In this document: positions 1-64,000 of the stretch, piece after piece
Layout of the letters: every line of letters begins with the position of its first letter
Numbering within the stretch: the stretch's first letter is position 1
Source: an uncultured delta proteobacterium
GTDB lineage: Bacteria > Desulfobacterota > Syntrophia > Syntrophales > Smithellaceae
Length of the DNA stretch: 64,000 nt
Assembly (NCBI GenBank): GCA_963811325.1
Contig: CAWEQT010000001.1
Coordinates: forward strand, 1,624,294-1,688,293
Direction of reading: 5' to 3'
Translations under genes and position numbers: made by a program
Notes under the pieces: generated by a model
The model's database searches: none
What the model saw: the letters and a program-made list of their open reading frames with translations, nothing else
Told to the model about the DNA's origin: nothing

Positions 1-229
1 TTTTATTTCTTGCGAGGGGTAAACGATAACCACTTATGTCGTCTCGTCTTTTACTGGAGTCATTCATTTTACACTTGATCTTTTAAGGGTGATAATCACC
101 ACGAAGACCCTGTGTTTTCTTTTTTATGTTAACATCCAGTAGAATAGACTCAATACGTGCATAGCAGTACCTCGTTTGCTTAGTTTATTTCTAGAAGAAC
201 GCTACAATGCATTATATTTATAATTTGAT

Positions 230-415
230 TTACTTTTTAAACTTTCTCCTGAATCCTGCCAACCTAACTGACCCAAGACCAAGAAGGAGCATTGTGGCTG
301 GCTCGGGAACCGCAGAAGTGCCAAGAGAGTCAACAGCATTCAGGTTTTGATCTCCTATTGTTGTTACCTTCTTCCATATGTGATTTCTTTGTTTAATCGT
401 AGTCTTTCGTCCCAT
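230..415 (-). CDS. PEP-CTERM sorting-signal protein, probably only a C-terminal fragment
   Basis: The 61-aa ORF ends in VPEPATMLLLGLGSVRLAGFRRKFKK: a PEP motif, a hydrophobic helix and a basic tail. It has no signal peptide and is too short for a full exosortase substrate. Confidence 0.5.
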   Translation of the reverse strand: MGRKTTIKQRNHIWKKVTTIGDQNLNAVDSLGTSAVPEPATMLLLGLGSVRLAGFRRKFKK

Positions 416-1039
416 AGTTTGCTGATTACGCTATCCAAATAATTCTTAATGCGATCCAGTACCCATAATACTCGACCTATTATTTTGATTTTTATCTTTT
501 TCACATCGCCCTCCTAAAATATAGACGACATCGTTACCGAAACTGAACAGAACAGTTATGGGTTTAGTCTGCACTTCGGTAATGTATCTTTGACTTTTCC
601 AATGGCTTGACAAGTCCCATATCTCTGCCCCTCCCGTTTCCAGGAGTATCGGATCTTGCAGACTTCACCAATGGGCAATCCCGTCATACTCTCTAAGTCC
701 TTAATGCGAATATCGGGGTTTTTGTCAAGCTTCCGCACGATGATTTCCTCTTGCTAACTCATCTTTTCACCCCCTGTATTTCTCACCCATGGTAAGAACC
801 ATGGTTTTAAAAAAAACAGCCGAATCGGGTTTAGTCGGAAAGCTCATGCATGCCGGTTCTACAAAGCGATGGAGACACAATGACCGCCCATATCAGGAAG
901 ATAAAACCTGTGAGAAAAATGCCGATCTTTCGTGAAGCTGTTTTATGCATCCTTAGATCCTCTCCCACATTATTTAAATTTAACTTTTGTTCTATATTAT
1001 CTAAAAGAAGCGGAACTGTAAATACCACCAAAAGAGTAT

Positions 1040-1566
1040 TTGAAGGATTATTCGGTAAAATACTCCTTTAGTATTACATATTTGGATCATGAAATTGAAA
1101 AGATCAGAAAACAAATTGACGATCTCATAAAACAAAATCCTCATCTTAAACAGAAGAAGGATTTGTTGGATTTTATTCCCGGGCTGGGTAAGGCAACCAT
1201 TCCTCACCTTCTGGCAAAATTGGATAATCTTGATAAATTTACCCATGTTCGAGAGATGGTGGCTTTTATCGAACTTGCACCATCGGACTTGCACCAAAGG
1301 AAATGATCTCAGGATCATCGATTAAAGACAAACCCAAATTGTGCAAAATCGGACATGCCAGGCTTAGAAAAGCGCTGTCTATGTCGGCGTTGGTCTCGAT
1401 TCAGTGCAATCCTGTTATGATTGCTTTTCATAATCGTCTGAAAGAAAGAGGCAAAAATGGCAAAGTTATTGTCTGTGCTATTATGCGAAAACTGGTTCAT
1501 GTCATCTTTGGAGTCCTGAAGTCAAGCAAAAAGTATGACCCAAATTATAAACCGGTTTTAGATTGA
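1040..1566 (+). pseudogene. IS110-family transposase, C-terminal half only, frameshifted
   Basis: Two adjacent ORFs in different frames (1040-1306, 1303-1566) together read like the Transposase_20 region: IPGLGKATIPHLLAKL..F....AFIELAP...SGSS.....I.K.G...LRKAL..A. The N-terminal DEDD catalytic domain is absent. Confidence 0.75.
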
Positions 1567-1771
1567 CAAGAACGGTACCTTCCCCCTGAAAATAGAAGTC
1601 TGATATATTGATATTATTCAACTCACAATAAAAGGTATCAATAAGGCTATTTTCATTCTCCTTTGTGACAGAATATTGTCATGTATGTTTCAATCCGTAA
1701 TATTCAATATATGGCTCTAACTTAACTTGTGGTAAAGTATTTGACATAAATCAATATGGGGATGATATAAT

Positions 1772-2704
1772 GTGAAAAATGGAGAAGTCAGCCGAACCGC
1801 CGAGTTCAACGCTCTATTCCGTGCCATTGAGTCGTCCCGCAAACCCGGTAGACGTCTTTTTGATGACCATCTCGCTGCCGGATTTCTAGGACGCCTGAAG
1901 TACGCCTACCTTTTGTCGCGAGTACCTTTAATAGGCCGGTTCATACCTTTTTATATAGACATGAAATGGCCGGGAGTCAGAGCCGCTCACATAGGCCGTA
2001 CCTGTTGGATAGACGAGAAGATTTGCAATGCGCTCAAGGAAGGTATTACCCAAGTAGTTATCTTGGGGGCCGGGTTTGACTGCAGGGCATATAGACTGCC
2101 CGGAATTAAGCTAACCCGTGTATTCGAGCTAGATCATCCAGGCACTCAAACCGTTAAGATCAAGCGTTTAAATCATCTTATAAATTCAATTCCGGATAAC
2201 ATAACCATGGTGGAGGTGGATTTTAATCGGCAGGACTTCTTGACGCCGCTGAAAAACTCAGGATTCGACCACTTAAAACCAGCATTTTTTCTCTGGGAAG
2301 GGGTGATGCACTATCTTTCAAAGGAGGCCGTAGACACTATCTTGAAATCCATAGCGTCACTATCAGCTCCCGGAAGCAAACTCTTGTTTACTTACATTCA
2401 CAGCGGTCTGCTTGACGGGTCGGTAAATTTCGGGGAGATGGGACGCGTACCCATCACTCTGCGAAAATCCGGCGAGGAATGGACATTTGGCCTATATCCC
2501 GAAGAGCTTCCCGGTTATTTGATTAAGCGCGGATTTATGCTCCTTGAGGATTTAGGCTCAACCGAGTACAGAGCACTTTACATGGGGGCTTCAGGACGTC
2601 ACTTGAGGGGTTTTGAGTTTTACAGGGTTGCGCTTACCGGGGTCAATGAGCGGCAAATAGCAAATAAACACTATTCACGCCCGACCAACAATGTATTAAT
2701 ATGA
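1772..2704 (+). CDS. class I SAM-dependent methyltransferase (LCMT / TIGR00027-like O-methyltransferase family)
   Basis: The N-terminus RTAEFNALFRAIES...DD.LA, the SAM-binding loop VVILGAGFDCRAY and the WEGVMHYL motif are typical of this family. The ORF starts on GTG. Confidence 0.75.
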   Translation: MKNGEVSRTAEFNALFRAIESSRKPGRRLFDDHLAAGFLGRLKYAYLLSRVPLIGRFIPFYIDMKWPGVRAAHIGRTCWIDEKICNALKEGITQVVILGAGFDCRAYRLPGIKLTRVFELDHPGTQTVKIKRLNHLINSIPDNITMVEVDFNRQDFLTPLKNSGFDHLKPAFFLWEGVMHYLSKEAVDTILKSIASLSAPGSKLLFTYIHSGLLDGSVNFGEMGRVPITLRKSGEEWTFGLYPEELPGYLIKRGFMLLEDLGSTEYRALYMGASGRHLRGFEFYRVALTGVNERQIANKHYSRPTNNVLI

Positions 2705-2787
2705 TGGTTAATAAGATAACAAAAAATAAAAATTGATATGGATAGGTTATCTTTCCTTTTGACTTATTTATGAGTTAGGCGAAAATA

Positions 2788-3498
2788 CTAACGCGGCATA
2801 AGGGCATGACGCGTATACAGAAGCGCAGCTTCGACTCGATTTTTGATATCGGCCTTCAGGAAGATGTTGCGCAGATGAGTCTTGACAGTCTTGGAGCTTA
2901 TGAAAAGCTTATCGGCGATCTCTTCATTGGTCATGCTGTGGCTGATTAGTTCCAGAATCTCCATCTCCCGCGAAGTAAGCGTGTCCAGTTTTGCCGAATC
3001 CAGTTCAGTGAGAGGTTGAATAACATCTCTTCTCTGTCTGAATTTTTTGAAGACTTCCTCGAAAACCAGTGTGGTCATCTCAGCTTCGAGCCAAATCTCT
3101 CCCCGAGCCACCAAGCGAATGCATTTAATAAGTAGATCTACACCCTGTGCGAATCGGAAAAAACCACGCACACCCCCCAGCATCATCGCCATAACGTTTT
3201 CCTCGTTGAAGCGTATACCGATGATGATGGTCTTCATGGTAGGCAATTCATCTTTATAATAGAGGATTTTTTCCAAATTCACGGCTACCACATCTCGCAA
3301 AATGGCCTGCTCAAAGAGGAAAACATCCGGCTTCTGCTCGATCATTTGGTTCATGAAGGCAAGAAACTGTTCCTCCTCGCTATCGAAATCTTTGATGATG
3401 ATGGTGCTTAGGAGACTGATATCTTTCTCCCTGTGCAGGTGATTTATAAGTTGCTGCAAATACTTTTCATCATGAGTGACTACGGCCAGCTTGATCAT
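2788..3498 (-). CDS. LuxR/NarL-type regulator with an atypical (pseudo-)receiver domain
   Basis: C-terminal LuxR HTH: LTSREMEILELISHSMTNEEIADKLFISSKTVKTHLRNIF. Start chosen at MIKLAVV (ATG preceded by GAGGT), not the long ORF start at 3663. The expected phospho-acceptor Asp position reads DVFLFEQ. Confidence 0.75.
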   Translation of the reverse strand: MIKLAVVTHDEKYLQQLINHLHREKDISLLSTIIIKDFDSEEEQFLAFMNQMIEQKPDVFLFEQAILRDVVAVNLEKILYYKDELPTMKTIIIGIRFNEENVMAMMLGGVRGFFRFAQGVDLLIKCIRLVARGEIWLEAEMTTLVFEEVFKKFRQRRDVIQPLTELDSAKLDTLTSREMEILELISHSMTNEEIADKLFISSKTVKTHLRNIFLKADIKNRVEAALLYTRHALMPR

Positions 3499-4058
3499 CT
3501 TATACCTCATGGTAATATTCATTTTGCCGGCATGCCGTCGGCAAAACTCAATCCAAAAAAAAACGCTATAACTTAAAATAGATCGTCTTATATACGCATA
3601 AAGTAGTATTTGCAGAATGTCAATTATTAATTGCTTGACGAATCGTAAACCTGTAGGATGCATTCTACTCTGCTAAGGGCTACGAGGCTAAGTTTCAAAC
3701 GGTTATCAATGATCAAAAATGGTACCTGCTGGAATGAATCAGGCTGTTAAAAAATATTACTTGACCTAAACACAGTTGCTATAAATAATATACGTAAAGT
3801 ATATTACCGACAGGGAAGTATATTATTTTAAAAAGAATGCAAAAAATTAATGGGCATTCGTCTGCCTCTGCTTTCCCATTGTTCTTCTACTTCGTAGCAC
3901 TCTTCTTACCGAACATTTCATAATCAGACAGAAACAACATGGGCGCCTAATTGAGGGCAAGAAAATAAAAAAGCGGGACTATAGCGGGACAAAGTGACCT
4001 GAAAAAATATTGCAAAATGCCTGTATATAGTTTTATTATTGTATGTATTTGATTTCAT

Positions 4059-4118
4059 TGGTGCTGGGGCGGGAATTGAACCCGCACAGCCTCAAGGACC
4101 GAGGGATTTTAAGTCCCA
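4059..4118 (-). pseudogene. orphan 3' fragment of tRNA-Leu(TAA): anticodon arm, long variable arm, T-arm, acceptor 3' strand and CCA
   Basis: The reverse complement reads TGGGA-CTTAAAA-TCCCT, a long variable arm, GCGGG-TTCAATT-CCCGC, CCCAGCA-CCA. Sequence where the D-arm and 5' acceptor strand should be has no complementarity to CCCAGCA. Confidence 0.7.
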
Positions 4119-4376
4119 ATTGCAAACTGTTCACTACTCTAAACATTAATGACTTTCAACCCATAATGAACATAAGTCAAGATCGACAGCCGCAGAAACA
4201 ACTTGACACTAGATCAAAAGAGATTGCTTAACGAACCGCAGACCTCAAGTATTCTTTGATTAAGATGGAAATAAATAATTCGCAACTCTTGAACTATAAA
4301 AGAAGCCATTAGGGTAGCATACAGGGTAGCACATAAAAATAAAGGGATCAGACGATTCGCCTAACCCCTTGATTTG

Positions 4377-4424
4377 TTTGGTGAGCCCTGTCGGAATCGA
4401 ACCGACAACCTAATGATTAAGAGT
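4377..4424. repeat. distal att repeat of element A (displaced tRNA-Lys 3' end)
   Basis: TTTGGTGAGCCCTGTCGGAATCGAACCGACAACCTAATGATTAAGAGT is identical to 11216-11263. Similarity ends inside the anticodon stem. Confidence 0.85.
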
Positions 4425-4577
4425 TATCAGGGCTTCGCTAATCCTTTTTACTTCCATATATTTACAAGAACAAAAAGTTGAACACTTAGCTTTTTAAAAA
4501 TAACATGCTTTATATGTAAACCACATCATGATACAAATACCTAACAATGGGAAAAAAATTCTTTTGGGGGGTTCACG

Positions 4578-5240
4578 ATGTGTGATTGTATTAGTATATT
4601 CCTTGCAAGAGCAGATTGGGCGGCTATTGGCACGATGATTATTGCCGCATTCACTATTTGTTTGTGGTGGTCTACTAAAAAATTGTGGGAATCCACTAAT
4701 ATAGCTGCCAAAGCTACTGAAAACGCCGCCAATGCTGCTAAAGACAGTGCCGATGTCGCTAAAAAAAGTGCTGAAGTTATCCCTGCAATTGAAAGAGCTT
4801 ATCTTTATGTCTCTTCTGTTAATATCGAAACGGAGAGTTGGATGCATGCCAAGTCCAACCAGATTCTCCCAATTAAGGTTAAAGTTAGTAATTATGGAAG
4901 AACCCCAGCCAAAGTGAAGGAGATTATCGCTATAATAACAATCGGCAAACCGGATGGTTTGGTCGTAAAACAAGAAATTTTCGACAATAATAAAGAAATT
5001 AGTGATGCTGCTGGCCGCTTCATAGCAAGAGATGCCGCTGAAGTGTTTTATCGCCCCGTCAATGATATTTTGCGTCTTATTAATGAAGGTTTTGAAAAAG
5101 GATATCCCGTTAGTCTTATCGGAGAAGTTAGGTATCAAGATATCTTCAAAAAAGATCAGACTGCTTTTTTCGACTGGTATTTTGTATCCATTCATGGAGG
5201 CTTCTACATCATTAACCCAGATGGTAACTATACAACATAA
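4578..5240 (+). CDS. hypothetical membrane-anchored protein (cargo of element A)
   Basis: 220-aa ORF with one N-terminal TM helix (WAAIGTMIIAAFTICLWW), an Ala/Lys-rich helical segment and a globular C-terminal region. A G-rich stretch lies 7 nt before the ATG. Preferred over the overlapping antisense ORF 4494-5267, which is low-complexity (F/I/S/N-rich). Confidence 0.5.
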   Translation: MCDCISIFLARADWAAIGTMIIAAFTICLWWSTKKLWESTNIAAKATENAANAAKDSADVAKKSAEVIPAIERAYLYVSSVNIETESWMHAKSNQILPIKVKVSNYGRTPAKVKEIIAIITIGKPDGLVVKQEIFDNNKEISDAAGRFIARDAAEVFYRPVNDILRLINEGFEKGYPVSLIGEVRYQDIFKKDQTAFFDWYFVSIHGGFYIINPDGNYTT

Positions 5241-5323
5241 AATAAGAAAAGGAATTAAGCGTTTCACTTTATCCCCCCTTTAACAAAGAGGGAGTAAAGT
5301 ATATAATTCCCATTTTTTAATAT

Positions 5324-6121
5324 CTATAATAGTCTCTCTTTATATGTTTTTAAGTCATCATCAGTCATTTCTTCAGGTGGAACAAGATGATAATGTTTTT
5401 CTGTTGCAATCCCAACTCCATTTTCTGTTTCTTCAAAAGAGAACATAGCGATTAGATTTTTTTCGATAAATTGCGTCGCTATTGGTCGGCAAATCAATAG
5501 AGGAAATTTAACTGCACACAAAGCAAAGTCTTGTTCTATCTGGACAATGCCAAGTTGATCTTTCCCACCTTTTGCTTGAACCGGAAAAATATATTGAGCA
5601 CCACGCTGATCAACGCCAACATATATTTCATCGGTTTCAACCTGTCCCATGCCTGGAACGGTCGTTCTTAAATGATTTTGAAGAGAGTAACAAGTAACAC
5701 CTGAAAATATATCTATAAGACGATTATATCGAAGTTTTGCAAGCAATCCTTGTTCATCAGTCATGGCATATTTTGCTATTATTCCTGGAGTTGAATCCGG
5801 AATTTTTGTTTCGACTAAAGAAGTGTTTGGAAGAATTCTCGGCATCGACGATAGAGCAAATTTATATTTTGCCTTTCCAACAGGTCTGATTATCCATTCT
5901 AATCCTTCAGGCGCATGTTGTTTTATGGCTTCCGGCAATGCGGCGCGATAGCGAAAACTGTAAACAACATCACCAAGATTTTTTGGTAACACTATCCCCA
6001 ATTTTTCTGCTGTTCGCGTAATATCAGTTCTTTCAAAAACAAATTCTCTTTTCTCCTTTCTATAATATTGATTGAAAATATCTTCGATAAGTTGAGCGTA
6101 ACGCCTTTTGTCATTTGCCAT
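5324..6121 (-). CDS. putative type II restriction endonuclease (PD-(D/E)xK-like)
   Basis: Lies immediately downstream (23-nt gap) of a DNA methyltransferase on the same strand. YVGVD...FPVQAKGG fits a D...(E/Q)xK nuclease core. Start taken at MANDKRRY, preceded by GGAGAG. No family recognised. Confidence 0.55.
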   Translation of the reverse strand: MANDKRRYAQLIEDIFNQYYRKEKREFVFERTDITRTAEKLGIVLPKNLGDVVYSFRYRAALPEAIKQHAPEGLEWIIRPVGKAKYKFALSSMPRILPNTSLVETKIPDSTPGIIAKYAMTDEQGLLAKLRYNRLIDIFSGVTCYSLQNHLRTTVPGMGQVETDEIYVGVDQRGAQYIFPVQAKGGKDQLGIVQIEQDFALCAVKFPLLICRPIATQFIEKNLIAMFSFEETENGVGIATEKHYHLVPPEEMTDDDLKTYKERLL

Positions 6122-6144
6122 ATTCTCTCCTATAATTAATGCGT

Positions 6145-7452
6145 TTAACCTGGCCAACGCAAAATAACTACTTCTTCTCGCATTTGCATTCTTGTGGTCG
6201 TAGATAATCTTGTTCTGAATAAATCTATATTGATAATTTCATAGCCTAGTGATTTGGCGATGTCAGCCAGTAACTCGCCAGTTTTAATTAATATTTGCAA
6301 ATATGAAGCTTGGTCTCCTACAACGTATCCAAGATATGCTCCGGTTTTTAAGAATGGTCTTAAATTAGACAAATGCCTTGCCATGCCACCAAAATAAAGT
6401 TTCGTAACTTTCCCATATAATTTTTCAAATCCAGATGTTTTTCCTAATTTGATTCTTTTTTTCTCGATATCATCAGCTATACGTTGAATTTCAACATTTT
6501 TTTCTATCCAAATATCGTCATCATCACCTTTATAAACGTTCCTGGTGTTTGATCGCAATAAGCCTCTTTTTAAAAGCTGTAATTCTTTCTTGTTATGGAT
6601 AAAGTCAAGCATGACCGATTCTAATCTTGTTGTTCTGGTGTAATCTTTTTCGTTTGGATAGGGCGGGGAAGTGAAAACTGCATCAATACTATTCGGTTTT
6701 AATATAGTAGATAAGTCCCTTGAATCATTATTATATATTATAGAATCAGTTTTATTATTAGACGCATTAGAAATGTCTTGTGCTATTGATTTTATTTCCG
6801 AAAGCCAACTTTCTATAACAGGAGCATCAATCTTTTTTTTACGTCGAACTCCCACTTCCGGACCGAAATGAAGATTGCTGATTGAAAATACAAGACATTT
6901 AGCAAATGCCAGAAGTTCATGATTATAAAAGGGAGAACTACTTTGTTTATCTATTTGTTCTTTTAGAAGAAGAGATTTATGTAAAGGTAGAGGGCTAATT
7001 GATTCTTTCAATAATAATTTATTTTGTTCTATTGGTAATGATTTTAGATTGTCGTAATTTAATTTGTTTTTATTTTTTTTGTTTGCATAATCTGCTATCT
7101 GTGTTGCATGCCTGATCAATTCATCTGCATCTAAATCCCAGTTAATTTTCACATTGCTTGCAAAATATGCCATCATATTTTGTTCAACTCCAATACCGTT
7201 AATACCGTGTAATTTTGCTTCTACAATCGTTGTGCCAGTCCCGCAAAATGGATCTAATATAGTTTGTCCATGCTTTAATCCGAATTTATTAATATAATCT
7301 CTAACAAGATGGGGAGGGAATGAAAGAACAAATCTATACCAATCATGGAATTGCCTATCATTATTATCAAGTTTATTAGCAACTCCATTTGATCTTGGAA
7401 TTTTAAACATATTAAAAATTTCAAGTAATGATGTTTGAACAGATGGATTCAT
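6145..7452 (-). CDS. DNA N6-adenine or N4-cytosine methyltransferase (N-4/N-6 methylase family)
   Basis: SAM motif I (ILDPFCGTGTT) is followed ~190 aa later by catalytic motif IV (FTSPPYPNEKDY). This order with a long intervening segment suggests an alpha-class arrangement. Confidence 0.85.
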   Translation of the reverse strand: MNPSVQTSLLEIFNMFKIPRSNGVANKLDNNDRQFHDWYRFVLSFPPHLVRDYINKFGLKHGQTILDPFCGTGTTIVEAKLHGINGIGVEQNMMAYFASNVKINWDLDADELIRHATQIADYANKKNKNKLNYDNLKSLPIEQNKLLLKESISPLPLHKSLLLKEQIDKQSSSPFYNHELLAFAKCLVFSISNLHFGPEVGVRRKKKIDAPVIESWLSEIKSIAQDISNASNNKTDSIIYNNDSRDLSTILKPNSIDAVFTSPPYPNEKDYTRTTRLESVMLDFIHNKKELQLLKRGLLRSNTRNVYKGDDDDIWIEKNVEIQRIADDIEKKRIKLGKTSGFEKLYGKVTKLYFGGMARHLSNLRPFLKTGAYLGYVVGDQASYLQILIKTGELLADIAKSLGYEIINIDLFRTRLSTTTRMQMREEVVILRWPG

Positions 7453-7721
7453 TGATATCTATTCGATGCCTTTTTCCATATTTATTTCAACTTTGATAAC
7501 ATAAAATAAAGAAATTAACAAAGCAATCTTAAAGGAATAAATTATTAAAGCGGTTCCGGCGAGAATGGGCTTCTGCTAAAAAGTAATTAGACGCGCTTTG
7601 CGCCTCCGTCGATCAGCCGTTTTTCAAATCCTGCGGCTTCCATATTTCGAAGTGATTTCTTTGTAAGTATCCTCTCCCTGTGCCTGCCTTACAGACCCTC
7701 TTTTAAAAAATTATCAATGTG

Positions 7722-7795
7722 CCAACACACACACACAACACGAGGTGGCGTAGAGCCAGCCGCTGTGATTGTGTGTGGGTGTGTGTGGTGTGAAG
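7722..7795. repeat. imperfect (CA)n / (TG)n inverted repeat flanking a GGCGTAGAGCCAGCC loop; candidate origin or regulatory hairpin of element A
   Basis: CCAACACACACACACAACAC ... GATTGTGTGTGGGTGTGTGTGGTGTG can pair in several registers around ~25 nt containing TAGAGCC. Non-coding, between the R-M module and the RHH-rep module. Confidence 0.4.
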
Positions 7796-7975
7796 TGTTG
7801 ATGTTTGCCTGTGGATGTTCCTATGAGTGAAAGAGTTGCACAAGGCTATGCTGAATTAATAACTAGGTTTGATGATATGTGGAACTAGTAAGGACATTTT
7901 AATTTCGTCTTGAAAATACAAAGCATTGATATTCATTAGTATTTTTTCAGCTATTAATTTTATTTTAAAAAAAGC

Positions 7976-8004
7976 TTGACAAGTAATTCAAAACCTAATA
8001 TGAT
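7976..8004 (+). promoter_or_regulatory. sigma70-like promoter of the element A RHH-rep-int module
   Basis: TTGACA (7976-7981), 17-nt spacer, TATGAT (7999-8004), ~48 nt upstream of the RHH start. ATTTAC repeats follow it. Confidence 0.55.
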
Positions 8005-8051
8005 TTACTTGCATTTAAATTAATGTAATTTACCAAAGGGGGATTAAAGTT

Positions 8052-8336
8052 ATGGTTAGACCAAAAGAAAAAGAACCGAAACATCAATTTTCAGTAATGC
8101 TGAAACCAAGCACAGTAGATGAAATCGACAAATTTGCCGATAAATATAATCTGACAAGAAGTCAGCTTATGGCAAATCTTATGGAAACAGGTTTGGACGA
8201 AATGAGGACTTTGGATAAAATAGGAATTGTTCCCCTTGTCTATCAGGGAAGCAATCTAATGAAAAAATTCAAAGAAAAATTGTTTAACGGTAAAGTTTCT
8301 GTAGATGAAAAAGGTGATATTAAAATTAATAAATAA
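8052..8336 (+). CDS. ribbon-helix-helix (CopG/Arc-like) regulator, element A
   Basis: N-terminal beta-strand plus two helices: HQFSVMLKPSTVDEIDKFADKYNLTRSQLMANLMETGL. Strong SD (AAAGGGGGA). A paralog occupies the equivalent position in element B. Confidence 0.75.
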   Translation: MVRPKEKEPKHQFSVMLKPSTVDEIDKFADKYNLTRSQLMANLMETGLDEMRTLDKIGIVPLVYQGSNLMKKFKEKLFNGKVSVDEKGDIKINK

Positions 8337-8345
8337 TTGAACTGC

Positions 8346-8377
8346 GGGGCTTAGGACGCGCCAACGTCCGAAGCCCC
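8346..8377 (+). other. GC-rich 13-bp hairpin between the RHH gene and the rep module (terminator/attenuator or origin hairpin)
   Basis: GGGGCTTAGGACG-CGCCAA-CGTCCGAAGCCCC has one mismatch and no trailing T-run. It stands out in AT-rich DNA. Confidence 0.4.
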
Positions 8378-8503
8378 TAACCACGTTCCATAGAGCAATT
8401 AGCTTCAAAGGCATAATGCACAGGACAGTGATCTTTGTTTACTATAGCATCACTGGTTATTCTGTCAACAAGCCTCTTATGGAACATTCAAAGGGGCTTT
8501 TTT

Positions 8504-8737
8504 ATGACAAAAGACAAAATCAAAATTTATGAAGCATTAAGGATTATTAACAAGGCATTTCCAGACGCCGAAATTGTAAAGCCTAACGGCTTACGGCAGA
8601 AATTAAGCGTCTATATGAGTATTGCTTTTGACGCGAAAACGCGTCAAGCGGCTGAACGTCAAAGCAAGAAAACATACCCACAACTAAGCTTTGAATTTAT
8701 GGAAGACTTTGCCGTTAAACAAAGGGGTGGCATATGA
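8504..8737 (+). CDS. hypothetical small protein, translationally coupled to rep (element A)
   Basis: Start taken at MTKDKIKIY, preceded by AAAGGGG. The stop overlaps the rep start in ATGA. Confidence 0.45.
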   Translation: MTKDKIKIYEALRIINKAFPDAEIVKPNGLRQKLSVYMSIAFDAKTRQAAERQSKKTYPQLSFEFMEDFAVKQRGGI

Positions 8738-9906
8738 CTATCAGCCACCCCTCAAACGTGAATAATATATTAGCATCAGGGATAGATTCTCTTGTAATAT
8801 CAACTAATACCGTGTGGAAAGATACGTCTATTTTCACTATTCTTGATGAGTTAAAGGTAAAGGCTCAACAAAATAGTGTTGATTATCAAGGACAATTTAA
8901 ACATTTTAATCCTGATGAAGTCTGGCCTTTCACCATAAAGCCAAATGGAACAACTGGATTTTCGTGGATTTTAAAAGGATGCGACTTCACCTATAAAATA
9001 GCCAACTCAGCAGAACCTAATTCCAGACCTAATGTTATGATTGAAATTCGATCAGAAGCATTATGGCGGTTAGGTCCCGAAGAAATAACAAAAATAGCCT
9101 TAAGTATTATTGAAGCGAATGGCGGACATATAATTGAAGCAAAGCCAAGCCGTGTTGATCTATGTGTTGATTTTTTAATGTCTGAAAAAAAATGGTCTTA
9201 CGATTTGATGGACTATGCCGTAACCAGAGCGACTGATTTCTCACCCTATTACCGATATAGGAAACTCACAGGCATAAGAATTGGAAAAGGTGTTATTTCA
9301 GCAATACTCTATGACAAGCCTTTAGAAATTAAACAGCAATCAAAAAAATATTGGATGTTTGATATTTGGGGAATCGATGAAATTCCCGAAGGGGAAAAAA
9401 TAATCAGAATAGAATTTCAGCTGCGGCGAGAAATTTTAAAAGATATTGGTATTAATGTTCTTGATGATCTATTTCAGAAAATAGATGGTGCCTGGGCTTA
9501 CTGCACAAAAAAATGGCTAAAATTTCAAGACAAGCCGGAGTTGCATCATACACAACAATCAACCTTGAGATGGTATGAAGAAATACAAAACGGTTTTAAA
9601 GGTGTTCAAGGTGCTGAACCTCTTGTTAGAAAAAAAGCTGTCAGTATGGATAAAAAACGATTGATGCAACAGGCTAATGGCTTAATTATAGCCTTGCATG
9701 CCATTGATCAGGAAGAAAATAAAACAGACATACGAAAACCTGTAAAAATAGAAGACTGCATTAATTCATACAACAATGAACTTAACAAACATCGTCCTGA
9801 TCCCAATGAAGTAGAAGAAAAAGTTACAAGAAAGCGTGCAAAATTTCATCGAGAAAAACCGATTATTAAAGAAGGTCAAATACCATACAGGCTTAAAAGA
9901 TGTTAA
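8734..9906 (+). CDS. replication initiation factor, Rep_trans (pT181 RepC / phage CRI)-like
   Basis: Pattern typical of the family: SRVDLCVDF, GIRIGKG....ILYDKPLEI, IIRIEFQLRRE. Confidence 0.65.
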   Translation: MTISHPSNVNNILASGIDSLVISTNTVWKDTSIFTILDELKVKAQQNSVDYQGQFKHFNPDEVWPFTIKPNGTTGFSWILKGCDFTYKIANSAEPNSRPNVMIEIRSEALWRLGPEEITKIALSIIEANGGHIIEAKPSRVDLCVDFLMSEKKWSYDLMDYAVTRATDFSPYYRYRKLTGIRIGKGVISAILYDKPLEIKQQSKKYWMFDIWGIDEIPEGEKIIRIEFQLRREILKDIGINVLDDLFQKIDGAWAYCTKKWLKFQDKPELHHTQQSTLRWYEEIQNGFKGVQGAEPLVRKKAVSMDKKRLMQQANGLIIALHAIDQEENKTDIRKPVKIEDCINSYNNELNKHRPDPNEVEEKVTRKRAKFHREKPIIKEGQIPYRLKRC

Positions 9907-10085
9907 CAGACGCTGAAGAACAAAAATTATTTAATATGATAACGGAAATTTATCATCATCTAGGATTAGATGGTCAGAAGCCTATTTCTATCATTCAAGT
10001 CAGAGTTGACGCTCAAAAAGACGTATTGAAATTTCAAGAAAAACGGCGTAAGAGAGGACATGGCTTTGAAGAAACTAGACCGTGA
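9900..10085 (+). CDS. hypothetical small protein between rep and int (possible excisionase or accessory factor)
   Basis: 61-aa ORF overlapping both neighbours. No recognisable motif. Confidence 0.3.
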   Translation: MLTDAEEQKLFNMITEIYHHLGLDGQKPISIIQVRVDAQKDVLKFQEKRRKRGHGFEETRP

Positions 10086-11124
10086 TCGTTGGCAAATCTG
10101 TATAAGCCTTCCTAATCGGGAAAGGTTTTATAAAAACATTCACGCCAGTTCTAAACTTGAAGCTGTTCTGATTGAGCAAGAATATAGAAAGCAATTAGGG
10201 CGCGTGATCGGTGATGTTTATTCAATAAACTCTATCGCTCCGCAATACCTTGAAAACGTAAAAAACAATCAATCCCCTTTGACCTACCGTGATAAATTCA
10301 GAATGATTAACGCAGAAATACTTCCCTTTTTTGGTAACTTCATGCCGGATTATATAACGCCGATGATGTTAGAAGGGTATAAAAAGAAACGCATTAAGCA
10401 ACATTATTTAAAAGTGGTTGAACATTGCAAACAGAACAATAAACCGATTCCCGAAGAAAACGAAGTTAAGCAAATTAACCGGATGATTAATCTTGAAATC
10501 CTTTGTCTGTCCTCTCTAATCGCTTTCGCCAAAGATATGGGAATGTGCAATAATAAACTGCCAAAGACCAAACCATTAAAATATAAACGTCCAGTGCCAG
10601 AGTATATCCGAAAAGAAGAACTCATGGCGATAATAAACGAAATGGATATTAAGCACCGTATTTTATTTCTTTGTCTTTATCATGCCGGATTGAGAAAGTC
10701 AGAGGCTTGCAATCTTACCGCTTCAGATATTCACTTTGACCCTGATTATATTAAGGTCAGAGGCAAAGGGGATAAAGTAAGGTCTGTTGTAATGTCTGAT
10801 CTAGTGGCAAGTGAAATGAAGAACTATCTACAATCAGTTACAGGCAGTCTTTTGTTCCCTTCTAGGATCAGAGGTGGGGCGATAACGGATATACGTTCTC
10901 CGCTTAAAACTGCTATGAAAAAAGTCGGAATTGAACGGAGAATTACACCTCATTGTTTAAGACATTCTTTTGCTACTCATATGCTAGAGGGTAAAGCTGA
11001 TTTAAGGACGATTCAAGAGCAAATGGGGCACGAGGATATAGGAACTACCCAAATTTATACCAAGGTCACTTTTGATCACGCCATTAATACGGTTAAGGGA
11101 GTTTTTAAGGGAGTTTTTAAATGA
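10060..11124 (+). CDS. tyrosine recombinase/integrase, element A
   Basis: Catalytic C-terminal region: LYHAGLRKSEA ... HCLRHSFATHMLEGKADLRTIQEQMGHEDIGTTQIYTKV (R...HxxR...H...Y). Adjacent to the intact tRNA-Lys. Confidence 0.9.
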   Translation: MALKKLDRDRWQICISLPNRERFYKNIHASSKLEAVLIEQEYRKQLGRVIGDVYSINSIAPQYLENVKNNQSPLTYRDKFRMINAEILPFFGNFMPDYITPMMLEGYKKKRIKQHYLKVVEHCKQNNKPIPEENEVKQINRMINLEILCLSSLIAFAKDMGMCNNKLPKTKPLKYKRPVPEYIRKEELMAIINEMDIKHRILFLCLYHAGLRKSEACNLTASDIHFDPDYIKVRGKGDKVRSVVMSDLVASEMKNYLQSVTGSLLFPSRIRGGAITDIRSPLKTAMKKVGIERRITPHCLRHSFATHMLEGKADLRTIQEQMGHEDIGTTQIYTKVTFDHAINTVKGVFKGVFK

Positions 11125-11215
11125 TAGGGTGTGCGGTTTTGTTCGACTATTTGTCACTTTTTGCCACTTTTAATAAAAAAGGCACTTCGTTTAACTATGC
11201 GAAATGCCTATGTTA

Positions 11216-11263
11216 TTTGGTGAGCCCTGTCGGAATCGAACCGACAACCTAATGATTAAGAGT
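11216..11263. repeat. proximal att repeat of element A (3' part of the intact tRNA-Lys)
   Basis: Identical to 4377-4424. Confidence 0.85.
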
Positions 11264-11293
11264 CATTTGCTCTGCCAGTTGAGCTAAGGGCCC
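11218..11293 (-). tRNA. tRNA-Lys(CTT)
   Basis: Manual cloverleaf on the reverse complement: GGGCCCT / GCTC-AACTGGCA-GAGC / AATGA-CTCTTAA-TCATT / AGGTT / GTCGG-TTCGATT-CCGAC / AGGGCTC-A-CCA. Confidence 0.9.
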
Positions 11294-11340
11294 TTGAGCG
11301 CTTTTGAAAAAAACGCTTCAATATTTTTCTATTCTGGTAC

Positions 11341-11365
11341 GCCCGGTAGGATTCGAACCTACGAC
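11341..11365. repeat. distal att core of element B (displaced tRNA-Arg 3' end)
   Basis: GCCCGGTAGGATTCGAACCTACGAC is identical to 16607-16631. It is preceded by TGGTAC, where the intact gene has TGGCGC. Confidence 0.8.
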
Positions 11366-11405
11366 ACCGGGCAAATTCCTTAATAAAATCAATATCAAAA
11401 AACCT

Positions 11406-11424
11406 GTTAGAAGGTCGTTAGAAG
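11406..11424. repeat. GTTAGAAG tandem direct repeat, candidate arm-type integrase binding sites (left arm of element B)
   Basis: GTTAGAAGGTCGTTAGAAG lies ~40 nt inside the left att core. The same pair occurs at 16541-16560. Confidence 0.5.
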
Positions 11425-11527
11425 TTTTGATGAACAGCTTCTACTCAACTTTTAACCAAAAGTCAAGGATGATTGATAAATGATAATAATAGAAAAATCG
11501 ACAGGAATTGAACCTATGATATTTCTC

Positions 11528-11556
11528 TTGACAAGCGTAACCTTATCGGTTACAGT
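11528..11556 (+). promoter_or_regulatory. higBA promoter with an overlapping palindromic operator; transcript likely leaderless
   Basis: TTGACA (11528-11533), 17 nt, TACAGT (11551-11556). The inverted repeat GTAACC-N5-GGTTAC (11537-11553) spans the spacer and -10. The ATG at 11564 is 8 nt after the -10 and has no SD. Confidence 0.5.
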
Positions 11557-11563
11557 ATAGCCA

Positions 11564-11842
11564 ATGATAAAATCTTTTATCCATAAAGGTCTGGAAGATT
11601 TTTTTTACGATGGAACCATTAAAGGTATACAGGCCAAGCACGCTTCAAAGTTAGGAGCGATATTGGATAGGCTTGATGCGGCAAATGAAATTAAGGATAT
11701 GAACTACCCCGGCTCCGGCCTTCATTTGCTACTTCCCAAAAAGAAGGGGCGCTGGGCAATAAAGGTTTCCGGCAACTGGCGATTGACATTTGAATTTAAG
11801 GATGGAGACGCACTTAATATAAACATCGAAGATTATCATTAA
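11564..11842 (+). CDS. higB: HigB-family (RelE-like) toxin, plasmid maintenance system killer
   Basis: Full-length match to the family pattern: MIKSFIHKGLEDFFYDG..KGIQAKHA.KL..ILDRLDAA....DMN.PG..LH.L.......W.I.VSGNWRLTF.F.DGDA..I...DYH. Confidence 0.9.
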   Translation: MIKSFIHKGLEDFFYDGTIKGIQAKHASKLGAILDRLDAANEIKDMNYPGSGLHLLLPKKKGRWAIKVSGNWRLTFEFKDGDALNINIEDYH

Positions 11843-11854
11843 AGAGGATTATTT

Positions 11855-12166
11855 ATGAGAACACGAAAAAGACCACCATCTCATCCGGGATTGATTCTCA
11901 AGCTTCATTACTTGGAACCATCAGGAATTAACGTTACAGACCTTGCGAAAGAGTTGAGACTATCGAGAAAGACGGTATCTAAAATATTGAATGAACGAGG
12001 TGCTGTAACAACAGATGTTGCCTTACGGTTATCCAGAGCGTTTGATACTACTCCTGAATTATGGTTGAACCTTCAGACAAATTACGATCTCTGGCATACG
12101 GCTAATGAAACGACTGATTGGCGGGCAATAAGAACCATATTGAAACTTGCACATGTAAGCGCGTAA
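11855..12166 (+). CDS. higA: HigA-family antitoxin (XRE-type HTH)
   Basis: HPGLILK..YLEP.G.....LAKEL..SRKTVS.ILNERG.VT.DVALRLSRAF.TTPE.WLNLQT.YDL. Lies 12 nt downstream of higB. Confidence 0.9.
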   Translation: MRTRKRPPSHPGLILKLHYLEPSGINVTDLAKELRLSRKTVSKILNERGAVTTDVALRLSRAFDTTPELWLNLQTNYDLWHTANETTDWRAIRTILKLAHVSA

Positions 12167-12219
12167 TAGATTTCTATGTCTTAAAGTTACTGGTATGTGT
12201 ATTCGGATCGAAAAAGTAA

Positions 12220-12591
12220 TTATTTTGGTGAAAGAATTACCATTATATCGGTCTCATCAAGATCCTTGCAACCAGCCGTCATAAGGCCTATTACAGGCAC
12301 TAGGAATAAGACTGTTCCAATTACATCAAGTACAAATGTGCCATTCCAATGATAGCTTATAGACCGTTTATATGGTAAATATCCATCCTTATAACCCTCA
12401 ACTGATAATTCTCTGTTTCGTGGCGCGTCTATTGTAACAGGGCAGGTTTGACGCTGTCCATTTACAACCAAAACAACTCCTTCTTTTGGTTCACAAGTGA
12501 ATTTTACTGGCATAGTTGATGATCGTAATGCAGAACAAGCGATGATTTGGTTTAGTAAAACAATACATAATCCGAATCTTATAATCTTCAT
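12220..12591 (-). CDS. small lipoprotein with a PEGA-like beta domain and a C-terminal TM helix (cargo of element B)
   Basis: Signal peptide with lipobox-like LNQIIAC. VLVVNGQ...PVTI.......LSVEGYKDGYLPYKR resembles a PEGA domain. Hydrophobic C-terminus FVLDVIGTVLFLVPVIGLM. Confidence 0.55.
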   Translation of the reverse strand: MKIIRFGLCIVLLNQIIACSALRSSTMPVKFTCEPKEGVVLVVNGQRQTCPVTIDAPRNRELSVEGYKDGYLPYKRSISYHWNGTFVLDVIGTVLFLVPVIGLMTAGCKDLDETDIMVILSPK

Positions 12592-12734
12592 TTCTTGCCC
12601 TCCATAAAATGATATTAAATTAAATAGGACTGTTGTACTAGTTCGATAATATCATTAAATTATAAGATGCTCCGTATTATCTGTCAATTAAATAGTGATC
12701 ACAAAACAAATACGTACATAATTTTATGGTTGTG

Positions 12735-12983
12735 TTAATGAAGTGCGTTGTAAATTAAGACAACGAGTTGACAGATTGAAGTAATAGCCAAAACGTAAGT
12801 TGCTAAAGTTAAACGCTTTGTGGATCTGCTATTGAGTTCTCCTGCCTTATACGCAAGCCACCCTGATCCTATAATTTGGTAATTTTCATTACCACCAAGG
12901 TTAGCCTCCATTAATTTCAAGACTTCGTCTGGTTTTTGCTCTATTCCGAAATCGCGTTTCACAATATTATCTCTCCTTTTCAT
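12735..12983 (-). CDS. hypothetical 82-aa protein with a C-terminal TM helix (cargo of element B)
   Basis: ORF on the same strand as, and 41 nt downstream of, 13025-13480. C-terminal LTLATYVLAITSICQLVVLIY. No family recognised. Confidence 0.4.
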   Translation of the reverse strand: MKRRDNIVKRDFGIEQKPDEVLKLMEANLGGNENYQIIGSGWLAYKAGELNSRSTKRLTLATYVLAITSICQLVVLIYNALH

Positions 12984-13024
12984 GCGGAATGAATATTATT
13001 CTTATATCCTCAAGCGGATAAAAC

Positions 13025-13480
13025 TTATAATTTTGAAAGATGATATTTGTAGGGACCAGTCTGTCTCCAAATGATTTTATCTCCTGGCCTTACACCAGCT
13101 TTTTCATAAAAATCACGAGTTTTCCCCCTTGCCTTTAACATATTACCTGTCATGCCTGTTTGAAAAGAGAATCCTACCGAAGTTTCGACAAGAAATAATT
13201 TCCCATCGGTGGGAAGGAGATTATTCTTTTTCATTTTAGTCAATGGTAAATAATTCTGGCTTAGGGCGCCATCGGTTATTTCCACTTCTACTGATTTGCT
13301 GTCCAAAGAAAGAACTTCAGGTGATGAAATAGCTTGTTCAATTCGTTGTATCTCCTCTTTTACTTTTTTCAATGCCTGGCCTAGATTACCAAGATTCGTT
13401 ACCTTCGCCCAATCTTTTTCTTCCTGAGCTGATTTAATTTGCAGGCTGATTTCTCTCTCAAGCTCATCGATTTTTTTCAT
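13025..13480 (-). CDS. hypothetical 151-aa protein: N-terminal coiled coil plus C-terminal beta-rich domain (cargo of element B)
   Basis: SD GGAGG lies upstream of the ATG. Heptad-like N-terminus. The C-terminal pattern ...LFLVETSVGFSF......L.ARG..RDFY.KAGV.PGDKIIW is reminiscent of B3/AbrB-type pseudobarrel DNA-binding domains (weak, by eye). Confidence 0.55.
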   Translation of the reverse strand: MKKIDELEREISLQIKSAQEEKDWAKVTNLGNLGQALKKVKEEIQRIEQAISSPEVLSLDSKSVEVEITDGALSQNYLPLTKMKKNNLLPTDGKLFLVETSVGFSFQTGMTGNMLKARGKTRDFYEKAGVRPGDKIIWRQTGPYKYHLSKL

Positions 13481-13628
13481 GCTAAAAACCTCCTATTTGT
13501 ATATATTACCAACTTAAGTAGTTTATACACGCACATCTTAACATTTGTCAAGAGAAAAATTACAAATCCTTACAAAGTGAAATTTTGAATTTATGAACCA
13601 CTTCATATTAGTTAATCAAAAATAATTC

Positions 13629-13657
13629 TTGACACAATAATAAACATATGTTATAAA
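13629..13657 (+). promoter_or_regulatory. sigma70-like promoter of the element B RHH-rep-int module, with TGTTATAAA direct repeats
   Basis: TTGACA (13629-13634), 17 nt, TATAAA (13652-13657). TGTTATAAA(C/A)C occurs twice, overlapping the -10 and 20 nt downstream: a candidate RHH operator. Confidence 0.55.
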
Positions 13658-13701
13658 CCTTTCAAAACTGTTATAAAACTATATCTATTGGAGGTAATAT
13701 T

Positions 13702-13986
13702 ATGGGACGTCCGCCAGTAAAAGAAGCTAAGCAACAATATACAATAATGTTGAGGCCAAGCCTTATAGAAGAAATTGATAAATATGCAAATAAATATAAC
13801 CTTACTCGCAGCCAGTTAATGGGCAATCTAGTTGAGTCAGGACTCGATGATATGAAAATGTTAGATAAATCTGGAGTTATCCCCCTTATCTACCAGGGAA
13901 GCAATATATTGAAAGCGTTTAAAGAGAAATTATTTAAAGGTAAAGTTTCTATGAATGACAAAGGAGACATACAAATTAAAAAATAA
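13702..13986 (+). CDS. ribbon-helix-helix (CopG/Arc-like) regulator, element B; paralog of 8052-8336
   Basis: Same length (94 aa). 61/94 identical positions in an ungapped alignment done by hand. SD GGAGG. Confidence 0.8.
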   Translation: MGRPPVKEAKQQYTIMLRPSLIEEIDKYANKYNLTRSQLMGNLVESGLDDMKMLDKSGVIPLIYQGSNILKAFKEKLFKGKVSMNDKGDIQIKK

Positions 13987-14154
13987 GTAAAAAAACGGGA
14001 GAAAAGACGAGCGGCCAGCAAGTCCAATCTCCCTAAACCAGTCTTAGAAATGGCTTGCGGCTCATGCTCCAAAACAGGTCTGTTTGTTTTATAACATCAG
14101 ATCAAAGTATATTCAAGAAGCCTTTCTGGGACAAAATCCTGGAGGGCTTTTTTT

Positions 14155-14442
14155 ATGATTGAAAACGATTCTACAAGAAACACCCCGTCTGCGGCGGGGG
14201 GCGGTAGAGCCGCCTCAAGCCAGCAGTCGGGCGGAGATGCTTGGGGGATTGGGAGTGTTCCTGTTTGTTTGAGAAAATCAGAATACCTAACTGTCGATAT
14301 TACGAATGGCCAGGAACCAAACTTAGAAGAACTAAGGCAACGGTTCCCCCGCATTGCAATATTTAGACTTCCAGATCTTGTTTTATTTGGAAATCATATT
14401 TCCCTTTACAGGCTTGACCGAAAACTGGGGGTGAAGAAATGA
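14155..14442 (+). CDS. hypothetical protein coupled to rep (element B); N-terminal part may be non-coding
   Basis: The stop overlaps the rep start in ATGA. The first third is low-complexity and coincides with a GC-rich GGCGG-TAGAG-CCGCC hairpin. Confidence 0.3.
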   Translation: MIENDSTRNTPSAAGGGRAASSQQSGGDAWGIGSVPVCLRKSEYLTVDITNGQEPNLEELRQRFPRIAIFRLPDLVLFGNHISLYRLDRKLGVKK

Positions 14443-15434
14443 AAAATACTTCACCATCAAAAGGTCAAGAAAAAGATGGCTCTACTGCTTGTATAAGAGA
14501 CATATTTTTACATAGGAAAAAAAGTTTAAAGAAATTAAAGCTTTATATAAGTGGTAAAAGTGCTTTAAAGACAGATTTAAAGGAAAAACTGCTTATATAT
14601 CCTAATATGGTTGAAATCAGACAGACTAATCCCTTGAAACAATCAGTCAATAACGCAGGGGAAAAAGGCGAAATCATAGAATTTAGTAAGAAATCCAGAA
14701 GAGAATTCATAAAGTTTCTTTGCAAGATAAAAGATAAACTTAATCTGTGGCAGGATTTAACTTTTGCTGACGATGTTATGCAAATCAAATCGGAAAGGAA
14801 AGAAGCTTCAAACAAGGCATTAAACCGATTTAGACGTATAGTGCTTGATAAGTATCCATCAATTAAAATCGTTTATAAAAGAGAATGGGAAGCAAGAAAA
14901 TCGGGTAATTTAAAAGGTGAGTATGTTCCTCATTTTCATATGTTCATGAGTGTCCCTAATGTGGATGAAGATTATGAACTTTTTAATTTGGCATCTCAAT
15001 TAGCAAATAGATGGGTTGACTGCACCAGAACAAAAGAAATCCACAAAGCCCTTAGCGTTGCTCTAAACTCTAATAGTTATCGAATTATAAAATCCCAAAA
15101 ACAAGCACTAAAGTATGCAACAAAATATATAACCAAGCCTGGTGAAAATTGGGCAGACGATAGCATTGGTCGAAGTTGGGGAACGATTGGCAAATTTGAT
15201 ATAGCAAAGCCTCAAGAAATAGAAATGACACCGGCAGAGATGGTGCATGTTAGAAGAAGATTAAGGAAAATAGCACCCAAAAAACACTTCATTCAAAAAG
15301 CTTTGAAGCAAAAAGAAACACCAACATTTGTAATCGTAAAAGACAAAACAGTAAATCGAATAATAGAAAATACTCAAGACCAATTAGAAAATGAATGCCG
15401 TGATTTCTTTAAGGCGAAGGGAGGTCAAAATTGA
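14439..15434 (+). CDS. HUH-superfamily rolling-circle replication initiator/relaxase (two-Tyr YxxKY type)
   Basis: The three RCR motifs occur in canonical order: LTF (motif I-like), PHFHMFMS (HUH), ALKYATKYITK (Y-x-x-K-Y, as in the phiX174 gpA class). Confidence 0.7.
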   Translation: MKNTSPSKGQEKDGSTACIRDIFLHRKKSLKKLKLYISGKSALKTDLKEKLLIYPNMVEIRQTNPLKQSVNNAGEKGEIIEFSKKSRREFIKFLCKIKDKLNLWQDLTFADDVMQIKSERKEASNKALNRFRRIVLDKYPSIKIVYKREWEARKSGNLKGEYVPHFHMFMSVPNVDEDYELFNLASQLANRWVDCTRTKEIHKALSVALNSNSYRIIKSQKQALKYATKYITKPGENWADDSIGRSWGTIGKFDIAKPQEIEMTPAEMVHVRRRLRKIAPKKHFIQKALKQKETPTFVIVKDKTVNRIIENTQDQLENECRDFFKAKGGQN

Positions 15435-15481
15435 ATTCCCTTCAAAGATATGATAAACCCCTGACCATAGGGGGTGACTAT

Positions 15482-16573
15482 ATGAAAGGACATGTATTTT
15501 TTCATGCACCGGCGAAGCGTTGCTATGTTTCAATTCCTTTTAATGGCGTTCAAGAAAAGTTTTGGTCGTATAAGGGTGAACCTATTTGGGATGAAAGAAC
15601 AGGTCGTAAATTTCTGTCAGTAATGCAAGCAGAAATTGATAAAGGGACTTTCGATCCTAGAACATATCGCCCAAATTCTCCGCTATCAGTAAAAGAATTT
15701 TCCAAGGTCTGGTTGGATTCTACTGGTGCCGGGAAGAACACAAAGAAGGTTTACCGAAACGCCATAAGTAAAGTCATGAACTACTTTGGTGAAGATCAGG
15801 ACATTCGGGAATTTACACACTCAAGACTTCTATTATTCAAGCAATCATTAAATCTATCCGAAGCAGCAAAATACAATATCTTAACAGCATTGAAAACTAT
15901 GCTTCGCTTTCACAAGAAAGATGTGCCGACTTTTATTATGCCTGAATTTCCTGCCCTCACAAAGCCCGAACCGGAAACGACTGAATATCTGACCTTCGAA
16001 GAACAACAAAATGTCTTACAGGCAATCCCTGAAAGACATCGCCCTATATTTATCATCATGATGGAATACGGTTGCAGACCACAGGAAGCAACAGCTTTAA
16101 TGCGAGATTGCATTACTAAAGATAAAATTATTTTTCGAAGATCACACAGTGAATATGAATTAAGAGAAACAACAAAGACCGGAACCAAAGGTATTCGAAT
16201 TGAGGATATTACAACAAGAGCAAGACAGGCTTTACAGGATGCCTCACAATGGACTTCATTTAAGGGATGGGTATTCTGCCATAATCAAAGAGGCTCGCAC
16301 TATGACAATAAGATTTTGAATCGAATATGGAGCAATGCTTGTGAAACGTTAGGAATTAAAATTGGCTTATATGAAGCTGTCCGGCATTCGCTCGGTTGCC
16401 AGTTAGCAGATGAAGGTTACTCGATTGACTTCATCCAAGATGTTTACAAACATACTTCGATAAGGACGACTAGAAGGTATGCAAAGAGGCAACGCGGCAT
16501 GATTTCGAAGGCTCTGGAAAACAGAGGCAAAGTTGTTGAGTTTAGAAGTTCGTTAGAAGGTGGAAATTTATAA
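15482..16573 (+). CDS. tyrosine recombinase/integrase, element B
   Basis: The ORF is open from 15431 (TTG). ATG at 15482 (MKGHVFF) follows GGGGGTG. C-terminal catalytic region: YGCRPQEA ... AVRHSLGCQLADEGYSIDFIQDVYKHTSIRTTRRYAK. Abuts the intact tRNA-Arg. Confidence 0.9.
   Translation: MKGHVFFHAPAKRCYVSIPFNGVQEKFWSYKGEPIWDERTGRKFLSVMQAEIDKGTFDPRTYRPNSPLSVKEFSKVWLDSTGAGKNTKKVYRNAISKVMNYFGEDQDIREFTHSRLLLFKQSLNLSEAAKYNILTALKTMLRFHKKDVPTFIMPEFPALTKPEPETTEYLTFEEQQNVLQAIPERHRPIFIIMMEYGCRPQEATALMRDCITKDKIIFRRSHSEYELRETTKTGTKGIRIEDITTRARQALQDASQWTSFKGWVFCHNQRGSHYDNKILNRIWSNACETLGIKIGLYEAVRHSLGCQLADEGYSIDFIQDVYKHTSIRTTRRYAKRQRGMISKALENRGKVVEFRSSLEGGNL
16541..16560. repeat. TTAGAAG tandem direct repeat (right arm of element B), inside the integrase 3' end
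   Basis: TTTAGAAGTTCGTTAGAAGG matches 11406-11424, ~45 nt from the att core. Confidence 0.5.
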
Positions 16574-16600
16574 AAAATGACTTAAATATCAATTAGTTAT

Positions 16601-16677
16601 TGGCGCGCCCGGTAGGATTCGAACCTACGACCAACAGATTCGAAGTCTGCGACTCTATCCAGCTGAGCTACGGGCGC
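16601..16677 (-). tRNA. tRNA-Arg(TCG)
   Basis: Manual cloverleaf: GCGCCCG / GCTC-AGCTGGATA-GAGT / GCAGA-CTTCGAA-TCTGT / TGGTC / GTAGG-TTCGAAT-CCTAC / CGGGCGC-G-CCA. Confidence 0.9.
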
Positions 16678-16689
16678 CTGATTTCCAAA

Positions 16690-16767
16690 TGGGGTGAGTG
16701 AAGGGATTCGAACCCTCGGCCTCCGGGGCCACAACCCGGCACTCTAACCAGCTGAGCTACACCCACC
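16690..16767 (-). tRNA. tRNA-His(GTG) with encoded G-1
   Basis: G-1 + GTGGGTG / GCTC-AGCTGGTTA-GAGT / CCGGG-TTGTGGC-CCCGG / AGGCC / GAGGG-TTCGAAT-CCCTT / CACTCAC-C-CCA. Confidence 0.9.
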
Positions 16768-16777
16768 ATTTTCGCCT

Positions 16778-16854
16778 TGGTGCGCCTGGAGGGATTCGAA
16801 CTCTCGGCCCACGGATTAGAAGTCCGTTGCTCTATCCAACTGAGCTACAGGCGC
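16778..16854 (-). tRNA. tRNA-Arg(TCT)
   Basis: GCGCCTG / GCTC-AGTTGGATA-GAGC / ACGGA-CTTCTAA-TCCGT / GGGCC / GAGAG-TTCGAAT-CCCTC (one A-C mismatch) / CAGGCGC-A-CCA. Confidence 0.85.
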
Positions 16855-17039
16855 ATATCTTTAACTTTCACGGCTTGGTTAAAAACCGCTTTATTTCAAC
16901 CGCTTTTTTAAACTATTTCTAAACCCGTAAATCTTGTACCAAAAAGAGATAGGCTAATATCCCCTCTTCCAATTTTTGTCAAGGTTAAAAGCTGTCAAAT
17001 ATTGTTTTTTTGTGTAGTTGCCATCTCTGAAAATTAAGT

Positions 17040-17150
17040 CTCTCCGCTATATGCCACGGAGAATCTTTGATTCTTAATGAAAAATATTATTCCGCATTCT
17101 CTCGTTTACCGCAAAGCTCGATGCGGGGAATGCACTTGCTTACGAATTCA
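17040..17150 (+). repeat. ~110-nt intergenic repeat, family 2, copy A
   Basis: Aligns along its length with 26878-26990: CTCTCCGC..GCCACGGA.AAT.TT.GATTCTTAA.GA...TAT.ATTC.GCATTC.C....TTA.CCGCA..AGCT..TG.GGAATG/TGC.CT.GCT..CGAATTCA. Contains several short hairpins. Confidence 0.7.
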
Positions 17151-17154
17151 TTTG

Positions 17155-18894
17155 TTATTTTACATAACCGGCAATGCCGTCGAACCGGTATTTTTTTTTA
17201 TTAATCTTTCCTCTCTGAATGTCCGTTGAATAGAAATAACCGCCTGTTTTAGAATTATACCAGCGGTAAAGTTCTCTGGTATTGGTCAACCTTGATGTCG
17301 CAATGTTGCCGATCGAACCTTCAAATATATATCCCCGCAGGTCTTTTTTCCCTCCCGCAAGATCATAATGGTAGAAATGGCTTTTTCTTTGCGGATTATA
17401 CCAACGGTAAAAACTTGTCGTTCCCGGAGTATCCGCATTAAAAAGCCGGAAAGCTATGCCTTCTTTTACGTAATTATTTTGCATTAATCTTTTTGCTTCT
17501 GACTGAGGATTAGCCGAGTAGAGATAATCCGTTCCATTGAAATATCTGAAGATATCAATTGCCTTTGCTATGCTGTCAGGAACCACTTCGGCAAATACTT
17601 CAACAACTGCTACACCGCCGTTTGTATTAAATATAATGTTATTCAGGTAATATCCCGGCGGCATTTGTGCCGTATTTAAAGAAACATTGATATAATTTGT
17701 TTGTCTGGTAATTGCGCCGGAATTAGGCATAATTTTTATACTGCCTTCAGGGAAATAAGACATGTTTTCTCCCAGTATTTTTACACCTTCAAATCCCAGA
17801 CGGTTATCTCTGCTGATTATCGTAAGTACATGGGGACCGTAAGCAATATCTCTGGCAATGAGCAATTCCTCTTTATGCTCTTTTAAATCTTTAAATAAAT
17901 CATTATTATCAATCAGACGTTTATCAAGGGATATGGACAGGTTGTCTTCTTCATGACCATTTAATAAATACAGAATTATTCCTGTCCCGTTGAAATGAAT
18001 CTTAATAAAATTTTCGCCCTCCGCGCCTGTCGGATAACCATCACTTTCCGTCCATTTACCCATTAATTCAAATGTTTCTTTTAAACGCCCGGGCACAATA
18101 TAAACTCCTCTTCCCCGTGCTTCCCCATTGGCAAATGATATGTATCTGCCCAGATTGAAGGGTTTGTCTTCAGCTACATGTTTTTGCACAGCAACCGACC
18201 ATGTCAGCATTTCCTTACCGCTGTTGGTTGCTATTATTTTTTTAGAAACAGTTTTATCCGGCAAGATACTGCCCATATCCAGCCTTACGGGATATAAATT
18301 AATCAAAGGAGATTTTTGCGTATAACCTATTATAAACGTGACAAATATTATTTTTTCTCCGTCCATGGAGTTAATTTTAACCGCTTCTTTATATATGCCG
18401 GGATGAAGTTCCTTGCGGCATGTAATTTTTCCTGCTCCGGTATCCAGTTTCATTTCCACATAATTATTTTGGGCATTTTTTTGTTTATCTTCATTCGGTG
18501 ATATTTCTTTAGGCAGTAAAAGAATTTCCACATGCAGGTAATCAGCATTATTTTTTAAAACACCCGATAGTTTCTGTTTATCTAAGTTTTCCCAGCCTTC
18601 CGGTCCGTCTGTCGACCAGTTAACGGCTTCGGCGCTGGTATTTTTAAACATGAAGCTTCCTTCACTGGAGGAGTTGTCGATGTTGATTGTTCCCAAATCA
18701 AGTTCCAGAGGAGTTATTGACTGTATATTCTTTGGTTTTCCTGTATCCTTGCTTGCTGATTTTTTAGCAATTATATTAACAACAGTTTGATTCTGTTCCG
18801 GATTTATACTATTTTCAGCGAAAGTGATAAAAGGATAAATAATCAGCGCGATAATAATAAAGATAAAATAATTCTTTATCTTCGACATAAACAC
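17155..18894 (-). CDS. secreted protein with C-terminal DUF5648-type repeats
   Basis: N-terminal signal/TM (YFIFIIIALIIYPFITFA). The C-terminus has repeated units FYRWYNP....HFYH.D....K..RGY.FEG and LYRWYNSKTGGYFYSTD...G.....YRFDGIAGYV. Confidence 0.75.
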   Translation of the reverse strand: MFMSKIKNYFIFIIIALIIYPFITFAENSINPEQNQTVVNIIAKKSASKDTGKPKNIQSITPLELDLGTINIDNSSSEGSFMFKNTSAEAVNWSTDGPEGWENLDKQKLSGVLKNNADYLHVEILLLPKEISPNEDKQKNAQNNYVEMKLDTGAGKITCRKELHPGIYKEAVKINSMDGEKIIFVTFIIGYTQKSPLINLYPVRLDMGSILPDKTVSKKIIATNSGKEMLTWSVAVQKHVAEDKPFNLGRYISFANGEARGRGVYIVPGRLKETFELMGKWTESDGYPTGAEGENFIKIHFNGTGIILYLLNGHEEDNLSISLDKRLIDNNDLFKDLKEHKEELLIARDIAYGPHVLTIISRDNRLGFEGVKILGENMSYFPEGSIKIMPNSGAITRQTNYINVSLNTAQMPPGYYLNNIIFNTNGGVAVVEVFAEVVPDSIAKAIDIFRYFNGTDYLYSANPQSEAKRLMQNNYVKEGIAFRLFNADTPGTTSFYRWYNPQRKSHFYHYDLAGGKKDLRGYIFEGSIGNIATSRLTNTRELYRWYNSKTGGYFYSTDIQRGKINKKKYRFDGIAGYVK

Positions 18895-19095
18895 CCCTTA
18901 AAAATATTGATGGATTCCTATCTCAAAGCTTTGAATTAAGCAACTATTTAAATCTCTTTTTTCTGTGCAACAGCGAACTGTCTCGTTTAAAAAACTTGAC
19001 ACGCTCCGCAAACAATATATAGCTTCTCCCTAATTTTTCGTAAAAACCAAATACCTTGGTCTGAGTTTACTGATTTAGCTACTCATAATGTAATT

Positions 19096-20220
19096 ATGAA
19101 TTACGATGTTTTAAAATACTGGATCGCGCTAAAATCTATCCCGGGCATCGGAAATGTTAATTTTCCGGCCTTAGTAGATAAGTTTGGTTCTCTACCCGCT
19201 ATTTTTGCAGCGCCCGTTTTACATTTAAAAGAAACAGCGGGAATTTCCAAAAAAATTGCCACATTAATTACAAGTTTTAAAGATTGGGATAAAGTTAAAA
19301 AAGAACTTGAACTTCTTGATAAAAACAAAGTTAATATAATTACTTATCAAGATGAGCTTTATCCCCATAAGCTCCTGAATATTTACGATCGTCCTCCTTT
19401 TATTTATGTTCGGGGTAATCTGAATAAAAATGACATAAATATTGCCATAGTCGGTTCCAGACTGGCCAGCACTTATGGCAAATATACAACCGAAAGAATC
19501 AGCCGCGAACTTGCCCTTAAAGGTTTAACTGTAGTCAGCGGCATGGCCAGGGGTATTGATTCCGCGGCACACCGTGGAGCCATAGCCGCGCATGGCAAGA
19601 CTATCGCCATTCTGGGCAGTGGACTGGACGTTATTTATCCTCCGGAAAACAAAAAATTGTTTGCCGATATTATTCAAAATGGCTCCGTTATTTCTGAATT
19701 TCCTTTAGGCACCCCGCCACGCTCAGCTAATTTTCCAACGCGTAATCGCATTATCAGTGGTCTGTCCTATGGGGTTGTAATAGTGGAAGCAGGAGAAAAA
19801 AGCGGCTCGCTGATTACAGCCAGACTCGCTTTGGAACAGGGGCGGGAAGTCTTCGCTGTGCCCGGAAGTATTGATGCCGCAGGTTCGCGCGGCACAAACA
19901 AGTTGATTAAACAGGGTGCGAAATTAATAGAGAATATCGATGATATCCTGGAAGAAATTTTACCCCAGATAGAAATAAACACCTCATTAAAGCCTGTTTT
20001 TATATCAAACACCGAAGAGATTGTAAAGGAACATACCGAAATATTAAATGGGGTTGATCAAAAAATAATTGATTTTGTTTCCAAAAGCCGCATTCATGTT
20101 GATGATTTGATTTTTTCTACCGGCTTATCATCCACCGATATTCTAAGCGCATTAACGACAATGGAATTAAAAGGAATTGTTCAGCAGTATCCGGGAAAAT
20201 TTTTCTCCTTGAAGAAATGA
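19096..20220 (+). CDS. dprA: DNA-processing protein DprA (SMF family)
   Basis: IAIVGSRLASTYG, GMARGIDSAAHRGA and GSLITARLALEQGREVFAVPG core, plus a C-terminal winged-helix-like tail. Confidence 0.9.
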   Translation: MNYDVLKYWIALKSIPGIGNVNFPALVDKFGSLPAIFAAPVLHLKETAGISKKIATLITSFKDWDKVKKELELLDKNKVNIITYQDELYPHKLLNIYDRPPFIYVRGNLNKNDINIAIVGSRLASTYGKYTTERISRELALKGLTVVSGMARGIDSAAHRGAIAAHGKTIAILGSGLDVIYPPENKKLFADIIQNGSVISEFPLGTPPRSANFPTRNRIISGLSYGVVIVEAGEKSGSLITARLALEQGREVFAVPGSIDAAGSRGTNKLIKQGAKLIENIDDILEEILPQIEINTSLKPVFISNTEEIVKEHTEILNGVDQKIIDFVSKSRIHVDDLIFSTGLSSTDILSALTTMELKGIVQQYPGKFFSLKK

Positions 20221-20240
20221 TTGATATAAATAAATGTTAG

Positions 20241-20417
20241 GTGAAGCACAACGCAATATATTGCGAATTTTTTACGGTGTCATTAATAAATATATTCTTA
20301 CAAAATCAGGCTCGTAGGCTTCATAGACTACCCCGGCGAAGGCCGGTGAAAGATGAAGCCTAACGCAGCATATTGTGAATTTTTACGGCGTCATTAATAA
20401 AATAAATCTTTACAAAT
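20241..20417. repeat. two ~65-bp direct repeats separated by a hairpin, in the dprA-topA intergenic region
   Basis: Unit 1 (20241-20306) and unit 2 (20352-20417) share GAAGC..AACGCA..ATATTG.GAATTTTTACGG.GTCATTAATAAA...A..CTTTACAAA. Between them, AGGCTTCAT...ATGAAGCCT encloses CCGGC-GAAG-GCCGG. Unit 1 contains the perfect palindrome CGCAATATATTGCG. Confidence 0.6.
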
Positions 20418-20479
20418 TGATTTCTTCCCTTTATAGGGGCAAAAAATTAACCTTATCTTTAAATGCATAGGAAGTGTTT

Positions 20480-22756
20480 ATGGCGAGTTCATTGATTATT
20501 GTTGAATCTCCAACAAAAGTTAAAACTATTAAAAAATTTCTCGGAGCTGATTTTAATGCTGTGGCTTCGGTAGGACATATTAAAGATTTGCCGAAAAGCA
20601 CATTGGGTATTGATCTGGGAAAAGATTTCGAACCAACTTATATTGTAATCGAAACAAAAAAGAAAACTATTGATGATCTGAAAAAAGCGGCGAAAAACGC
20701 GAAAAATATTTATCTTGCTCCCGATCCTGATCGCGAAGGCGAAGCAATTGCCTGGCATATCTCGGAAGTGATCGACACCAAAAACAAAAATATTTATCGT
20801 GTTCTGTTTAACGATTTAACTAAAAATACCGTAATAGAAGCTATCAAAAATCCTCTTAAACTGGATTTCAACAAATATGAGGCACAGCAGACAAGGCGTA
20901 TTCTTGATCGTCTGGTCGGCTATCAGATCAGCCCTGTTTTGTGGGATAAAGTCAAAAGAGGCCTGAGCGCCGGACGCGTGCAGTCAGTAGCCGTACGGAT
21001 GATTTGTGACAGGGAAGAAGAGATAAACAAATTCGTACCAGAAGAATACTGGAATCTGGTGGCGCAATTTGAAGGCAGTCATCCGCCCCCCTTCGAAGCG
21101 AAACTTATTAAGGTAGACGGCAAAAAAGCAAAAGTGATAAACGGTGAACAGGCTCAGAGACTTGTCGCTAAAATCAGGGAAGCCGGTTTCATAGTTGAGA
21201 AACTGGACAAAAAAGAAGTGAAACGCACGGCGCCGCCGCCCTTTACCACAAGTAAATTGCAGCAGGAAGCCTCTCGCTGGCTTAGATTTTCGGCAAAGAA
21301 AACCATGAGCGTCGCCCAAAAACTCTATGAAGGCATTGAACTGGGTAAAGAAGGTTCCGTTGGTCTTATCACATATATGAGAACCGATTCTTACCGGATA
21401 GCCGAAGAAGCCCTCAACGAGGTGCGGGATTACATCAAGGAAAATTATTCATCAGATTATCTGCCACATAGGTCTCATTTTTACAAAAACGCGCAAAAAA
21501 CGCAAGATGCCCATGAAGCGGTTCGTCCCTCGAAAATGGCTTACAGACCGCAGGATATCAAACAATACCTGTCCGCCGATGAATTCAAACTTTACCAGCT
21601 CATCTGGAATCGCTTTGTCGCCAGCCAGATGAATCCGGCAATTCTTGATCAAACTACCATTGACATAGCAGGCGCTGATTGCCTGTTCCGCGCTCAGGGG
21701 CAGGTAATGAAATTCCCCGGCTTTACGATTGTCTACACCGAAGGCAAAGACGATAAAGAAGAAGAAAACGGTGACGATAAGCTTCTGCCGGAAGTCAGGG
21801 AGAAAGAAAAATTAAAACTCCTCAAACTGAATACTGAACAAAAATTCACGCAGCCACCGCCGCGTTTTTCGGAAGCGTCACTGGTACGCGAACTCGAGGA
21901 AAAAGGCATCGGCCGCCCCAGCACTTATGCCGCCATTATCTCCACTATTCAGGATCGTGAATACGTCCGCATGGAGAAGGCTAAATTTTATCCTTCTGAA
22001 TTGGGAATGATTGTTACCCAACTTCTGGTAAAAAGTTTCCCGACTATTCTGGACCTCACTTTTACCGCGGATATGGAGAACAAACTTGACGCTATCGAAA
22101 ACGGCGAGCGTAAAAGGGTGGATACTCTAAGGGAGTTCTACGTGCCTTTCTCCGAAGAACTAAAAAAAGCCAAGACCGAAATGAAAGATATAAAACGGGA
22201 AGCAGAACCGACAGACCTTACGTGCGAAAAATGCGGCTCTCCCATGATCATCAAGTGGGGACGCAATGGAAAATTTGTTGCCTGTTCCAATTATCCCGAA
22301 TGTAAAAATACCATGAATATCAAACGGGACGAGAACGGCGAACTGGCCAAAGAAGAAATGGAATACTCCGATCAGGTCTGCGAAAAATGCGGCAAGCGGA
22401 TGGTTTACAAATGGGGACGTTTCGGCAGGTTTCTCGGCTGTGAATCTTATCCTGCATGCAAGAGCACCAAAGCGATTACGATGGGTGTGAAATGTCCGGA
22501 GAAAGGATGCGAAGGTTCTTTAACCGAAAAAAGAACAAAAAAAGGAAAAGCCTTCTATGGCTGCACTAATTATCCAACGTGCACTTTTGCCAGCTGGGAT
22601 AAACCGCTTCAGGAAGCCTGTCCGAATTGCGGCTACCCGTTCCTTGTGGAAAAATATTCCCGCGGAAAAGGAGCTTACAGGTCTTGCCCCAATAAAGAAT
22701 GCGGATATAAGAGCGATATTATAACCCCGTCAACACCGGTTCCCGAAAAAGATTGA
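20480..22756 (+). CDS. topA: DNA topoisomerase I
   Basis: TOPRIM N-terminus LIIVESPTKVKTIKKFLG, catalytic region GLITYMRTDS, four C-terminal CxxC...CxxC zinc ribbons. Start taken at the ATG (MASSLII) after AGGAAG; the ORF opens at 20474. Confidence 0.95.
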   Translation: MASSLIIVESPTKVKTIKKFLGADFNAVASVGHIKDLPKSTLGIDLGKDFEPTYIVIETKKKTIDDLKKAAKNAKNIYLAPDPDREGEAIAWHISEVIDTKNKNIYRVLFNDLTKNTVIEAIKNPLKLDFNKYEAQQTRRILDRLVGYQISPVLWDKVKRGLSAGRVQSVAVRMICDREEEINKFVPEEYWNLVAQFEGSHPPPFEAKLIKVDGKKAKVINGEQAQRLVAKIREAGFIVEKLDKKEVKRTAPPPFTTSKLQQEASRWLRFSAKKTMSVAQKLYEGIELGKEGSVGLITYMRTDSYRIAEEALNEVRDYIKENYSSDYLPHRSHFYKNAQKTQDAHEAVRPSKMAYRPQDIKQYLSADEFKLYQLIWNRFVASQMNPAILDQTTIDIAGADCLFRAQGQVMKFPGFTIVYTEGKDDKEEENGDDKLLPEVREKEKLKLLKLNTEQKFTQPPPRFSEASLVRELEEKGIGRPSTYAAIISTIQDREYVRMEKAKFYPSELGMIVTQLLVKSFPTILDLTFTADMENKLDAIENGERKRVDTLREFYVPFSEELKKAKTEMKDIKREAEPTDLTCEKCGSPMIIKWGRNGKFVACSNYPECKNTMNIKRDENGELAKEEMEYSDQVCEKCGKRMVYKWGRFGRFLGCESYPACKSTKAITMGVKCPEKGCEGSLTEKRTKKGKAFYGCTNYPTCTFASWDKPLQEACPNCGYPFLVEKYSRGKGAYRSCPNKECGYKSDIITPSTPVPEKD

Positions 22757-22762
22757 CAAATA

Positions 22763-24088
22763 ATGCTTAAAAACAATCCCGTAATTATCGTTGGCGGCGG
22801 ACTTGCCGGCTGTGAAGCGGCATGGCAACTCTTGCGGCGAGGCCACGCAGTTCATCTATATGAAATGAAGCCGCAAAAATTTTCTCCCGCCCATAAAATG
22901 GAAAATCTGGCGGAACTGGTTTGCAGCAATTCTCTCAAATCCAACAGCCTCGACAATGCTCCCGGATTACTTAAAGCAGAAATGCGTCGCCTCCACTCAT
23001 TGATCATAATGGCGGCGGATAACACGCAGGTTGCCGCGGGTTCTGCTCTGGCCGTTGATCGCATTGAATTTGCCCGGAAAGTGGAAGCTCAACTACAATC
23101 TCAAAAGAACTTTACTCTTAACCGGGTTGAAGTTACAGAGATTCCGAAAGATCCATTAACAATAATCGCTACAGGGCCGCTCACTTCCGACGCAATAGCT
23201 AAAGAAATAGCCCGGATGCTAAACAACTCTTATTTATATTTTTATGATGCCATAGCTCCTATAATAGAAGCTGACTCCATTGATATGGACAAGGTCTTTT
23301 GGGCGTCACGATATGACAGGGGAACGCCCGATTATCTAAACTGTCCGCTTAGTCGGGAAGAATATGAACTCTTCCGTAAGGAATTGCTCTCTGGAGAAAA
23401 GGTTGCAGCCAAAGCTTTTGAAGAAGTCCATCATTTTGAAAGCTGTCTACCTATAGAAGTGCTGGCCTCGCGCGGCAAAAATAGTCTGGCTTTCGGACCC
23501 ATGAAACCGGTAGGTCTTATCAATCCCAAAACAGGATCTATTGCTTATGCTGTAGTTCAATTGCGCCGGGAAAATTCGGTCGGCACTCTTTTTAATCTGG
23601 TCGGATTTCAAACAAAACTGACATGGCCGGAGCAGCGGCGCATCTTTCGTCTTATTCCCGGTCTCGAAAACGCTCAATTTGCCCGTTTCGGCAGCATCCA
23701 TCGCAATACCTATATTCATTCCCCTTCCCTGCTACTGCCTTCCCTGCAACTTAAAAATAATAAAAATATTTTCTTTGCTGGTCAGATTACCGGTGTTGAA
23801 GGATACACTGAATCGGCAGCAATGGGATGCTTGGCCGGATTAAATGCCGCCTTTATTATGGAAGAAAAGAAACTACAACCTCCGCCCGTCAAAACCGCCA
23901 TCGGGGCGCTACTCCATTATATTGTTTCCGCTGAATCTGCTGATCGCTTTCAGCCTATGAATATTAATTTTGGTTTACTGGAAACATTTCCCGCGAAAAA
24001 AATGAAAAAGAAAGAAAAGAATATTATTATTGTAAATCAAGCGTTGAAATATTTGAACGACTGGACTGAAAGTCAAAATCTGGATTAA
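22763..24088 (+). CDS. trmFO: methylenetetrahydrofolate-tRNA-(uracil-5)-methyltransferase TrmFO (Gid)
   Basis: FAD-binding VIIVGGGLAGCEAAWQL, family-typical length and internal motifs. The conserved dprA-topA-trmFO gene order is present. Confidence 0.9.
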   Translation: MLKNNPVIIVGGGLAGCEAAWQLLRRGHAVHLYEMKPQKFSPAHKMENLAELVCSNSLKSNSLDNAPGLLKAEMRRLHSLIIMAADNTQVAAGSALAVDRIEFARKVEAQLQSQKNFTLNRVEVTEIPKDPLTIIATGPLTSDAIAKEIARMLNNSYLYFYDAIAPIIEADSIDMDKVFWASRYDRGTPDYLNCPLSREEYELFRKELLSGEKVAAKAFEEVHHFESCLPIEVLASRGKNSLAFGPMKPVGLINPKTGSIAYAVVQLRRENSVGTLFNLVGFQTKLTWPEQRRIFRLIPGLENAQFARFGSIHRNTYIHSPSLLLPSLQLKNNKNIFFAGQITGVEGYTESAAMGCLAGLNAAFIMEEKKLQPPPVKTAIGALLHYIVSAESADRFQPMNINFGLLETFPAKKMKKKEKNIIIVNQALKYLNDWTESQNLD

Positions 24089-24216
24089 TACCCTGCATAT
24101 ATATTCTATTGACACAAAAAATTACTTCTCTTATACTTCAATCATTTAAAAGAAAGTTTTTATCAAATGACAGCTTTGTTAAACTATTACATATTTCAAG
24201 AATAAGGAGAATTTAA

Positions 24217-24957
24217 ATGGTAGAACAAATAATAGAGGATTCGCTTGTACTCATAAAACCGGATGCTCTCAAGAATTCATTAACCGGATATATACTTTCG
24301 CAATTGTCTGAATTCCATACGGGACTGCGTTTCGCGGCTCTGAAAGTTGTTTGTGTGAATCTGGCACTGGCCGAAGAACACTATGCGGAGCATAAAGGCA
24401 AATTTTTCTACCCATCACTTCTGGAATATATCAGGGGTTATCTTCATTATCCCGATCAACCTCAGAAACGCAGGGTTATCGCAATATTGTATAGGGGACC
24501 CAACGCCATCAAACTTATTCGGGAAATCTGCGGGAATACTAATCCGCACGAGGCAAGGCAGCAAAGGCCCGGTTGCATTCGTGCGTTGGGAACAGTAATT
24601 CCACTGTATGATAAAAAAGGGAAATTTATTGGAGAAAGATCAGATAATCTTATTCACGCCTCCGCCAATCCCTCGGACGCGTACAGGGAAGTCAAACTCT
24701 GGTTCCTTCCCGCTGATATCCCGCCACTTATGCGCAGTTTTCCCACGGTAATAAGCAAAGATTATTTTTATTATAAAAACAATGCCATAAGCTCAACCTA
24801 TACATCGGGAAGTTTCTGCTTCATCTCGCCTGGGAATATAGTCTGGAAATCTGACATGAAAGTTCTGCGGCAATTAGAAAAAGGCAAAAAGCAGGACTAC
24901 TCGACAAATGCAGTAATTGCCAAATACTTAATTAACAATGAAAAGGAGAAAAGTTAA
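24217..24957 (+). CDS. nucleoside-diphosphate-kinase-like protein with inserts and a ~90-aa C-terminal extension
   Basis: NDK core: LVLIKPDA, AEEHYAEHKGKFFYPSLLEYI, GNTNP, NLIHASANPSDAYREVKLWF (active-site His retained). At 246 aa it is much longer than a canonical ~140-150 aa NDK. A consensus promoter lies at 24109-24137 (TTGACA-17-TATACT). Confidence 0.7.
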   Translation: MVEQIIEDSLVLIKPDALKNSLTGYILSQLSEFHTGLRFAALKVVCVNLALAEEHYAEHKGKFFYPSLLEYIRGYLHYPDQPQKRRVIAILYRGPNAIKLIREICGNTNPHEARQQRPGCIRALGTVIPLYDKKGKFIGERSDNLIHASANPSDAYREVKLWFLPADIPPLMRSFPTVISKDYFYYKNNAISSTYTSGSFCFISPGNIVWKSDMKVLRQLEKGKKQDYSTNAVIAKYLINNEKEKS

Positions 24958-25365
24958 TTTTTTTCTCATAGAAAATTAACTCCTTCATTCAATATTCGCG
25001 TTATATTTTCACTACCGGAAACTCAAATACTGCATAAACATACTCATCAATATTTTAAATTACAAATACTAAAAACAAACAAATTTATATTCGTTAAGAA
25101 TTATTTGTTAAGGCGATCCTGCTATATTTTATTTTAATAATTTTTTTGGCCTGGTGTAAGATTAACCAAAACATAAAATCACCCCTATGTATCAATTTTC
25201 ACTCTGGCAATGCAGCTAGTCTCAAAAATTAAACAATTTGCTTTTTGCTTGCTAATGTAATAAATTTTTACTTAAAGCACTAATGTAAAATGGAGTTATA
25301 CTGTTTAAGACTCCAATTATGTAAAGTAATTTTGTATCAGTATTTTTTAGTTTAGGAAAACTCTT

Positions 25366-26037
25366 GTGTGTCAAAAAATAATCATAGTAAGCGGCGGCGG
25401 CTTGGATGACCCTGTATTTTTTCATAAAAAAATTAAGGAGATGGAAGACGTCATGATAATCTGCTGTGACGGAGGAGCGCGTCACTTCCGGAATTCAGCA
25501 ATTAAGCCGGATGTAATCATCGGCGATATGGATTCCATTGATACCGATCAACTGGCGGATTATTCCGCCCAAAACATAAAAATCATAAAACATCCGCCGA
25601 ACAAGGATTTTTCCGATACGGAACTGGCGCTCGATTACGCGCTGAATTTAAAACCACAGGAAATATTTATCTGGTGTGCTCTGGGCGGAAGAATCGATCA
25701 CACCCTGGCCAATGTTTTCCTGCTTTGCAGGGGACAGGAAAAGGGGATCAGGATATTTATGGTTGACGAGTATTGTGAGGCTTTTGTACTGGATAAAAAA
25801 GCTTCCTTTATGAATGAAAAAGGGAAAACGGTTTCTCTTCTGGCGCTGACTCATGAAGTTAAGGGAATAACTCTCGCGGGATTTCTTTATCCCCTGAAAA
25901 ACAGCACCCTGAAAATGGGCGAATCCCGCGGCCTAAGCAATGTCATTAATGATGCCCGCGCCGTTATCAGTGCCGCCAACGGAAAACTTCTTGTCGTCAG
26001 ATACCGTCAGAAGAATTCTTTTCCCGAGGCGGAGTGA
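25366..26037 (+). CDS. thiamine pyrophosphokinase
   Basis: IIIVSGGG..., CCDGGA, DVIIGDMDSI and FSDTELAL motifs. GTG start. Confidence 0.8.
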   Translation: MCQKIIIVSGGGLDDPVFFHKKIKEMEDVMIICCDGGARHFRNSAIKPDVIIGDMDSIDTDQLADYSAQNIKIIKHPPNKDFSDTELALDYALNLKPQEIFIWCALGGRIDHTLANVFLLCRGQEKGIRIFMVDEYCEAFVLDKKASFMNEKGKTVSLLALTHEVKGITLAGFLYPLKNSTLKMGESRGLSNVINDARAVISAANGKLLVVRYRQKNSFPEAE

Positions 26038-26050
26038 TTGCGGAGTGATT

Positions 26051-26869
26051 ATGGAACCGTTTAAAGTAATATGTATAGGAGGTTCTGATTCAAGCGGCGG
26101 CGCTGGAATTCAGGCGGACTTGAAAACTGTAAGCTTTTGCGGCTGCTGGGGATTGAACGTGATTACGGCGGTAACGGCGCAAAACACGAAAGGCGTTTCG
26201 GGCATTTATCCGGTTTCTCCGGAATTTGTCGGCAGGCAACTGGATACTGTTTTGAAGGACATAGGCGTTGACGCATTAAAAACCGGCATGCTCCCGACTG
26301 AAGAAACCGTTCAGGTAGTGGCAAAGAAAATTAAAAAATATAAAATTACGAAAGTTGTCGTTGATCCGGTGATGATTGCCAAAGGCGGAAAAGTTTTAAT
26401 GAGCAGCAAGGCGCGAACGCTTCTGGTGAAAAATCTTCTGCCTGTGGCGTTTGCCGTTGCTCCGAACATACCCGAAGCGGAAATACTGACAAAGATGAAA
26501 ATTACATCAATTGCCCTGATGAAGGAAGCGGCCGTTAGAATTTACGAAACGGGTGTCAGGAATGTGCTGATTAAGGGCGGACATTTGCCGGGCAATAAGC
26601 GGTTAGACGCTATTGATATTCTTTACGACGGCAACTTCTATGAATTTTCTTCTCCCTGGATTAATTCGCGCGATACTCACGGCACCGGCTGCACTTACGC
26701 GTCAGCGCTGGCGGCGGGAATTGCCAGGGGAGAAAATATCGTTGAAGCGGCATGGGAGGCCAAAATTTTGATAACCGCCGCTATCGAAAATGCTGTAAAT
26801 CTTGGAAAAGGATACGGCTCTGTGAACGTATTCGGGAAGAATATTTCAACTAAAAAGAAACAAGTTTAA
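26051..26869 (+). CDS. thiD: hydroxymethylpyrimidine/phosphomethylpyrimidine kinase ThiD
   Basis: VICIGGSDSSGGAGIQADLKT, DPVMIAKGG, HGTGCTYASALAAG. Start at MEPFKV rather than the longer ORF start at 25940. Confidence 0.9.
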   Translation: MEPFKVICIGGSDSSGGAGIQADLKTVSFCGCWGLNVITAVTAQNTKGVSGIYPVSPEFVGRQLDTVLKDIGVDALKTGMLPTEETVQVVAKKIKKYKITKVVVDPVMIAKGGKVLMSSKARTLLVKNLLPVAFAVAPNIPEAEILTKMKITSIALMKEAAVRIYETGVRNVLIKGGHLPGNKRLDAIDILYDGNFYEFSSPWINSRDTHGTGCTYASALAAGIARGENIVEAAWEAKILITAAIENAVNLGKGYGSVNVFGKNISTKKKQV

Positions 26870-26877
26870 AGTTGTAG

Positions 26878-26990
26878 CTCTCCGCGGCAAGCCACGGATA
26901 ATTTTCGATTCTTAAGGAACTATATGATTCAGCATTCGCTAGCTTATCCCGCAGCAAGCTATGGGAATTGCGCTCGCTGCCGAATTCAGC
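26878..26990 (+). repeat. ~110-nt intergenic repeat, family 2, copy B (occupies the thiC leader)
   Basis: See 17040-17150. Ends ~33 nt before the thiC ATG. Confidence 0.7.
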
Positions 26991-27023
26991 GATTTAAAAT
27001 GTTGCTTTATTTTGGAGGAATAA

Positions 27024-28301
27024 ATGACACAATTAGAAAAAGCCCGTAAAGGCTTGATTACTAAAGAAATGAAGATCGCAGCAAGAGTTGAGAAAGTCGC
27101 GCCAGAATACATCCGCCAGGGTCTTGTGGACGGAACAATTGTAATTTGCCGCAACGTCAAACATTCAGCTATCAAACCTCTGTCTATAGGCAAAGGTCTG
27201 CGTACTAAAGTGAATGCCAATATCGGCACGTCCAAAGATCATATGGATTTGAGTCTGGAACTCCAAAAACTAAAAACTGCCATTGATGCCGGCGCTGACG
27301 CGGTTATGGATCTTTCCACCGGAGGAAATCTGGCCGCCATCAGAAAAAAAGTAATGAAAAAATCAACCGTGGCTATCGGAACCGTGCCGATTTATCAGGC
27401 GGCGGTAAAAATGATAGTAAACGGCAAAGCCATATCGGAGATGACTGCAGACGATATATTTTCCGCCATCGAAGAAAACGGCAAAGACGGCGTAGATTTT
27501 ATCACCGTCCACTGTGGCGTGACCCGACTTAGCGTCGCCGCACTGAAATCGCAAAAAAGAATTCTGGGAATTGTCAGCCGCGGCGGCTCCATGACTGCCA
27601 ACTGGATGGATTGCAATAAAAAAGAAAATCCTCTTTATGAAGAGTATGAGCGGCTTCTGGAAATAGCCCATCGCTACGATATGGTTCTGAGCCTCGGCGA
27701 CGGACTGCGGCCGGGAGCGATAGATGACGCCACGGATCAGGCGCAACTGCAGGAATTGATAATTCTGGGCGAGCTGGCAGGCCGCGCTCGCGCCGCAGGA
27801 GTGCAGGTGATGATTGAAGGTCCCGGACATGTTCCCTTCACAGAAATCGTAACCAACATTAAGCTCCAGAAGGAAATCTGCAATAACGCTCCTTTTTATG
27901 TTCTGGGGCCTCTGCCTACCGATATCGCGCCGGGTTATGATCACATTACTTCCGCTATCGGCGGAGCAATTGCCGGAGCCGCCGGAGCTGATTTCCTCTG
28001 CTACGTCACGCCCGCGGAACACCTGCGCCTGCCTACTCTGGCCGATGTCCGTGAAGGAGTTATCGCCGCGCGTATCGCCGCGCATATTGCCGATATCGCC
28101 AAGGGAGTGAAGAATGCCCGTGAAAGAGACAGAAAAATGTCGCAGTGTCGGAAGAACTTCGACTGGCAGGGACAGATGGATTTATCCATTGATCCTCATA
28201 AAACGGTTTCTCTTCTGGAAAAAAGCAAAAGCGCCAAAGATGAGGGCTGTACCATGTGCGGCGATCTCTGCGCCATTAAACTAGGCAGGAAAAAATCGTA
28301 G
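27024..28301 (+). CDS. thiC: phosphomethylpyrimidine synthase ThiC (short form)
   Basis: Conserved throughout, e.g. VNANIGTS, DLSTGG, TVHCGV, SRGG, GDGLRPG, EGPGHVP, YVLGPLPTDIAPGYDHITSAIG. C-terminal CTMCGDLC cluster motif. Confidence 0.95.
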   Translation: MTQLEKARKGLITKEMKIAARVEKVAPEYIRQGLVDGTIVICRNVKHSAIKPLSIGKGLRTKVNANIGTSKDHMDLSLELQKLKTAIDAGADAVMDLSTGGNLAAIRKKVMKKSTVAIGTVPIYQAAVKMIVNGKAISEMTADDIFSAIEENGKDGVDFITVHCGVTRLSVAALKSQKRILGIVSRGGSMTANWMDCNKKENPLYEEYERLLEIAHRYDMVLSLGDGLRPGAIDDATDQAQLQELIILGELAGRARAAGVQVMIEGPGHVPFTEIVTNIKLQKEICNNAPFYVLGPLPTDIAPGYDHITSAIGGAIAGAAGADFLCYVTPAEHLRLPTLADVREGVIAARIAAHIADIAKGVKNARERDRKMSQCRKNFDWQGQMDLSIDPHKTVSLLEKSKSAKDEGCTMCGDLCAIKLGRKKS

Positions 28302-28313
28302 GAGGAAGAATCC

Positions 28314-29648
28314 TTGCCTGATAATAACAATCGACAGCATGCTGAGGAAATCATCCATCGGCTGAAACAGTCAGGTTATGAAGCGTATTTTGTCGGCGGT
28401 TGCGTGCGGGATTTCGTTCTCGGAAATGCCTCCAGTGATTATGACATTGTGACTTCGGCGCGTCCCGATCAGGTAATGGAACTGTTTTCCAATACCATAT
28501 CTATTGGCGCGAAGTTCGGCGTTATCGCCGTCATTGTGCAAAGCCATCCTTATGAAGTCGCTACGTTCCGCAGCGATGATATTTATGAAGACGGCAGGCA
28601 TCCTTCCCATGTTCATTTTTCTTCCGTTAAAGAAGATGTGTTCAGGCGTGATTTCACTATCAACGGACTTTTAATTAATCCGTCAACCAATGAGATAACC
28701 GATTATGTAAACGGACGGTCCGATATCGAGAAAAAAATAATCCGCACTATTGGCAATCCCGACAGCCGCTTCAATGAAGATTTCCTGAGAATGCTTAGGG
28801 CGATCCGTTTCGCTGCCAATCTCGGTTTTGTCATAGAAACCGAAACGATTAAAGCTATCGAAAGAAATGCCCCAAAAATAAACCAGATTAGCGCTGAACG
28901 GGTACGTGAAGAATTGAACAAAATCCTCACGCGCGGTGGGAGCCGACGTGGCTTTGAATTAATGTCTCAAACGAATATCCTGAAAGAAATATTGCCCGAA
29001 ATAGATAAATTAAAGGGCGTGGAACAACCGCCGCGTTTTCATCCTGAAGGAGATGTGTGGCAGCATACTTTAAACATGTTGGAGATGCTGCCTCAAAACG
29101 GAGAAACAGATAAAAACCTAAATCTGGCGTGGGGGACGCTCTTACATGATATCGGCAAAGCTTTCACCCGCAGCGAAGACGAAAAAGGTGTGCATTTTTA
29201 CGGGCATGTTCAGAAAGGAGAAGAAATCGCCGATGATATAATGCAAAGGCTTCGATTTTCCCGCATTCAGAGAGAAACAGCGCTCAATCTTATCCGCCAG
29301 CATATGGTTTTTATGAATACTCAAAAAATGCGTCCGGGACGCCTTAAACGATTCTTGCGTATGCCTGATTTTGATTTGCATATGGAATTGCACCGTCTCG
29401 ATTGTATCGCCAGTCACGGCATGCTGGACAATTATGAATTCTGCCGCGGCCAGCTTCAGAGTCTGGCTGTAGATGATTTGCATCCGCCACGATTACTCAC
29501 CGGCGACGATTTGATTTCTCTTGGATTTACCAGGGGAAAAATTATCGGAGAAATTCTAAATGCGTTAGAAGATGAACAACTGGAAGGAAAAATTACAACG
29601 CCGCAAGAAGCCCAAGATTTTGTTCTCGCTAACTGGAAGATAAAGTAA
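28314..29648 (+). CDS. CCA-adding enzyme / poly(A) polymerase family nucleotidyltransferase with HD domain
   Basis: Head domain YFVGGCVRDFVLG...DYDIVT, RRDFTINGL, RAIRFA. HD region WQHT...LLHDIGK. TTG start. Confidence 0.85.
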   Translation: MPDNNNRQHAEEIIHRLKQSGYEAYFVGGCVRDFVLGNASSDYDIVTSARPDQVMELFSNTISIGAKFGVIAVIVQSHPYEVATFRSDDIYEDGRHPSHVHFSSVKEDVFRRDFTINGLLINPSTNEITDYVNGRSDIEKKIIRTIGNPDSRFNEDFLRMLRAIRFAANLGFVIETETIKAIERNAPKINQISAERVREELNKILTRGGSRRGFELMSQTNILKEILPEIDKLKGVEQPPRFHPEGDVWQHTLNMLEMLPQNGETDKNLNLAWGTLLHDIGKAFTRSEDEKGVHFYGHVQKGEEIADDIMQRLRFSRIQRETALNLIRQHMVFMNTQKMRPGRLKRFLRMPDFDLHMELHRLDCIASHGMLDNYEFCRGQLQSLAVDDLHPPRLLTGDDLISLGFTRGKIIGEILNALEDEQLEGKITTPQEAQDFVLANWKIK

Positions 29649-30451
29649 TGAGAAATTGCCGCCTGATAATTTTTTTATTTTTTATTCTCCTGATTTCATT
29701 GTCATGTGCTCATGCTCATCGAACTTCGCGTTCGGCGTCAGTGTCGCTGTCGGAACAAAACAAACCGGCGCTGGAACCCCAGCCGATCCAACACAAACAG
29801 TCCCTCGAACTGATGGGATACACGATCCAGGCCGGTGCTTTCAAAAAAGTGGAAAATGCTGTGCGTTTGACGGAGGTATTGAAGAATCGCGGACTGGATG
29901 CCACATATTTTCTGGCATCCGATAAGTTCTTTAAGGTTCGCTTTGGTAATTTCACAACAAAGGAAATGGCCAGACAAAGAGCCGATAGCCTGAAAGAAGC
30001 AAAGGTCATCAAAGAATTTTACATTGTCCAGCCGGAAGATTACTCTGTCGCCAGGCAGAAGAAATACGGCACTGATTATCTCAGAGAAGCTTTAGTCAAG
30101 TCCGCGAAAGATTTTATCGGAGTCCCTTACCTTTGGGGCGGCGCTTCTGTTGATGATGGATTTGATTGCAGCGGACTTACAATGACCGTCTATCAATTAA
30201 ACGGACTGAACCTTCCACGCCATTCAATGAGGCAATTTGACGCGGGAACATCAATAAGTAAAAACAATCTGCAAAAGGGCGACCTGGTATTTTTTGCCAA
30301 GAAAGGAACAAGTCGTGTTTCGCACGTGGGAATTTACATAGGAAACAACAGATTCATCCACGCTTCATCGCAGGGTAAAAAAATCCGCATTGATTCTCTG
30401 TCCACTGCTTATTTCACAAGACAATTTGTAGGCGCTAAGACTTATCTATAA
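29648..30451 (+). CDS. lipoprotein with SPOR domain and NlpC/P60 (C40) peptidase domain
   Basis: Lipobox LISLSC. SPOR: YTIQAGAFKKVENAVRL...FKVRFGNF. C40: GVPYLWGGAS..GFDCSGL...VSHVGIYIGNNRFIHAS. Confidence 0.85.
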   Translation: MRNCRLIIFLFFILLISLSCAHAHRTSRSASVSLSEQNKPALEPQPIQHKQSLELMGYTIQAGAFKKVENAVRLTEVLKNRGLDATYFLASDKFFKVRFGNFTTKEMARQRADSLKEAKVIKEFYIVQPEDYSVARQKKYGTDYLREALVKSAKDFIGVPYLWGGASVDDGFDCSGLTMTVYQLNGLNLPRHSMRQFDAGTSISKNNLQKGDLVFFAKKGTSRVSHVGIYIGNNRFIHASSQGKKIRIDSLSTAYFTRQFVGAKTYL

Positions 30452-30507
30452 TTTAACACCGCGTATACCGAGCTGCCTGCAATTTACCATCTTGCGAATA
30501 GTAAATT

Positions 30508-30606
30508 ACCGGTAAGGCAAAAACTTTATTTGCTATGTGCTTCCCTACAGGATTCGCTTCCGGTCTTTGACTAACTTTGCTGGCTGCGTCGTCATCCTTT
30601 GACGAC
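30508..30606 (-). repeat. family 1 intergenic repeat, copy C1 (partial: right arm plus tail, reverse orientation)
   Basis: Its reverse complement aligns with the right arm and tail of the copy at 50049-50283 (GATGACGACGCAGCCAGCAAAGTTAGTC..., ...CCTTACCGGT). Confidence 0.6.
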
Positions 30607-30919
30607 AACTTGATATATATTGTTTAACTGATTTCTCAAAAAAATATTTAAAAATAATTTTTATTTTGCATTTTTCTTTTTTTTATTAGCGGAACTATTT
30701 TTTCAAATAAACAAATTGAAGCTCCATTCATTGACGAGTTTATCATAATTATTTCAAAGTGTTTATTTTTGATTATCTTGAAATGCAGAAAAGACGGGGC
30801 TTACAGCGTTTTATAAATAAGTAAAAATAATCTGACGTTTCGCTTTCTATTATCTGATGAACTTAAAATTCATATGCTGTAAAATATAAATAAAAAAAAT
30901 TATTATTTTGTAGTTTTTG

Positions 30920-30948
30920 TTGACGTGATAATAAAAATAAAGTAAAAT
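30920..30948 (+). promoter_or_regulatory. sigma70-like promoter upstream of the Lys/Ala-rich small ORF
   Basis: TTGACG (30920-30925), 17 nt, TAAAAT (30943-30948), within a very AT-rich ~550-bp spacer. Confidence 0.5.
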
Positions 30949-31012
30949 TAAATTATAAGAAGTTATTGGCAGCATTTTAAACAAACAATTTTGATAAAGG
31001 AGGCTCCACCCA

Positions 31013-31153
31013 ATGGCAACAGCAAAGAAAAAAGTAGTTAAGAAAGCAGCAGCAAAAAAAGTAGTTAAAAAGGCAGCTCCAAAAAAGAAAGTGGAAGCAA
31101 AGAAAGTTGTAAAGAAAGCTGTGGCAAAAAAGAAAGTAGCAAAAAAGAAATAA
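31013..31153 (+). CDS. 46-aa Lys/Ala-rich histone-H1-like basic protein (below the ORF-track length cutoff)
   Basis: Hand translation: MATAKKKVVKKAAAKKVVKKAAPKKKVEAKKVVKKAVAKKKVAKKK. Strong SD AAAGGAGG lies 8 nt upstream. TAA at 31151-31153. Confidence 0.7.
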   Translation: MATAKKKVVKKAAAKKVVKKAAPKKKVEAKKVVKKAVAKKKVAKKK

Positions 31154-31327
31154 GAAAATATTTTTTAGCCGTTTAAATTTTAATCAGTCAATTTGAAGGG
31201 GACGCAGTAGTATCGTTTTCATGGACTTGTTTTTGTATAGAAGGTGGAAAGCTTTCGTTAATCGGATTTTGTATTGCTAATCTCGATACCATAGTTGTTT
31301 TAGTTGCGTTTCAAACATCGACGAACT

Positions 31328-31359
31328 GGCGGTAATTGTTATATATAACGGTTACCGCC
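31328..31359 (+). terminator. candidate intrinsic terminator
   Basis: GGCGGTAATTGTTATA/TATAACGGTTACCGCC forms a 16-bp hairpin (two G-U pairs as RNA), followed by ATTATTTTA. Confidence 0.45.
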
Positions 31360-31465
31360 ATTATTTTATGTATGCCTGTCATATTATGACGCTGTCCTGC
31401 CCTATCTTTCACCGTTGCTTTTTGATTAAATTCATGTATACATATCTCAATATAGTCAGAGGTAA

Positions 31466-31482
31466 ATCAGTTATCAACTGAT
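31466..31482. promoter_or_regulatory. 17-bp palindrome upstream of sufC (candidate operator)
   Basis: ATCAGTT-ATC-AACTGAT, ~40 nt before the sufC ATG. Confidence 0.35.
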
Positions 31483-31521
31483 GATTTTCATACATTTTAA
31501 AGATAGGGGTAAATTAAACTA

Positions 31522-32277
31522 ATGCTGGATTTAAAAAATTTGTTTTTTACCACCCAGGGAAATGGTGACGGAAACGGCGCTCCCCGCAATATCATTGACG
31601 GCATCAATTTCAATTTCGAAAAAGGGAAATTTTACGTCATTACCGGTCCGAACGGCAGCGGGAAAACGACTCTGGCTAAACTTATAATGGGAATCTATCC
31701 GATATCCAGTGGCTCTATATTTTTCGAGGGCAGGGATATATCCGGTCTTTCCATTACCGAACGCGCCAAATTAGGCATCGCCTATAGTTTTCAGCAACCT
31801 GCGCGTTTCAAAGGAATTACTTTTCGGGATTTACTGGCTATGGCCACTGGAGTTGATGATGAGAAAAAGTTTCTGGAAATGCTAGGCCGGGTGGGAATCT
31901 GTCCGCTTTCTTTTCTGGATAAAGAAGTTGATGCCACACTTTCGGGTGGAGAAATTAAAAAAATAGAACTGGCTACGACTATTGCCGCCAATCCGAAACT
32001 GGCCATTTACGATGAGCCGGACACAGGCATTGATTTATGGACAATCGGTCCGATGGTCAGCCTTTTGAAAAATGAACTCAACAAAAAAACAACAACAATT
32101 GTCGTCAGCCATAACAAAGCTTTTTTGGATGTAGCGGATGTAATCATAATTATCGATAAGGGCTATATTGCTTATACCGGAGATTTGAAAAAAGCTTTGC
32201 CGCTGTTAACCGATTTGAGTATTTGCGCTTATCATCACAAATGCGAGGAAGATCAAGATGCTGGATGCCTTAGATAA
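31522..32277 (+). CDS. sufC: Fe-S cluster assembly ATPase SufC-like (ABC ATPase)
   Basis: Walker A GPNGSGKTT, ERAKLGIAYSFQQP, signature LSGGEIKK, Walker B LAIYDEPD. Followed by a SufB/D-family gene. Confidence 0.8.
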   Translation: MLDLKNLFFTTQGNGDGNGAPRNIIDGINFNFEKGKFYVITGPNGSGKTTLAKLIMGIYPISSGSIFFEGRDISGLSITERAKLGIAYSFQQPARFKGITFRDLLAMATGVDDEKKFLEMLGRVGICPLSFLDKEVDATLSGGEIKKIELATTIAANPKLAIYDEPDTGIDLWTIGPMVSLLKNELNKKTTTIVVSHNKAFLDVADVIIIIDKGYIAYTGDLKKALPLLTDLSICAYHHKCEEDQDAGCLR

Positions 32278-33178
32278 AAAATTATTAAAAACAGTAGCCG
32301 ATCTGGAAGGATTGCCCAAAGGTGCCTACAATATCAGGAAAAACGGTAAGCTTCTTCAAAGGCAGGTATCGGCCAATATTAATATTGAAACCAATGCCGA
32401 AGGAACTGGCATTATTGTGACTATAAAACCGGGCACAAAAAACGAATCCGTTCACATTCCCGTTATCTTAAGCCAGGCCGGTCTTTTTGATGTCGTTTAC
32501 AATTCGTTTATTATCGGCGAAGAAGCCGAAGTGACAATAATTGCCGGCTGCGGTATCCATTGCGGATCGTCCGAGTCCGAAGGCCATGCCGGCATCCACG
32601 ATTTTCAAGTGGGTAAAAAGGCAAAGGTGACCTACGTGGAAAAGCATTTCGCCACGGGAGAAGGCAGGGGCCGCCGCACTCTCAATCCGACGACAAAAGT
32701 ATTTCTGGACGAGGGAGCGACGGCGGAAATGGAATTAACCCAAATCAGCGGCGTTGATGAAGCCGACCGTTTAAACGAAGCGACTCTCGGACACGGCAGT
32801 CTTTTATTGATTACGGAAAGAGTTCTGACTGAAGGCGAACAGAAAGCGGTTTCTACTAATAACATCATCCTTCAGGGCTCCGGAAGCAGAGCCAACATGA
32901 TCTCCCGTTCGGTAATGAAAGGCAATTCCAAACAGATCTTTCACGCTTCGATGGAAGCCAGGAACAAGTGCTTCGGGCATATCGAATGCGACGCCATTAT
33001 TATGGATAACGGCACCAATGAAACCATGCCTGCGCTCAAGGCTCTCCATCCCGATGCCGAACTCACCCATGAAGCCTCGATCGGGAAAATCACCAACGAT
33101 CAACTTACCAAACTCATGAGCCTAGGGCTTACTTACGATGAGGCAGTCAACAGGATTATTCAGGGATTCCTTAAATAA
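32258..33178 (+). CDS. SufB/SufD-family Fe-S assembly protein (short form)
   Basis: 306 aa with the beta-helix-type repeat pattern and the C-terminal ...[18 protein letters not shown]....A..... consensus (here [35 protein letters not shown]). Overlaps sufC by 20 nt. Confidence 0.75.
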
Positions 33179-33210
33179 AATTACAAATCCACGAAAACGA
33201 GAAAATAAAA

Positions 33211-34293
33211 ATGAAAACAAAAAACAAAAGCAAGGTTGAATTCAAGAATTTGCTGGTTACAGGCGGTTGCGGATTTATCGGCAGTAATTTTATACGCTAT
33301 TTAATTAACAATAATGATTTCTCCGGCAGAATAATTAATGTAGATAAATTAACTTACGCGGGAAATCCGGAAAATCTCGCAGGCATTGCCTCTGATTTCG
33401 CGTCAAGATATATTTTCCAAAAAGTCGATATTTGCGACGACGCTAAATTGGAAGAGGTATTTTCGCAATATGATGTTGACGCCGTCTGTCACTTTGCCGC
33501 CGAATCACACGTTGACCGCTCCATAAAAACCCCCGGTGATTTTATCCAAACCAACATTATCGGAACCTTTAACCTTCTGGAAACAGCAAAAGCCCGCGGA
33601 GATGAATTCAAGCTGTTTCATCATGTCAGCACCGACGAAGTTTACGGCAGTCTAGGAGCCGAAGGCCTTTTCCGCGAAGATATGCCGTATCGTCCCAACA
33701 GCCCGTATTCCGCATCCAAAGCGGCTTCCGATCATCTGGTACGCGCTTATTACAAAACGTTTGCCCTGCCCTCAACAATTTCCAACTGTTCTAATAACTA
33801 CGGCCCTTATCAGTTTCCGGAAAAACTCATTCCTTTGATTGTTCTCAATGCCCTTGAGGGAAAACCGCTTCCGGTTTACGGTGACGGGAAAAATGTCCGT
33901 GACTGGCTTTATGTCGAAGACCACTGCGAAGCCATCTGGACAATTATGACATCGGGAAAACATGGAGAAACATACAATGTCGGCGGCAAAGCGGAAATGG
34001 AAAACATTTTAATAGTGCAAATGATTTGCAATATTCTCGACGAAATCAAACCAGCGGCAGATGGGAAGCCGAGACACCAGTTGATTACTTTTGTCAAGGA
34101 CCGGCCCGGCCACGACCGCCGTTACGCCATTGATTTTTCCAAAATCAAAAATGAATTGAACTGGTCTCCCAGGGAATCATTTGATTCCGGAATGCGAAAA
34201 ACGGTCAATTGGTACTTGAACCAGAAAAAGTGGGTGGAAAATATCAAAACCGGCGCTTACCAAAAGTGGATTGAAGAGCAATACGGTTCGTAG
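33211..34293 (+). CDS. rfbB: dTDP-glucose 4,6-dehydratase
   Basis: [42 protein letters not shown] (YxxxK), [12 protein letters not shown]. Confidence 0.9.
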
Positions 34294-34622
34294 CATTGTT
34301 CTGGAGATTAAACATTATTTTATTACTTGAAGCGGCATTGTGATATCGATATGTTCAATGGATGCATAGAATATGATCAGATAAATATTTTGCCATGAAT
34401 TTGCTGGCTGGCAATATTTTATTCAGCATTTGCACGTATTATATTTATTAACAGGCAATGGTGCCATAGAACCAGCTCAGTAAATTTCGGGAAAGAGCGT
34501 CTCTATATTTTCCTGTCCTTTCCGCACGATTTTTTGTTCTTGGCGATGGTGTTAATATTTGTTGTTTTTTCAGTTTGGAAGTATAAATTTAAGTCATATT
34601 AATAATCGGGATAAGATGAATT

Positions 34623-35744
34623 ATGATGACACGTTTTGAAAGCATTATCAATACCGCAATCAAAGAATCCATGTCGGATATCCATATCACCGGTGAACAT
34701 CCCGTGGTCTTACGAAAACAAGGCGATATTCAATTTCACACTTCCCTGAGGTGGACTCATCAGGAAATCGATGATTTCACAAGAAAGCTCCTGATCTGGA
34801 TTCTTCCGGGTAGTATACCGACAATCGAAGAACTCAACCTTCATTCCTCTCTCCATGATATTTCCAGGATCGAGTCCGGCCTGGTACTCATCTGCGGCGC
34901 TACAGGGGTAGGCAAGACAACGACAATTGCGGCAATTATTAACGACATCAATAAATCCCGTCAGACACATATTATCACGCTGGAAGATCCCATCGAGTAC
35001 CGCTTTCAATCCAAAAACTCATTCATCGAACAGCGTGAACTCGGTTCCCATATGCCTTCTTTTAAACAGGGTCTCATTGATGTGCTGCGCGAAGATCCGG
35101 ATGTGATTGTTGTTGACGAACTGCGGGAAGGGGAAACTATGCAGCTCGCTCTCAATGCCGCAGAGTCGGGTCACCTAGTTATTGCCATTATGCACGCAGC
35201 CTCTCCCGAAGAGGCCGTCTATCGCATGTGCAATGCTGTGCCAGTAGAGGCCCAAAACGAGGTGCGCAATCAACTGGCGTCCACTCTGGCATGGATTGTT
35301 GTTCTGCAACTGATTCACCTGGAAAAAGCCGGCCAGCGTGTTCCCGTTCTGACAATTGTTCATGGCACCCAACCTATAAAGAACATCATCCGCGACAACA
35401 AACTTCATCAACTCAGTAACACCATAGAAATATCGAAAAATGAGGGTATGTTCCTGGCCGAACGTTATTTTACAGAATATCTGAAGACCCGCTCCGACTT
35501 CACATCCTGTAGGAAAATCTTTCGCCCCTCCACAGAATTGTCGCAGGATAGTTTTTACCAGTCGCCGCTGACAGAAGATCCTCCACAGATTAAGCATGAG
35601 GCAAAACACCAGGCCACAACGGCGTCACAGCCAATCATAGACGTGACTGGATACAGCGACGAAAATATCGACAGTATATTAAATATTAATGACGATATAA
35701 CGTTGAATAATATTGCCGAAAAGTTGAATAAGAATAACGTGTAA
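34623..35744 (+). CDS. divergent PilT-like AAA+ ATPase (type IV pilus retraction family) with N-domain deletion and C-terminal extension
   Basis: SDIHIT, Walker A GATGVGKTTT, HIITLEDPIEY, LREDPDVIVVDELREGET, AESGHLVIAIMHA. ~40 aa of the canonical N-domain (the RFRVN hairpin region) is absent, with ~90 extra C-terminal residues. Confidence 0.7.
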   Translation: MMTRFESIINTAIKESMSDIHITGEHPVVLRKQGDIQFHTSLRWTHQEIDDFTRKLLIWILPGSIPTIEELNLHSSLHDISRIESGLVLICGATGVGKTTTIAAIINDINKSRQTHIITLEDPIEYRFQSKNSFIEQRELGSHMPSFKQGLIDVLREDPDVIVVDELREGETMQLALNAAESGHLVIAIMHAASPEEAVYRMCNAVPVEAQNEVRNQLASTLAWIVVLQLIHLEKAGQRVPVLTIVHGTQPIKNIIRDNKLHQLSNTIEISKNEGMFLAERYFTEYLKTRSDFTSCRKIFRPSTELSQDSFYQSPLTEDPPQIKHEAKHQATTASQPIIDVTGYSDENIDSILNINDDITLNNIAEKLNKNNV

Positions 35745-35839
35745 ATTTTTTAGTCACTTTTTGACATGAATCTATCACACATTTCTGACAGTTTTTTTTA
35801 AATTGTTACTGACGGCAGGATGCTGAACTTGTGCGTATA

Positions 35840-35964
35840 ATACCAATTCTCAATCAAAGATGATATTGAAGCGGCCAGGCGGAGGCAACGATACGTATTA
35901 TTCATACGTTGAGGACGCCGACAACGACGCCAACAAAAATAGCCCTTTGATTTAGAATTGGTAT
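35840..35964 (+). repeat. family 1 intergenic repeat, copy C2 (short form enclosed by a ~20-bp outer stem)
   Basis: Outer stem 35840-35859 / 35945-35964, left arm GATGATATTGAAGCGGCCAGGCGGAGGCAACG, central ATACGTAT-TATTC-ATACGT, right arm TGAGGACGCCGACAACGACGCCAACAAAAATAGCC. Confidence 0.7.
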
Positions 35965-36025
35965 AACCATAAGAGAGGCAGGCAGAACTTATTCTTCTTG
36001 AGGCATCATGAATAATTTGTTAATT

Positions 36026-36046
36026 AACATCAATCAAAGTGATGTT
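36026..36046. promoter_or_regulatory. inverted repeat upstream of rubrerythrin (candidate operator)
   Basis: AACATCA-N7-TGATGTT, ~37 nt before the ATG. Confidence 0.3.
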
Positions 36047-36082
36047 GATTAACTTAATAAAAATAAACAAAGGAGAAGAATC

Positions 36083-36580
36083 ATGTCTAAATCAGAAGAC
36101 GCTTTGAAAGATGCTTTTGCCGGAGAATCACAGGCAAACCGTAAATATCTGGCCTTTGCCGCTAAAGCAGATCAGGAGGGATTTTCGCAGACGGCAAGGT
36201 TGTTTCGGGCGGCTGCGGGAGCCGAAACGGTTCACGCCCACGTCCACTTGCGGGCATTGAAAGGAATCAAATCCACAAAGGAAAACCTGCAAGAAGCGAT
36301 AGCCGGAGAAACTCATGAGTTCAAAAGCATGTATCCGGCAATGATTGAAACGGCTAAAAACGAAGGGAATAAAGAGGCCCAACGATCTTTTACTTTTGCC
36401 AACGAAGTGGAGAAAATTCATGCCGGACTTTATCAGCAGATGCTTGATAATCTGGAAGGCTCGAAAGAATCTTATAGCTATTACGTTTGCCCCGTGTGCG
36501 GCTATACTTCAGAAAAAGAAGCACCGGAAACTTGTCCGATATGCGGCGCTAAGGGGAAGATGTTTAAAAAAGTTGATTGA
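36083..36580 (+). CDS. rubrerythrin
   Basis: Ferritin-like diiron domain (ESQANRKY, ETVHA, ETHE, EKIH) plus a C-terminal rubredoxin-like CPVCG...CPICG. Confidence 0.9.
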   Translation: MSKSEDALKDAFAGESQANRKYLAFAAKADQEGFSQTARLFRAAAGAETVHAHVHLRALKGIKSTKENLQEAIAGETHEFKSMYPAMIETAKNEGNKEAQRSFTFANEVEKIHAGLYQQMLDNLEGSKESYSYYVCPVCGYTSEKEAPETCPICGAKGKMFKKVD

Positions 36581-36598
36581 TATCAAGCAGCATTCAAT

Positions 36599-36765
36599 GG
36601 CTAACTTTGTTGGCTGCATCGTCGACGTCCTCAGCGTATTAGAATACGAGAGTGTATCCCCAAAGGGGGACACACTATAAATAGATCATTTCCATACCGG
36701 TGAGCTACGCCATAATGGCGCGGCTCACATACGTCTGCGGAGCTTCCTCTTTGCCGCCTCGTTAT
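36599..36765 (-). repeat. family 1 intergenic repeat, copy C3 (long form; arms in reverse orientation, internal two-hairpin module in + orientation)
   Basis: The + strand reads rc(right arm) GGCTAACTTTGTTGGCTGCATCGTCGACGTCCTCAGCGT, the internal module (GTGTATCCCC-AAA-GGGGGACAC; GTGAGCTACGCC-ATAA-TGGCGCGGCTCAC), then rc(left arm) CGTCTGCGGAGCTTCCTCTTTGCCGCCTCGTTAT. Confidence 0.7.
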
Positions 36766-36901
36766 TCATTAAATGCTTCTCGATATATAAATATATCAAC
36801 ACAGTCATATCGGCTCGGCAAACTCCGGCCGGTGCAGTACGGGTCTTCTGACCCTTTAAACCGGCGAACCTAAAGGTTCGTACTACAATTAAGGCTTAAT
36901 A

Positions 36902-38518
36902 GTGAAAGAAATACTAATTATTATCAGCGGCGTCGTTTTATTTTTGGTCGGCATGGTCAATCTCGCTGCTGCCGTCCGTAAAATAATTGATGTCCGCATA
37001 AAAGAATACATTAAATATGCTGTGGAAAAACCATTTTACGGACTTTTCACCGGTATAATTTCGACTATTATTTTGCAAAGCTCTTCCGCTTCCACAGCTC
37101 TCACCGTCGGATTGGTAAGCGCGGGATTGATCAGCTTTTACAGTTCCCTGGCTATTATCCTGGGCGCCGATATCGGCACTACTTTGACTGTGCAATTTGT
37201 TGTTTGGCATTTTACGGAAATTTCGCCTCTTTTTATTTCCATAGGAGGGCTTTTATGGTTAATTGATCGAAGCAAGTGGAAAATCGCCGGCCAGATAATT
37301 TTTTACTTTGGCTTGATATTCTTTGGTTTGGGATTAATCAGTCAGGCAATAGAGCCTTTAAAGAATTCTCCGGCTTTTCTGAACTTGTTCAGGCAGACTC
37401 AAAATCCATTATTAGGCATTGGTCTGGGCATTGCGGTCACCGCAATCATTCATGCTTCGGCTATACCTATCAGCATTATGGCTCTTTTAGCACAGCAGGA
37501 TTTAATTTCACTGGATAATGCGCTGCCCGTGATTATGGGTGCCAATATTGGCACAACTGTCACAGCGCTGCTGGCCGGAACGGTGGCAACGGTAAGCGGT
37601 AAAAGAAGCGCCCTCTCCCACTTGATCTTCAAGTGCATTGGCGTTTCTCTATGCTTTCTTTTTATGCCGTATTTTCTGGTCATCTTGAGAAGCCTATCTT
37701 CGAGCGTTGCTCAGCAAATTGTACTGGGGCACTTTTTAATTAATCTTTTTATTGTGGTTATCTTTATTTTTTTCCTGCGTCCATTTGCCAGTTTAATGCA
37801 AAAAGTTCTAAGGGGGGAAGATGAAACCTTGCCTATCTGGCCGGAATATCTTGATCGTAAGTATTTATCCAACTCGGGGAAAGCGCTTGATAATGTGCAA
37901 AAGGAACTGCAGAGAGAAATTAATCTTACGCTGAAAATGTTTTTAAGTTCTGTAAATTTAATTAACTGCTCCCAGCCGGGCAAGAAAAGAGACATTTCTT
38001 ATATCGAGATGGTCGTTAATAATTTATACGCTCAAATAGTTAAGTTCTTATGGAGAGTAACGGCCAAACATACTTCGACTCAACTTTCGAAAAAGGTTTT
38101 TGCTTTTACGGCAATAGCCGGAGATATTGAAAGCATCGGCAATCATATAGTGTGGATAGCCAAGTTAGCCGCACAAAAAGACGAGGGGAAAATCAAGTTT
38201 ACCGAAAGTGGCATGAAAGAATTACAGGAAATAATCACTTTGGTTAGACATAATCTTGACGATGCCATGTCTCTGGTCGAAGCTCCTCATAACGAAAAAA
38301 TAAGCGCTCTTATCCGGCGGGAGGAAGATATAGATGTTAAAGTAAAGGAAGCGCGAAATAAACATCTCAAAAGATTTCATAACCGTCTTTGCAGCACCGA
38401 GGCGGGAATTATTTTTGTCGAGATGCTCATCCATCTGGAACGCATTTCCGATCATTGCACAAACATTGCCGAATATGTTTCAGATATTAAGGAAAAGAAT
38501 TTGCCTCATATAGATTAA
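36902..38518 (+). CDS. Na/Pi cotransporter family protein with C-terminal PhoU-like domain
   Basis: ~9 TM helices with duplicated QSSSAST / GANIGTT(V/L)TA motifs. Soluble C-terminal helical domain ending in ...LERISDHCTNIAE. GTG start. Confidence 0.85.
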   Translation: MKEILIIISGVVLFLVGMVNLAAAVRKIIDVRIKEYIKYAVEKPFYGLFTGIISTIILQSSSASTALTVGLVSAGLISFYSSLAIILGADIGTTLTVQFVVWHFTEISPLFISIGGLLWLIDRSKWKIAGQIIFYFGLIFFGLGLISQAIEPLKNSPAFLNLFRQTQNPLLGIGLGIAVTAIIHASAIPISIMALLAQQDLISLDNALPVIMGANIGTTVTALLAGTVATVSGKRSALSHLIFKCIGVSLCFLFMPYFLVILRSLSSSVAQQIVLGHFLINLFIVVIFIFFLRPFASLMQKVLRGEDETLPIWPEYLDRKYLSNSGKALDNVQKELQREINLTLKMFLSSVNLINCSQPGKKRDISYIEMVVNNLYAQIVKFLWRVTAKHTSTQLSKKVFAFTAIAGDIESIGNHIVWIAKLAAQKDEGKIKFTESGMKELQEIITLVRHNLDDAMSLVEAPHNEKISALIRREEDIDVKVKEARNKHLKRFHNRLCSTEAGIIFVEMLIHLERISDHCTNIAEYVSDIKEKNLPHID

Positions 38519-38644
38519 GTGACGCTGCATATGCAAAATCAGCATTATTTTGTTCGTGTTACTTAGAAATACGTGTTGAACTAATCAAAAATATCCACTA
38601 TAATCAATATTAGATTAATTTTATTTATTTATATCGAGTTGTAC

Positions 38645-38736
38645 TCAAAGGATAACGAGGCGGCGAGGAAGAGGCGACGCAGTCGTATACCATTTTATAC
38701 GTCGAGGAGCCGATGACGATGCCAACAAAGTTAGCC
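38645..38736 (+). repeat. family 1 intergenic repeat, copy C4 (short form)
   Basis: TCAAAGGATAACGAGGCGGCGAGGAAGAGGCGACGCAGTCGTATACC-ATTTT-ATACGTCGAGGAGCCGATGACGATGCCAACAAAGTTAGCC. Ends ~50 nt before the ATG at 38788. Confidence 0.7.
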
Positions 38737-38787
38737 AGAGAGGACAACTTGGTATTACTTGAACATCCGAGTAAGGGAGGGATCAAG

Positions 38788-39306
38788 ATGAATAAAAGAT
38801 TGAACGCCTTGAAATTTGCTTTAGAAAACGAACAGAAAGAAAGAGATTTCTATCTGGCTAATGCGCGTAGAACAAAGAATTTAGCCGGTAAAAACATGTT
38901 CAAACAAATTGCCGAAGAAGAAAAAGAACATTATGAAGTTTTAAAAAAATTGTATGACCAATGGGAAATGAAAAGAAAGTGGCCGGCGACAGTTCCGTTG
39001 AAAGTAAGAAAATCTTTGGCTGGCAGCATTTTAAAATCTATGCCGAATAAAAAATCTGCCCGTTTCAAAGGCAATGAAGACGATTTGAAAGCGATTCGCA
39101 CGGCGATTGATTTCGAAGCAAGGGGCATGGCGCTTTATACTAAGCTGGAAAAGGAAAGTACCGATCCTAAAGAAGAAAAATTTTTTAATTTAATTGCCAG
39201 TATTGAACGGGAACATTTTCTTTCCCTGCGTGAAACAGAATTATTCCTGACCGATCCGGCCACCTGGTACCAGAATATGGAAAAGCCAATGCTGGATGGG
39301 GCTTGA
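38788..39306 (+). CDS. ferritin-like / rubrerythrin-family protein (no rubredoxin domain)
   Basis: ALENEQKERDFY...EEEKEHY and AIDFEARGMALY...IEREH paired E/ExxH motifs. Start at MNKRL after AAGGGAGGG; the longer ORF start at 38713 lies inside repeat C4. Confidence 0.8.
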   Translation: MNKRLNALKFALENEQKERDFYLANARRTKNLAGKNMFKQIAEEEKEHYEVLKKLYDQWEMKRKWPATVPLKVRKSLAGSILKSMPNKKSARFKGNEDDLKAIRTAIDFEARGMALYTKLEKESTDPKEEKFFNLIASIEREHFLSLRETELFLTDPATWYQNMEKPMLDGA

Positions 39307-39355
39307 TATAGAGCATCCTACCAATTCGTTTTTAAGCGAATTGGTATCCGTGCTG

Positions 39356-41311
39356 TCAAGTATTCGTTACCTTTAGCTCCTCCAGTTTTGCATGCAGTTC
39401 CGTCCAGATTTTATAGGAATTCTCCAATTCCGCGTTAATTTTTTTCAAATCCAGATTAATGGTTTTAATTTTAACTGAATCCCTGTGTGTTTGCGGATCA
39501 CACAATGCCGTTTCATGCACGGATTTTTCCGCTTCCAGCAATGATATCTTTTTCTCCACTGCTGAAAGATCTTTTTCCAACGCGGCCATGACTTTATAAG
39601 TTTTATTTCTTTCCTCTGCTTCAAGACGTTTTTTTTCTTTGGTTTTAAACGCCTGATCCCTAGGCAATGGCTGCGAAGTTTTTTCATTTCCGGCTGGAAT
39701 GACTGCCTGGCTCCGTTTTTCTATAAAATATGTGTAATTGCCATGGTACTCGTTGATTGTTCCATCTTTCAATTCAAATACTTTATTGACGAGATTATCC
39801 AGAAAATAGCGGTCATGCGAAACGATGGCTACAGTGCCGTGATAATTGATCAGCGCGTTTTGAAATATATCTTTGGTCTTGAGATCAAGATGATTGGTCG
39901 GTTCATCAAGTATGAGAAAATTTGTGTCGAGAAGCATAATTTTCAAAAGAGCAAGGCGTGATTTTTCACCACCGGAGAGTACGGATATCGATTTGAAAAT
40001 ATCATCTCCCGAAAACAAAAAAGCGCCCAGCAGATTGCGTTTTTCCTGATCAGACGCATGCGTCGGCACGGAATCTATTTCTTCCCTGATTGTATTTTCG
40101 TAATTTAAATTTTGCAAACTTTCCTGAGAAAAGAATGCCATATTCACGCCATCGCCATATTTTACTGATCCACGAGAAGGTTGTTCCGACAAACTCAGCA
40201 GGCGGGATAAAGTTGATTTGCCGGAGCCGTTAATACCGACAAAAGCCACCTTGTCACCGCGAAACAAAGTAAAATTCAAATCGTTAAACACATTTAAGCT
40301 GCCATAACTATGCCCAAGATCAATTGTTTTAACTACTTCTTTCGCGCTTTTTTTGCCTTCAGGAAATTTCATGGTGACACTTTTATTTTTTGCTTCAAGC
40401 GTTACCGCGGAAAATTTTTCCAGCATCTTGATGCGGCTCTGAACCTGAGCGGCTTTGGTTGCTTTGTAACGGAATCGTTCCACAAACTCTTCAATTTTTT
40501 TAATTTGCGCCTTTTGCAACTCCATCTCTTTTTTCAAAGCAGCATAACGTATTTCTTTCTGGATTAAATAGTGAGAATAGTTGCCTTTGTAAATATGAAT
40601 ATGGCAGGCGGAAAGCTCAGCAATTTGCAGGGCTATTTTGTCAAGAAAGAACCTGTCATGAGATATAACTATAATTGTTCCCGGATAGTCTTTAAGATAA
40701 GACTCCAGCCACTCCATGCTTTCCGTATCCAGATGATTTGTCGGTTCATCCAAAAGCATGATATCCGACTTTGCCAAAAGAATCGATGTAAGCAAAATAC
40801 GCATTTTCCAGCCGCCGGAAAACAATGCACAGTCTCTTGCAAAATCATCTTCTTTAAAACCAAAACCTTTAAGCACCTGTTTTGCTCTGGCTTCAAAAGC
40901 ATAGCCGTCCATGGCGCTAAAGTGAGCCAGGGCATCGGAATATTGTTCGGAAAGTTTGCTGTATTCAGATGTATTTTGTTTGACCTGGGATATTTTGTGT
41001 TCCAGCTCTTTTATGAATTCTTCCAGAGCGGCAATACCGCTTTTCTGCTTTAGAAACTCAATTAGATTGACAGATTCCAGCTCCACCAAATCCTGCGGCA
41101 GATAACCGATGGTCTTGTGTTTTCTGTTGGGAATCTCGATAATGCCGGAATCAAGATGAACTTGATCCAGTATTGCGCGAAACAGTGTTGTTTTGCCAGT
41201 GCCGTTTTCGCCAACCAGGCCGATACGGCTTCTGGGATGAATTGTCCAGTTGATGTTGTCGAACAGTTTTTTATCTAAGAAAGAAAGATTAACGTTTCGG
41301 AAATAGATCAA
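39356..41311 (-). CDS. ABC-F family ATPase (Uup/EttA-like translation factor type)
   Basis: Two cassettes (GENGTGKTT / GINGSGKST; LSGG x2; LLDEPTNHLD x2), an inter-domain linker and a C-terminal coiled coil. The likely start is TTG at 41311 (MIYFRNVNLSF), 7 nt after GGAGGG; the ORF opens at 41344. Confidence 0.9.
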   Translation of the reverse strand: MIYFRNVNLSFLDKKLFDNINWTIHPRSRIGLVGENGTGKTTLFRAILDQVHLDSGIIEIPNRKHKTIGYLPQDLVELESVNLIEFLKQKSGIAALEEFIKELEHKISQVKQNTSEYSKLSEQYSDALAHFSAMDGYAFEARAKQVLKGFGFKEDDFARDCALFSGGWKMRILLTSILLAKSDIMLLDEPTNHLDTESMEWLESYLKDYPGTIIVISHDRFFLDKIALQIAELSACHIHIYKGNYSHYLIQKEIRYAALKKEMELQKAQIKKIEEFVERFRYKATKAAQVQSRIKMLEKFSAVTLEAKNKSVTMKFPEGKKSAKEVVKTIDLGHSYGSLNVFNDLNFTLFRGDKVAFVGINGSGKSTLSRLLSLSEQPSRGSVKYGDGVNMAFFSQESLQNLNYENTIREEIDSVPTHASDQEKRNLLGAFLFSGDDIFKSISVLSGGEKSRLALLKIMLLDTNFLILDEPTNHLDLKTKDIFQNALINYHGTVAIVSHDRYFLDNLVNKVFELKDGTINEYHGNYTYFIEKRSQAVIPAGNEKTSQPLPRDQAFKTKEKKRLEAEERNKTYKVMAALEKDLSAVEKKISLLEAEKSVHETALCDPQTHRDSVKIKTINLDLKKINAELENSYKIWTELHAKLEELKVTNT

Positions 41312-41559
41312 TAACCAACCCTCCAATAATTTATATACTGGCAAATTTATTTTAATACCACAAGAGCAATAATTAATAAAGGATAAGCGGTGGGTACAGT
41401 GGTATGCAGGCAGAGCGCAGATATCATCACTTCATCTGCTACTGTTTGGTGAAAAGCAATCATTAAATAGGCAAGCTGTTGTGCGCCCCTGAATTCAGAT
41501 GTCCTGTCCTATGCTTGACCTTATAGACAACGTCCAATTAAGTTTTGTGCCGGTAATTG

Positions 41560-43140
41560 ACTACACCTACCTAGCTTCAGTATCGGGCAGTCGTCCGAGT
41601 TGAGTCAACTATCATGAATTTACCTCTGGGCAAAAAGTAGTTCGATGTGTCAGCATAGCATAGATGACACGAATTAACTTATGAGCCGTAGCAAGCACAG
41701 CCTTCTTATGGGGCAATCCCTCCTTTCTTCGCTTTTGATAATAGGTTTTAAAAATATCGGTGTATTGGATTACGCGGGTTGTCATCGTCCAGATGATCTT
41801 TCGTAAATGACGATTCCCGCGTTTTGTTATTCTGCCCCTGCCTTCATGTTTGCCGGATTGGTAAACAGCCGGATCCAATCCGGCCAGGGCAATGATTTTA
41901 CCGGAACGTTCAAACTGATGGAGGTCACCACCCATCTCCATGAGAAAATTCACGGCCGTCGTGTCTCCAATCCCTTTTATAGAGGTCATGATATTGATGT
42001 CATCTTCCATCAGTTTACGGCTTATCTCTATCAGCATGCCCGTTATCTCCTGAAGGGAATCCTCCATATGGAGAAGCAAATCTGCCTTCTGCTTTAGAAT
42101 CATTTCCTTGACAGAACTGCTTGTGCCGATGGATTTCTGTGCTGCCTTGACTAACCCCGCAGCAAAGGCTTCCCCTTTATGTCCATAGGAATCGGAAATC
42201 AACATCTCAGATATCCGGCCAATGTCCGCATCTCTGAGTGCGGCAGCTGAAGGATATTGACGTATTAACTTCAACATGGACTTCGCAAATACCGGCGTCA
42301 TATGTTCCAGTTCCGGAAAAATGATATTCAGGAGCCTTTTGATGTTTATCTTCAATGCCGTCATCTCGGCAATCAGACTCTCCCGCTGACGGGAAAGATC
42401 GCAAAGATCGGCAAGGGAAGATGAACTTATCCGTTGCATCAGTGAATGCCCATTAGCAAGCAAAAATAGGGCAATTAAGGCAGCATCCTTCTTGTCTGTT
42501 TTGGTCTTCCTCAACGGCATCTTTACATAATTGGATATCAGCAATGGATTGATGAGAATAACATCAAAACCTTCAGAAACCAGATAAGAAAAAAGATTAA
42601 CATGATAAGTCGCCGTCGATTCCATCCCGATTAAAATAGATGAATTCAAACCGACAAGATGCTTCTTCAGTTTCTCAAAACCTTTGCGGTCCATCGCCAT
42701 GGAAATCTGAAAATGCCTGGTCTCATCTTTCCTTGTCCCACAGGCATCAAATTTATCTTTAGAAATATCTATACCAACAAAATAATCAAAATCACCTCTT
42801 GTTTCCAACATAACTTAACCTCCTGACTCATGTGGGAAAAAACAGGTATTATTGCCTCCTGACCAATCCTCCATCGTGACAAGGATTCTATGATCCAACC
42901 AACCTATTATGGCTCAAAGAGGCTTGGGACAAACTCAATTAAGGGCTCTATCGCCCAGGATTACCGAAGTCCTCCTGCCTTTCCATGTTTTATTACTATA
43001 TTAACGTTAGCTACAACTCTAATACTTATTATACATTATTTTACGCTAATTCATGGTAGGAGGATTACGGATGGAAAGGTGCACCATAAAAAACTACTCT
43101 CTTACAGCCGTTCTGATAAGGGAGTAGTTGCAATGACCTG
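41560..43140 (-). mobile_element. IS110-family insertion sequence (ends not resolved)
   Basis: A complete transposase gene is flanked by 267 bp (3' side) and 372 bp (5' side) of non-coding DNA between two unrelated genes. No terminal inverted repeats were seen, as is usual for IS110. The boundaries given are placeholders. Confidence 0.4.
41612..42811 (-). CDS. IS110-family transposase (DEDD recombinase), intact
   Basis: N-terminal FVGIDISKDKFDAC...GMESTATYH and C-terminal IKGIGDTTAVNFLMEMG....F.....IIALAGLDPAVYQSGK......ITKRGNRHLRK. SD GGAGGT. Confidence 0.9.
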   Translation of the reverse strand: MLETRGDFDYFVGIDISKDKFDACGTRKDETRHFQISMAMDRKGFEKLKKHLVGLNSSILIGMESTATYHVNLFSYLVSEGFDVILINPLLISNYVKMPLRKTKTDKKDAALIALFLLANGHSLMQRISSSSLADLCDLSRQRESLIAEMTALKINIKRLLNIIFPELEHMTPVFAKSMLKLIRQYPSAAALRDADIGRISEMLISDSYGHKGEAFAAGLVKAAQKSIGTSSSVKEMILKQKADLLLHMEDSLQEITGMLIEISRKLMEDDINIMTSIKGIGDTTAVNFLMEMGGDLHQFERSGKIIALAGLDPAVYQSGKHEGRGRITKRGNRHLRKIIWTMTTRVIQYTDIFKTYYQKRRKEGLPHKKAVLATAHKLIRVIYAMLTHRTTFCPEVNS

Positions 43141-43183
43141 ACTAAACAGATTAAATTTTGATGCCCTTAATAAAATCTATATA

Positions 43184-44074
43184 TTATGTTGCCGTTTCCT
43201 GCGGTTTTTCCATCATGGGAACATGGCCACCATCCTTGATGATTACCGTTTTGTGATTTATTAGTCCCTTTTCAAAAACAGGTACGCTTGAAACATCAAT
43301 GACTTTATCCTGATCGCCCCAAAGGATTAAAGTTGGTGCTTTTATTTTCGGCAGGTCTTTTTCGAGAGAGTACAAATCAGGAGCGAATTCTTTGCGTTCT
43401 TTTTCATAAAACTGGCGATTGGCTAAAGCAGTTTTGATCATTACTTTTTTAATCGGATAAGGTAAACTTGGTTCTTTAAAACAAACGAGTGCCACCCAGC
43501 GTGGCACATCGTTGCTGTCTTTTAATAAAAGCGGATTTTCGCCTTTTTCTGCCATTTTAAATACTAAACTTTTTTCCGAGGACGTAACCCCTGCGGCGTC
43601 AAAAAGTCCCACGCTGATAATTTCATCAGGATAGCGCACGGCATAAGTTCCTGCAAATAAACCGCCCATGGAATTACCGGCGATATGAAATTTTTTCAAC
43701 TCAAGTGCCTGGACGAATTTATGCAAACGCGACATTTGATTGGATAAGTCGTGGGAGTCCTTCTCGATCATTGAGCTTTCTCCATAGCCAGGGATATCGG
43801 GGATCACCACATGGTAATTCTTAGTTAAATAGGGGGCTAGCATTATCCAGTTGTCTTTGCTTCCAGTATAACCGTGTAATAATAAAATTGTAGGTCCCTT
43901 GCCCCCATCAAGATAAACAATATTATGGTCATCGATCTTGATTTCTTTTTTGGTCAGACCAGCCTTGCTTCTGGCTGCATCCATCACATAACCGGCTACT
44001 TTTTCCGGAAAAGCATAATAACAGGCCACTAACGCAACGATAATAACTAATACAGCAATTAAAAAATTTTTCAT
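43184..44074 (-). CDS. membrane-anchored alpha/beta hydrolase
   Basis: N-terminal TM helix, oxyanion LLLHGY, nucleophile elbow GNSMGG. Start at MKNFLIAV after GAGGAGGG. The 27 upstream in-frame codons belong to an IS3 orfA remnant. Confidence 0.8.
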   Translation of the reverse strand: MKNFLIAVLVIIVALVACYYAFPEKVAGYVMDAARSKAGLTKKEIKIDDHNIVYLDGGKGPTILLLHGYTGSKDNWIMLAPYLTKNYHVVIPDIPGYGESSMIEKDSHDLSNQMSRLHKFVQALELKKFHIAGNSMGGLFAGTYAVRYPDEIISVGLFDAAGVTSSEKSLVFKMAEKGENPLLLKDSNDVPRWVALVCFKEPSLPYPIKKVMIKTALANRQFYEKERKEFAPDLYSLEKDLPKIKAPTLILWGDQDKVIDVSSVPVFEKGLINHKTVIIKDGGHVPMMEKPQETAT

Positions 44075-44247
44075 TTTTCCCTCCTCATTCATCAATCGTA
44101 CAGCTTCTATCTTGAACTCCTTGTCAAAATACCGATGCCCTTCTCTCTTTGCCATTACACACCTCCTTGTTCTTTTTTATAATTGAAACTCTTCGGTGTG
44201 TCCACTAAATCGGGGAAAGACCAGGCTGAAAGGTTCTATTTAAGTCA
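44075..44247 (-). mobile_element. IS3-family left-end remnant (IRL region plus the first 27 codons of orfA)
   Basis: MAKREGHRYFDKEFKIEAVRLMNEEG is a typical IS3 OrfA N-terminus with its own SD (AGGAGGTGTG). It is truncated exactly at the hydrolase start. The outer boundary is approximate. Confidence 0.55.
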
Positions 44248-44888
44248 GGATTGATGATTTGAGGAGGAAGCAAGAAATAAAAATTTGATAACCGGACCGT
44301 CAGAATTATTTCTTACACCTCCTAAGAAACAAGAATACGAAGTTATGCAATTTCAGGAAGTTAGATTGCTACTGCTTCTGAACGTCTCCTCGCAATTACA
44401 CTATGTGTTTCTTTCATCAATAACCCGTTTGATGAACTGGTTAAAATGCTACAAACAAATGGTTTTATAAAAAAAGAAATTTGAGGATTACGATTAGAAA
44501 TGGCCAATAAAAATTGATTAGATTACTTTATTATTCTTAAAATCATTCATTGCTTTGTCCACAACACGGTGGACATCATCAATACATCATGTCCCTTTAG
44601 GATTCTTTACAGCGCACTGGCAAGTTCCTTGTTTTCTTGCCAAGGTAATCCTGTCTAACAATGGAGACTGACCATTGTTTTGAAATATTTCATTTCTTAT
44701 ATCCATTTCAGTGTATTGAAAACAGTAACAGATCATAACGCACCCAATTTCTTTTATTGCCCTGGCACTAAGCTGCAAGTAACAAAACACTCGTCAGCTT
44801 AAATGGCTTTTTATGCGGCAGGATCTTTACGCTCACCTTTGAGGCGCTTCACGCTATGTTCCACCCTATCCAAGGGTGTCCAGATCGG

Positions 44889-45167
44889 TCATATGCAATG
44901 AACCTGCTTTTTTTTGGAGAGAAACAGGTTGGGAATCGCTGTGATTTCGCATCCAGGATTCCGCACGATTGCCCCAATAATAAGGGAAGCACCCAAGATC
45001 ACCAAGACAGCTACGCCTATCAGTGTCAACGTGTCCACGCCGATGCCCCAAATCAAAATGAAGCAACCGATACCACAAAGTATCCGCATGACTCGTCCAA
45101 CAAACAACGGCTCAAGCGTTGCCAAAAATCGTTTCTCTGGTCTTGTCATTTGTATATTCCTGTCCAT
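44889..45167 (-). CDS. hypothetical small membrane protein (two TM helices)
   Basis: ILCGIGCFILIWGIGV and LIGVAVLVILGASLIIGAIV. Preferred over two overlapping plus-strand ORFs with no protein-like features. Confidence 0.4.
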   Translation of the reverse strand: MDRNIQMTRPEKRFLATLEPLFVGRVMRILCGIGCFILIWGIGVDTLTLIGVAVLVILGASLIIGAIVRNPGCEITAIPNLFLSKKKQVHCI

Positions 45168-45380
45168 TTGATTTTTTTATAAGAACTTCCTTTTTGTAGG
45201 GGAAGAATAATAAATCCGGTCTTGTATGTCAAGACAATTTTGTGGCGTAAACGCTGTTTATTACGGATTGAAATCTAGCATTTTAGTCACGATTAACGAT
45301 TTGTTGACTTCAGGAAGTTATCGATTGTCTTGACACTCATTGCAAGATCAGGTTTTGTTCATGGCAATTTAAGGTTATGA

Positions 45381-46280
45381 TTAACCTTTGTAAACATGAC
45401 TTCTGATGAAAGCCGCAAGTTCTTCTTGCGCTTTCCGTGCCTCGGGCAGGCTTACCACGGTGTGGAAAACGTGAAACAGGTCTTCCCATTCTTTGAGTAC
45501 GCAATCAACGCCGGCACGCTTGAGGGCTTTGGCCATTCGTTTTGAGTCATCAAGCAGCATTTCGCTTGTTCCTACGTGAATCAGCACCGGAGGCAGACCG
45601 CTTAAATCCGCGTACAAAGGAGAAATAAACGGCGAGCGCAAGTCCGCATCCTGCACGTATAGAGAAGCCATATAATTCAACCCCGATTTGGTTATAATGG
45701 GATCAACTTCATCTTTTGTCACAACTGTATCGCCGGTATTGGCGAGATCAACCCATGGAGATAGGGCAAAGGCTGCCGCGGGGAGAGGATCGCCCTTCCC
45801 TTTGAGTTCCAGCATCGTCGCAAATGTAAGACCCCCTCCGGCTGAATCTCCGCCGATAACAATGGACTTCGAGGGCACGCCCTGTTTCAATAACCAGCGA
45901 TATGCGTCGGCAGCGTCCTCAACAGCGGCGGGATGCGGGTCTTCCGGAGCAAGACGGTAGTCCACCGATAAAACTCTGATTTGGGATGAATCGCTCAACG
46001 CGCCGGCAAACGCCGCGTGCGTCTGAGCAGAACCCATTGTGTAACCTCCGCCATGAAGATACAAAATGGTTGTTTTGTTTTTATTTTTAGAAGCATCCAC
46101 CCACAACGCCTTCGGGCCTCCGGCATTGACTTTTTCGATTTTGCATCCCGCGGGCGGCCTGGAAAAAGACATCATATCTGCCAGCCCCCGGCGGCAAATC
46201 TCGATAGGAAGTTCTTGGATATTCGGCACTTTCATTTTGGCCATAAAGGCCATGACATTTTTCACATCCTGACTTATCAT
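45381..46280 (-). CDS. alpha/beta hydrolase, hormone-sensitive-lipase-type esterase
   Basis: Oxyanion LHGGGY, nucleophile GDSAGG, and later D and H (DLFHVF) positions. Start at MISQDV; the ORF opens at 46355. Confidence 0.85.
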   Translation of the reverse strand: MISQDVKNVMAFMAKMKVPNIQELPIEICRRGLADMMSFSRPPAGCKIEKVNAGGPKALWVDASKNKNKTTILYLHGGGYTMGSAQTHAAFAGALSDSSQIRVLSVDYRLAPEDPHPAAVEDAADAYRWLLKQGVPSKSIVIGGDSAGGGLTFATMLELKGKGDPLPAAAFALSPWVDLANTGDTVVTKDEVDPIITKSGLNYMASLYVQDADLRSPFISPLYADLSGLPPVLIHVGTSEMLLDDSKRMAKALKRAGVDCVLKEWEDLFHVFHTVVSLPEARKAQEELAAFIRSHVYKG

Positions 46281-46410
46281 TATTGTACCTCTTTTTTCGG
46301 TATAAGATGAAGATTTCAACGAAAGGGAACTATAACATGAAGGGTTGCATGTCAATTAAATATTGACATGCAACATATGATGCGTGGTGATGATAGCGAT
46401 GGCAACAAAA

Positions 46411-46776
46411 TTATTCTTCTAAAGATTTAATAATTAAATATGCAGTAGCTGTATTTGTCGCCAACGGAACATTATGCACATCACATATACGCATCAGCAT
46501 AAAAATATCAGGATCATGCGGATGGTTTCCTAATGGGTCGCGTAAGAATATAACCGCCTGAATTTTTCCATCAACTACATCAGCGGCAATCTGAGCATCG
46601 CCGCCAAGAGGGCCTGATTGTTTTTTCTCAACTTTCAACCCTGCCTTTTCAATATGACTGCCGGTAGAACCTGTGGCAATTAAGTTATATCTTTTTAGTA
46701 TATCAAAATTGTCTTTGACGAAGGCAACCATTTCCGCTTTTTTTCCATCATGCGCTATTATAGCTATAGTTTTCAT
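46411..46776 (-). CDS. mgsA: methylglyoxal synthase
   Basis: IAIIAHDGKK, LIATGSTG, GPLGGDAQIAA, FLRDPL..HPHDPD..ML.R.CDVHNVPLATN. Confidence 0.9.
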   Translation of the reverse strand: MKTIAIIAHDGKKAEMVAFVKDNFDILKRYNLIATGSTGSHIEKAGLKVEKKQSGPLGGDAQIAADVVDGKIQAVIFLRDPLGNHPHDPDIFMLMRICDVHNVPLATNTATAYLIIKSLEE

Positions 46777-46839
46777 TGCAACTATTTTAACCTCTATAAT
46801 TACAGAATAATCTTAACCAAACGACCTCAAATATATAGA

Positions 46840-47214
46840 TCATCCTAAATATTTATCTATTTTTTCCAATAATTCCTCTATTTTATACGGTTTAGATAAA
46901 AAATAATGCCCGCCGATAATATTTTTACGCTTTGTCTCTTCATCTTTAGATAATAATGCCGTAACAAAGATTATAGGAATACCCTGTGTCTGGAGGTTCT
47001 CCTGCAACATCTCCACCACTTCTCCTCCTTCAATATTTGGCATATGAATATCAAGCAATATTAAATCAGGATTTTCCGTTTTTGCCAATAAGATACCCTC
47101 TTCTCCGCTTTGAGCTGTCATAACGGAAAACCCGTTTTTTGTTAAATCATGATCTACTATTCTGAGAAAAATTCTGTCGTCATCTACTACCAGAATTCTT
47201 TTTGCTTCAGCCAC
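46840..47214 (-). CDS. single-domain response regulator (CheY-like receiver)
   Basis: ILVVDDD, DLILLDIHMP, PIIFVTA, LSKPY. The likely GTG start at 47214 follows GGAGG, 2 nt after the Hpt stop. Confidence 0.85.
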   Translation of the reverse strand: MAEAKRILVVDDDRIFLRIVDHDLTKNGFSVMTAQSGEEGILLAKTENPDLILLDIHMPNIEGGEVVEMLQENLQTQGIPIIFVTALLSKDEETKRKNIIGGHYFLSKPYKIEELLEKIDKYLG

Positions 47215-47536
47215 CGAAAACCTCCTTTTTAACTTCCTCAAAAGCAGCTCTTAGTTTTCCTATATTGCTTTTTATAATATTAATGTCTTGTTTTTCCGTT
47301 GATCCTATTTCTATCTCTTTTGCTATTGACTGAATTCCTACTATGCGCAGATTTCCGGCCGAGCCATGAATCAGATGCGCACTTTTCCGGATTTCTTCAT
47401 AATTTTTATTATCTACGATTTCTTCCAATGTTTTCAAGACCGGTTCTGTTTGTTCGATAAACATGTCCAACAATTCATTGAACAGATCTTCCGGCATATC
47501 CAGCTCCCGAAAAGCTTTTTCTCTGTCTATCAGCAT
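47207..47536 (-). CDS. Hpt (histidine phosphotransfer) domain protein
   Basis: SAHLIHGSAGNLR in a four-helix-bundle-sized 109-aa protein. Confidence 0.8.
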   Translation of the reverse strand: MLIDREKAFRELDMPEDLFNELLDMFIEQTEPVLKTLEEIVDNKNYEEIRKSAHLIHGSAGNLRIVGIQSIAKEIEIGSTEKQDINIIKSNIGKLRAAFEEVKKEVFGG

Positions 47537-47712
47537 TATAAGCCTCCCTTCTATCCATAAGGATTTGCCATCAACCTTCAGAATAGTTTTGGCCGCTTAT
47601 ATATAAATGATGGCTGACAGCATACAAATCTTTTTTAATCATACGCTAAGCTGGACCAATAGTATATTCTTTCTTTTGGCTTCGAATTGCCTCTTATAAA
47701 GTATTTTCGTCT

Positions 47713-48906
47713 CTACTTCGCAGACGCTAAGTGCTGTACGGCTTTTTCCAAACCATCGAGAGTAAGCTCGAACATGGGAAAAACCTGCCGGATTATCTCC
47801 GTCGTCCTGCTGTAAGACCATTCCTGAAGCGACATAGGATTTAACCAGACGCTATGATGGAAAGTTCTGGACAGAGATTTCAGACGTTCCAGACTCACGC
47901 CTGTTTGTTTCGCGTCTATGTAAATAGATCCGTTGGGATGAATCAATTCATAAGGAGCCATGTTGGCGTCTCCCACAATTATCAAACGGGTTTCCGGATC
48001 CAAGCGAACAAAATCGTCAACTTCCTGCGGTTTGTAGTATCTCTGCGGATCTGCCCAAACGCGGTTATAAATTGTGTTGTGGAAAAAATAAATTTTTAAA
48101 TCCTTGAACTGAGAGCTGGCGTAATGAAAAAGAGTCTGAACAACATCAATGTATGGATCCATAGACCAGCCGCCGTTATCAATCAACAGTATAACCTTCA
48201 GGCGATCAGCCAGACGACGGTCGAAGATAATCTCGATTTCCCCTGCATTGCGCATGGTTTCATAGACGGTGCTGTCAACGTTCACGATATCTTTTGGCCC
48301 CGTAGGCGCCATGCGGCGCAGTCTTTTCAGCGCCTCTCCCATTTGAGACTGAGTCAGGGGGCCGTCCTGGGAATAATCCCGGTAGCGCCGCTCCAGGGCC
48401 ACTTTGATGGCCGAATGGTTTCTCGATTCTCCGCCAACACGCATCCCGCCCGGATGTGTTCCGGAGTGTCCCGTGGGTGAAGTTCCTTTCGTTCCAATCC
48501 ATTTATTGCCACCGTGATGCGCTTCAGTCTGCTCCTTCAGGCGGTCAAGAAAATATTGAATCAGCTCTTCCGGCGTCATCTTTTTCAGTTTCTCTTGATC
48601 AATTCCCAGAGCGTCAGCCATTCCTTCAGGATTTTGCAGCCATTCCTCAAGCATGGCGCGGGCGATTGCCGTCAATTCCACGGCAGTGGGATCTTCCAGG
48701 AAAGCGTTTTCGAAATGGTGAGCAAATATCTGATCGTAAGTATCGAAATAACGTTCGCTCTTCACAAGAATGGTTCTGGCGACGGTGTAAAAATCATCGA
48801 GAGAATGAACAAGTCCTGCATTCATCGCTTTCTGCAGACGCAGAAAAGACGTTGGCGTGACAGGAATTCCACGGTCTCTCAAAGTATAGAAGAAATTGAC
48901 AAACAC
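47713..48906 (-). CDS. VWA domain protein, CoxE-like
   Basis: N-terminal FFY.LR..G.PV....FL.L..A pattern and a C-terminal VWA-like region (VILLIDNGGWSM, RLIIVGDANM). Lies 10 nt downstream of a MoxR-type ATPase. Confidence 0.75.
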   Translation of the reverse strand: MFVNFFYTLRDRGIPVTPTSFLRLQKAMNAGLVHSLDDFYTVARTILVKSERYFDTYDQIFAHHFENAFLEDPTAVELTAIARAMLEEWLQNPEGMADALGIDQEKLKKMTPEELIQYFLDRLKEQTEAHHGGNKWIGTKGTSPTGHSGTHPGGMRVGGESRNHSAIKVALERRYRDYSQDGPLTQSQMGEALKRLRRMAPTGPKDIVNVDSTVYETMRNAGEIEIIFDRRLADRLKVILLIDNGGWSMDPYIDVVQTLFHYASSQFKDLKIYFFHNTIYNRVWADPQRYYKPQEVDDFVRLDPETRLIIVGDANMAPYELIHPNGSIYIDAKQTGVSLERLKSLSRTFHHSVWLNPMSLQEWSYSRTTEIIRQVFPMFELTLDGLEKAVQHLASAK

Positions 48907-48916
48907 AAATCAAACC

Positions 48917-49768
48917 TCAACCACGTGATTTAACAACCTGCTGGATTGCCTGTTGAAGGTCAGCGCTTTTCTTGAACAGAACTCCCAGGAAAGGCACCCT
49001 TCCTTGAAGAAGTGTTTTGGGTCTAAAGTCCGGATCGCTTTTCAGAGCTCGAATCCAGTTGATCAATTCCCGCGTGGCCGGTTTTTTCTCGATTCCCCGC
49101 AGCTCCCGCAAACGGTAAAACGTACTGATGCAGATGCTCATCAATTCTTCATCCAGTTTGGGAAAATGCACTTCCACTATCAGGCGCATCATATCGGGAT
49201 CGGGAAAAGCTATATGATGAAAATTGCAGCGTCCGAGAAATGGATCGGAGAGATCCTTCTTGGCATTGGAAGTTATGACAATCACAGGACGGTGTTTGGC
49301 CTTGATGGTTTTGTCTATTTCTATAATATCAAACTGCATCTGGTCGAGCACGTCGAGCATATCGTCCTGAAAATCGGTGTCGGCCTTGTCAATCTCATCA
49401 ATAAGTAGAATGGTTTTTTTATCTGCCGTAAAAGCCTGACCAACCTTGCCCATTTTAATATATGATTCGATATTGCTCACATCACGCTTGGAATCGCCGA
49501 AACGGCTGTCGTTGAGGCGTGTGAGTGTGTCGTACTGATAAAGCGCCTCAATAAGCTTCATGCTTGACTTGACGTTCAAAACAATCAGAGGCATTTGCAG
49601 ACTTTCCGCAATGGCATGAGCCAGCATGGTCTTTCCAGTGCCGGGTTCGCCCTTGAGTAAAAGAGGCATTTCCAAAGTCATGGAAACATTTACGATTTTC
49701 GCCAGTTCATTATCTAAAACATATTTAGATGCGCCACTGAACCTGGTATTATTTTTTTCTGAAGACAT
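48917..49768 (-). CDS. MoxR/CoxD-like AAA+ ATPase
   Basis: Walker A GEPGTGKT, Walker B LLIDEIDK, ITSN sensor region. Confidence 0.85.
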   Translation of the reverse strand: MSSEKNNTRFSGASKYVLDNELAKIVNVSMTLEMPLLLKGEPGTGKTMLAHAIAESLQMPLIVLNVKSSMKLIEALYQYDTLTRLNDSRFGDSKRDVSNIESYIKMGKVGQAFTADKKTILLIDEIDKADTDFQDDMLDVLDQMQFDIIEIDKTIKAKHRPVIVITSNAKKDLSDPFLGRCNFHHIAFPDPDMMRLIVEVHFPKLDEELMSICISTFYRLRELRGIEKKPATRELINWIRALKSDPDFRPKTLLQGRVPFLGVLFKKSADLQQAIQQVVKSRG

Positions 49769-49793
49769 GATAAACTCCTGTTACCCTTGTTTT

Positions 49794-49917
49794 ATAACAT
49801 TTTAATCAAAGCGCTATTTTTGTTGGCTTCGTTGTCGGCTTCCTCAACGTATCAGCATATACGCCTCGTCGCCTTAAGCCTAGACGCCTCAATATCATCT
49901 TTGATTAAAAATGTTAT
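49794..49917 (-). repeat. family 1 intergenic repeat, copy C5 (short form with outer stem, reverse orientation; in the moxR leader)
   Basis: Outer stem 49794-49811 / 49899-49917. Its reverse complement aligns base-for-base in architecture with copy C2. Confidence 0.7.
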
Positions 49918-50048
49918 TGAAACTCAATGCTTCCGCAAAGGGTCAATTTGTAATTTTACAACTTTTTTTCATTATCCGATTCTGCTGAAAAATACCAGCC
50001 GTTTTTGATTGGGTTTTGACAACGAATTCCCCTAATACCCTTTTGCTG

Positions 50049-50283
50049 TCAAAGGATAACGAGGCGGCAAGGCGGAGGCTCCGCAGACGAATATGTTCCC
50101 GTAGTGCGACCCAAAGGGAGCACAATAAAAAACAAACCTTTTCCTTACCGGTCAGCTACGCCGCAATGGCGTAGCTGACACATACGTTGAGGAAGCCGAC
50201 GACGAAGCTAACAAAGTTAGCCACTGACCGGGAACGCATCTCGCAGAGAAGCTCATAATAAATAAGCAATCTTACCTTACCGG
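50049..50283 (+). repeat. family 1 intergenic repeat, copy C6 (long form with internal two-hairpin module and tail)
   Basis: Left arm 50049-50089, internal hairpins GTGCGACCC-AAA-GGGAGCAC and GTCAGCTACGCC-GCAA-TGGCGTAGCTGAC, right arm 50184-50222 ending in GCTAAC-AAA-GTTAGC, and a tail to ~50283. Confidence 0.7.
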
Positions 50284-50293
50284 CGAAAGTGTA

Positions 50294-51790
50294 TCAGACT
50301 ATCAGTGACGGGCGTTTATCAAACCACGGCTTTGCTTTTTCCAACTGAAACGCAAGCCTAAACAGAGTGGATTCATTGCCGAAAGGCGCGATAAACTGGA
50401 CGCCGCAGGGCATGCCGTTTTTATCCCAGTGCAACGGCATATTCATCGCGGGCTGGCCGGTAAAATTGCCTATCTGGGTGAACGGTGTTTTGGCAAGAGT
50501 TTGTATGGCTATTTGATTTATCATTCCGGTTGCTTTAGCTAGAGAGCCAAGTTTCAGGAAACTTAATATTTCCATAGCGGTCTTTTCGTATGATTTCGGC
50601 TGAAGCTCTCCTATTTTTGCCGCAGGGAAAGCTACCGTCGGAGTGAGATATAAATCGTACTTCAAATGAAATTGTCCCATCACTCTTGCGGCGGTATCCC
50701 ATTCACGCATGGCACTCACGAAATCTGACGCGCTGTAACAATGGCCAAGTTCACCGAAAAACCATGTCGTTATTTCAAAATCTTCCCGTCCGACCTTTTT
50801 CTTTAGCACAGATTCCGCCAATTCTATATCAGCCGCAGTTTCTCCAAAATAAAGAGTGAAATAAGAGTTAGCCAGTTTTACGCCGTCAAGTTCCGGTTTG
50901 GCCTCTTCCACTTTGTGCCCTAATTCTTCCAGCAGTCTGACGGTTTCATAAACGGCCTGTTTACAATACTCATGCGTTCCCGTGCCCAGCGGAGATTCTG
51001 TGTTAAAGGCGATTTTCAACGAACCGAGTTCCTGGTTTATTTCTTCGCTGTAACGTATTTCCGGAGGTTTGAGAATATAAGGCGCACCCGGATCGGCTCC
51101 CTGAGTCGCATCGAGCATCGCGGCGCTATCCCGCACCGACCGTGTCAGCACATGCTCCGCCGTCGCACCCTGCCATAGCTTGCCATATTTCGGCCCTGTC
51201 GGAGTGCGTCCCCGTGACGGTTTCAGGCCGAACAGACCGCAATAACACGAAGGAATGCGAATAGAACCGCCTCCATCGCCGCCTGATGCCAGAGGCACCA
51301 TGCCGGAAGCCACTGCCGCGGCGGAGCCTCCGCTTGATCCGCCGGGAGTATGCTCTATATTCCAGGGATTGCGCGTCGGGCCGAACAACTCCGGTTCAGT
51401 TATGCCCATCAAACCGAATTCGGGAGTGTTTGTTTTTCCCAACGCGATCAGACCCGCTCTTTTGAAGCGTATTACAAGCTCGCTATCATAATCGGGAACA
51501 TAATCTTTGTATGCGCGGCAGCCCCATGTTAATTTGACTCCGGCGTAAGAACTGATTAAATCTTTCAAAAGAAAAGGAACGCCGCTAAACGGCCCGTCAG
51601 GCAGAGGGTTTTTGGCTGTATCGCGTCCGATATCGAACATCGGAGTTACCACCGCGTTGATAATAGGGTTGATTTTTTCCACGCGGCTTATTGCTTCTTC
51701 GCAAAGTTCGGCAGGAGAAATTTTTTTCTCCCGTACAAGTTTCGCCAATCCTAGTCCGTCATATTTATCGTACTCAACAAAACCAGCCAT
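50294..51790 (-). CDS. amidase (amidase-signature family)
   Basis: [14 protein letters not shown]...[12 protein letters not shown] signature. 498 aa. Confidence 0.85.
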
Positions 51791-51873
51791 GATCTAAGCC
51801 TCCCTTTCCGATAAAAAATAATTACAAAGAATATATTAGGCCAAAATCGTTTTAAAATCCAATAGAATTTTCA

Positions 51874-51908
51874 GGATAATAAATGACGACAAAGCCAACA
51901 AAGTTAGC
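51874..51908 (+). repeat. family 1 intergenic repeat, copy C7 (minimal derivative)
   Basis: GGATAATAAATGACGACAAAGCCAACAAAGTTAGC: the left-arm start joined to the right-arm end. Confidence 0.5.
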
Positions 51909-51930
51909 TTTTGTAGGCAATTTGTATAAA

Positions 51931-53514
51931 TTAATCCTTCGGCGGATACCCCGTTATATCCCTGATCTCCTTAAACAGAGGCCTCAAACGCCCGTACATT
52001 TTAAGGTAAACTCTTCTGTAGAGCTCATCGTAGATCTTTTGATTATCCTGAATCGGCTCAAACACCCTTCCCGTTTTAGTCATGGCCTTAACAGCGGCTG
52101 GAAAATCAGGATAAAGTTTGAGCCCGATAACCGCGTCGATTGCCGCGCCGAGAGCGGATGTCTCAAAGGTGTTCGGCCGTTCCGCCGCCATCCCGAAAAT
52201 ATCGGCCGTAATCTGCATTGCTGCGTCGCTTTGCGAACCTCCTCCGGAAACCTTCAATCTGGTTACCGGCACTTTTGTCTTGCGCTGCGTCAGTTCTCCC
52301 CCTTCCCTTAAACCGTAGACCAGTCCCTCCAGTATGGCGCGGTACAGATGCGCCCTGTTATGGACATCGCCGAAACCGATAACCGATCCCTTGGCGTAGG
52401 ACTCGATGTCTCTGCCCGGAGTCCAGTACGGCTGAAGCATTAATCCCATAGAACCGGCCGGCACATTCTGAATCAGTGAATCAAAAAGCGTTTCCGGCGC
52501 CTGATCCTTTTGCTGGGCAATCATGCACTCCTGCAGGCCGAACTCTTCCTTGAACCAGCTTACCATCCAAAAACCGCGGAATATCGAAATTTCAGTATAA
52601 TAAGTGTCCGGAACGCACGCGGGATATGGCGACATCATCGGACGCAGTTCGACATACTTTGGAGTGGCCACGTCAAAAGTTGCGATAGTCCCGAAGCTTA
52701 GACAACCGATTTCGGGAGTTAGACAACCGGAGCCGAGTATTTCGCAGCCCTTGTCCGATCCCGCCGCGAAGACCGGTAACCCTTCCGGTATGCCTGTTTC
52801 TAAAGACGCCTTTTTTGTAATCTGCCCCATAATTTCCGAAGGCTTCACAAGTTTGGGCAGTTTTTCCCGCTCAACCTTAAACAGCAGCCATTTAAAATCG
52901 TATTTCCCCGCCCATTGATATGTCTTATTGTTGAACGGCAGATATCCGATATTGTTGCCCACGGAATCAACAAACTCGCCGGTTAGCCTGTGCGTGAAGA
53001 ACCCTGACAGATATAAATACTTATGCGTCTTTTTCCATATGTCCGGCTGCTGTTGGCATATCCAGTTAGCCTCACAATCCTTTATCACACCTTCCACAGT
53101 ATCAAGTAGATTTACCGCTTTAAGCACGGGCCGCAGAGCGCTGGACATAATTTCCCGTGAGTCCGCCTTTCTCTGGTCAAGCCAGACAATCGCTGGCCGG
53201 AGCGCTTTTCCGTTTTCGTCCACATTTATTATGGTGGCCCGCTGTGTCGTAAGTGTAACTCCTACTATATCTTTTTTAAGGGTTTCATGATTGAGAAGCA
53301 GTTGACCGGTTGTTTTGCAGAGCACATCCCAATAATAATCAGGCTGCTGCTCCGCCCAGCCGGGATGCTCTGAAAAATAAGGCTGGATCGGTGTTTTAAC
53401 GATATGCAGTATATTTCCGTTCAGATCAATAAGGGCAGCCCTTATCGATTGAGTTCCCGCGTCTATGGACAGGATTAATTCTTTCGATTGATTATTTAAT
53501 TGTGGCATATGCAC
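51931..53514 (-). CDS. FGGY-family carbohydrate kinase
   Basis: ILSIDAGTQSIRAAL N-terminus and C-terminal ...VSGGGSQSDAAMQITADIFG... pattern. 527 aa. Confidence 0.85.
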   Translation of the reverse strand: MHMPQLNNQSKELILSIDAGTQSIRAALIDLNGNILHIVKTPIQPYFSEHPGWAEQQPDYYWDVLCKTTGQLLLNHETLKKDIVGVTLTTQRATIINVDENGKALRPAIVWLDQRKADSREIMSSALRPVLKAVNLLDTVEGVIKDCEANWICQQQPDIWKKTHKYLYLSGFFTHRLTGEFVDSVGNNIGYLPFNNKTYQWAGKYDFKWLLFKVEREKLPKLVKPSEIMGQITKKASLETGIPEGLPVFAAGSDKGCEILGSGCLTPEIGCLSFGTIATFDVATPKYVELRPMMSPYPACVPDTYYTEISIFRGFWMVSWFKEEFGLQECMIAQQKDQAPETLFDSLIQNVPAGSMGLMLQPYWTPGRDIESYAKGSVIGFGDVHNRAHLYRAILEGLVYGLREGGELTQRKTKVPVTRLKVSGGGSQSDAAMQITADIFGMAAERPNTFETSALGAAIDAVIGLKLYPDFPAAVKAMTKTGRVFEPIQDNQKIYDELYRRVYLKMYGRLRPLFKEIRDITGYPPKD

Positions 53515-53545
53515 CTCGCTATGTTTTTTATAAAGACTTCTAAGT

Positions 53546-54868
53546 TTAAATTAATGGCACAATACTGGCCTGTGAGCCTTTGATTTTAGCAGTAACGAAC
53601 AGTGCGGCGGTATGCGCCAAATCAACATTCGACAACTGGACCGGATGAATCCCCATATGTTTGCACAGACCATAGGTAGTCAGCGCCAGGTTATTGCATC
53701 CCGGACTCATGGTTACATTGCGTTTTCCCAGGCGCGTCTGGAGCGCTACGCCGTAATCCTGAATGGCGCAGCTGCCGGCGATATGCACCCGGCCTTTGAT
53801 TTGATCGACCGCGGCTTTGTCGATGCCCTTTCCCATAAGGATGGTAAAATCGCCCTTGCCGTCATGATCGCGGTAGAGCATTTCGACCACCGTCTTGGTA
53901 TTGCGGCGGCAGCCCTCCTTGCAGCAGCGTTCCTGTCCCCTAAGAAAAGTTATATCCGGCGGATAATCATCGAGTAGTTCGCAGGTGAAGTGCTGCCGGC
54001 GCTCATCGAACAGGTTCTTGTTGATTATATCGATACGGTTCATATCACTGATGCCGATGCCCGTGGCGGCGCAGCGATCAAGATGTTTGACTTCGGCCAG
54101 ATCAAAACCTAACAGGGCCGCACCCACAACGTCAGTAGCAAGCGGGTCAGATCCGCCAATGAGCAGATCCACGGGCACTACGCATTTGGAAGCATTATAA
54201 GTCGTGGGGTAATGGCCATGATTGGTGGCAATAAGGCCGTCGATCAGGGCGAAGTCCGGCCTCAACACACGGTAGATGTCCGCGAATTTCTGATGGATGC
54301 GATAGTTGTGATCCGCAATGCGGCTTGACTGATGCACGAGACCGAACTGATTCTTAATGGAGAGTGTCACCTGCGACATAGAGTGGGTCTTGAGTTTGGG
54401 CAGTGACAGATAAAAATTTTCGGCGCGCTTTTCAATGAGCCGTTCGAAGACAAAATGCGAGATATCGATGAATTCCTCGATGCCTTCTAAAAAGATCGGA
54501 ACAGACGCGGTTTCGTCAAGATACACCGGAACAGCGCCTGTTTCCTTGCAGACTTTCAGATACCCGATGGCATGGAACACTAGGCGCGTAAAGTTGGCCT
54601 GAGTGCAGTTCTCAATCACGTAGATCGTGCGCGCCTCGCAGGAGCGGAAGTAAAGAATTGTTTCGCGCAAGACTTCCGGGTCTGTATAAACATAGGGCTC
54701 AAGACCCACCGCATTGACCTTAATATAAACGTCCCGGCTGGTACGCAGCATACTGCCTCCGCCGCCGAAATGTTCGAAGACCGCGCTTACCGCTTTTGCA
54801 ATGCCTGTTTTTGTGTCTGCCAGAATGACTTGAGCCCTTGCTTTGTCCATTTCTCCCGCTTTCTGCAT
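53546..54868 (-). CDS. DUF362 domain protein with Cys-rich C-terminal region
   Basis: VYIKVNAV......YTDPEVLRETI..F......IYVIEN and ..LKTH......LSIKNQFG pattern of DUF362. C-terminal CCKEGCRRN...GSCAIQD. Confidence 0.7.
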   Translation of the reverse strand: MQKAGEMDKARAQVILADTKTGIAKAVSAVFEHFGGGGSMLRTSRDVYIKVNAVGLEPYVYTDPEVLRETILYFRSCEARTIYVIENCTQANFTRLVFHAIGYLKVCKETGAVPVYLDETASVPIFLEGIEEFIDISHFVFERLIEKRAENFYLSLPKLKTHSMSQVTLSIKNQFGLVHQSSRIADHNYRIHQKFADIYRVLRPDFALIDGLIATNHGHYPTTYNASKCVVPVDLLIGGSDPLATDVVGAALLGFDLAEVKHLDRCAATGIGISDMNRIDIINKNLFDERRQHFTCELLDDYPPDITFLRGQERCCKEGCRRNTKTVVEMLYRDHDGKGDFTILMGKGIDKAAVDQIKGRVHIAGSCAIQDYGVALQTRLGKRNVTMSPGCNNLALTTYGLCKHMGIHPVQLSNVDLAHTAALFVTAKIKGSQASIVPLI

Positions 54869-54935
54869 GCCTTCCTCCTTGTCGTGATCGTTAAGGGTTT
54901 GTGGGGCAATTCGGGTTATCTCCGGTTGCCTATAA

Positions 54936-56627
54936 TCAATCCAGGCCCATTTGACCGCCGGGATTCATGATATTGCACGGATCGAAATGCTTCTTTAACG
55001 CGCGCAGAACAGCCATCTGTTCTTTTCCCAGGTGTGTTTCCATCCATGGGCCGATCATCCGGCCGACACCGTGGTGGTGGCTCAGCGATCCGCCGTATTT
55101 CTGAATATTGTCGATGATGCCTCGCTTGAATTTTTGGAATTCTTCGAGATCATTCATGTGCGCGATGAAAATAAAATAGAGATTTGTTCCCTGCGGGTAA
55201 AAGTGCGAGGCATGCGTCATGCACATCGTATCCGGCCGACTCTTGACATACGCGCGGACGCCCTCATGCACACGGTGGAGATTATCCCAGGTAACAGCGG
55301 CCTCCAGTGTATCGATCAAAATGTCGTAGTCGCCCAGATCCTCGCGCATGTACGGTTCGGTGTAGCGGGTGTGCTCCCATTTACGCGCGGCATAACCGCC
55401 CAGCGACATGGCGCCGTGCCTGCGGGCAATAGTTTTAATCTTTCGTGCTACCAGACATGTGTAGTCTTTGTCTCCTTCGACATTGCCTAAAGACAAACAA
55501 CGCTGCATAGGCTTAAACCCTCGCAGCATAAGAAACTTATCCACAAAGCCCGGCATGCCGTAGAGTTTCAATCCTCTGTCGGTTTCTTCAGGATCGGAGA
55601 TTCGATAGATGGCAGGTTTGCCGAATTCGGATTGCATGATTTCGCGGCTGGCGTTTACAGCAGCTTCCCAGGTGGGATACATGAAGCTGAAGCGGGCGCG
55701 GTTTTCGGGCATATAGCGGAAAATTTTCATAGTGACTTCAACCAGAATGCCGAAACAACCTTCCGAACCTTTCATAATATCGTTTACTTTCGGGCCGGTA
55801 GCCGTGGCCGGATAATCCAGGGTTTTAAATGTTCCGACAGGTGTAACATATTCCTGACTAAATACAATATCGTAAGCGTCGCCGTAATAAGTTGAAGCCT
55901 GTCCGGAACCTAATGTCACTATCCAGCCGCCCACCGTGGAATATTCAAAAGACTGCGGAAAGTGTCCGCAGCTATAGCGATGTATTGTATGGAAAATATC
56001 GGGAGCACGGTTGAGGGCATCTTCATAGGCCGGCCCGAACATCCCCGGTTGTATGCGCGCGGTCTGATTGAGTTCATTTATTTCCAGAAGCTTGTTCATG
56101 TGACTGCTGACCACCAGGGAAACGCCGCCCTTAGCCGGAAGGCAGCCGAAGTTGACGGATGAACCTCCGCTGAAGACCGTAATAGGGATTTGCTCCTTAT
56201 TACAGTAGGCCACTATTTGCTGTACATCATTCTTGTCGCGGGGATGCACAACCACATCCGCCACTTCATGGATAATGCCCTGGCGAAGTTCCATCATCTC
56301 TTCTGTAGTTTTTCCGGAAGCGAATTTTACGCGGCTGTAATTATCCAGCGCAACATTTTCTTTGCCAACAATAGCTTGCAGGGCCTCAATCTGATGCGAT
56401 TTAAACGCCGCTGGACGATTCAACACAACCGGTTCACGTCCTTCCTTACCTTTGCGGGCGAAGTCAGCGTCGCTTAGATGGAAATCCTGTTTCATCATGC
56501 TGTACCAGGTGGCGCTGGGATGTTTAAAATGCTGAGGATCGCCGTATTTAAAGATAGATCTGTATGTGCCTGAAGCCGGAGCTTTTTCTGTCCAATCCGG
56601 TTGGAAATTTTTGGATATCATCAGCAT
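54936..56627 (-). CDS. FAD-linked oxidase, alkyl-DHAP-synthase / YgcU-like
   Basis: FAD_binding_4-type core (VVVHPRDKNDVQQIV..C....IPITVFSGGSS), GHFPQS, and C-terminal HHHGVG......HLG......L..LK..FDP.NIMNPG. Confidence 0.8.
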   Translation of the reverse strand: MLMISKNFQPDWTEKAPASGTYRSIFKYGDPQHFKHPSATWYSMMKQDFHLSDADFARKGKEGREPVVLNRPAAFKSHQIEALQAIVGKENVALDNYSRVKFASGKTTEEMMELRQGIIHEVADVVVHPRDKNDVQQIVAYCNKEQIPITVFSGGSSVNFGCLPAKGGVSLVVSSHMNKLLEINELNQTARIQPGMFGPAYEDALNRAPDIFHTIHRYSCGHFPQSFEYSTVGGWIVTLGSGQASTYYGDAYDIVFSQEYVTPVGTFKTLDYPATATGPKVNDIMKGSEGCFGILVEVTMKIFRYMPENRARFSFMYPTWEAAVNASREIMQSEFGKPAIYRISDPEETDRGLKLYGMPGFVDKFLMLRGFKPMQRCLSLGNVEGDKDYTCLVARKIKTIARRHGAMSLGGYAARKWEHTRYTEPYMREDLGDYDILIDTLEAAVTWDNLHRVHEGVRAYVKSRPDTMCMTHASHFYPQGTNLYFIFIAHMNDLEEFQKFKRGIIDNIQKYGGSLSHHHGVGRMIGPWMETHLGKEQMAVLRALKKHFDPCNIMNPGGQMGLD

Positions 56628-56700
56628 GCCCTCCTTTTAGTTTGCCACGAACACTTGCATAAACTTCGCAATGACGAATAACACAAAATCCGTCTTTTAA

Positions 56701-58350
56701 CTACACCGGCAGTGTGAGCAGGTTACGTGTGTCTGAAATTTCCTGCTCAACTCTATTTTCGTCCCAATGCAATTCCATGGCGGCAATAGCCGCCACTTTG
56801 CGCAACACATCCTCGCCGGGATTGCCCAGAGTGCCGATGCCTGTTCGGCGCATAACAATATCGGATAAGGTGCGGGCCATTTCCTGACGTATGGCATAAA
56901 CCACCTCAGCCAGCAACTCGCCGTCGGCATTGAGTGTCTCGGCCAGAGCTTTATCCTCACGGACCAGCTTGAGGATTTCGGCATATTCAGCGCCGTAGTT
57001 GTGGCTCAGATAATTCATGGTAGGCGCGCCGAAATCTTTGTTTTTCTGCTCGACTTCTGCAAAAAAGGAACATAAATCCTTTATTTCGCATCCTGTCAGA
57101 TAATGTTCTTTGGTAATACTCTTACCCAGAGAACGTCCCATTTTTCCGGCCACAACCTTGAGGCAGTTCTCAGCCAGATTACGACTGGTCGTATACTTAC
57201 CACCCTCACAAGTGATCAGACCGTCGAGCCCGTCTATCTTGTTATCGTAAATCTCATACTTGCGCGAAGATGTATAAGTCTCCCCCGTATCCTGTTCCAC
57301 CAGCGGGCGCAGGCCGCCGTATGTATGCTTAACATCGGCATAAGAAAGCTTGCCATCGCCGAAGGAGGAATTGACATCGTCGATCAGTTCCATGATGCTT
57401 GTCTTGGTCACTTTATAATCATCGGGATTGCCGATGAAGGGCTTATCCGTGGTGCCGATAAGGGTATGATTGCGCCAGGGAATGAGGAAAAAATGACGTC
57501 CATCCGGAGTCATGGAACCAACCGTGTAATTACCGGAAAGCAGTTGTTTGGAAGTAATGATATGAATGCCCTCCGACCTGCGCAATGTTCCGCTGACGTT
57601 GCCGTTTGATTTGGCAAGTCCTAAAACGATATCCGCCCATGGTCCGCCGCAGTTGACGGTTACAGTGGCTGACACCCAATGCATTTTATTTTCCAGAAGA
57701 TCTTTTACCAAAACGCCGGTTACGTTATTATCAGCGCCCATTAAAAAACCTTCCACCTTGGAATAATTGGCAACTTTGGCGCCATAGGCTACGGCGGATT
57801 TGATAAAGGCCAGCGTCAGCCGCTCCGGAAAAATGCTGTTGCAGTCATAGAAAACCGATGCTCCGGTGAGTTCTTTAGTGCGCACATGAGGTTCGCTTTG
57901 CATGACCTTTTCTTTGGATATAGTTCTGTGCATGGGGATTTTTTTACATCTATCCCAGGTAAAATTCTTGTCATAGGACAATAAATCGTACATCATCATA
58001 CCGATTTTTGCGACCCATTTATTGTTCTTGAACGGCGTCTTGTAATGTACCATCATCATTGGCCACGGATAGACGAAATTGGGAGCTATATTCTCCAGCA
58101 CCCGGCGTTCACGCAGCGACTCGCGCACCAGCCCCACTTCACCGTTTACCAAATATCTCAGGCCTCCGTGTATCATCTTGGAGGTGACGGCGGATGTTGC
58201 CCAGGAGAAATCCTTCTTCTCCAGCAGCGCCACTTTCAATCCTCTTGTGGCCGCTTCATAAGCAACCGAGGCGCCGGTAATGCCGCCACCGATTACGAGA
58301 ACATCAAAATGTTCGTTAGTATGATTTTCTATAAATCGTTCCATATTCAT
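56701..58350 (-). CDS. FAD-dependent glycerol-3-phosphate dehydrogenase/oxidase-like (GlpD/GlpA family)
   Basis: FDVLVIGGGITGASVAYEAATRGLKVALLEKKDF dinucleotide fold, ...SSKMIHGGLRY. 549 aa with the C-terminal helical domain. Confidence 0.85.
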   Translation of the reverse strand: MNMERFIENHTNEHFDVLVIGGGITGASVAYEAATRGLKVALLEKKDFSWATSAVTSKMIHGGLRYLVNGEVGLVRESLRERRVLENIAPNFVYPWPMMMVHYKTPFKNNKWVAKIGMMMYDLLSYDKNFTWDRCKKIPMHRTISKEKVMQSEPHVRTKELTGASVFYDCNSIFPERLTLAFIKSAVAYGAKVANYSKVEGFLMGADNNVTGVLVKDLLENKMHWVSATVTVNCGGPWADIVLGLAKSNGNVSGTLRRSEGIHIITSKQLLSGNYTVGSMTPDGRHFFLIPWRNHTLIGTTDKPFIGNPDDYKVTKTSIMELIDDVNSSFGDGKLSYADVKHTYGGLRPLVEQDTGETYTSSRKYEIYDNKIDGLDGLITCEGGKYTTSRNLAENCLKVVAGKMGRSLGKSITKEHYLTGCEIKDLCSFFAEVEQKNKDFGAPTMNYLSHNYGAEYAEILKLVREDKALAETLNADGELLAEVVYAIRQEMARTLSDIVMRRTGIGTLGNPGEDVLRKVAAIAAMELHWDENRVEQEISDTRNLLTLPV

Positions 58351-58358
58351 TGCTCCTT

Positions 58359-59090
58359 TTATCGCTTGTTATACAGATTGGCCTTTACGGCTTCTTCCGC
58401 ATAAATGAGCACATCATGCATGATCCGATGGGCGGCCTGGGGCTTTCTCGCTTTGATGGCTTCATAGATTTCCTTGTGGAAGACGCGGGAACGCTCAACG
58501 TTTTGCTCGTCATCAAAATAAAGATAACCGTAATCCCGGAAAACCTGATTGAAGAAATTAAGGCTTATCGTGCAAACCAGGTTATGAGTAGCGCGGGCGA
58601 TGATCTGGTGCACCCTGATATCCCGTTCCAGCATGTTCAGGTCTGCTTTGGAGATAACCTGCTTTAGCTCCTTAAGGTCGGCTGTGGTGCGTCTCTGCGC
58701 GGCCATATAAGCCATCTGAGGCACCACATATCTACGCGTCTCTAAAATATTAGAAATTATTTCCTTGCCCTCATCCATATTCAGAGCGGCCTTGATAAGA
58801 TCAAAATTGCCGCTTTCCAGATAGTTCTTTGCATACAATCCGTCACCGTGACGGATTTCAACCAGATCGATGTTCTCGAGTTTGCGCAATGCCTCGCGCA
58901 CTGTAGCGCGGTTGACATTAAAAGTCTGAGCCATTTCCCGTTCGGGAGGAAGTTTGCTCCCCGGAGGGATTGTGCCATTCATGATCTGTTTCTGAATAAC
59001 GGTTACAATTTCTTCGTGGAGTCTTGAACGTGTAATTGGCTGAGCAAAAACCTTTTTAGCCGTCATTATGTTTATCCTTCCTTGCCCCAT
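58359..59090 (-). CDS. GntR-family (FadR/FCD subfamily) transcriptional regulator
   Basis: wHTH LPPEREMAQTFNVNRATVREALRKLE plus a helical FCD-type C-domain. Confidence 0.85.
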   Translation of the reverse strand: MGQGRINIMTAKKVFAQPITRSRLHEEIVTVIQKQIMNGTIPPGSKLPPEREMAQTFNVNRATVREALRKLENIDLVEIRHGDGLYAKNYLESGNFDLIKAALNMDEGKEIISNILETRRYVVPQMAYMAAQRRTTADLKELKQVISKADLNMLERDIRVHQIIARATHNLVCTISLNFFNQVFRDYGYLYFDDEQNVERSRVFHKEIYEAIKARKPQAAHRIMHDVLIYAEEAVKANLYNKR

Positions 59091-59094
59091 CCTT

Positions 59095-59117
59095 ATTGGT
59101 TGGGTGGTTCAACCAAT
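59095..59117. promoter_or_regulatory. candidate GntR operator
   Basis: ATTGGTTG-N7-CAACCAAT with the inner perfect palindrome TGGTT-C-AACCA (59105-59115), 5 nt upstream of the gntR-type start codon. Fits the GT-N-AC core typical of the family. Confidence 0.5.
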
Positions 59118-59521
59118 ATACAATTATTAAACAAATGTCAAGGAGTTTTATTTGGGAGAATTCAGACCATTACACCCATTGCGAGCCGTCTCTTAGACGG
59201 CGTGGAATCCCGACGCATAGACTTTGTAGTAATTAACTTTCCTGTAATGGCTGCTTTTGTGTCCCTCGCTGGCGGGGTTTTAAGAGGAATGTTACGGTAA
59301 TTTCATCGTAGAAAGCGTTTTCCCAAATGTGCCGCGCTTTGGAGAGGATCTGGAAGCAGTCCCTAAAATACCCACCTCCGTCACATTGTGACACCTAGGC
59401 ATGCGGAGGTTATGTACTGTCATTATCTGATATTGCGGCACAGTCTTGAAGGCGGCAATCCGGAAACATTAAACTAAATACGATCGCCTCTGATTATTCC
59501 ACTATTTATATGCGGGGAATC

Positions 59522-60019
59522 TCAATACAAAGGCAACCAGCAAACTCTGGGATTTTTCTTCCTTTCCTGCATACGCAGTTGACCCGCCGCGAACTCCTGC
59601 CTTTCCGCCTCGTTTTGCAAATCAAGCTGCGGGATTGGTTTAGGCGTCATCGTTGTTTGGTCCAGAGCTACCAATATAAAGTAGGCGGTCATACAGCATT
59701 GCCGGGTGCCCTGTAGCATGTCCTCCGCGTCAATATTTACCGCTATCTCCATAGAACGGTTAGATACACAGGTAAGATGGGCATGACAGATGACCAAATT
59801 GCCCAAGAATACAGGGGCGTAAAAATTTACGTTGTCAACGCCGGCGGTAACAACGATGGAACGCGAATATTTAACGGCACAGGCGCCGGCCGCGCTATCC
59901 ATTATTTTCAGCAATTCTCCGCCGTGGGCGTTTCCGAGAGCGTTAGTATGGGCAGGCAAAATAATTTCACTTAGAATAACGGCTGACTCCGCAATTGTTT
60001 TGGGCGCTAATTCCGTCAT
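59522..60019 (-). CDS. acyl-CoA thioesterase (hotdog fold, YciA/BFIT type)
   Basis: LPAHTNALGNAHGGELLKIMDSAAG...VVTAGVDNVNF. Start taken at MTELAPK, 5 nt after GGAGGTG; the ORF opens at 60031. Confidence 0.8.
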   Translation of the reverse strand: MTELAPKTIAESAVILSEIILPAHTNALGNAHGGELLKIMDSAAGACAVKYSRSIVVTAGVDNVNFYAPVFLGNLVICHAHLTCVSNRSMEIAVNIDAEDMLQGTRQCCMTAYFILVALDQTTMTPKPIPQLDLQNEAERQEFAAGQLRMQERKKNPRVCWLPLY

Positions 60020-60122
60020 AATCACCTCCATATATATTTATTTTATCCCAGATATTTGTTTTGAGCAATAATAACTAAAAAGCAGATTGGCCGTGTCATA
60101 AATTTGCGGAACCTTTCTGCAA

Positions 60123-60947
60123 TCAACGCCATGCAATAAGGGGCTCGTTGCGCATGGGTATCCGATGATAGCTGTATTGGGGATATCCCAGCATCACCCC
60201 TCCAAAGCATTTATGACCTACAGGCAAATCTAATGCTTTGATCAGTGGTTCGTGCAAACCGGCAACTGTTGTGAAATAACCGGCCCAGCAGGTTCCCAGG
60301 CCTTTAGCATGGGCATAGAGTTCCAGATAAGTGAGCGCAATTGCGCAATCCGCCGCGGGAAAAGACAGATCAGTAGGGCAATGAGCCACAATTAAGTGCG
60401 GCGCTCCTCGCAAAACGCGATCTCTGCCGTTATCCCAGGCATCGACGAGTCGCCGAAAACGCCGGGCGCTTGCTTCATCCGTTGTAATGGGAAGCATAAT
60501 CTTCATGAAATCAACGACCATCTCAGCCAGTTTGTGGACATCTTCGGGATTCCGAAAAACAGTCCAATGCACTTGCTGCTTGTTGCTGCCGGTGTGCGCA
60601 TATCGTGCCGTGTTAATCAACTCGGCAAGGAGTTTACGGGAGACGACTTTCCCCTTATACTGGCGGATAGAACGCCATGCCCGAAGAAATTGCTTCAATG
60701 TATCGGCGTCCGGAAAAAGGTATTTTTGAATTGGCGGACAGGCGTCAAGGGGCATTGTGGATAGCGTAAGCGCCCCATAAGGACACACAGCCACGCAATG
60801 TCCGCAGTTAATGCAGAATTCCTCGCCATTTTCTATCAGAGTCGGAAAGGATTTCTTGTCAGACTGGACAATGATTTGTGACGGACATTCCGCCGCGCAG
60901 ATACCGTCCCGTTTACATTTTTCTTGATCAATATTGAATAGCGACAT
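60123..60947 (-). CDS. 2x[4Fe-4S] ferredoxin domain fused to a nitroreductase-family domain
   Basis: CKRDGICAAECP and CINCGHCVAVCP motifs, then R.SIRQY....V......L......AHTGSN.Q...W. Start at MSLFNID after AAGGGGAG; the ORF opens at 61097. Confidence 0.8.
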   Translation of the reverse strand: MSLFNIDQEKCKRDGICAAECPSQIIVQSDKKSFPTLIENGEEFCINCGHCVAVCPYGALTLSTMPLDACPPIQKYLFPDADTLKQFLRAWRSIRQYKGKVVSRKLLAELINTARYAHTGSNKQQVHWTVFRNPEDVHKLAEMVVDFMKIMLPITTDEASARRFRRLVDAWDNGRDRVLRGAPHLIVAHCPTDLSFPAADCAIALTYLELYAHAKGLGTCWAGYFTTVAGLHEPLIKALDLPVGHKCFGGVMLGYPQYSYHRIPMRNEPLIAWR

Positions 60948-61429
60948 GTTGACTCCCCTTTCATCAAAAGTTTTTAATTCGGCGGCGAGCAAACGCCTTC
61001 GCGAGCTTCGGGGTATATGTACCCTTACATGTTGTCGGTGCTTCTTAAAATGCTTAATACCTGAACGTTCGCAGCCGTCATTTTTCATTCTCCCCATTAA
61101 TAAGATATTACTTAGTTATAGCTATCATTCCCGAACAGTCTCAATGACCGGGGGATTTTAATCCAGACCACAGGATTTCTGATTTTATTCGCAACAAGTT
61201 AATTCTTAATGATAAATAAAGACATAAACGATATTTCATATATATTCGAGGGAAAGCATAATGTCAAACATTTCTAAAGCTGAAATGTTTTTCTCTAATC
61301 AAGGTTAGAAATGCAACATTTTATCCCGGAATGATCAAAAAAATCTTTAAAATTGAGACTTAAACTATGATAAGTTACATGACCATGTCATAATTATATG
61401 CCAGCGACAAAAAGGAAAGGAAACGGAAA

Positions 61430-62905
61430 ATGAGTTCAACCGACAACCAACACAAATCTATACTACAGCGTATCGCCAGGAGAATAATGATTGAGAAAGG
61501 ATTGCTTCCGGACTTTTCCGCTGAATTACTTGCTGAACTTACCATGATTCAAAATCCGTCAACACAAGATGATGGAAAGGTTCGAGACCTGAGGAATCTT
61601 TTATGGGCTTCCATTGATAATGATGACTCTCTTGACCTGGATCAGCTTACAGTTGCCGAGGCGATGCCCGGAGAGACAGTAAAGATTCTTGTTGGCGTGG
61701 CTGACGTGGACTCAATCGCCAAGAAAAGCTCAGCAATTGATAATCATGCTTACCATAATACTACCTCTGTATATACGGCTGCCGAGATATTCCCGATGCT
61801 CCCCGAAAAACTTTCCACCAACCTCACCTCATTGAACTTCAATGAGGATCGACCGGCTATTGTCGTCGAAATGGTGATTGGCGGAGATGGATCTATCCAG
61901 GCCTCTGATATCTACAGAGCGCATGTCCGCAATCATGCAAAGCTTGCATATAACAGCGTGGCAGCATGGCTGGAAGGTAAAGGAACTATACCTAATGCCA
62001 TTACTGCCGTAAATGGACTCGCCGATAATCTACGGATACAAGATACGGTAGCACAAAGCATGAAGAATCTCCGGCACGTTCACGGAGCCCTTAGTCTTGA
62101 AACTATTGAGGTGAAACCGATATTCGAAGGCGATGAAATCCGTGATTTCGAAACGGAAAAAAAGAATCGCGCAAAGGACATTATTGAGAATTTTATGATA
62201 GCGGCCAATGGCGTGGCTGCCCAGTATCTCTCTTCAAAAAAATTACCTTCCCTTCGTCGAGTTGTTCGCATTCCGAAACGATGGGAACGGATTGTCGATC
62301 TTGCCGCTGAACATGGGTCAAATCTTCCTCATAATCCAGATGCAAAAGCGTTGGACAAGTTTCTGATGAAGGAAAAAGAAAGTGATCCGATAAGATTTCC
62401 CGATCTCTCGCTTTCAATCATCAAACTTATGGGAGCTGGTGAATACGTTGCAGAAATTCCGGGAAACGCTATCCCCCCCGGGCACTTTGGTCTTGCTGTC
62501 AGGGACTATACTCATTCCACAGCTCCTAATCGCCGATATATTGATCTTATCACACAACGCTTATTGAAAGCTGCCATAGAAGGAGAAACTTTGTCATATA
62601 GCAATAATGAACTGGAATCTTTGGCTCAACATTGCACAGAAGGAGAAGATTCCGCTAATAAAGTGGAAAGGCAGGTCAGCAAGTCGGCAGCAGCAATGTT
62701 GCTTGAGTCAAGAATTGGGGAACAATTCGATGCTATCGTTACTGGTGCAGCACCCAAAGGTACTTGGGTTCGTATTTTTCATCCTCCTATTGAAGGAAAG
62801 CTGGTACAGGGCTTCGAAGATATTGACGTGGGTCATAGAATTCGCGTGCAACTGATTCATGCGGATGTGGAGCATGGATTCATTGATTTTAAGCGAATTA
62901 TCTGA
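61430..62905 (+). CDS. RNB-domain 3'-5' exoribonuclease (RNase II/R family, short form)
   Basis: SIDNDDSLDLDQ, catalytic-region pattern ...YHNTTSVYT...FPMLPE, HFGLAV..YTHSTAPNRRY.DL..QR, and a C-terminal S1-like domain. Confidence 0.8.
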   Translation: MSSTDNQHKSILQRIARRIMIEKGLLPDFSAELLAELTMIQNPSTQDDGKVRDLRNLLWASIDNDDSLDLDQLTVAEAMPGETVKILVGVADVDSIAKKSSAIDNHAYHNTTSVYTAAEIFPMLPEKLSTNLTSLNFNEDRPAIVVEMVIGGDGSIQASDIYRAHVRNHAKLAYNSVAAWLEGKGTIPNAITAVNGLADNLRIQDTVAQSMKNLRHVHGALSLETIEVKPIFEGDEIRDFETEKKNRAKDIIENFMIAANGVAAQYLSSKKLPSLRRVVRIPKRWERIVDLAAEHGSNLPHNPDAKALDKFLMKEKESDPIRFPDLSLSIIKLMGAGEYVAEIPGNAIPPGHFGLAVRDYTHSTAPNRRYIDLITQRLLKAAIEGETLSYSNNELESLAQHCTEGEDSANKVERQVSKSAAAMLLESRIGEQFDAIVTGAAPKGTWVRIFHPPIEGKLVQGFEDIDVGHRIRVQLIHADVEHGFIDFKRII

Positions 62906-63101
62906 TTGATTCATAGAGCGTCCGGTTTAGAAAATTAATTTTATGAACTAAATAGTCTATTGAAATTACATAGACACAAAACTATGTGACCATATTTCCA
63001 GGTTGGAATAAATACTGTATACTGGCCTTTGTAATCTAAATAACCGCATAACGGGGTGAAATCTTTATACTTGAGGGATAACCGGCGCTAGAATATTTTC
63101 A

Positions 63102-63704
63102 TCATTTCTTTGCGGGTAAAAACGGCCTGAATCCATTTTTAATGATTTCGCTGGAGTTTAGAGTTAAATCTTCGAGCGACATTTTTATTTTGTGATTAAA
63201 CCAATCCTGATACAGGCCGACCAACCCTGAAGTATACAAATTGACACAAATTATAAACTGCTCTTTGTTCTTAATAGTCGACATCTTCTTTTCATCACTT
63301 AATATTTTATTTATAAGGAGTGTCTTTAGTGTATTCGAAAAAGCCATGGAACGTTGCGAATTAATCAACACGCGATAAAATTCCAAATCGTCTTCCAGAA
63401 AGCGCGCGATATGCGTAAAAAACGGCAAAGGATTTTCAATCATCCATGTGCTTTTAAATTCATCAAGAAATTTAAGTAAAGATGACAAGATCTCGTTTAC
63501 GATTTGTTCTGATACATCCATTATACTTTTATAGTGGGCATAAAAGGTCCCTCTGTTAATATCAGCCCTGGTGACAACGTCTATTATGGTAATTTTGTCG
63601 ACATCCTTTTCCTGTATCAACTCCACATAAGCCTGCTTGATCAATTTTCTGGATCGAACAGCGCTGCGGTATTCTGCCTTTACTTGCATTGCCTTTCCGC
63701 TCAT
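63102..63704 (-). CDS. TetR-family transcriptional regulator
   Basis: N-terminal HTH: KQAYVELIQEKDVDKITIIDVVTRADINRGTFYAHYKS. Start at MSGKAM after AGGAGA. Confidence 0.85.
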   Translation of the reverse strand: MSGKAMQVKAEYRSAVRSRKLIKQAYVELIQEKDVDKITIIDVVTRADINRGTFYAHYKSIMDVSEQIVNEILSSLLKFLDEFKSTWMIENPLPFFTHIARFLEDDLEFYRVLINSQRSMAFSNTLKTLLINKILSDEKKMSTIKNKEQFIICVNLYTSGLVGLYQDWFNHKIKMSLEDLTLNSSEIIKNGFRPFLPAKK

Positions 63705-63757
63705 TTTTATTCTCCTGTAAAAATTTTTACCCAAAGCCAGACACAAATATCAATATG

Positions 63758-63773
63758 TGTTCAATATTGAACA
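63758..63773. promoter_or_regulatory. candidate TetR operator
   Basis: Perfect 16-bp palindrome TGTTCAATATTGAACA, ~55 nt upstream of the TetR start. Confidence 0.5.
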
Positions 63774-63884
63774 ATATCGCAAAATATTGACTATTGACTT
63801 TGACACAAGTGCACTATATTATACTTACGTTGAAAAGTCAACGTTTGTTTTATTTTGATAAACTTTTTTCAACACTTTCTATTT

Positions 63885-63927
63885 GAGGGAGGGAGAATTT
63901 AATAAGAGAGTAAATTCTCCCTCCCTC
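63885..63927. other. perfect 17-bp stem / 9-nt loop hairpin
   Basis: GAGGGAGGGAGAATTTA-ATAAGAGAG-TAAATTCTCCCTCCCTC. Function unknown; the window ends 73 nt later. Confidence 0.5.
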
Positions 63928-64000
63928 ACTCCTCTGCCTTGAATAACCTATGCCGCGGACAATTTTTTGTCAGCAGGTGAATTCATGGTAGTTGACTGTT

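Follow-up and report, generated by a model that had tools for sequence, protein, structure and literature searches.

The ERIC/IRU elements of enterobacteria are imperfect palindromes of ~127 bp, and the repeat family analysed here, which we call the hairpin MITE, is like them in size and in its long imperfect hairpin. The likeness extends to ERIC copies being intergenic, co-transcribed with their neighbours, often located at gene 3' ends, and bounded by short terminal inverted repeats (TIRs) and a short T/A-containing duplication; the effects of ERIC on mRNA depend on orientation (PMC3184786). However, ERIC is flanked by TA, whereas the hairpin MITE has a 3-bp TNA duplication; the two share no sequence similarity and occur in different phyla, and the core of the hairpin MITE is purine-rich with a 3-nt periodicity, unlike ERIC. 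The Correia repeats of Neisseria occur as full-length and internally deleted forms. As small MITEs (Correia/NEMIS, ~104-157 bp) with TIRs and many copies beside genes, they also resemble the hairpin MITE (PMC3184786). In contrast, the 26-bp TIRs of Correia are well conserved, its duplication is TA, and it contains functional promoters and an IHF site; in the hairpin MITE, conservation is lowest in the TIRs, and promoters were not detected above the level of chance.

Further likenesses are found in the RAYT-mobilised REPINs, non-autonomous hairpin repeats of ~100 bp, in which conserved blocks are separated by parts that keep only their pairing, compensatory changes are common, and copies insert into or beside each other (PMC3116915). 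REPINs, however, consist of two inverted REP units accompanied by a single-copy RAYT gene, with no target duplication reported, whereas the hairpin MITE duplicates its target. Membership of the REPIN/RAYT group was rejected on this TNA duplication and on the AT-rich TACCATTTC ends, which are not GC-rich REP palindromes. The bcr1 element of the Bacillus cereus group is a transcribed mobile repeat of ~155 bp with direct repeats and structure-keeping compensatory changes (PMC3184786), and is likewise similar. It differs in its 5-bp direct repeats, its unrelated sequence and its host. Finally, a 3-bp target duplication with a TNA or TWA consensus is characteristic of the IS1031 group of the IS5 family and of the eukaryotic Tourist MITEs (PIF/Harbinger), which the hairpin MITE resembles in the 3-bp duplication alone.

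Copies in the window and architecture of the unit

We searched the window, the whole stretch of 64,000 nucleotides analysed here, with profiles of the two arms of the repeat, and obtained five left-arm matches (E 1e-12 to 2e-9) and seven right-arm matches (E 4e-14 to 5e-6), the next match having E > 0.1. The inventory comprises five full copies (A-E), two degraded short forms (F and G) and one stub of terminal repeats only, all within 30.5-52 kb (Table 1). The seven copies listed in the earlier note were thus all real, far beyond chance, and located at or near the places given, but their true limits are wider and an eighth relic has to be added. They were also correctly described as intergenic, but the stop codons of the rubrerythrin and amidase genes are the exact end points of B and E.

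Table 1. Copies of the hairpin MITE and associated features in the window (CM, covariance model).
Feature	Position	Strand	Description
Copy F	30485-30615	-	short form TCAAAGGAT/GACGACGCAGCC...; right-arm match E 8e-7; CM 10.6 bits
Copy A	35841-35963	+	canonical short type 1, TACCAATTC...GAATTGGTA; CM 137 (136.9) bits
Copy A duplication	35838-35840 and 35964-35966		TAA
Copy B	36581-36785	-	type 2 with nested foreign module; arm matches E 2.6e-11, 2.3e-13
Copy B nested module	36648-36728		81 nt, two hairpins, inside central hairpin
Ferritin-like gene promoter	38576-38604		TTGAAC-17-TATAAT, conserved
Copy C	38632-38754	+	canonical short type 2; CM 112 (112.4) bits
Copy C duplication	38629-38631 and 38755-38757		TTA
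Minimal relic (eighth)	39319-39346	.	TACCAATTCG-TTTTTAA-GCGAATTGGTA, terminal repeats only, as hairpin; read from sequence
Copy D	49795-49916	-	canonical short type 1, rare TAAC terminus; CM 116 (115.5) bits
Copy D duplication	49792-49794 and 49917-49919		TAA and degenerate CAA
Copy E	50036-50293	+	type 2, two nested foreign modules; arm matches E 1.1e-12, 3.9e-14
Copy E nested modules	50095-50181 and 50226-50283		centre and 3' stem
Copy G	~51858-51926	+	degenerate short form; right-arm match E 5e-6; CM 20.6 bits, E 0.019

The copies are many and dispersed, as is usual for a MITE: besides the eight copies and relics in the window, the hairpin MITE was detected in at least 114 loci (114 of the 118 fetched), nearly all of them in MAGs of Smithella, Smithellaceae or Syntrophaceae, with at least 126 right arms across these loci and many MAGs represented. 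The fetched loci yielded 101 full copies, and 78 copies entered the structure and covariation analysis. A search of Rfam with the repeat gave no matching family.

The canonical unit, TACC...GGTA, is 122-123 bp long and has imperfect terminal inverted repeats of 15-20 bp (consensus arms TACCATTTC.../...GAAATGGTA), which enclose a purine-rich conserved core and a small central hairpin. The arms are separated by 6 nt in 60 copies, 7 nt in 17 and 8-10 nt in 8. No conserved ORF was found within the unit: indels are not multiples of three, third codon positions are not more variable, and the reading frame is not kept through the 1-nt indel that distinguishes left-arm variants and the 6/7/8-nt arm spacings.

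Decay proceeds by internal deletion to short forms and terminal-repeat stubs. Copy F has lost the greater part of its left arm and central hairpin, has degraded terminal repeats, and carries the nested tail module of copy E at 30509-30565; equivalent short forms are present in other genomes. The minimal relic, a weak CM match (11.8 bits) between convergent ferritin-like and ABC-F genes, is half kept in the related locus L124 and absent in L125 and L127. Moreover, other tiny hairpin elements have landed within the hairpin MITE, and the centres of B and E are occupied by a nested foreign module in opposite orientations.

Target duplications and empty sites

A direct 3-bp repeat, TNA, flanks the unit. 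Of 50 scorable copies, 27 had the same triplet at both ends, as compared with a permutation expectation of 10.6±2.6; 0/10000 permutations reached 27, which argues against an effect of base composition. The matching pairs were TTA/TTA, TAA/TAA and TCA/TCA. An inverted TTA/TAA pair was never seen, so the flanking triplets are repeated directly and do not simply prolong the inverted repeats.

Empty orthologous sites, mostly with a single TNA, were found in related genomes for four of the window copies, A, C, D and E. The site of copy A is empty in L124, with a single TAA. That of copy C is empty in three loci, L125 and L127 having one TTA there and L126 having TAT in the corresponding place, and filled in L124; in L027, a second, independent insertion lies a few nucleotides away. 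The site of copy D is empty in L133 (..GCGTTT TAA ATCAAGGG..) and filled in the orthologue L136. Copy E has TCA (50294-50296) as its 3' duplication, which, read on the minus strand, is the stop codon TGA of the amidase gene; in L133 this TGA is followed by unrelated DNA, while the same stop is adjoined by a canonical short copy in L134 and a truncated one in L136. Similarly, the 3' duplication of copy B (TCA on the element strand) coincides with the rubrerythrin stop codon TGA (36578-36580), its 5' duplication having decayed to ATA, and its orthologues in L124 and L126 are just terminal-repeat stubs after the same stop. The FGGY kinase gene next to copy G is followed in L133, directly at its stop codon, by a more complete short form.

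The TNA duplication and the empty sites identify the repeat family as a MITE, and the TIRs, the small size (below ~400 bp) and the empty and filled sites all agree with the usual features of such elements. We thus conclude that it is very probably a previously undescribed hairpin-folding MITE of ~123 bp from Smithella-like syntrophic bacteria. Among the explanations offered earlier, a REP/MITE-type element with maintained pairing was essentially right, the target-site duplications proposed there as a check being present, whereas insertion into pre-existing palindromes is rejected for the element, as the empty sites have no stems and the duplication lies outside the stems. Separately, smaller unrelated modules do insert into the hairpins of the hairpin MITE itself.

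The hairpin MITE inserts at a TNA trinucleotide and duplicates it, and its movement would depend on a transposase acting in trans. As a duplicated 3-bp TNA is a hallmark of the IS1031 group of the IS5 family, an IS5-family (IS1031-group) or PIF/Harbinger-like DDE transposase is suggested, although no gene for such an enzyme was found here. Against a plain MITE, a search of ~1.05 Mb of fetched loci for an autonomous IS, as matching termini enclosing a gene, found none.

Pairing, conservation and the folded strand

The outer stems noticed earlier in two short copies are present there and also in B, C and E, where they had been missed, and the compensatory changes hold over the whole family: in 78 copies, all nine pairs of the terminal helix (helix 1) covary with both sides changed, and 89.5% of the cells are paired. 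In contrast, the GCTAAC-AAA-GTTAGC hairpin that had been proposed is perfect only in E, and family-wide the partner of GTTAGC is GATAAC in the left arm. This inner helix, GATAAC/GTTAGC in type 2 and GATATC/GATAGC in type 1, covaries as well, pair 30:109 being split between UA (40 copies) and AU (38 copies). The whole-structure covariation score was 0.216 versus 0.107 in shuffles (0/500 reached the observed value) and at most 0.058 with the partners slid; the arm helices lack support, with 33-44 of 78 copies unpaired. An integron attC site (R''/R' = RYYYAAC/GTTRRRY) was also considered and rejected: only the type 2 inner helix has the GATAAC/GTTAGC form, the neighbours are housekeeping genes, no integrase is present among the annotated window genes, and the target is duplicated.

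Folding is strong (z-scores of -3.8 to -5.2; copy A, -37 kcal/mol as RNA, z -5.2), and in 75 of 78 copies the purine-rich strand folds better than its complement. G:U pairs outnumber A:C pairs in the stems, 45 versus 13, and the paired arms change together in orthologous copies. These concerted changes and the G:U excess suggest a constraint on one folded strand that DDE cut-and-paste does not require, and thus count against a plain MITE. So does the conservation within each subtype, with identities to consensus of only 81-83% in the terminal repeats as compared with 91-96% in the internal arms. This gradient is the reverse of that in a typical MITE. Pairing of the terminal repeats may be kept because mobility or a transcript needs the hairpin; alternatively, template switching within the quasi-palindrome may copy one arm onto the other.

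Several of these properties would be accounted for by single-stranded DNA mobility through a structure-recognising HUH/Y1 enzyme, as in RAYT/REPIN or TnpA/IS200/IS605 systems, for which the TIR sequence would count for less than the way one strand folds. REPINs also have frequent compensatory changes in their long hairpin (PMC3116915). In the hairpin MITE the terminal repeats are variable yet paired and less conserved than the core, the excess of G:T over A:C lies on one strand regardless of the direction of host transcription, and small modules are nested in the central palindrome in both orientations. However, the target duplication is direct and 3 bp long and the empty sites have a single TNA; target duplication is not known for IS200/IS605 or RAYT-type elements. 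There are, furthermore, no GTAG-type REP units, and neither a RAYT nor a TnpA gene was seen among the annotated window genes. We consider this route very unlikely, and retain the MITE, putatively moved by a DDE transposase.

Neighbouring genes and stop codons

In the window, copies A, C and D lie upstream of genes and are co-oriented with them: copy A is 116 nt 5' of the rubrerythrin ATG, copy C occupies part of the ferritin-like gene's 5' UTR, downstream of its conserved promoter and before the true ATG (38788), and 23 nt separate the duplication of copy D from the ATG of the moxR-like gene. One reading with which the earlier note found this placement compatible is a structured cis-regulatory or small RNA family, here taken to control oxidative-stress genes, in favour of which the two covarying helices and the strong folds could be added. 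Covarying helices would, however, also arise in a DNA palindrome or between the paired ends of a transposon, and B, E, F and G are anti-oriented at gene 3' ends. Orientation is also mixed over the family (23 co-oriented and 34 anti-oriented copies in tandem intergenic regions), and the four arrangements of flanking genes occur 34, 23, 18 and 14 times, so that no constant position or orientation was found. Pfam annotation shows no functional relation among the genes next to the copies in the window, the neighbours seen across the family are diverse, no Rfam family matches, and the target duplications mark the copies as insertions. Close relatives keep the same genes and promoters without the hairpin MITE, and these empty sites contradict a regulatory origin. 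Such a reading is extremely unlikely, and the association with the rubrerythrin, ferritin-like and moxR genes is incidental.

At gene 3' ends, ~30% of copies adjoin a stop codon; in the window, copy G lies 1 nt past the stop of the FGGY kinase gene and copy F 33 nt past that of another gene. TAA and TGA fit the TNA target, and insertion exactly at a stop codon would spare the gene and so survive, which would explain the high share of such copies. Among the stop-abutting copies, 30 have the 3' end at the stop and four the 5' end (p = 6e-6), a bias that symmetric insertion of a plain MITE does not predict. In all 17 stop-abutting copies examined for folding, the purine-rich strand folds better while the other strand is transcribed, and stability therefore does not track the host transcript.

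The 30:4 bias would fit a MITE partly co-opted by the host, in which the hairpin acts on the neighbouring mRNAs, in addition to and not in place of the MITE. At 3' ends, with the pyrimidine-rich strand transcribed, it would stabilise the mRNA, provide a processing site or terminate transcription, and in 5' UTRs it would form a structure with a strong Shine-Dalgarno-like AAGGAGGAGG loop; selection on such effects would preserve the core and the pairing. ERIC elements, which change mRNA stability by orientation, are a precedent (PMC3184786). Also in favour, the high conservation of the core extends over many species, old orthologous copies (C/L124, D/L136 and E/L134) retain the invariant positions with compensated arm differences, and copy C sits within a conserved 5' UTR. 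On the other hand, orthologous copies are ~20% different, about the same as unrelated copies, sister genomes readily lose or truncate them, the purine-rich strand is the better-folding one also at stop codons, and a search of the hairpin MITE for a terminator-like T-run or a promoter gave nothing beyond chance. Co-option is unlikely, and for the MITE itself any effects on neighbouring genes, as a hairpin in a 5' or 3' UTR, would be by-products.

The hairpin MITE is an ordinary kind of selfish DNA, with one peculiar habit, its placement exactly on stop codons in one orientation. Three traits are unusual: stronger conservation in the core than in the terminal repeats, nested tiny elements, and a 3' end favoured at stop codons. 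A tentative and rather improbable idea is that the element is a strand-specific folded module, with the purine-rich internal loops GAGGCGGCAAGGAGGAGGC and GAGGAAGCCGACGAC as the functional part. These loops could be the recognition surface for a structure-dependent mobilising enzyme that tolerates any terminal repeats that pair, or the module could be used by the host at mRNA ends. If true, this would explain together the conservation of the core over the TIRs, the concerted arms, the G:U excess and the 30:4 bias.

Repeat copies and their distribution

We oriented all copies of the dispersed repeat as 38645-38736(+), a direction called forward here. Direct reading and a repeat finder confirmed, from the seven regions of the earlier note (copies A to G), a common architecture of left arm, central hairpin and right arm; the repeat finder returned families D6, D10, D12, D13 and D15 and inverted pairs I1-I7, I9 and I19. 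Across the 64-kb window, profiles of the purine-rich arms detected five left arms (E 1e-12 to 2e-9) and seven right arms (E 4e-14 to 5e-6), with no further match at E < 0.1. A covariance model run without filters scored A, D and C at 137, 116 and 112 bits, the cores of E and B at 44 and 40 bits and G at 21 bits, and gave no convincing copy outside 30.5-52 kb of the window. Rfam, the search of which had been proposed earlier, yielded no match at the copies at gathering or permissive thresholds, and a known RNA family was thus rejected, as was an integron attC site as the identity of the repeat.

The element proper reads TACC...GGTA with T-N-A flanking either side, is bounded by the terminal repeats TACCATTTC...GAAATGGTA, and occurs as type 1 (TACCATTTCTAAATCAAAGATGATATCGAGG...GATAGCGCTTTGATTTAGAAATGGTA) and type 2 (TACCATTTCGCTTTCAAAGGATAACGAGG...GTTAGCCAAAGAAAGCGAAATGGTA). 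Outer stems had been ascribed to two short copies; they are present in these, A and D, and are not limited to them, since every full copy has one. The sequence TATATATCGAG upstream of B, C and F was rejected as a shared promoter, because it is the 5' terminal repeat, the 5' strand of the outer stem. F and G are short forms without the centre, with equivalents in other genomes.

The element often hosts other tiny hairpin modules. The long centres of B and E are one ~81-87-nt two-hairpin module in opposite orientations inside the ACGTAT/ATACGT palindrome, and an additional 57-nt module in the 3' stem is common to E and F. A second small repeat family, unrelated to the first, is built of a GC hairpin (GACCGGGAGCGCATCC..GGGAGCGC), a spacer rich in A and CCTTACCGG, and a further hairpin often follows. 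Its copies sit, in one orientation or the other, inside the main element, within either the central hairpin or the 3' stem, and other genomes also have free-standing ones. Further inserts in element copies include a 20-nt ACGTGTGACCTTCAGGTTAT unit in either orientation, CCCGGC...GGG hairpins and a ~70-nt AGTGAAACTCGAATT...CCGCTTCAGCGGGGC module. The host genomes appear to hold several miniature-element families that target one another's hairpins.

A right-arm pattern scan of GTDB species genomes returned at least 118 stretches, and among those listed nearly all belong to Smithella, Smithellaceae, Syntrophaceae or unnamed "delta proteobacterium" MAGs. Two outliers were rejected as true copies, one from Udaeobacter (a weak right-arm match only, with the left arm missing) and one from Prevotella (absent from the inspected arm matches). 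Phage carriage was also rejected, as a scan of viral contigs gave five pattern-level matches only, none with a left arm. Arm profiles applied to the loci from the GTDB scan (at least 118) found 126 right and 105 left arms, resulting in 101 full elements. The arms are separated by 6 nt in 60 of these, by 7 nt in 17 and by 8-10 nt in 8; larger distances reflect nested inserts. No published miniature inverted-repeat element of Smithella was found in a full-text literature search.

Elsewhere in the window, a tandem AAGAAAGCAGCAGCAAAAAAAGTAGTT-type coding repeat (repeat-finder family D3) starts a small ORF rich in Lys and Ala that may encode a histone-like or nucleoid protein; a 297-nt direct repeat (family D1; 72% identity, 5.65 kb apart) probably marks paralogous genes; and three tRNA genes are clustered.

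Positions of repeat copies and other features, in window coordinates unless a locus from a related genome (L-number) is named
Feature	Position	Form	Site in window	Related genomes
Copy A	35841-35963(+)	type 1	..GTGCGTA-TAA-[A]-TAA-CCATAAGAG..	empty in L124: ..TATA-TAA-AACCATAAGAG..
Copy B	36581-36785(-)	type 2		
Copy C	38632-38754(+)	type 2	..TTATT-TTA-[C]-TTA-CTTGAACATCC..	filled in L124; empty in L125, L127 (single TTA before CTTGAACATCC) and L126 (TAT there)
Copy D	49795-49916(-)	type 1	filled	empty in L133: ..GCGTTT-TAA-ATCAAGGGCAATAGGAG..; filled in L136
Copy E	50036-50293(+)	type 2	filled	empty in L133 (unrelated DNA after amidase TGA); filled in L134; truncated in L136
Copy F	30485-30615(-)	short form		
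Copy G	~51858-51926(+)	short form		
Eighth relic	39319-39346	two terminal repeats alone, forming a hairpin		
Second small family	50226-50283, 30509-30565, 50095-50181, 36648-36728			L022:~3513, L047:~5045
Further tiny inserts, central loop				L064, L110, L089, L075, L087, L018
Further tiny inserts, right arm				L043, L074, L028
Further tiny inserts, left arm				L015, L036, L051, L042, L029, L096
IS110-family gene	41612-42811(-)			
Start region of ferritin-like gene	38713-38790			
Palindrome upstream of rubrerythrin	~36017-36055			
Block upstream of moxR-like gene	49950-50035			
Tandem coding repeat (D3)	31013-31144			
297-nt direct repeat (D1)	8045-8341, 13695-13991			
Three tRNA genes	16601-16854			

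Target-site duplications and empty sites

The earlier note had considered a regulatory RNA, a REP/MITE-type element or insertion into palindromes, and had named target-site duplications and empty sites as tests. Both are present. The flanking triplets were identical in 27 of the 50 copies with scorable ends (permutation 10.6±2.6; 0/10000 reach 27), indicating a 3-bp TNA duplication. The identical pairs were TTA/TTA, TAA/TAA and TCA/TCA; since inverted TTA/TAA pairs were absent, the triplets represent a direct duplication and not an extended inverted repeat. Orthologous regions recovered by protein searches and contig look-ups (81-93% protein identity) contained empty sites for A, C, D and E. 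An independent type-1 insertion is present in L027 within a few nt of site C, and B, G and the eighth relic decay stepwise across sister genomes.

In the literature (Delihas 2011, PMC3184786), MITEs are recognized by terminal and direct repeats, the lack of a transposase, folding into a hairpin and sites that are filled in some genomes and empty in others. The repeat agrees with this published description, and the family is therefore a lineage-specific MITE, previously undescribed and conventional in its class of element; among the earlier explanations, the MITE was thus upheld and the regulatory RNA was not.

No autonomous partner was found among 133 loci (1.05 Mb of fetched sequence). The sole transposase gene near the copies, of the IS110 family (DEDD_Tnp_IS110 + Transposase_20), occurs in the same-strain contig L119 and is missing from orthologous L124, L125 and L127. 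Its flanks yielded neither element-like ends nor a link to the repeat family, and it was rejected as the partner because no matching ends lie nearby. The TNA duplication suggests what we presume to be an IS5/IS1031-like or PIF/Harbinger-like DDE enzyme.

Covariation and maintenance of pairing

We tested our own structure on an alignment of 78 short copies. The compensatory change reported earlier for the outer stems was borne out, as both sides change in all nine terminal pairs and 89.5% of cells are paired. Covariation extends to the inner helix GATA(A/T)C / G(T/A)TAGC, which contains an invariant A·G mismatch; pair 30:109 is UA in 40 copies and AU in the other 38, and pair 31:108 is CG in 66 and UA in 10. 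This covariation favours GATAAC/GTTAGC pairing over the GCTAAC-AAA-GTTAGC hairpin of the earlier note, which was rejected. The central hairpin, lengthened by two G:U pairs, does not vary. The whole structure scored 0.216 for covariation, versus 0.107 when shuffled (0/500 reach) and at most 0.058 with slid partners.

Purine-arm helices were rejected, since they are unpaired in 33-44 of the 78 copies and compensated in only one copy, at one pair per helix. RNAfold drew one arm-to-arm pair at every third base, an artefact of the GNN periodicity in both arms. Copy A contains a 32-codon ATG-TAG ORF. A small protein gene, a transposase remnant and a coding origin in general were rejected, because A and D do not share a reading frame, the arm spacing varies among 6, 7 and 8 nt, and third codon positions are no more variable than others.

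Even orthologous copies show paired differences. Between D in the window and its counterpart in L136, CTAAAT is changed to TTAAT in both arms (a substitution and a 1-nt deletion on each side). Between E in the window and L134, two pairs differ with full compensation (T:A to C:G; G:C to T:A) and two other changes are uncompensated. The arms thus co-evolve in place. Candidate causes are conversion from other copies, template switching in quasi-palindromes during replication, which is a known mutational route, and selection on the folded strand. Forward-strand stems contain 45 G:U versus 13 A:C, and the predicted RNA fold of this strand is better by ~10 kcal/mol in 75 of 78 copies. The same advantage appears in 17/17 copies whose host mRNA bears the reverse strand, so that the asymmetry is intrinsic to the element and gives no evidence for structural selection on host transcripts; in-situ RNA-level selection tracking the direction of host transcription was not seen. 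Compensatory changes likewise occur in the mobile hairpins of REPINs (PMC3116915) and bcr1 (PMC3184786).

Within subtypes, identity to the consensus is 81-83% in the terminal repeats and 91-96% in the internal arms, the higher value persisting even in columns that the search pattern left free. A core more conserved than its ends, which vary yet stay paired, is unusual for a MITE.

Position relative to genes and stop codons

When genes were mapped simply from ORFs, the four flanking-gene arrangements comprised 34, 23, 18 and 14 copies, and no leader-like rule applies. The 3' duplication (TCA/TTA on the element strand) coincides with the TGA/TAA stop of a converging ORF (90 codons or longer) in 30 of 106 copies, whereas the 5' end lies at a stop in only 4 (binomial p = 6e-6); only one obviously orthologous pair is among the 30. 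In the window, B abuts the stop of rubrerythrin and E that of the amidase, and G lies 1 nt off the FGGY kinase stop. Stop codons match the TNA target, and an insertion placed there does not disrupt the gene, which explains the enrichment but not the 30:4 orientation. This bias possibly reflects selection against a very stable, Shine-Dalgarno-like purine strand right after the stop, an advantage of having the pyrimidine strand at 3' ends, or asymmetric target capture.

Copies A, C and D precede genes in forward orientation. C sits between a TTGAAC-17-TATAAT promoter, conserved in all orthologues, and the start codon of the ferritin-like gene; judging from this placement, it is certainly transcribed, as a predicted 5' UTR hairpin. 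The gene and its promoter do without C in three relatives, and promoter or terminator function inside the copies was rejected, as consensus scans stayed at chance level. The public call of this gene (195 aa) starts at the equivalent of 38719, inside the right arm of C. Element-free orthologues have 172 aa, with an ATG equivalent to 38788 preceded by a GGGAGGG ribosome-binding site, so that insertion of C produced a false N-terminal extension of 23 codons.

Upstream of rubrerythrin, the palindrome TTAACATCAATCAAAGTGATGTTGATTAA, which does not belong to the repeat, lies in a region that orthologues retain in varying form whether or not they have copy A. The palindrome resembles a repressor operator, and a PerR/Fur type would fit rubrerythrin. 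The moxR-like AAA ATPase gene is preceded by a block, CAAAAACGGCTGG(T/C)A..TTC...AATCGG...GCCCTTTGCGGA, found in all orthologues (L133, L134 and L136) independently of D and E and possibly a promoter or operator of that gene.

Smithella-like syntrophs are key uncultured degraders of propionate and alkanes, mostly known from MAGs, and the element family is abundant in them. It misleads annotation, as in the ferritin-like ORF that runs into copy C, probably breaks assemblies, and will yield false structured-RNA predictions that show real covariation. By itself, covariation cannot tell a mobile DNA palindrome from an RNA gene. The presence or absence of copies at a site provides ready strain markers. 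The remaining interest lies in the conserved core with variable yet paired ends and in the stop-codon orientation bias, for which the family is a natural data set on the orientation-dependent survival of hairpin insertions exactly at stop codons.
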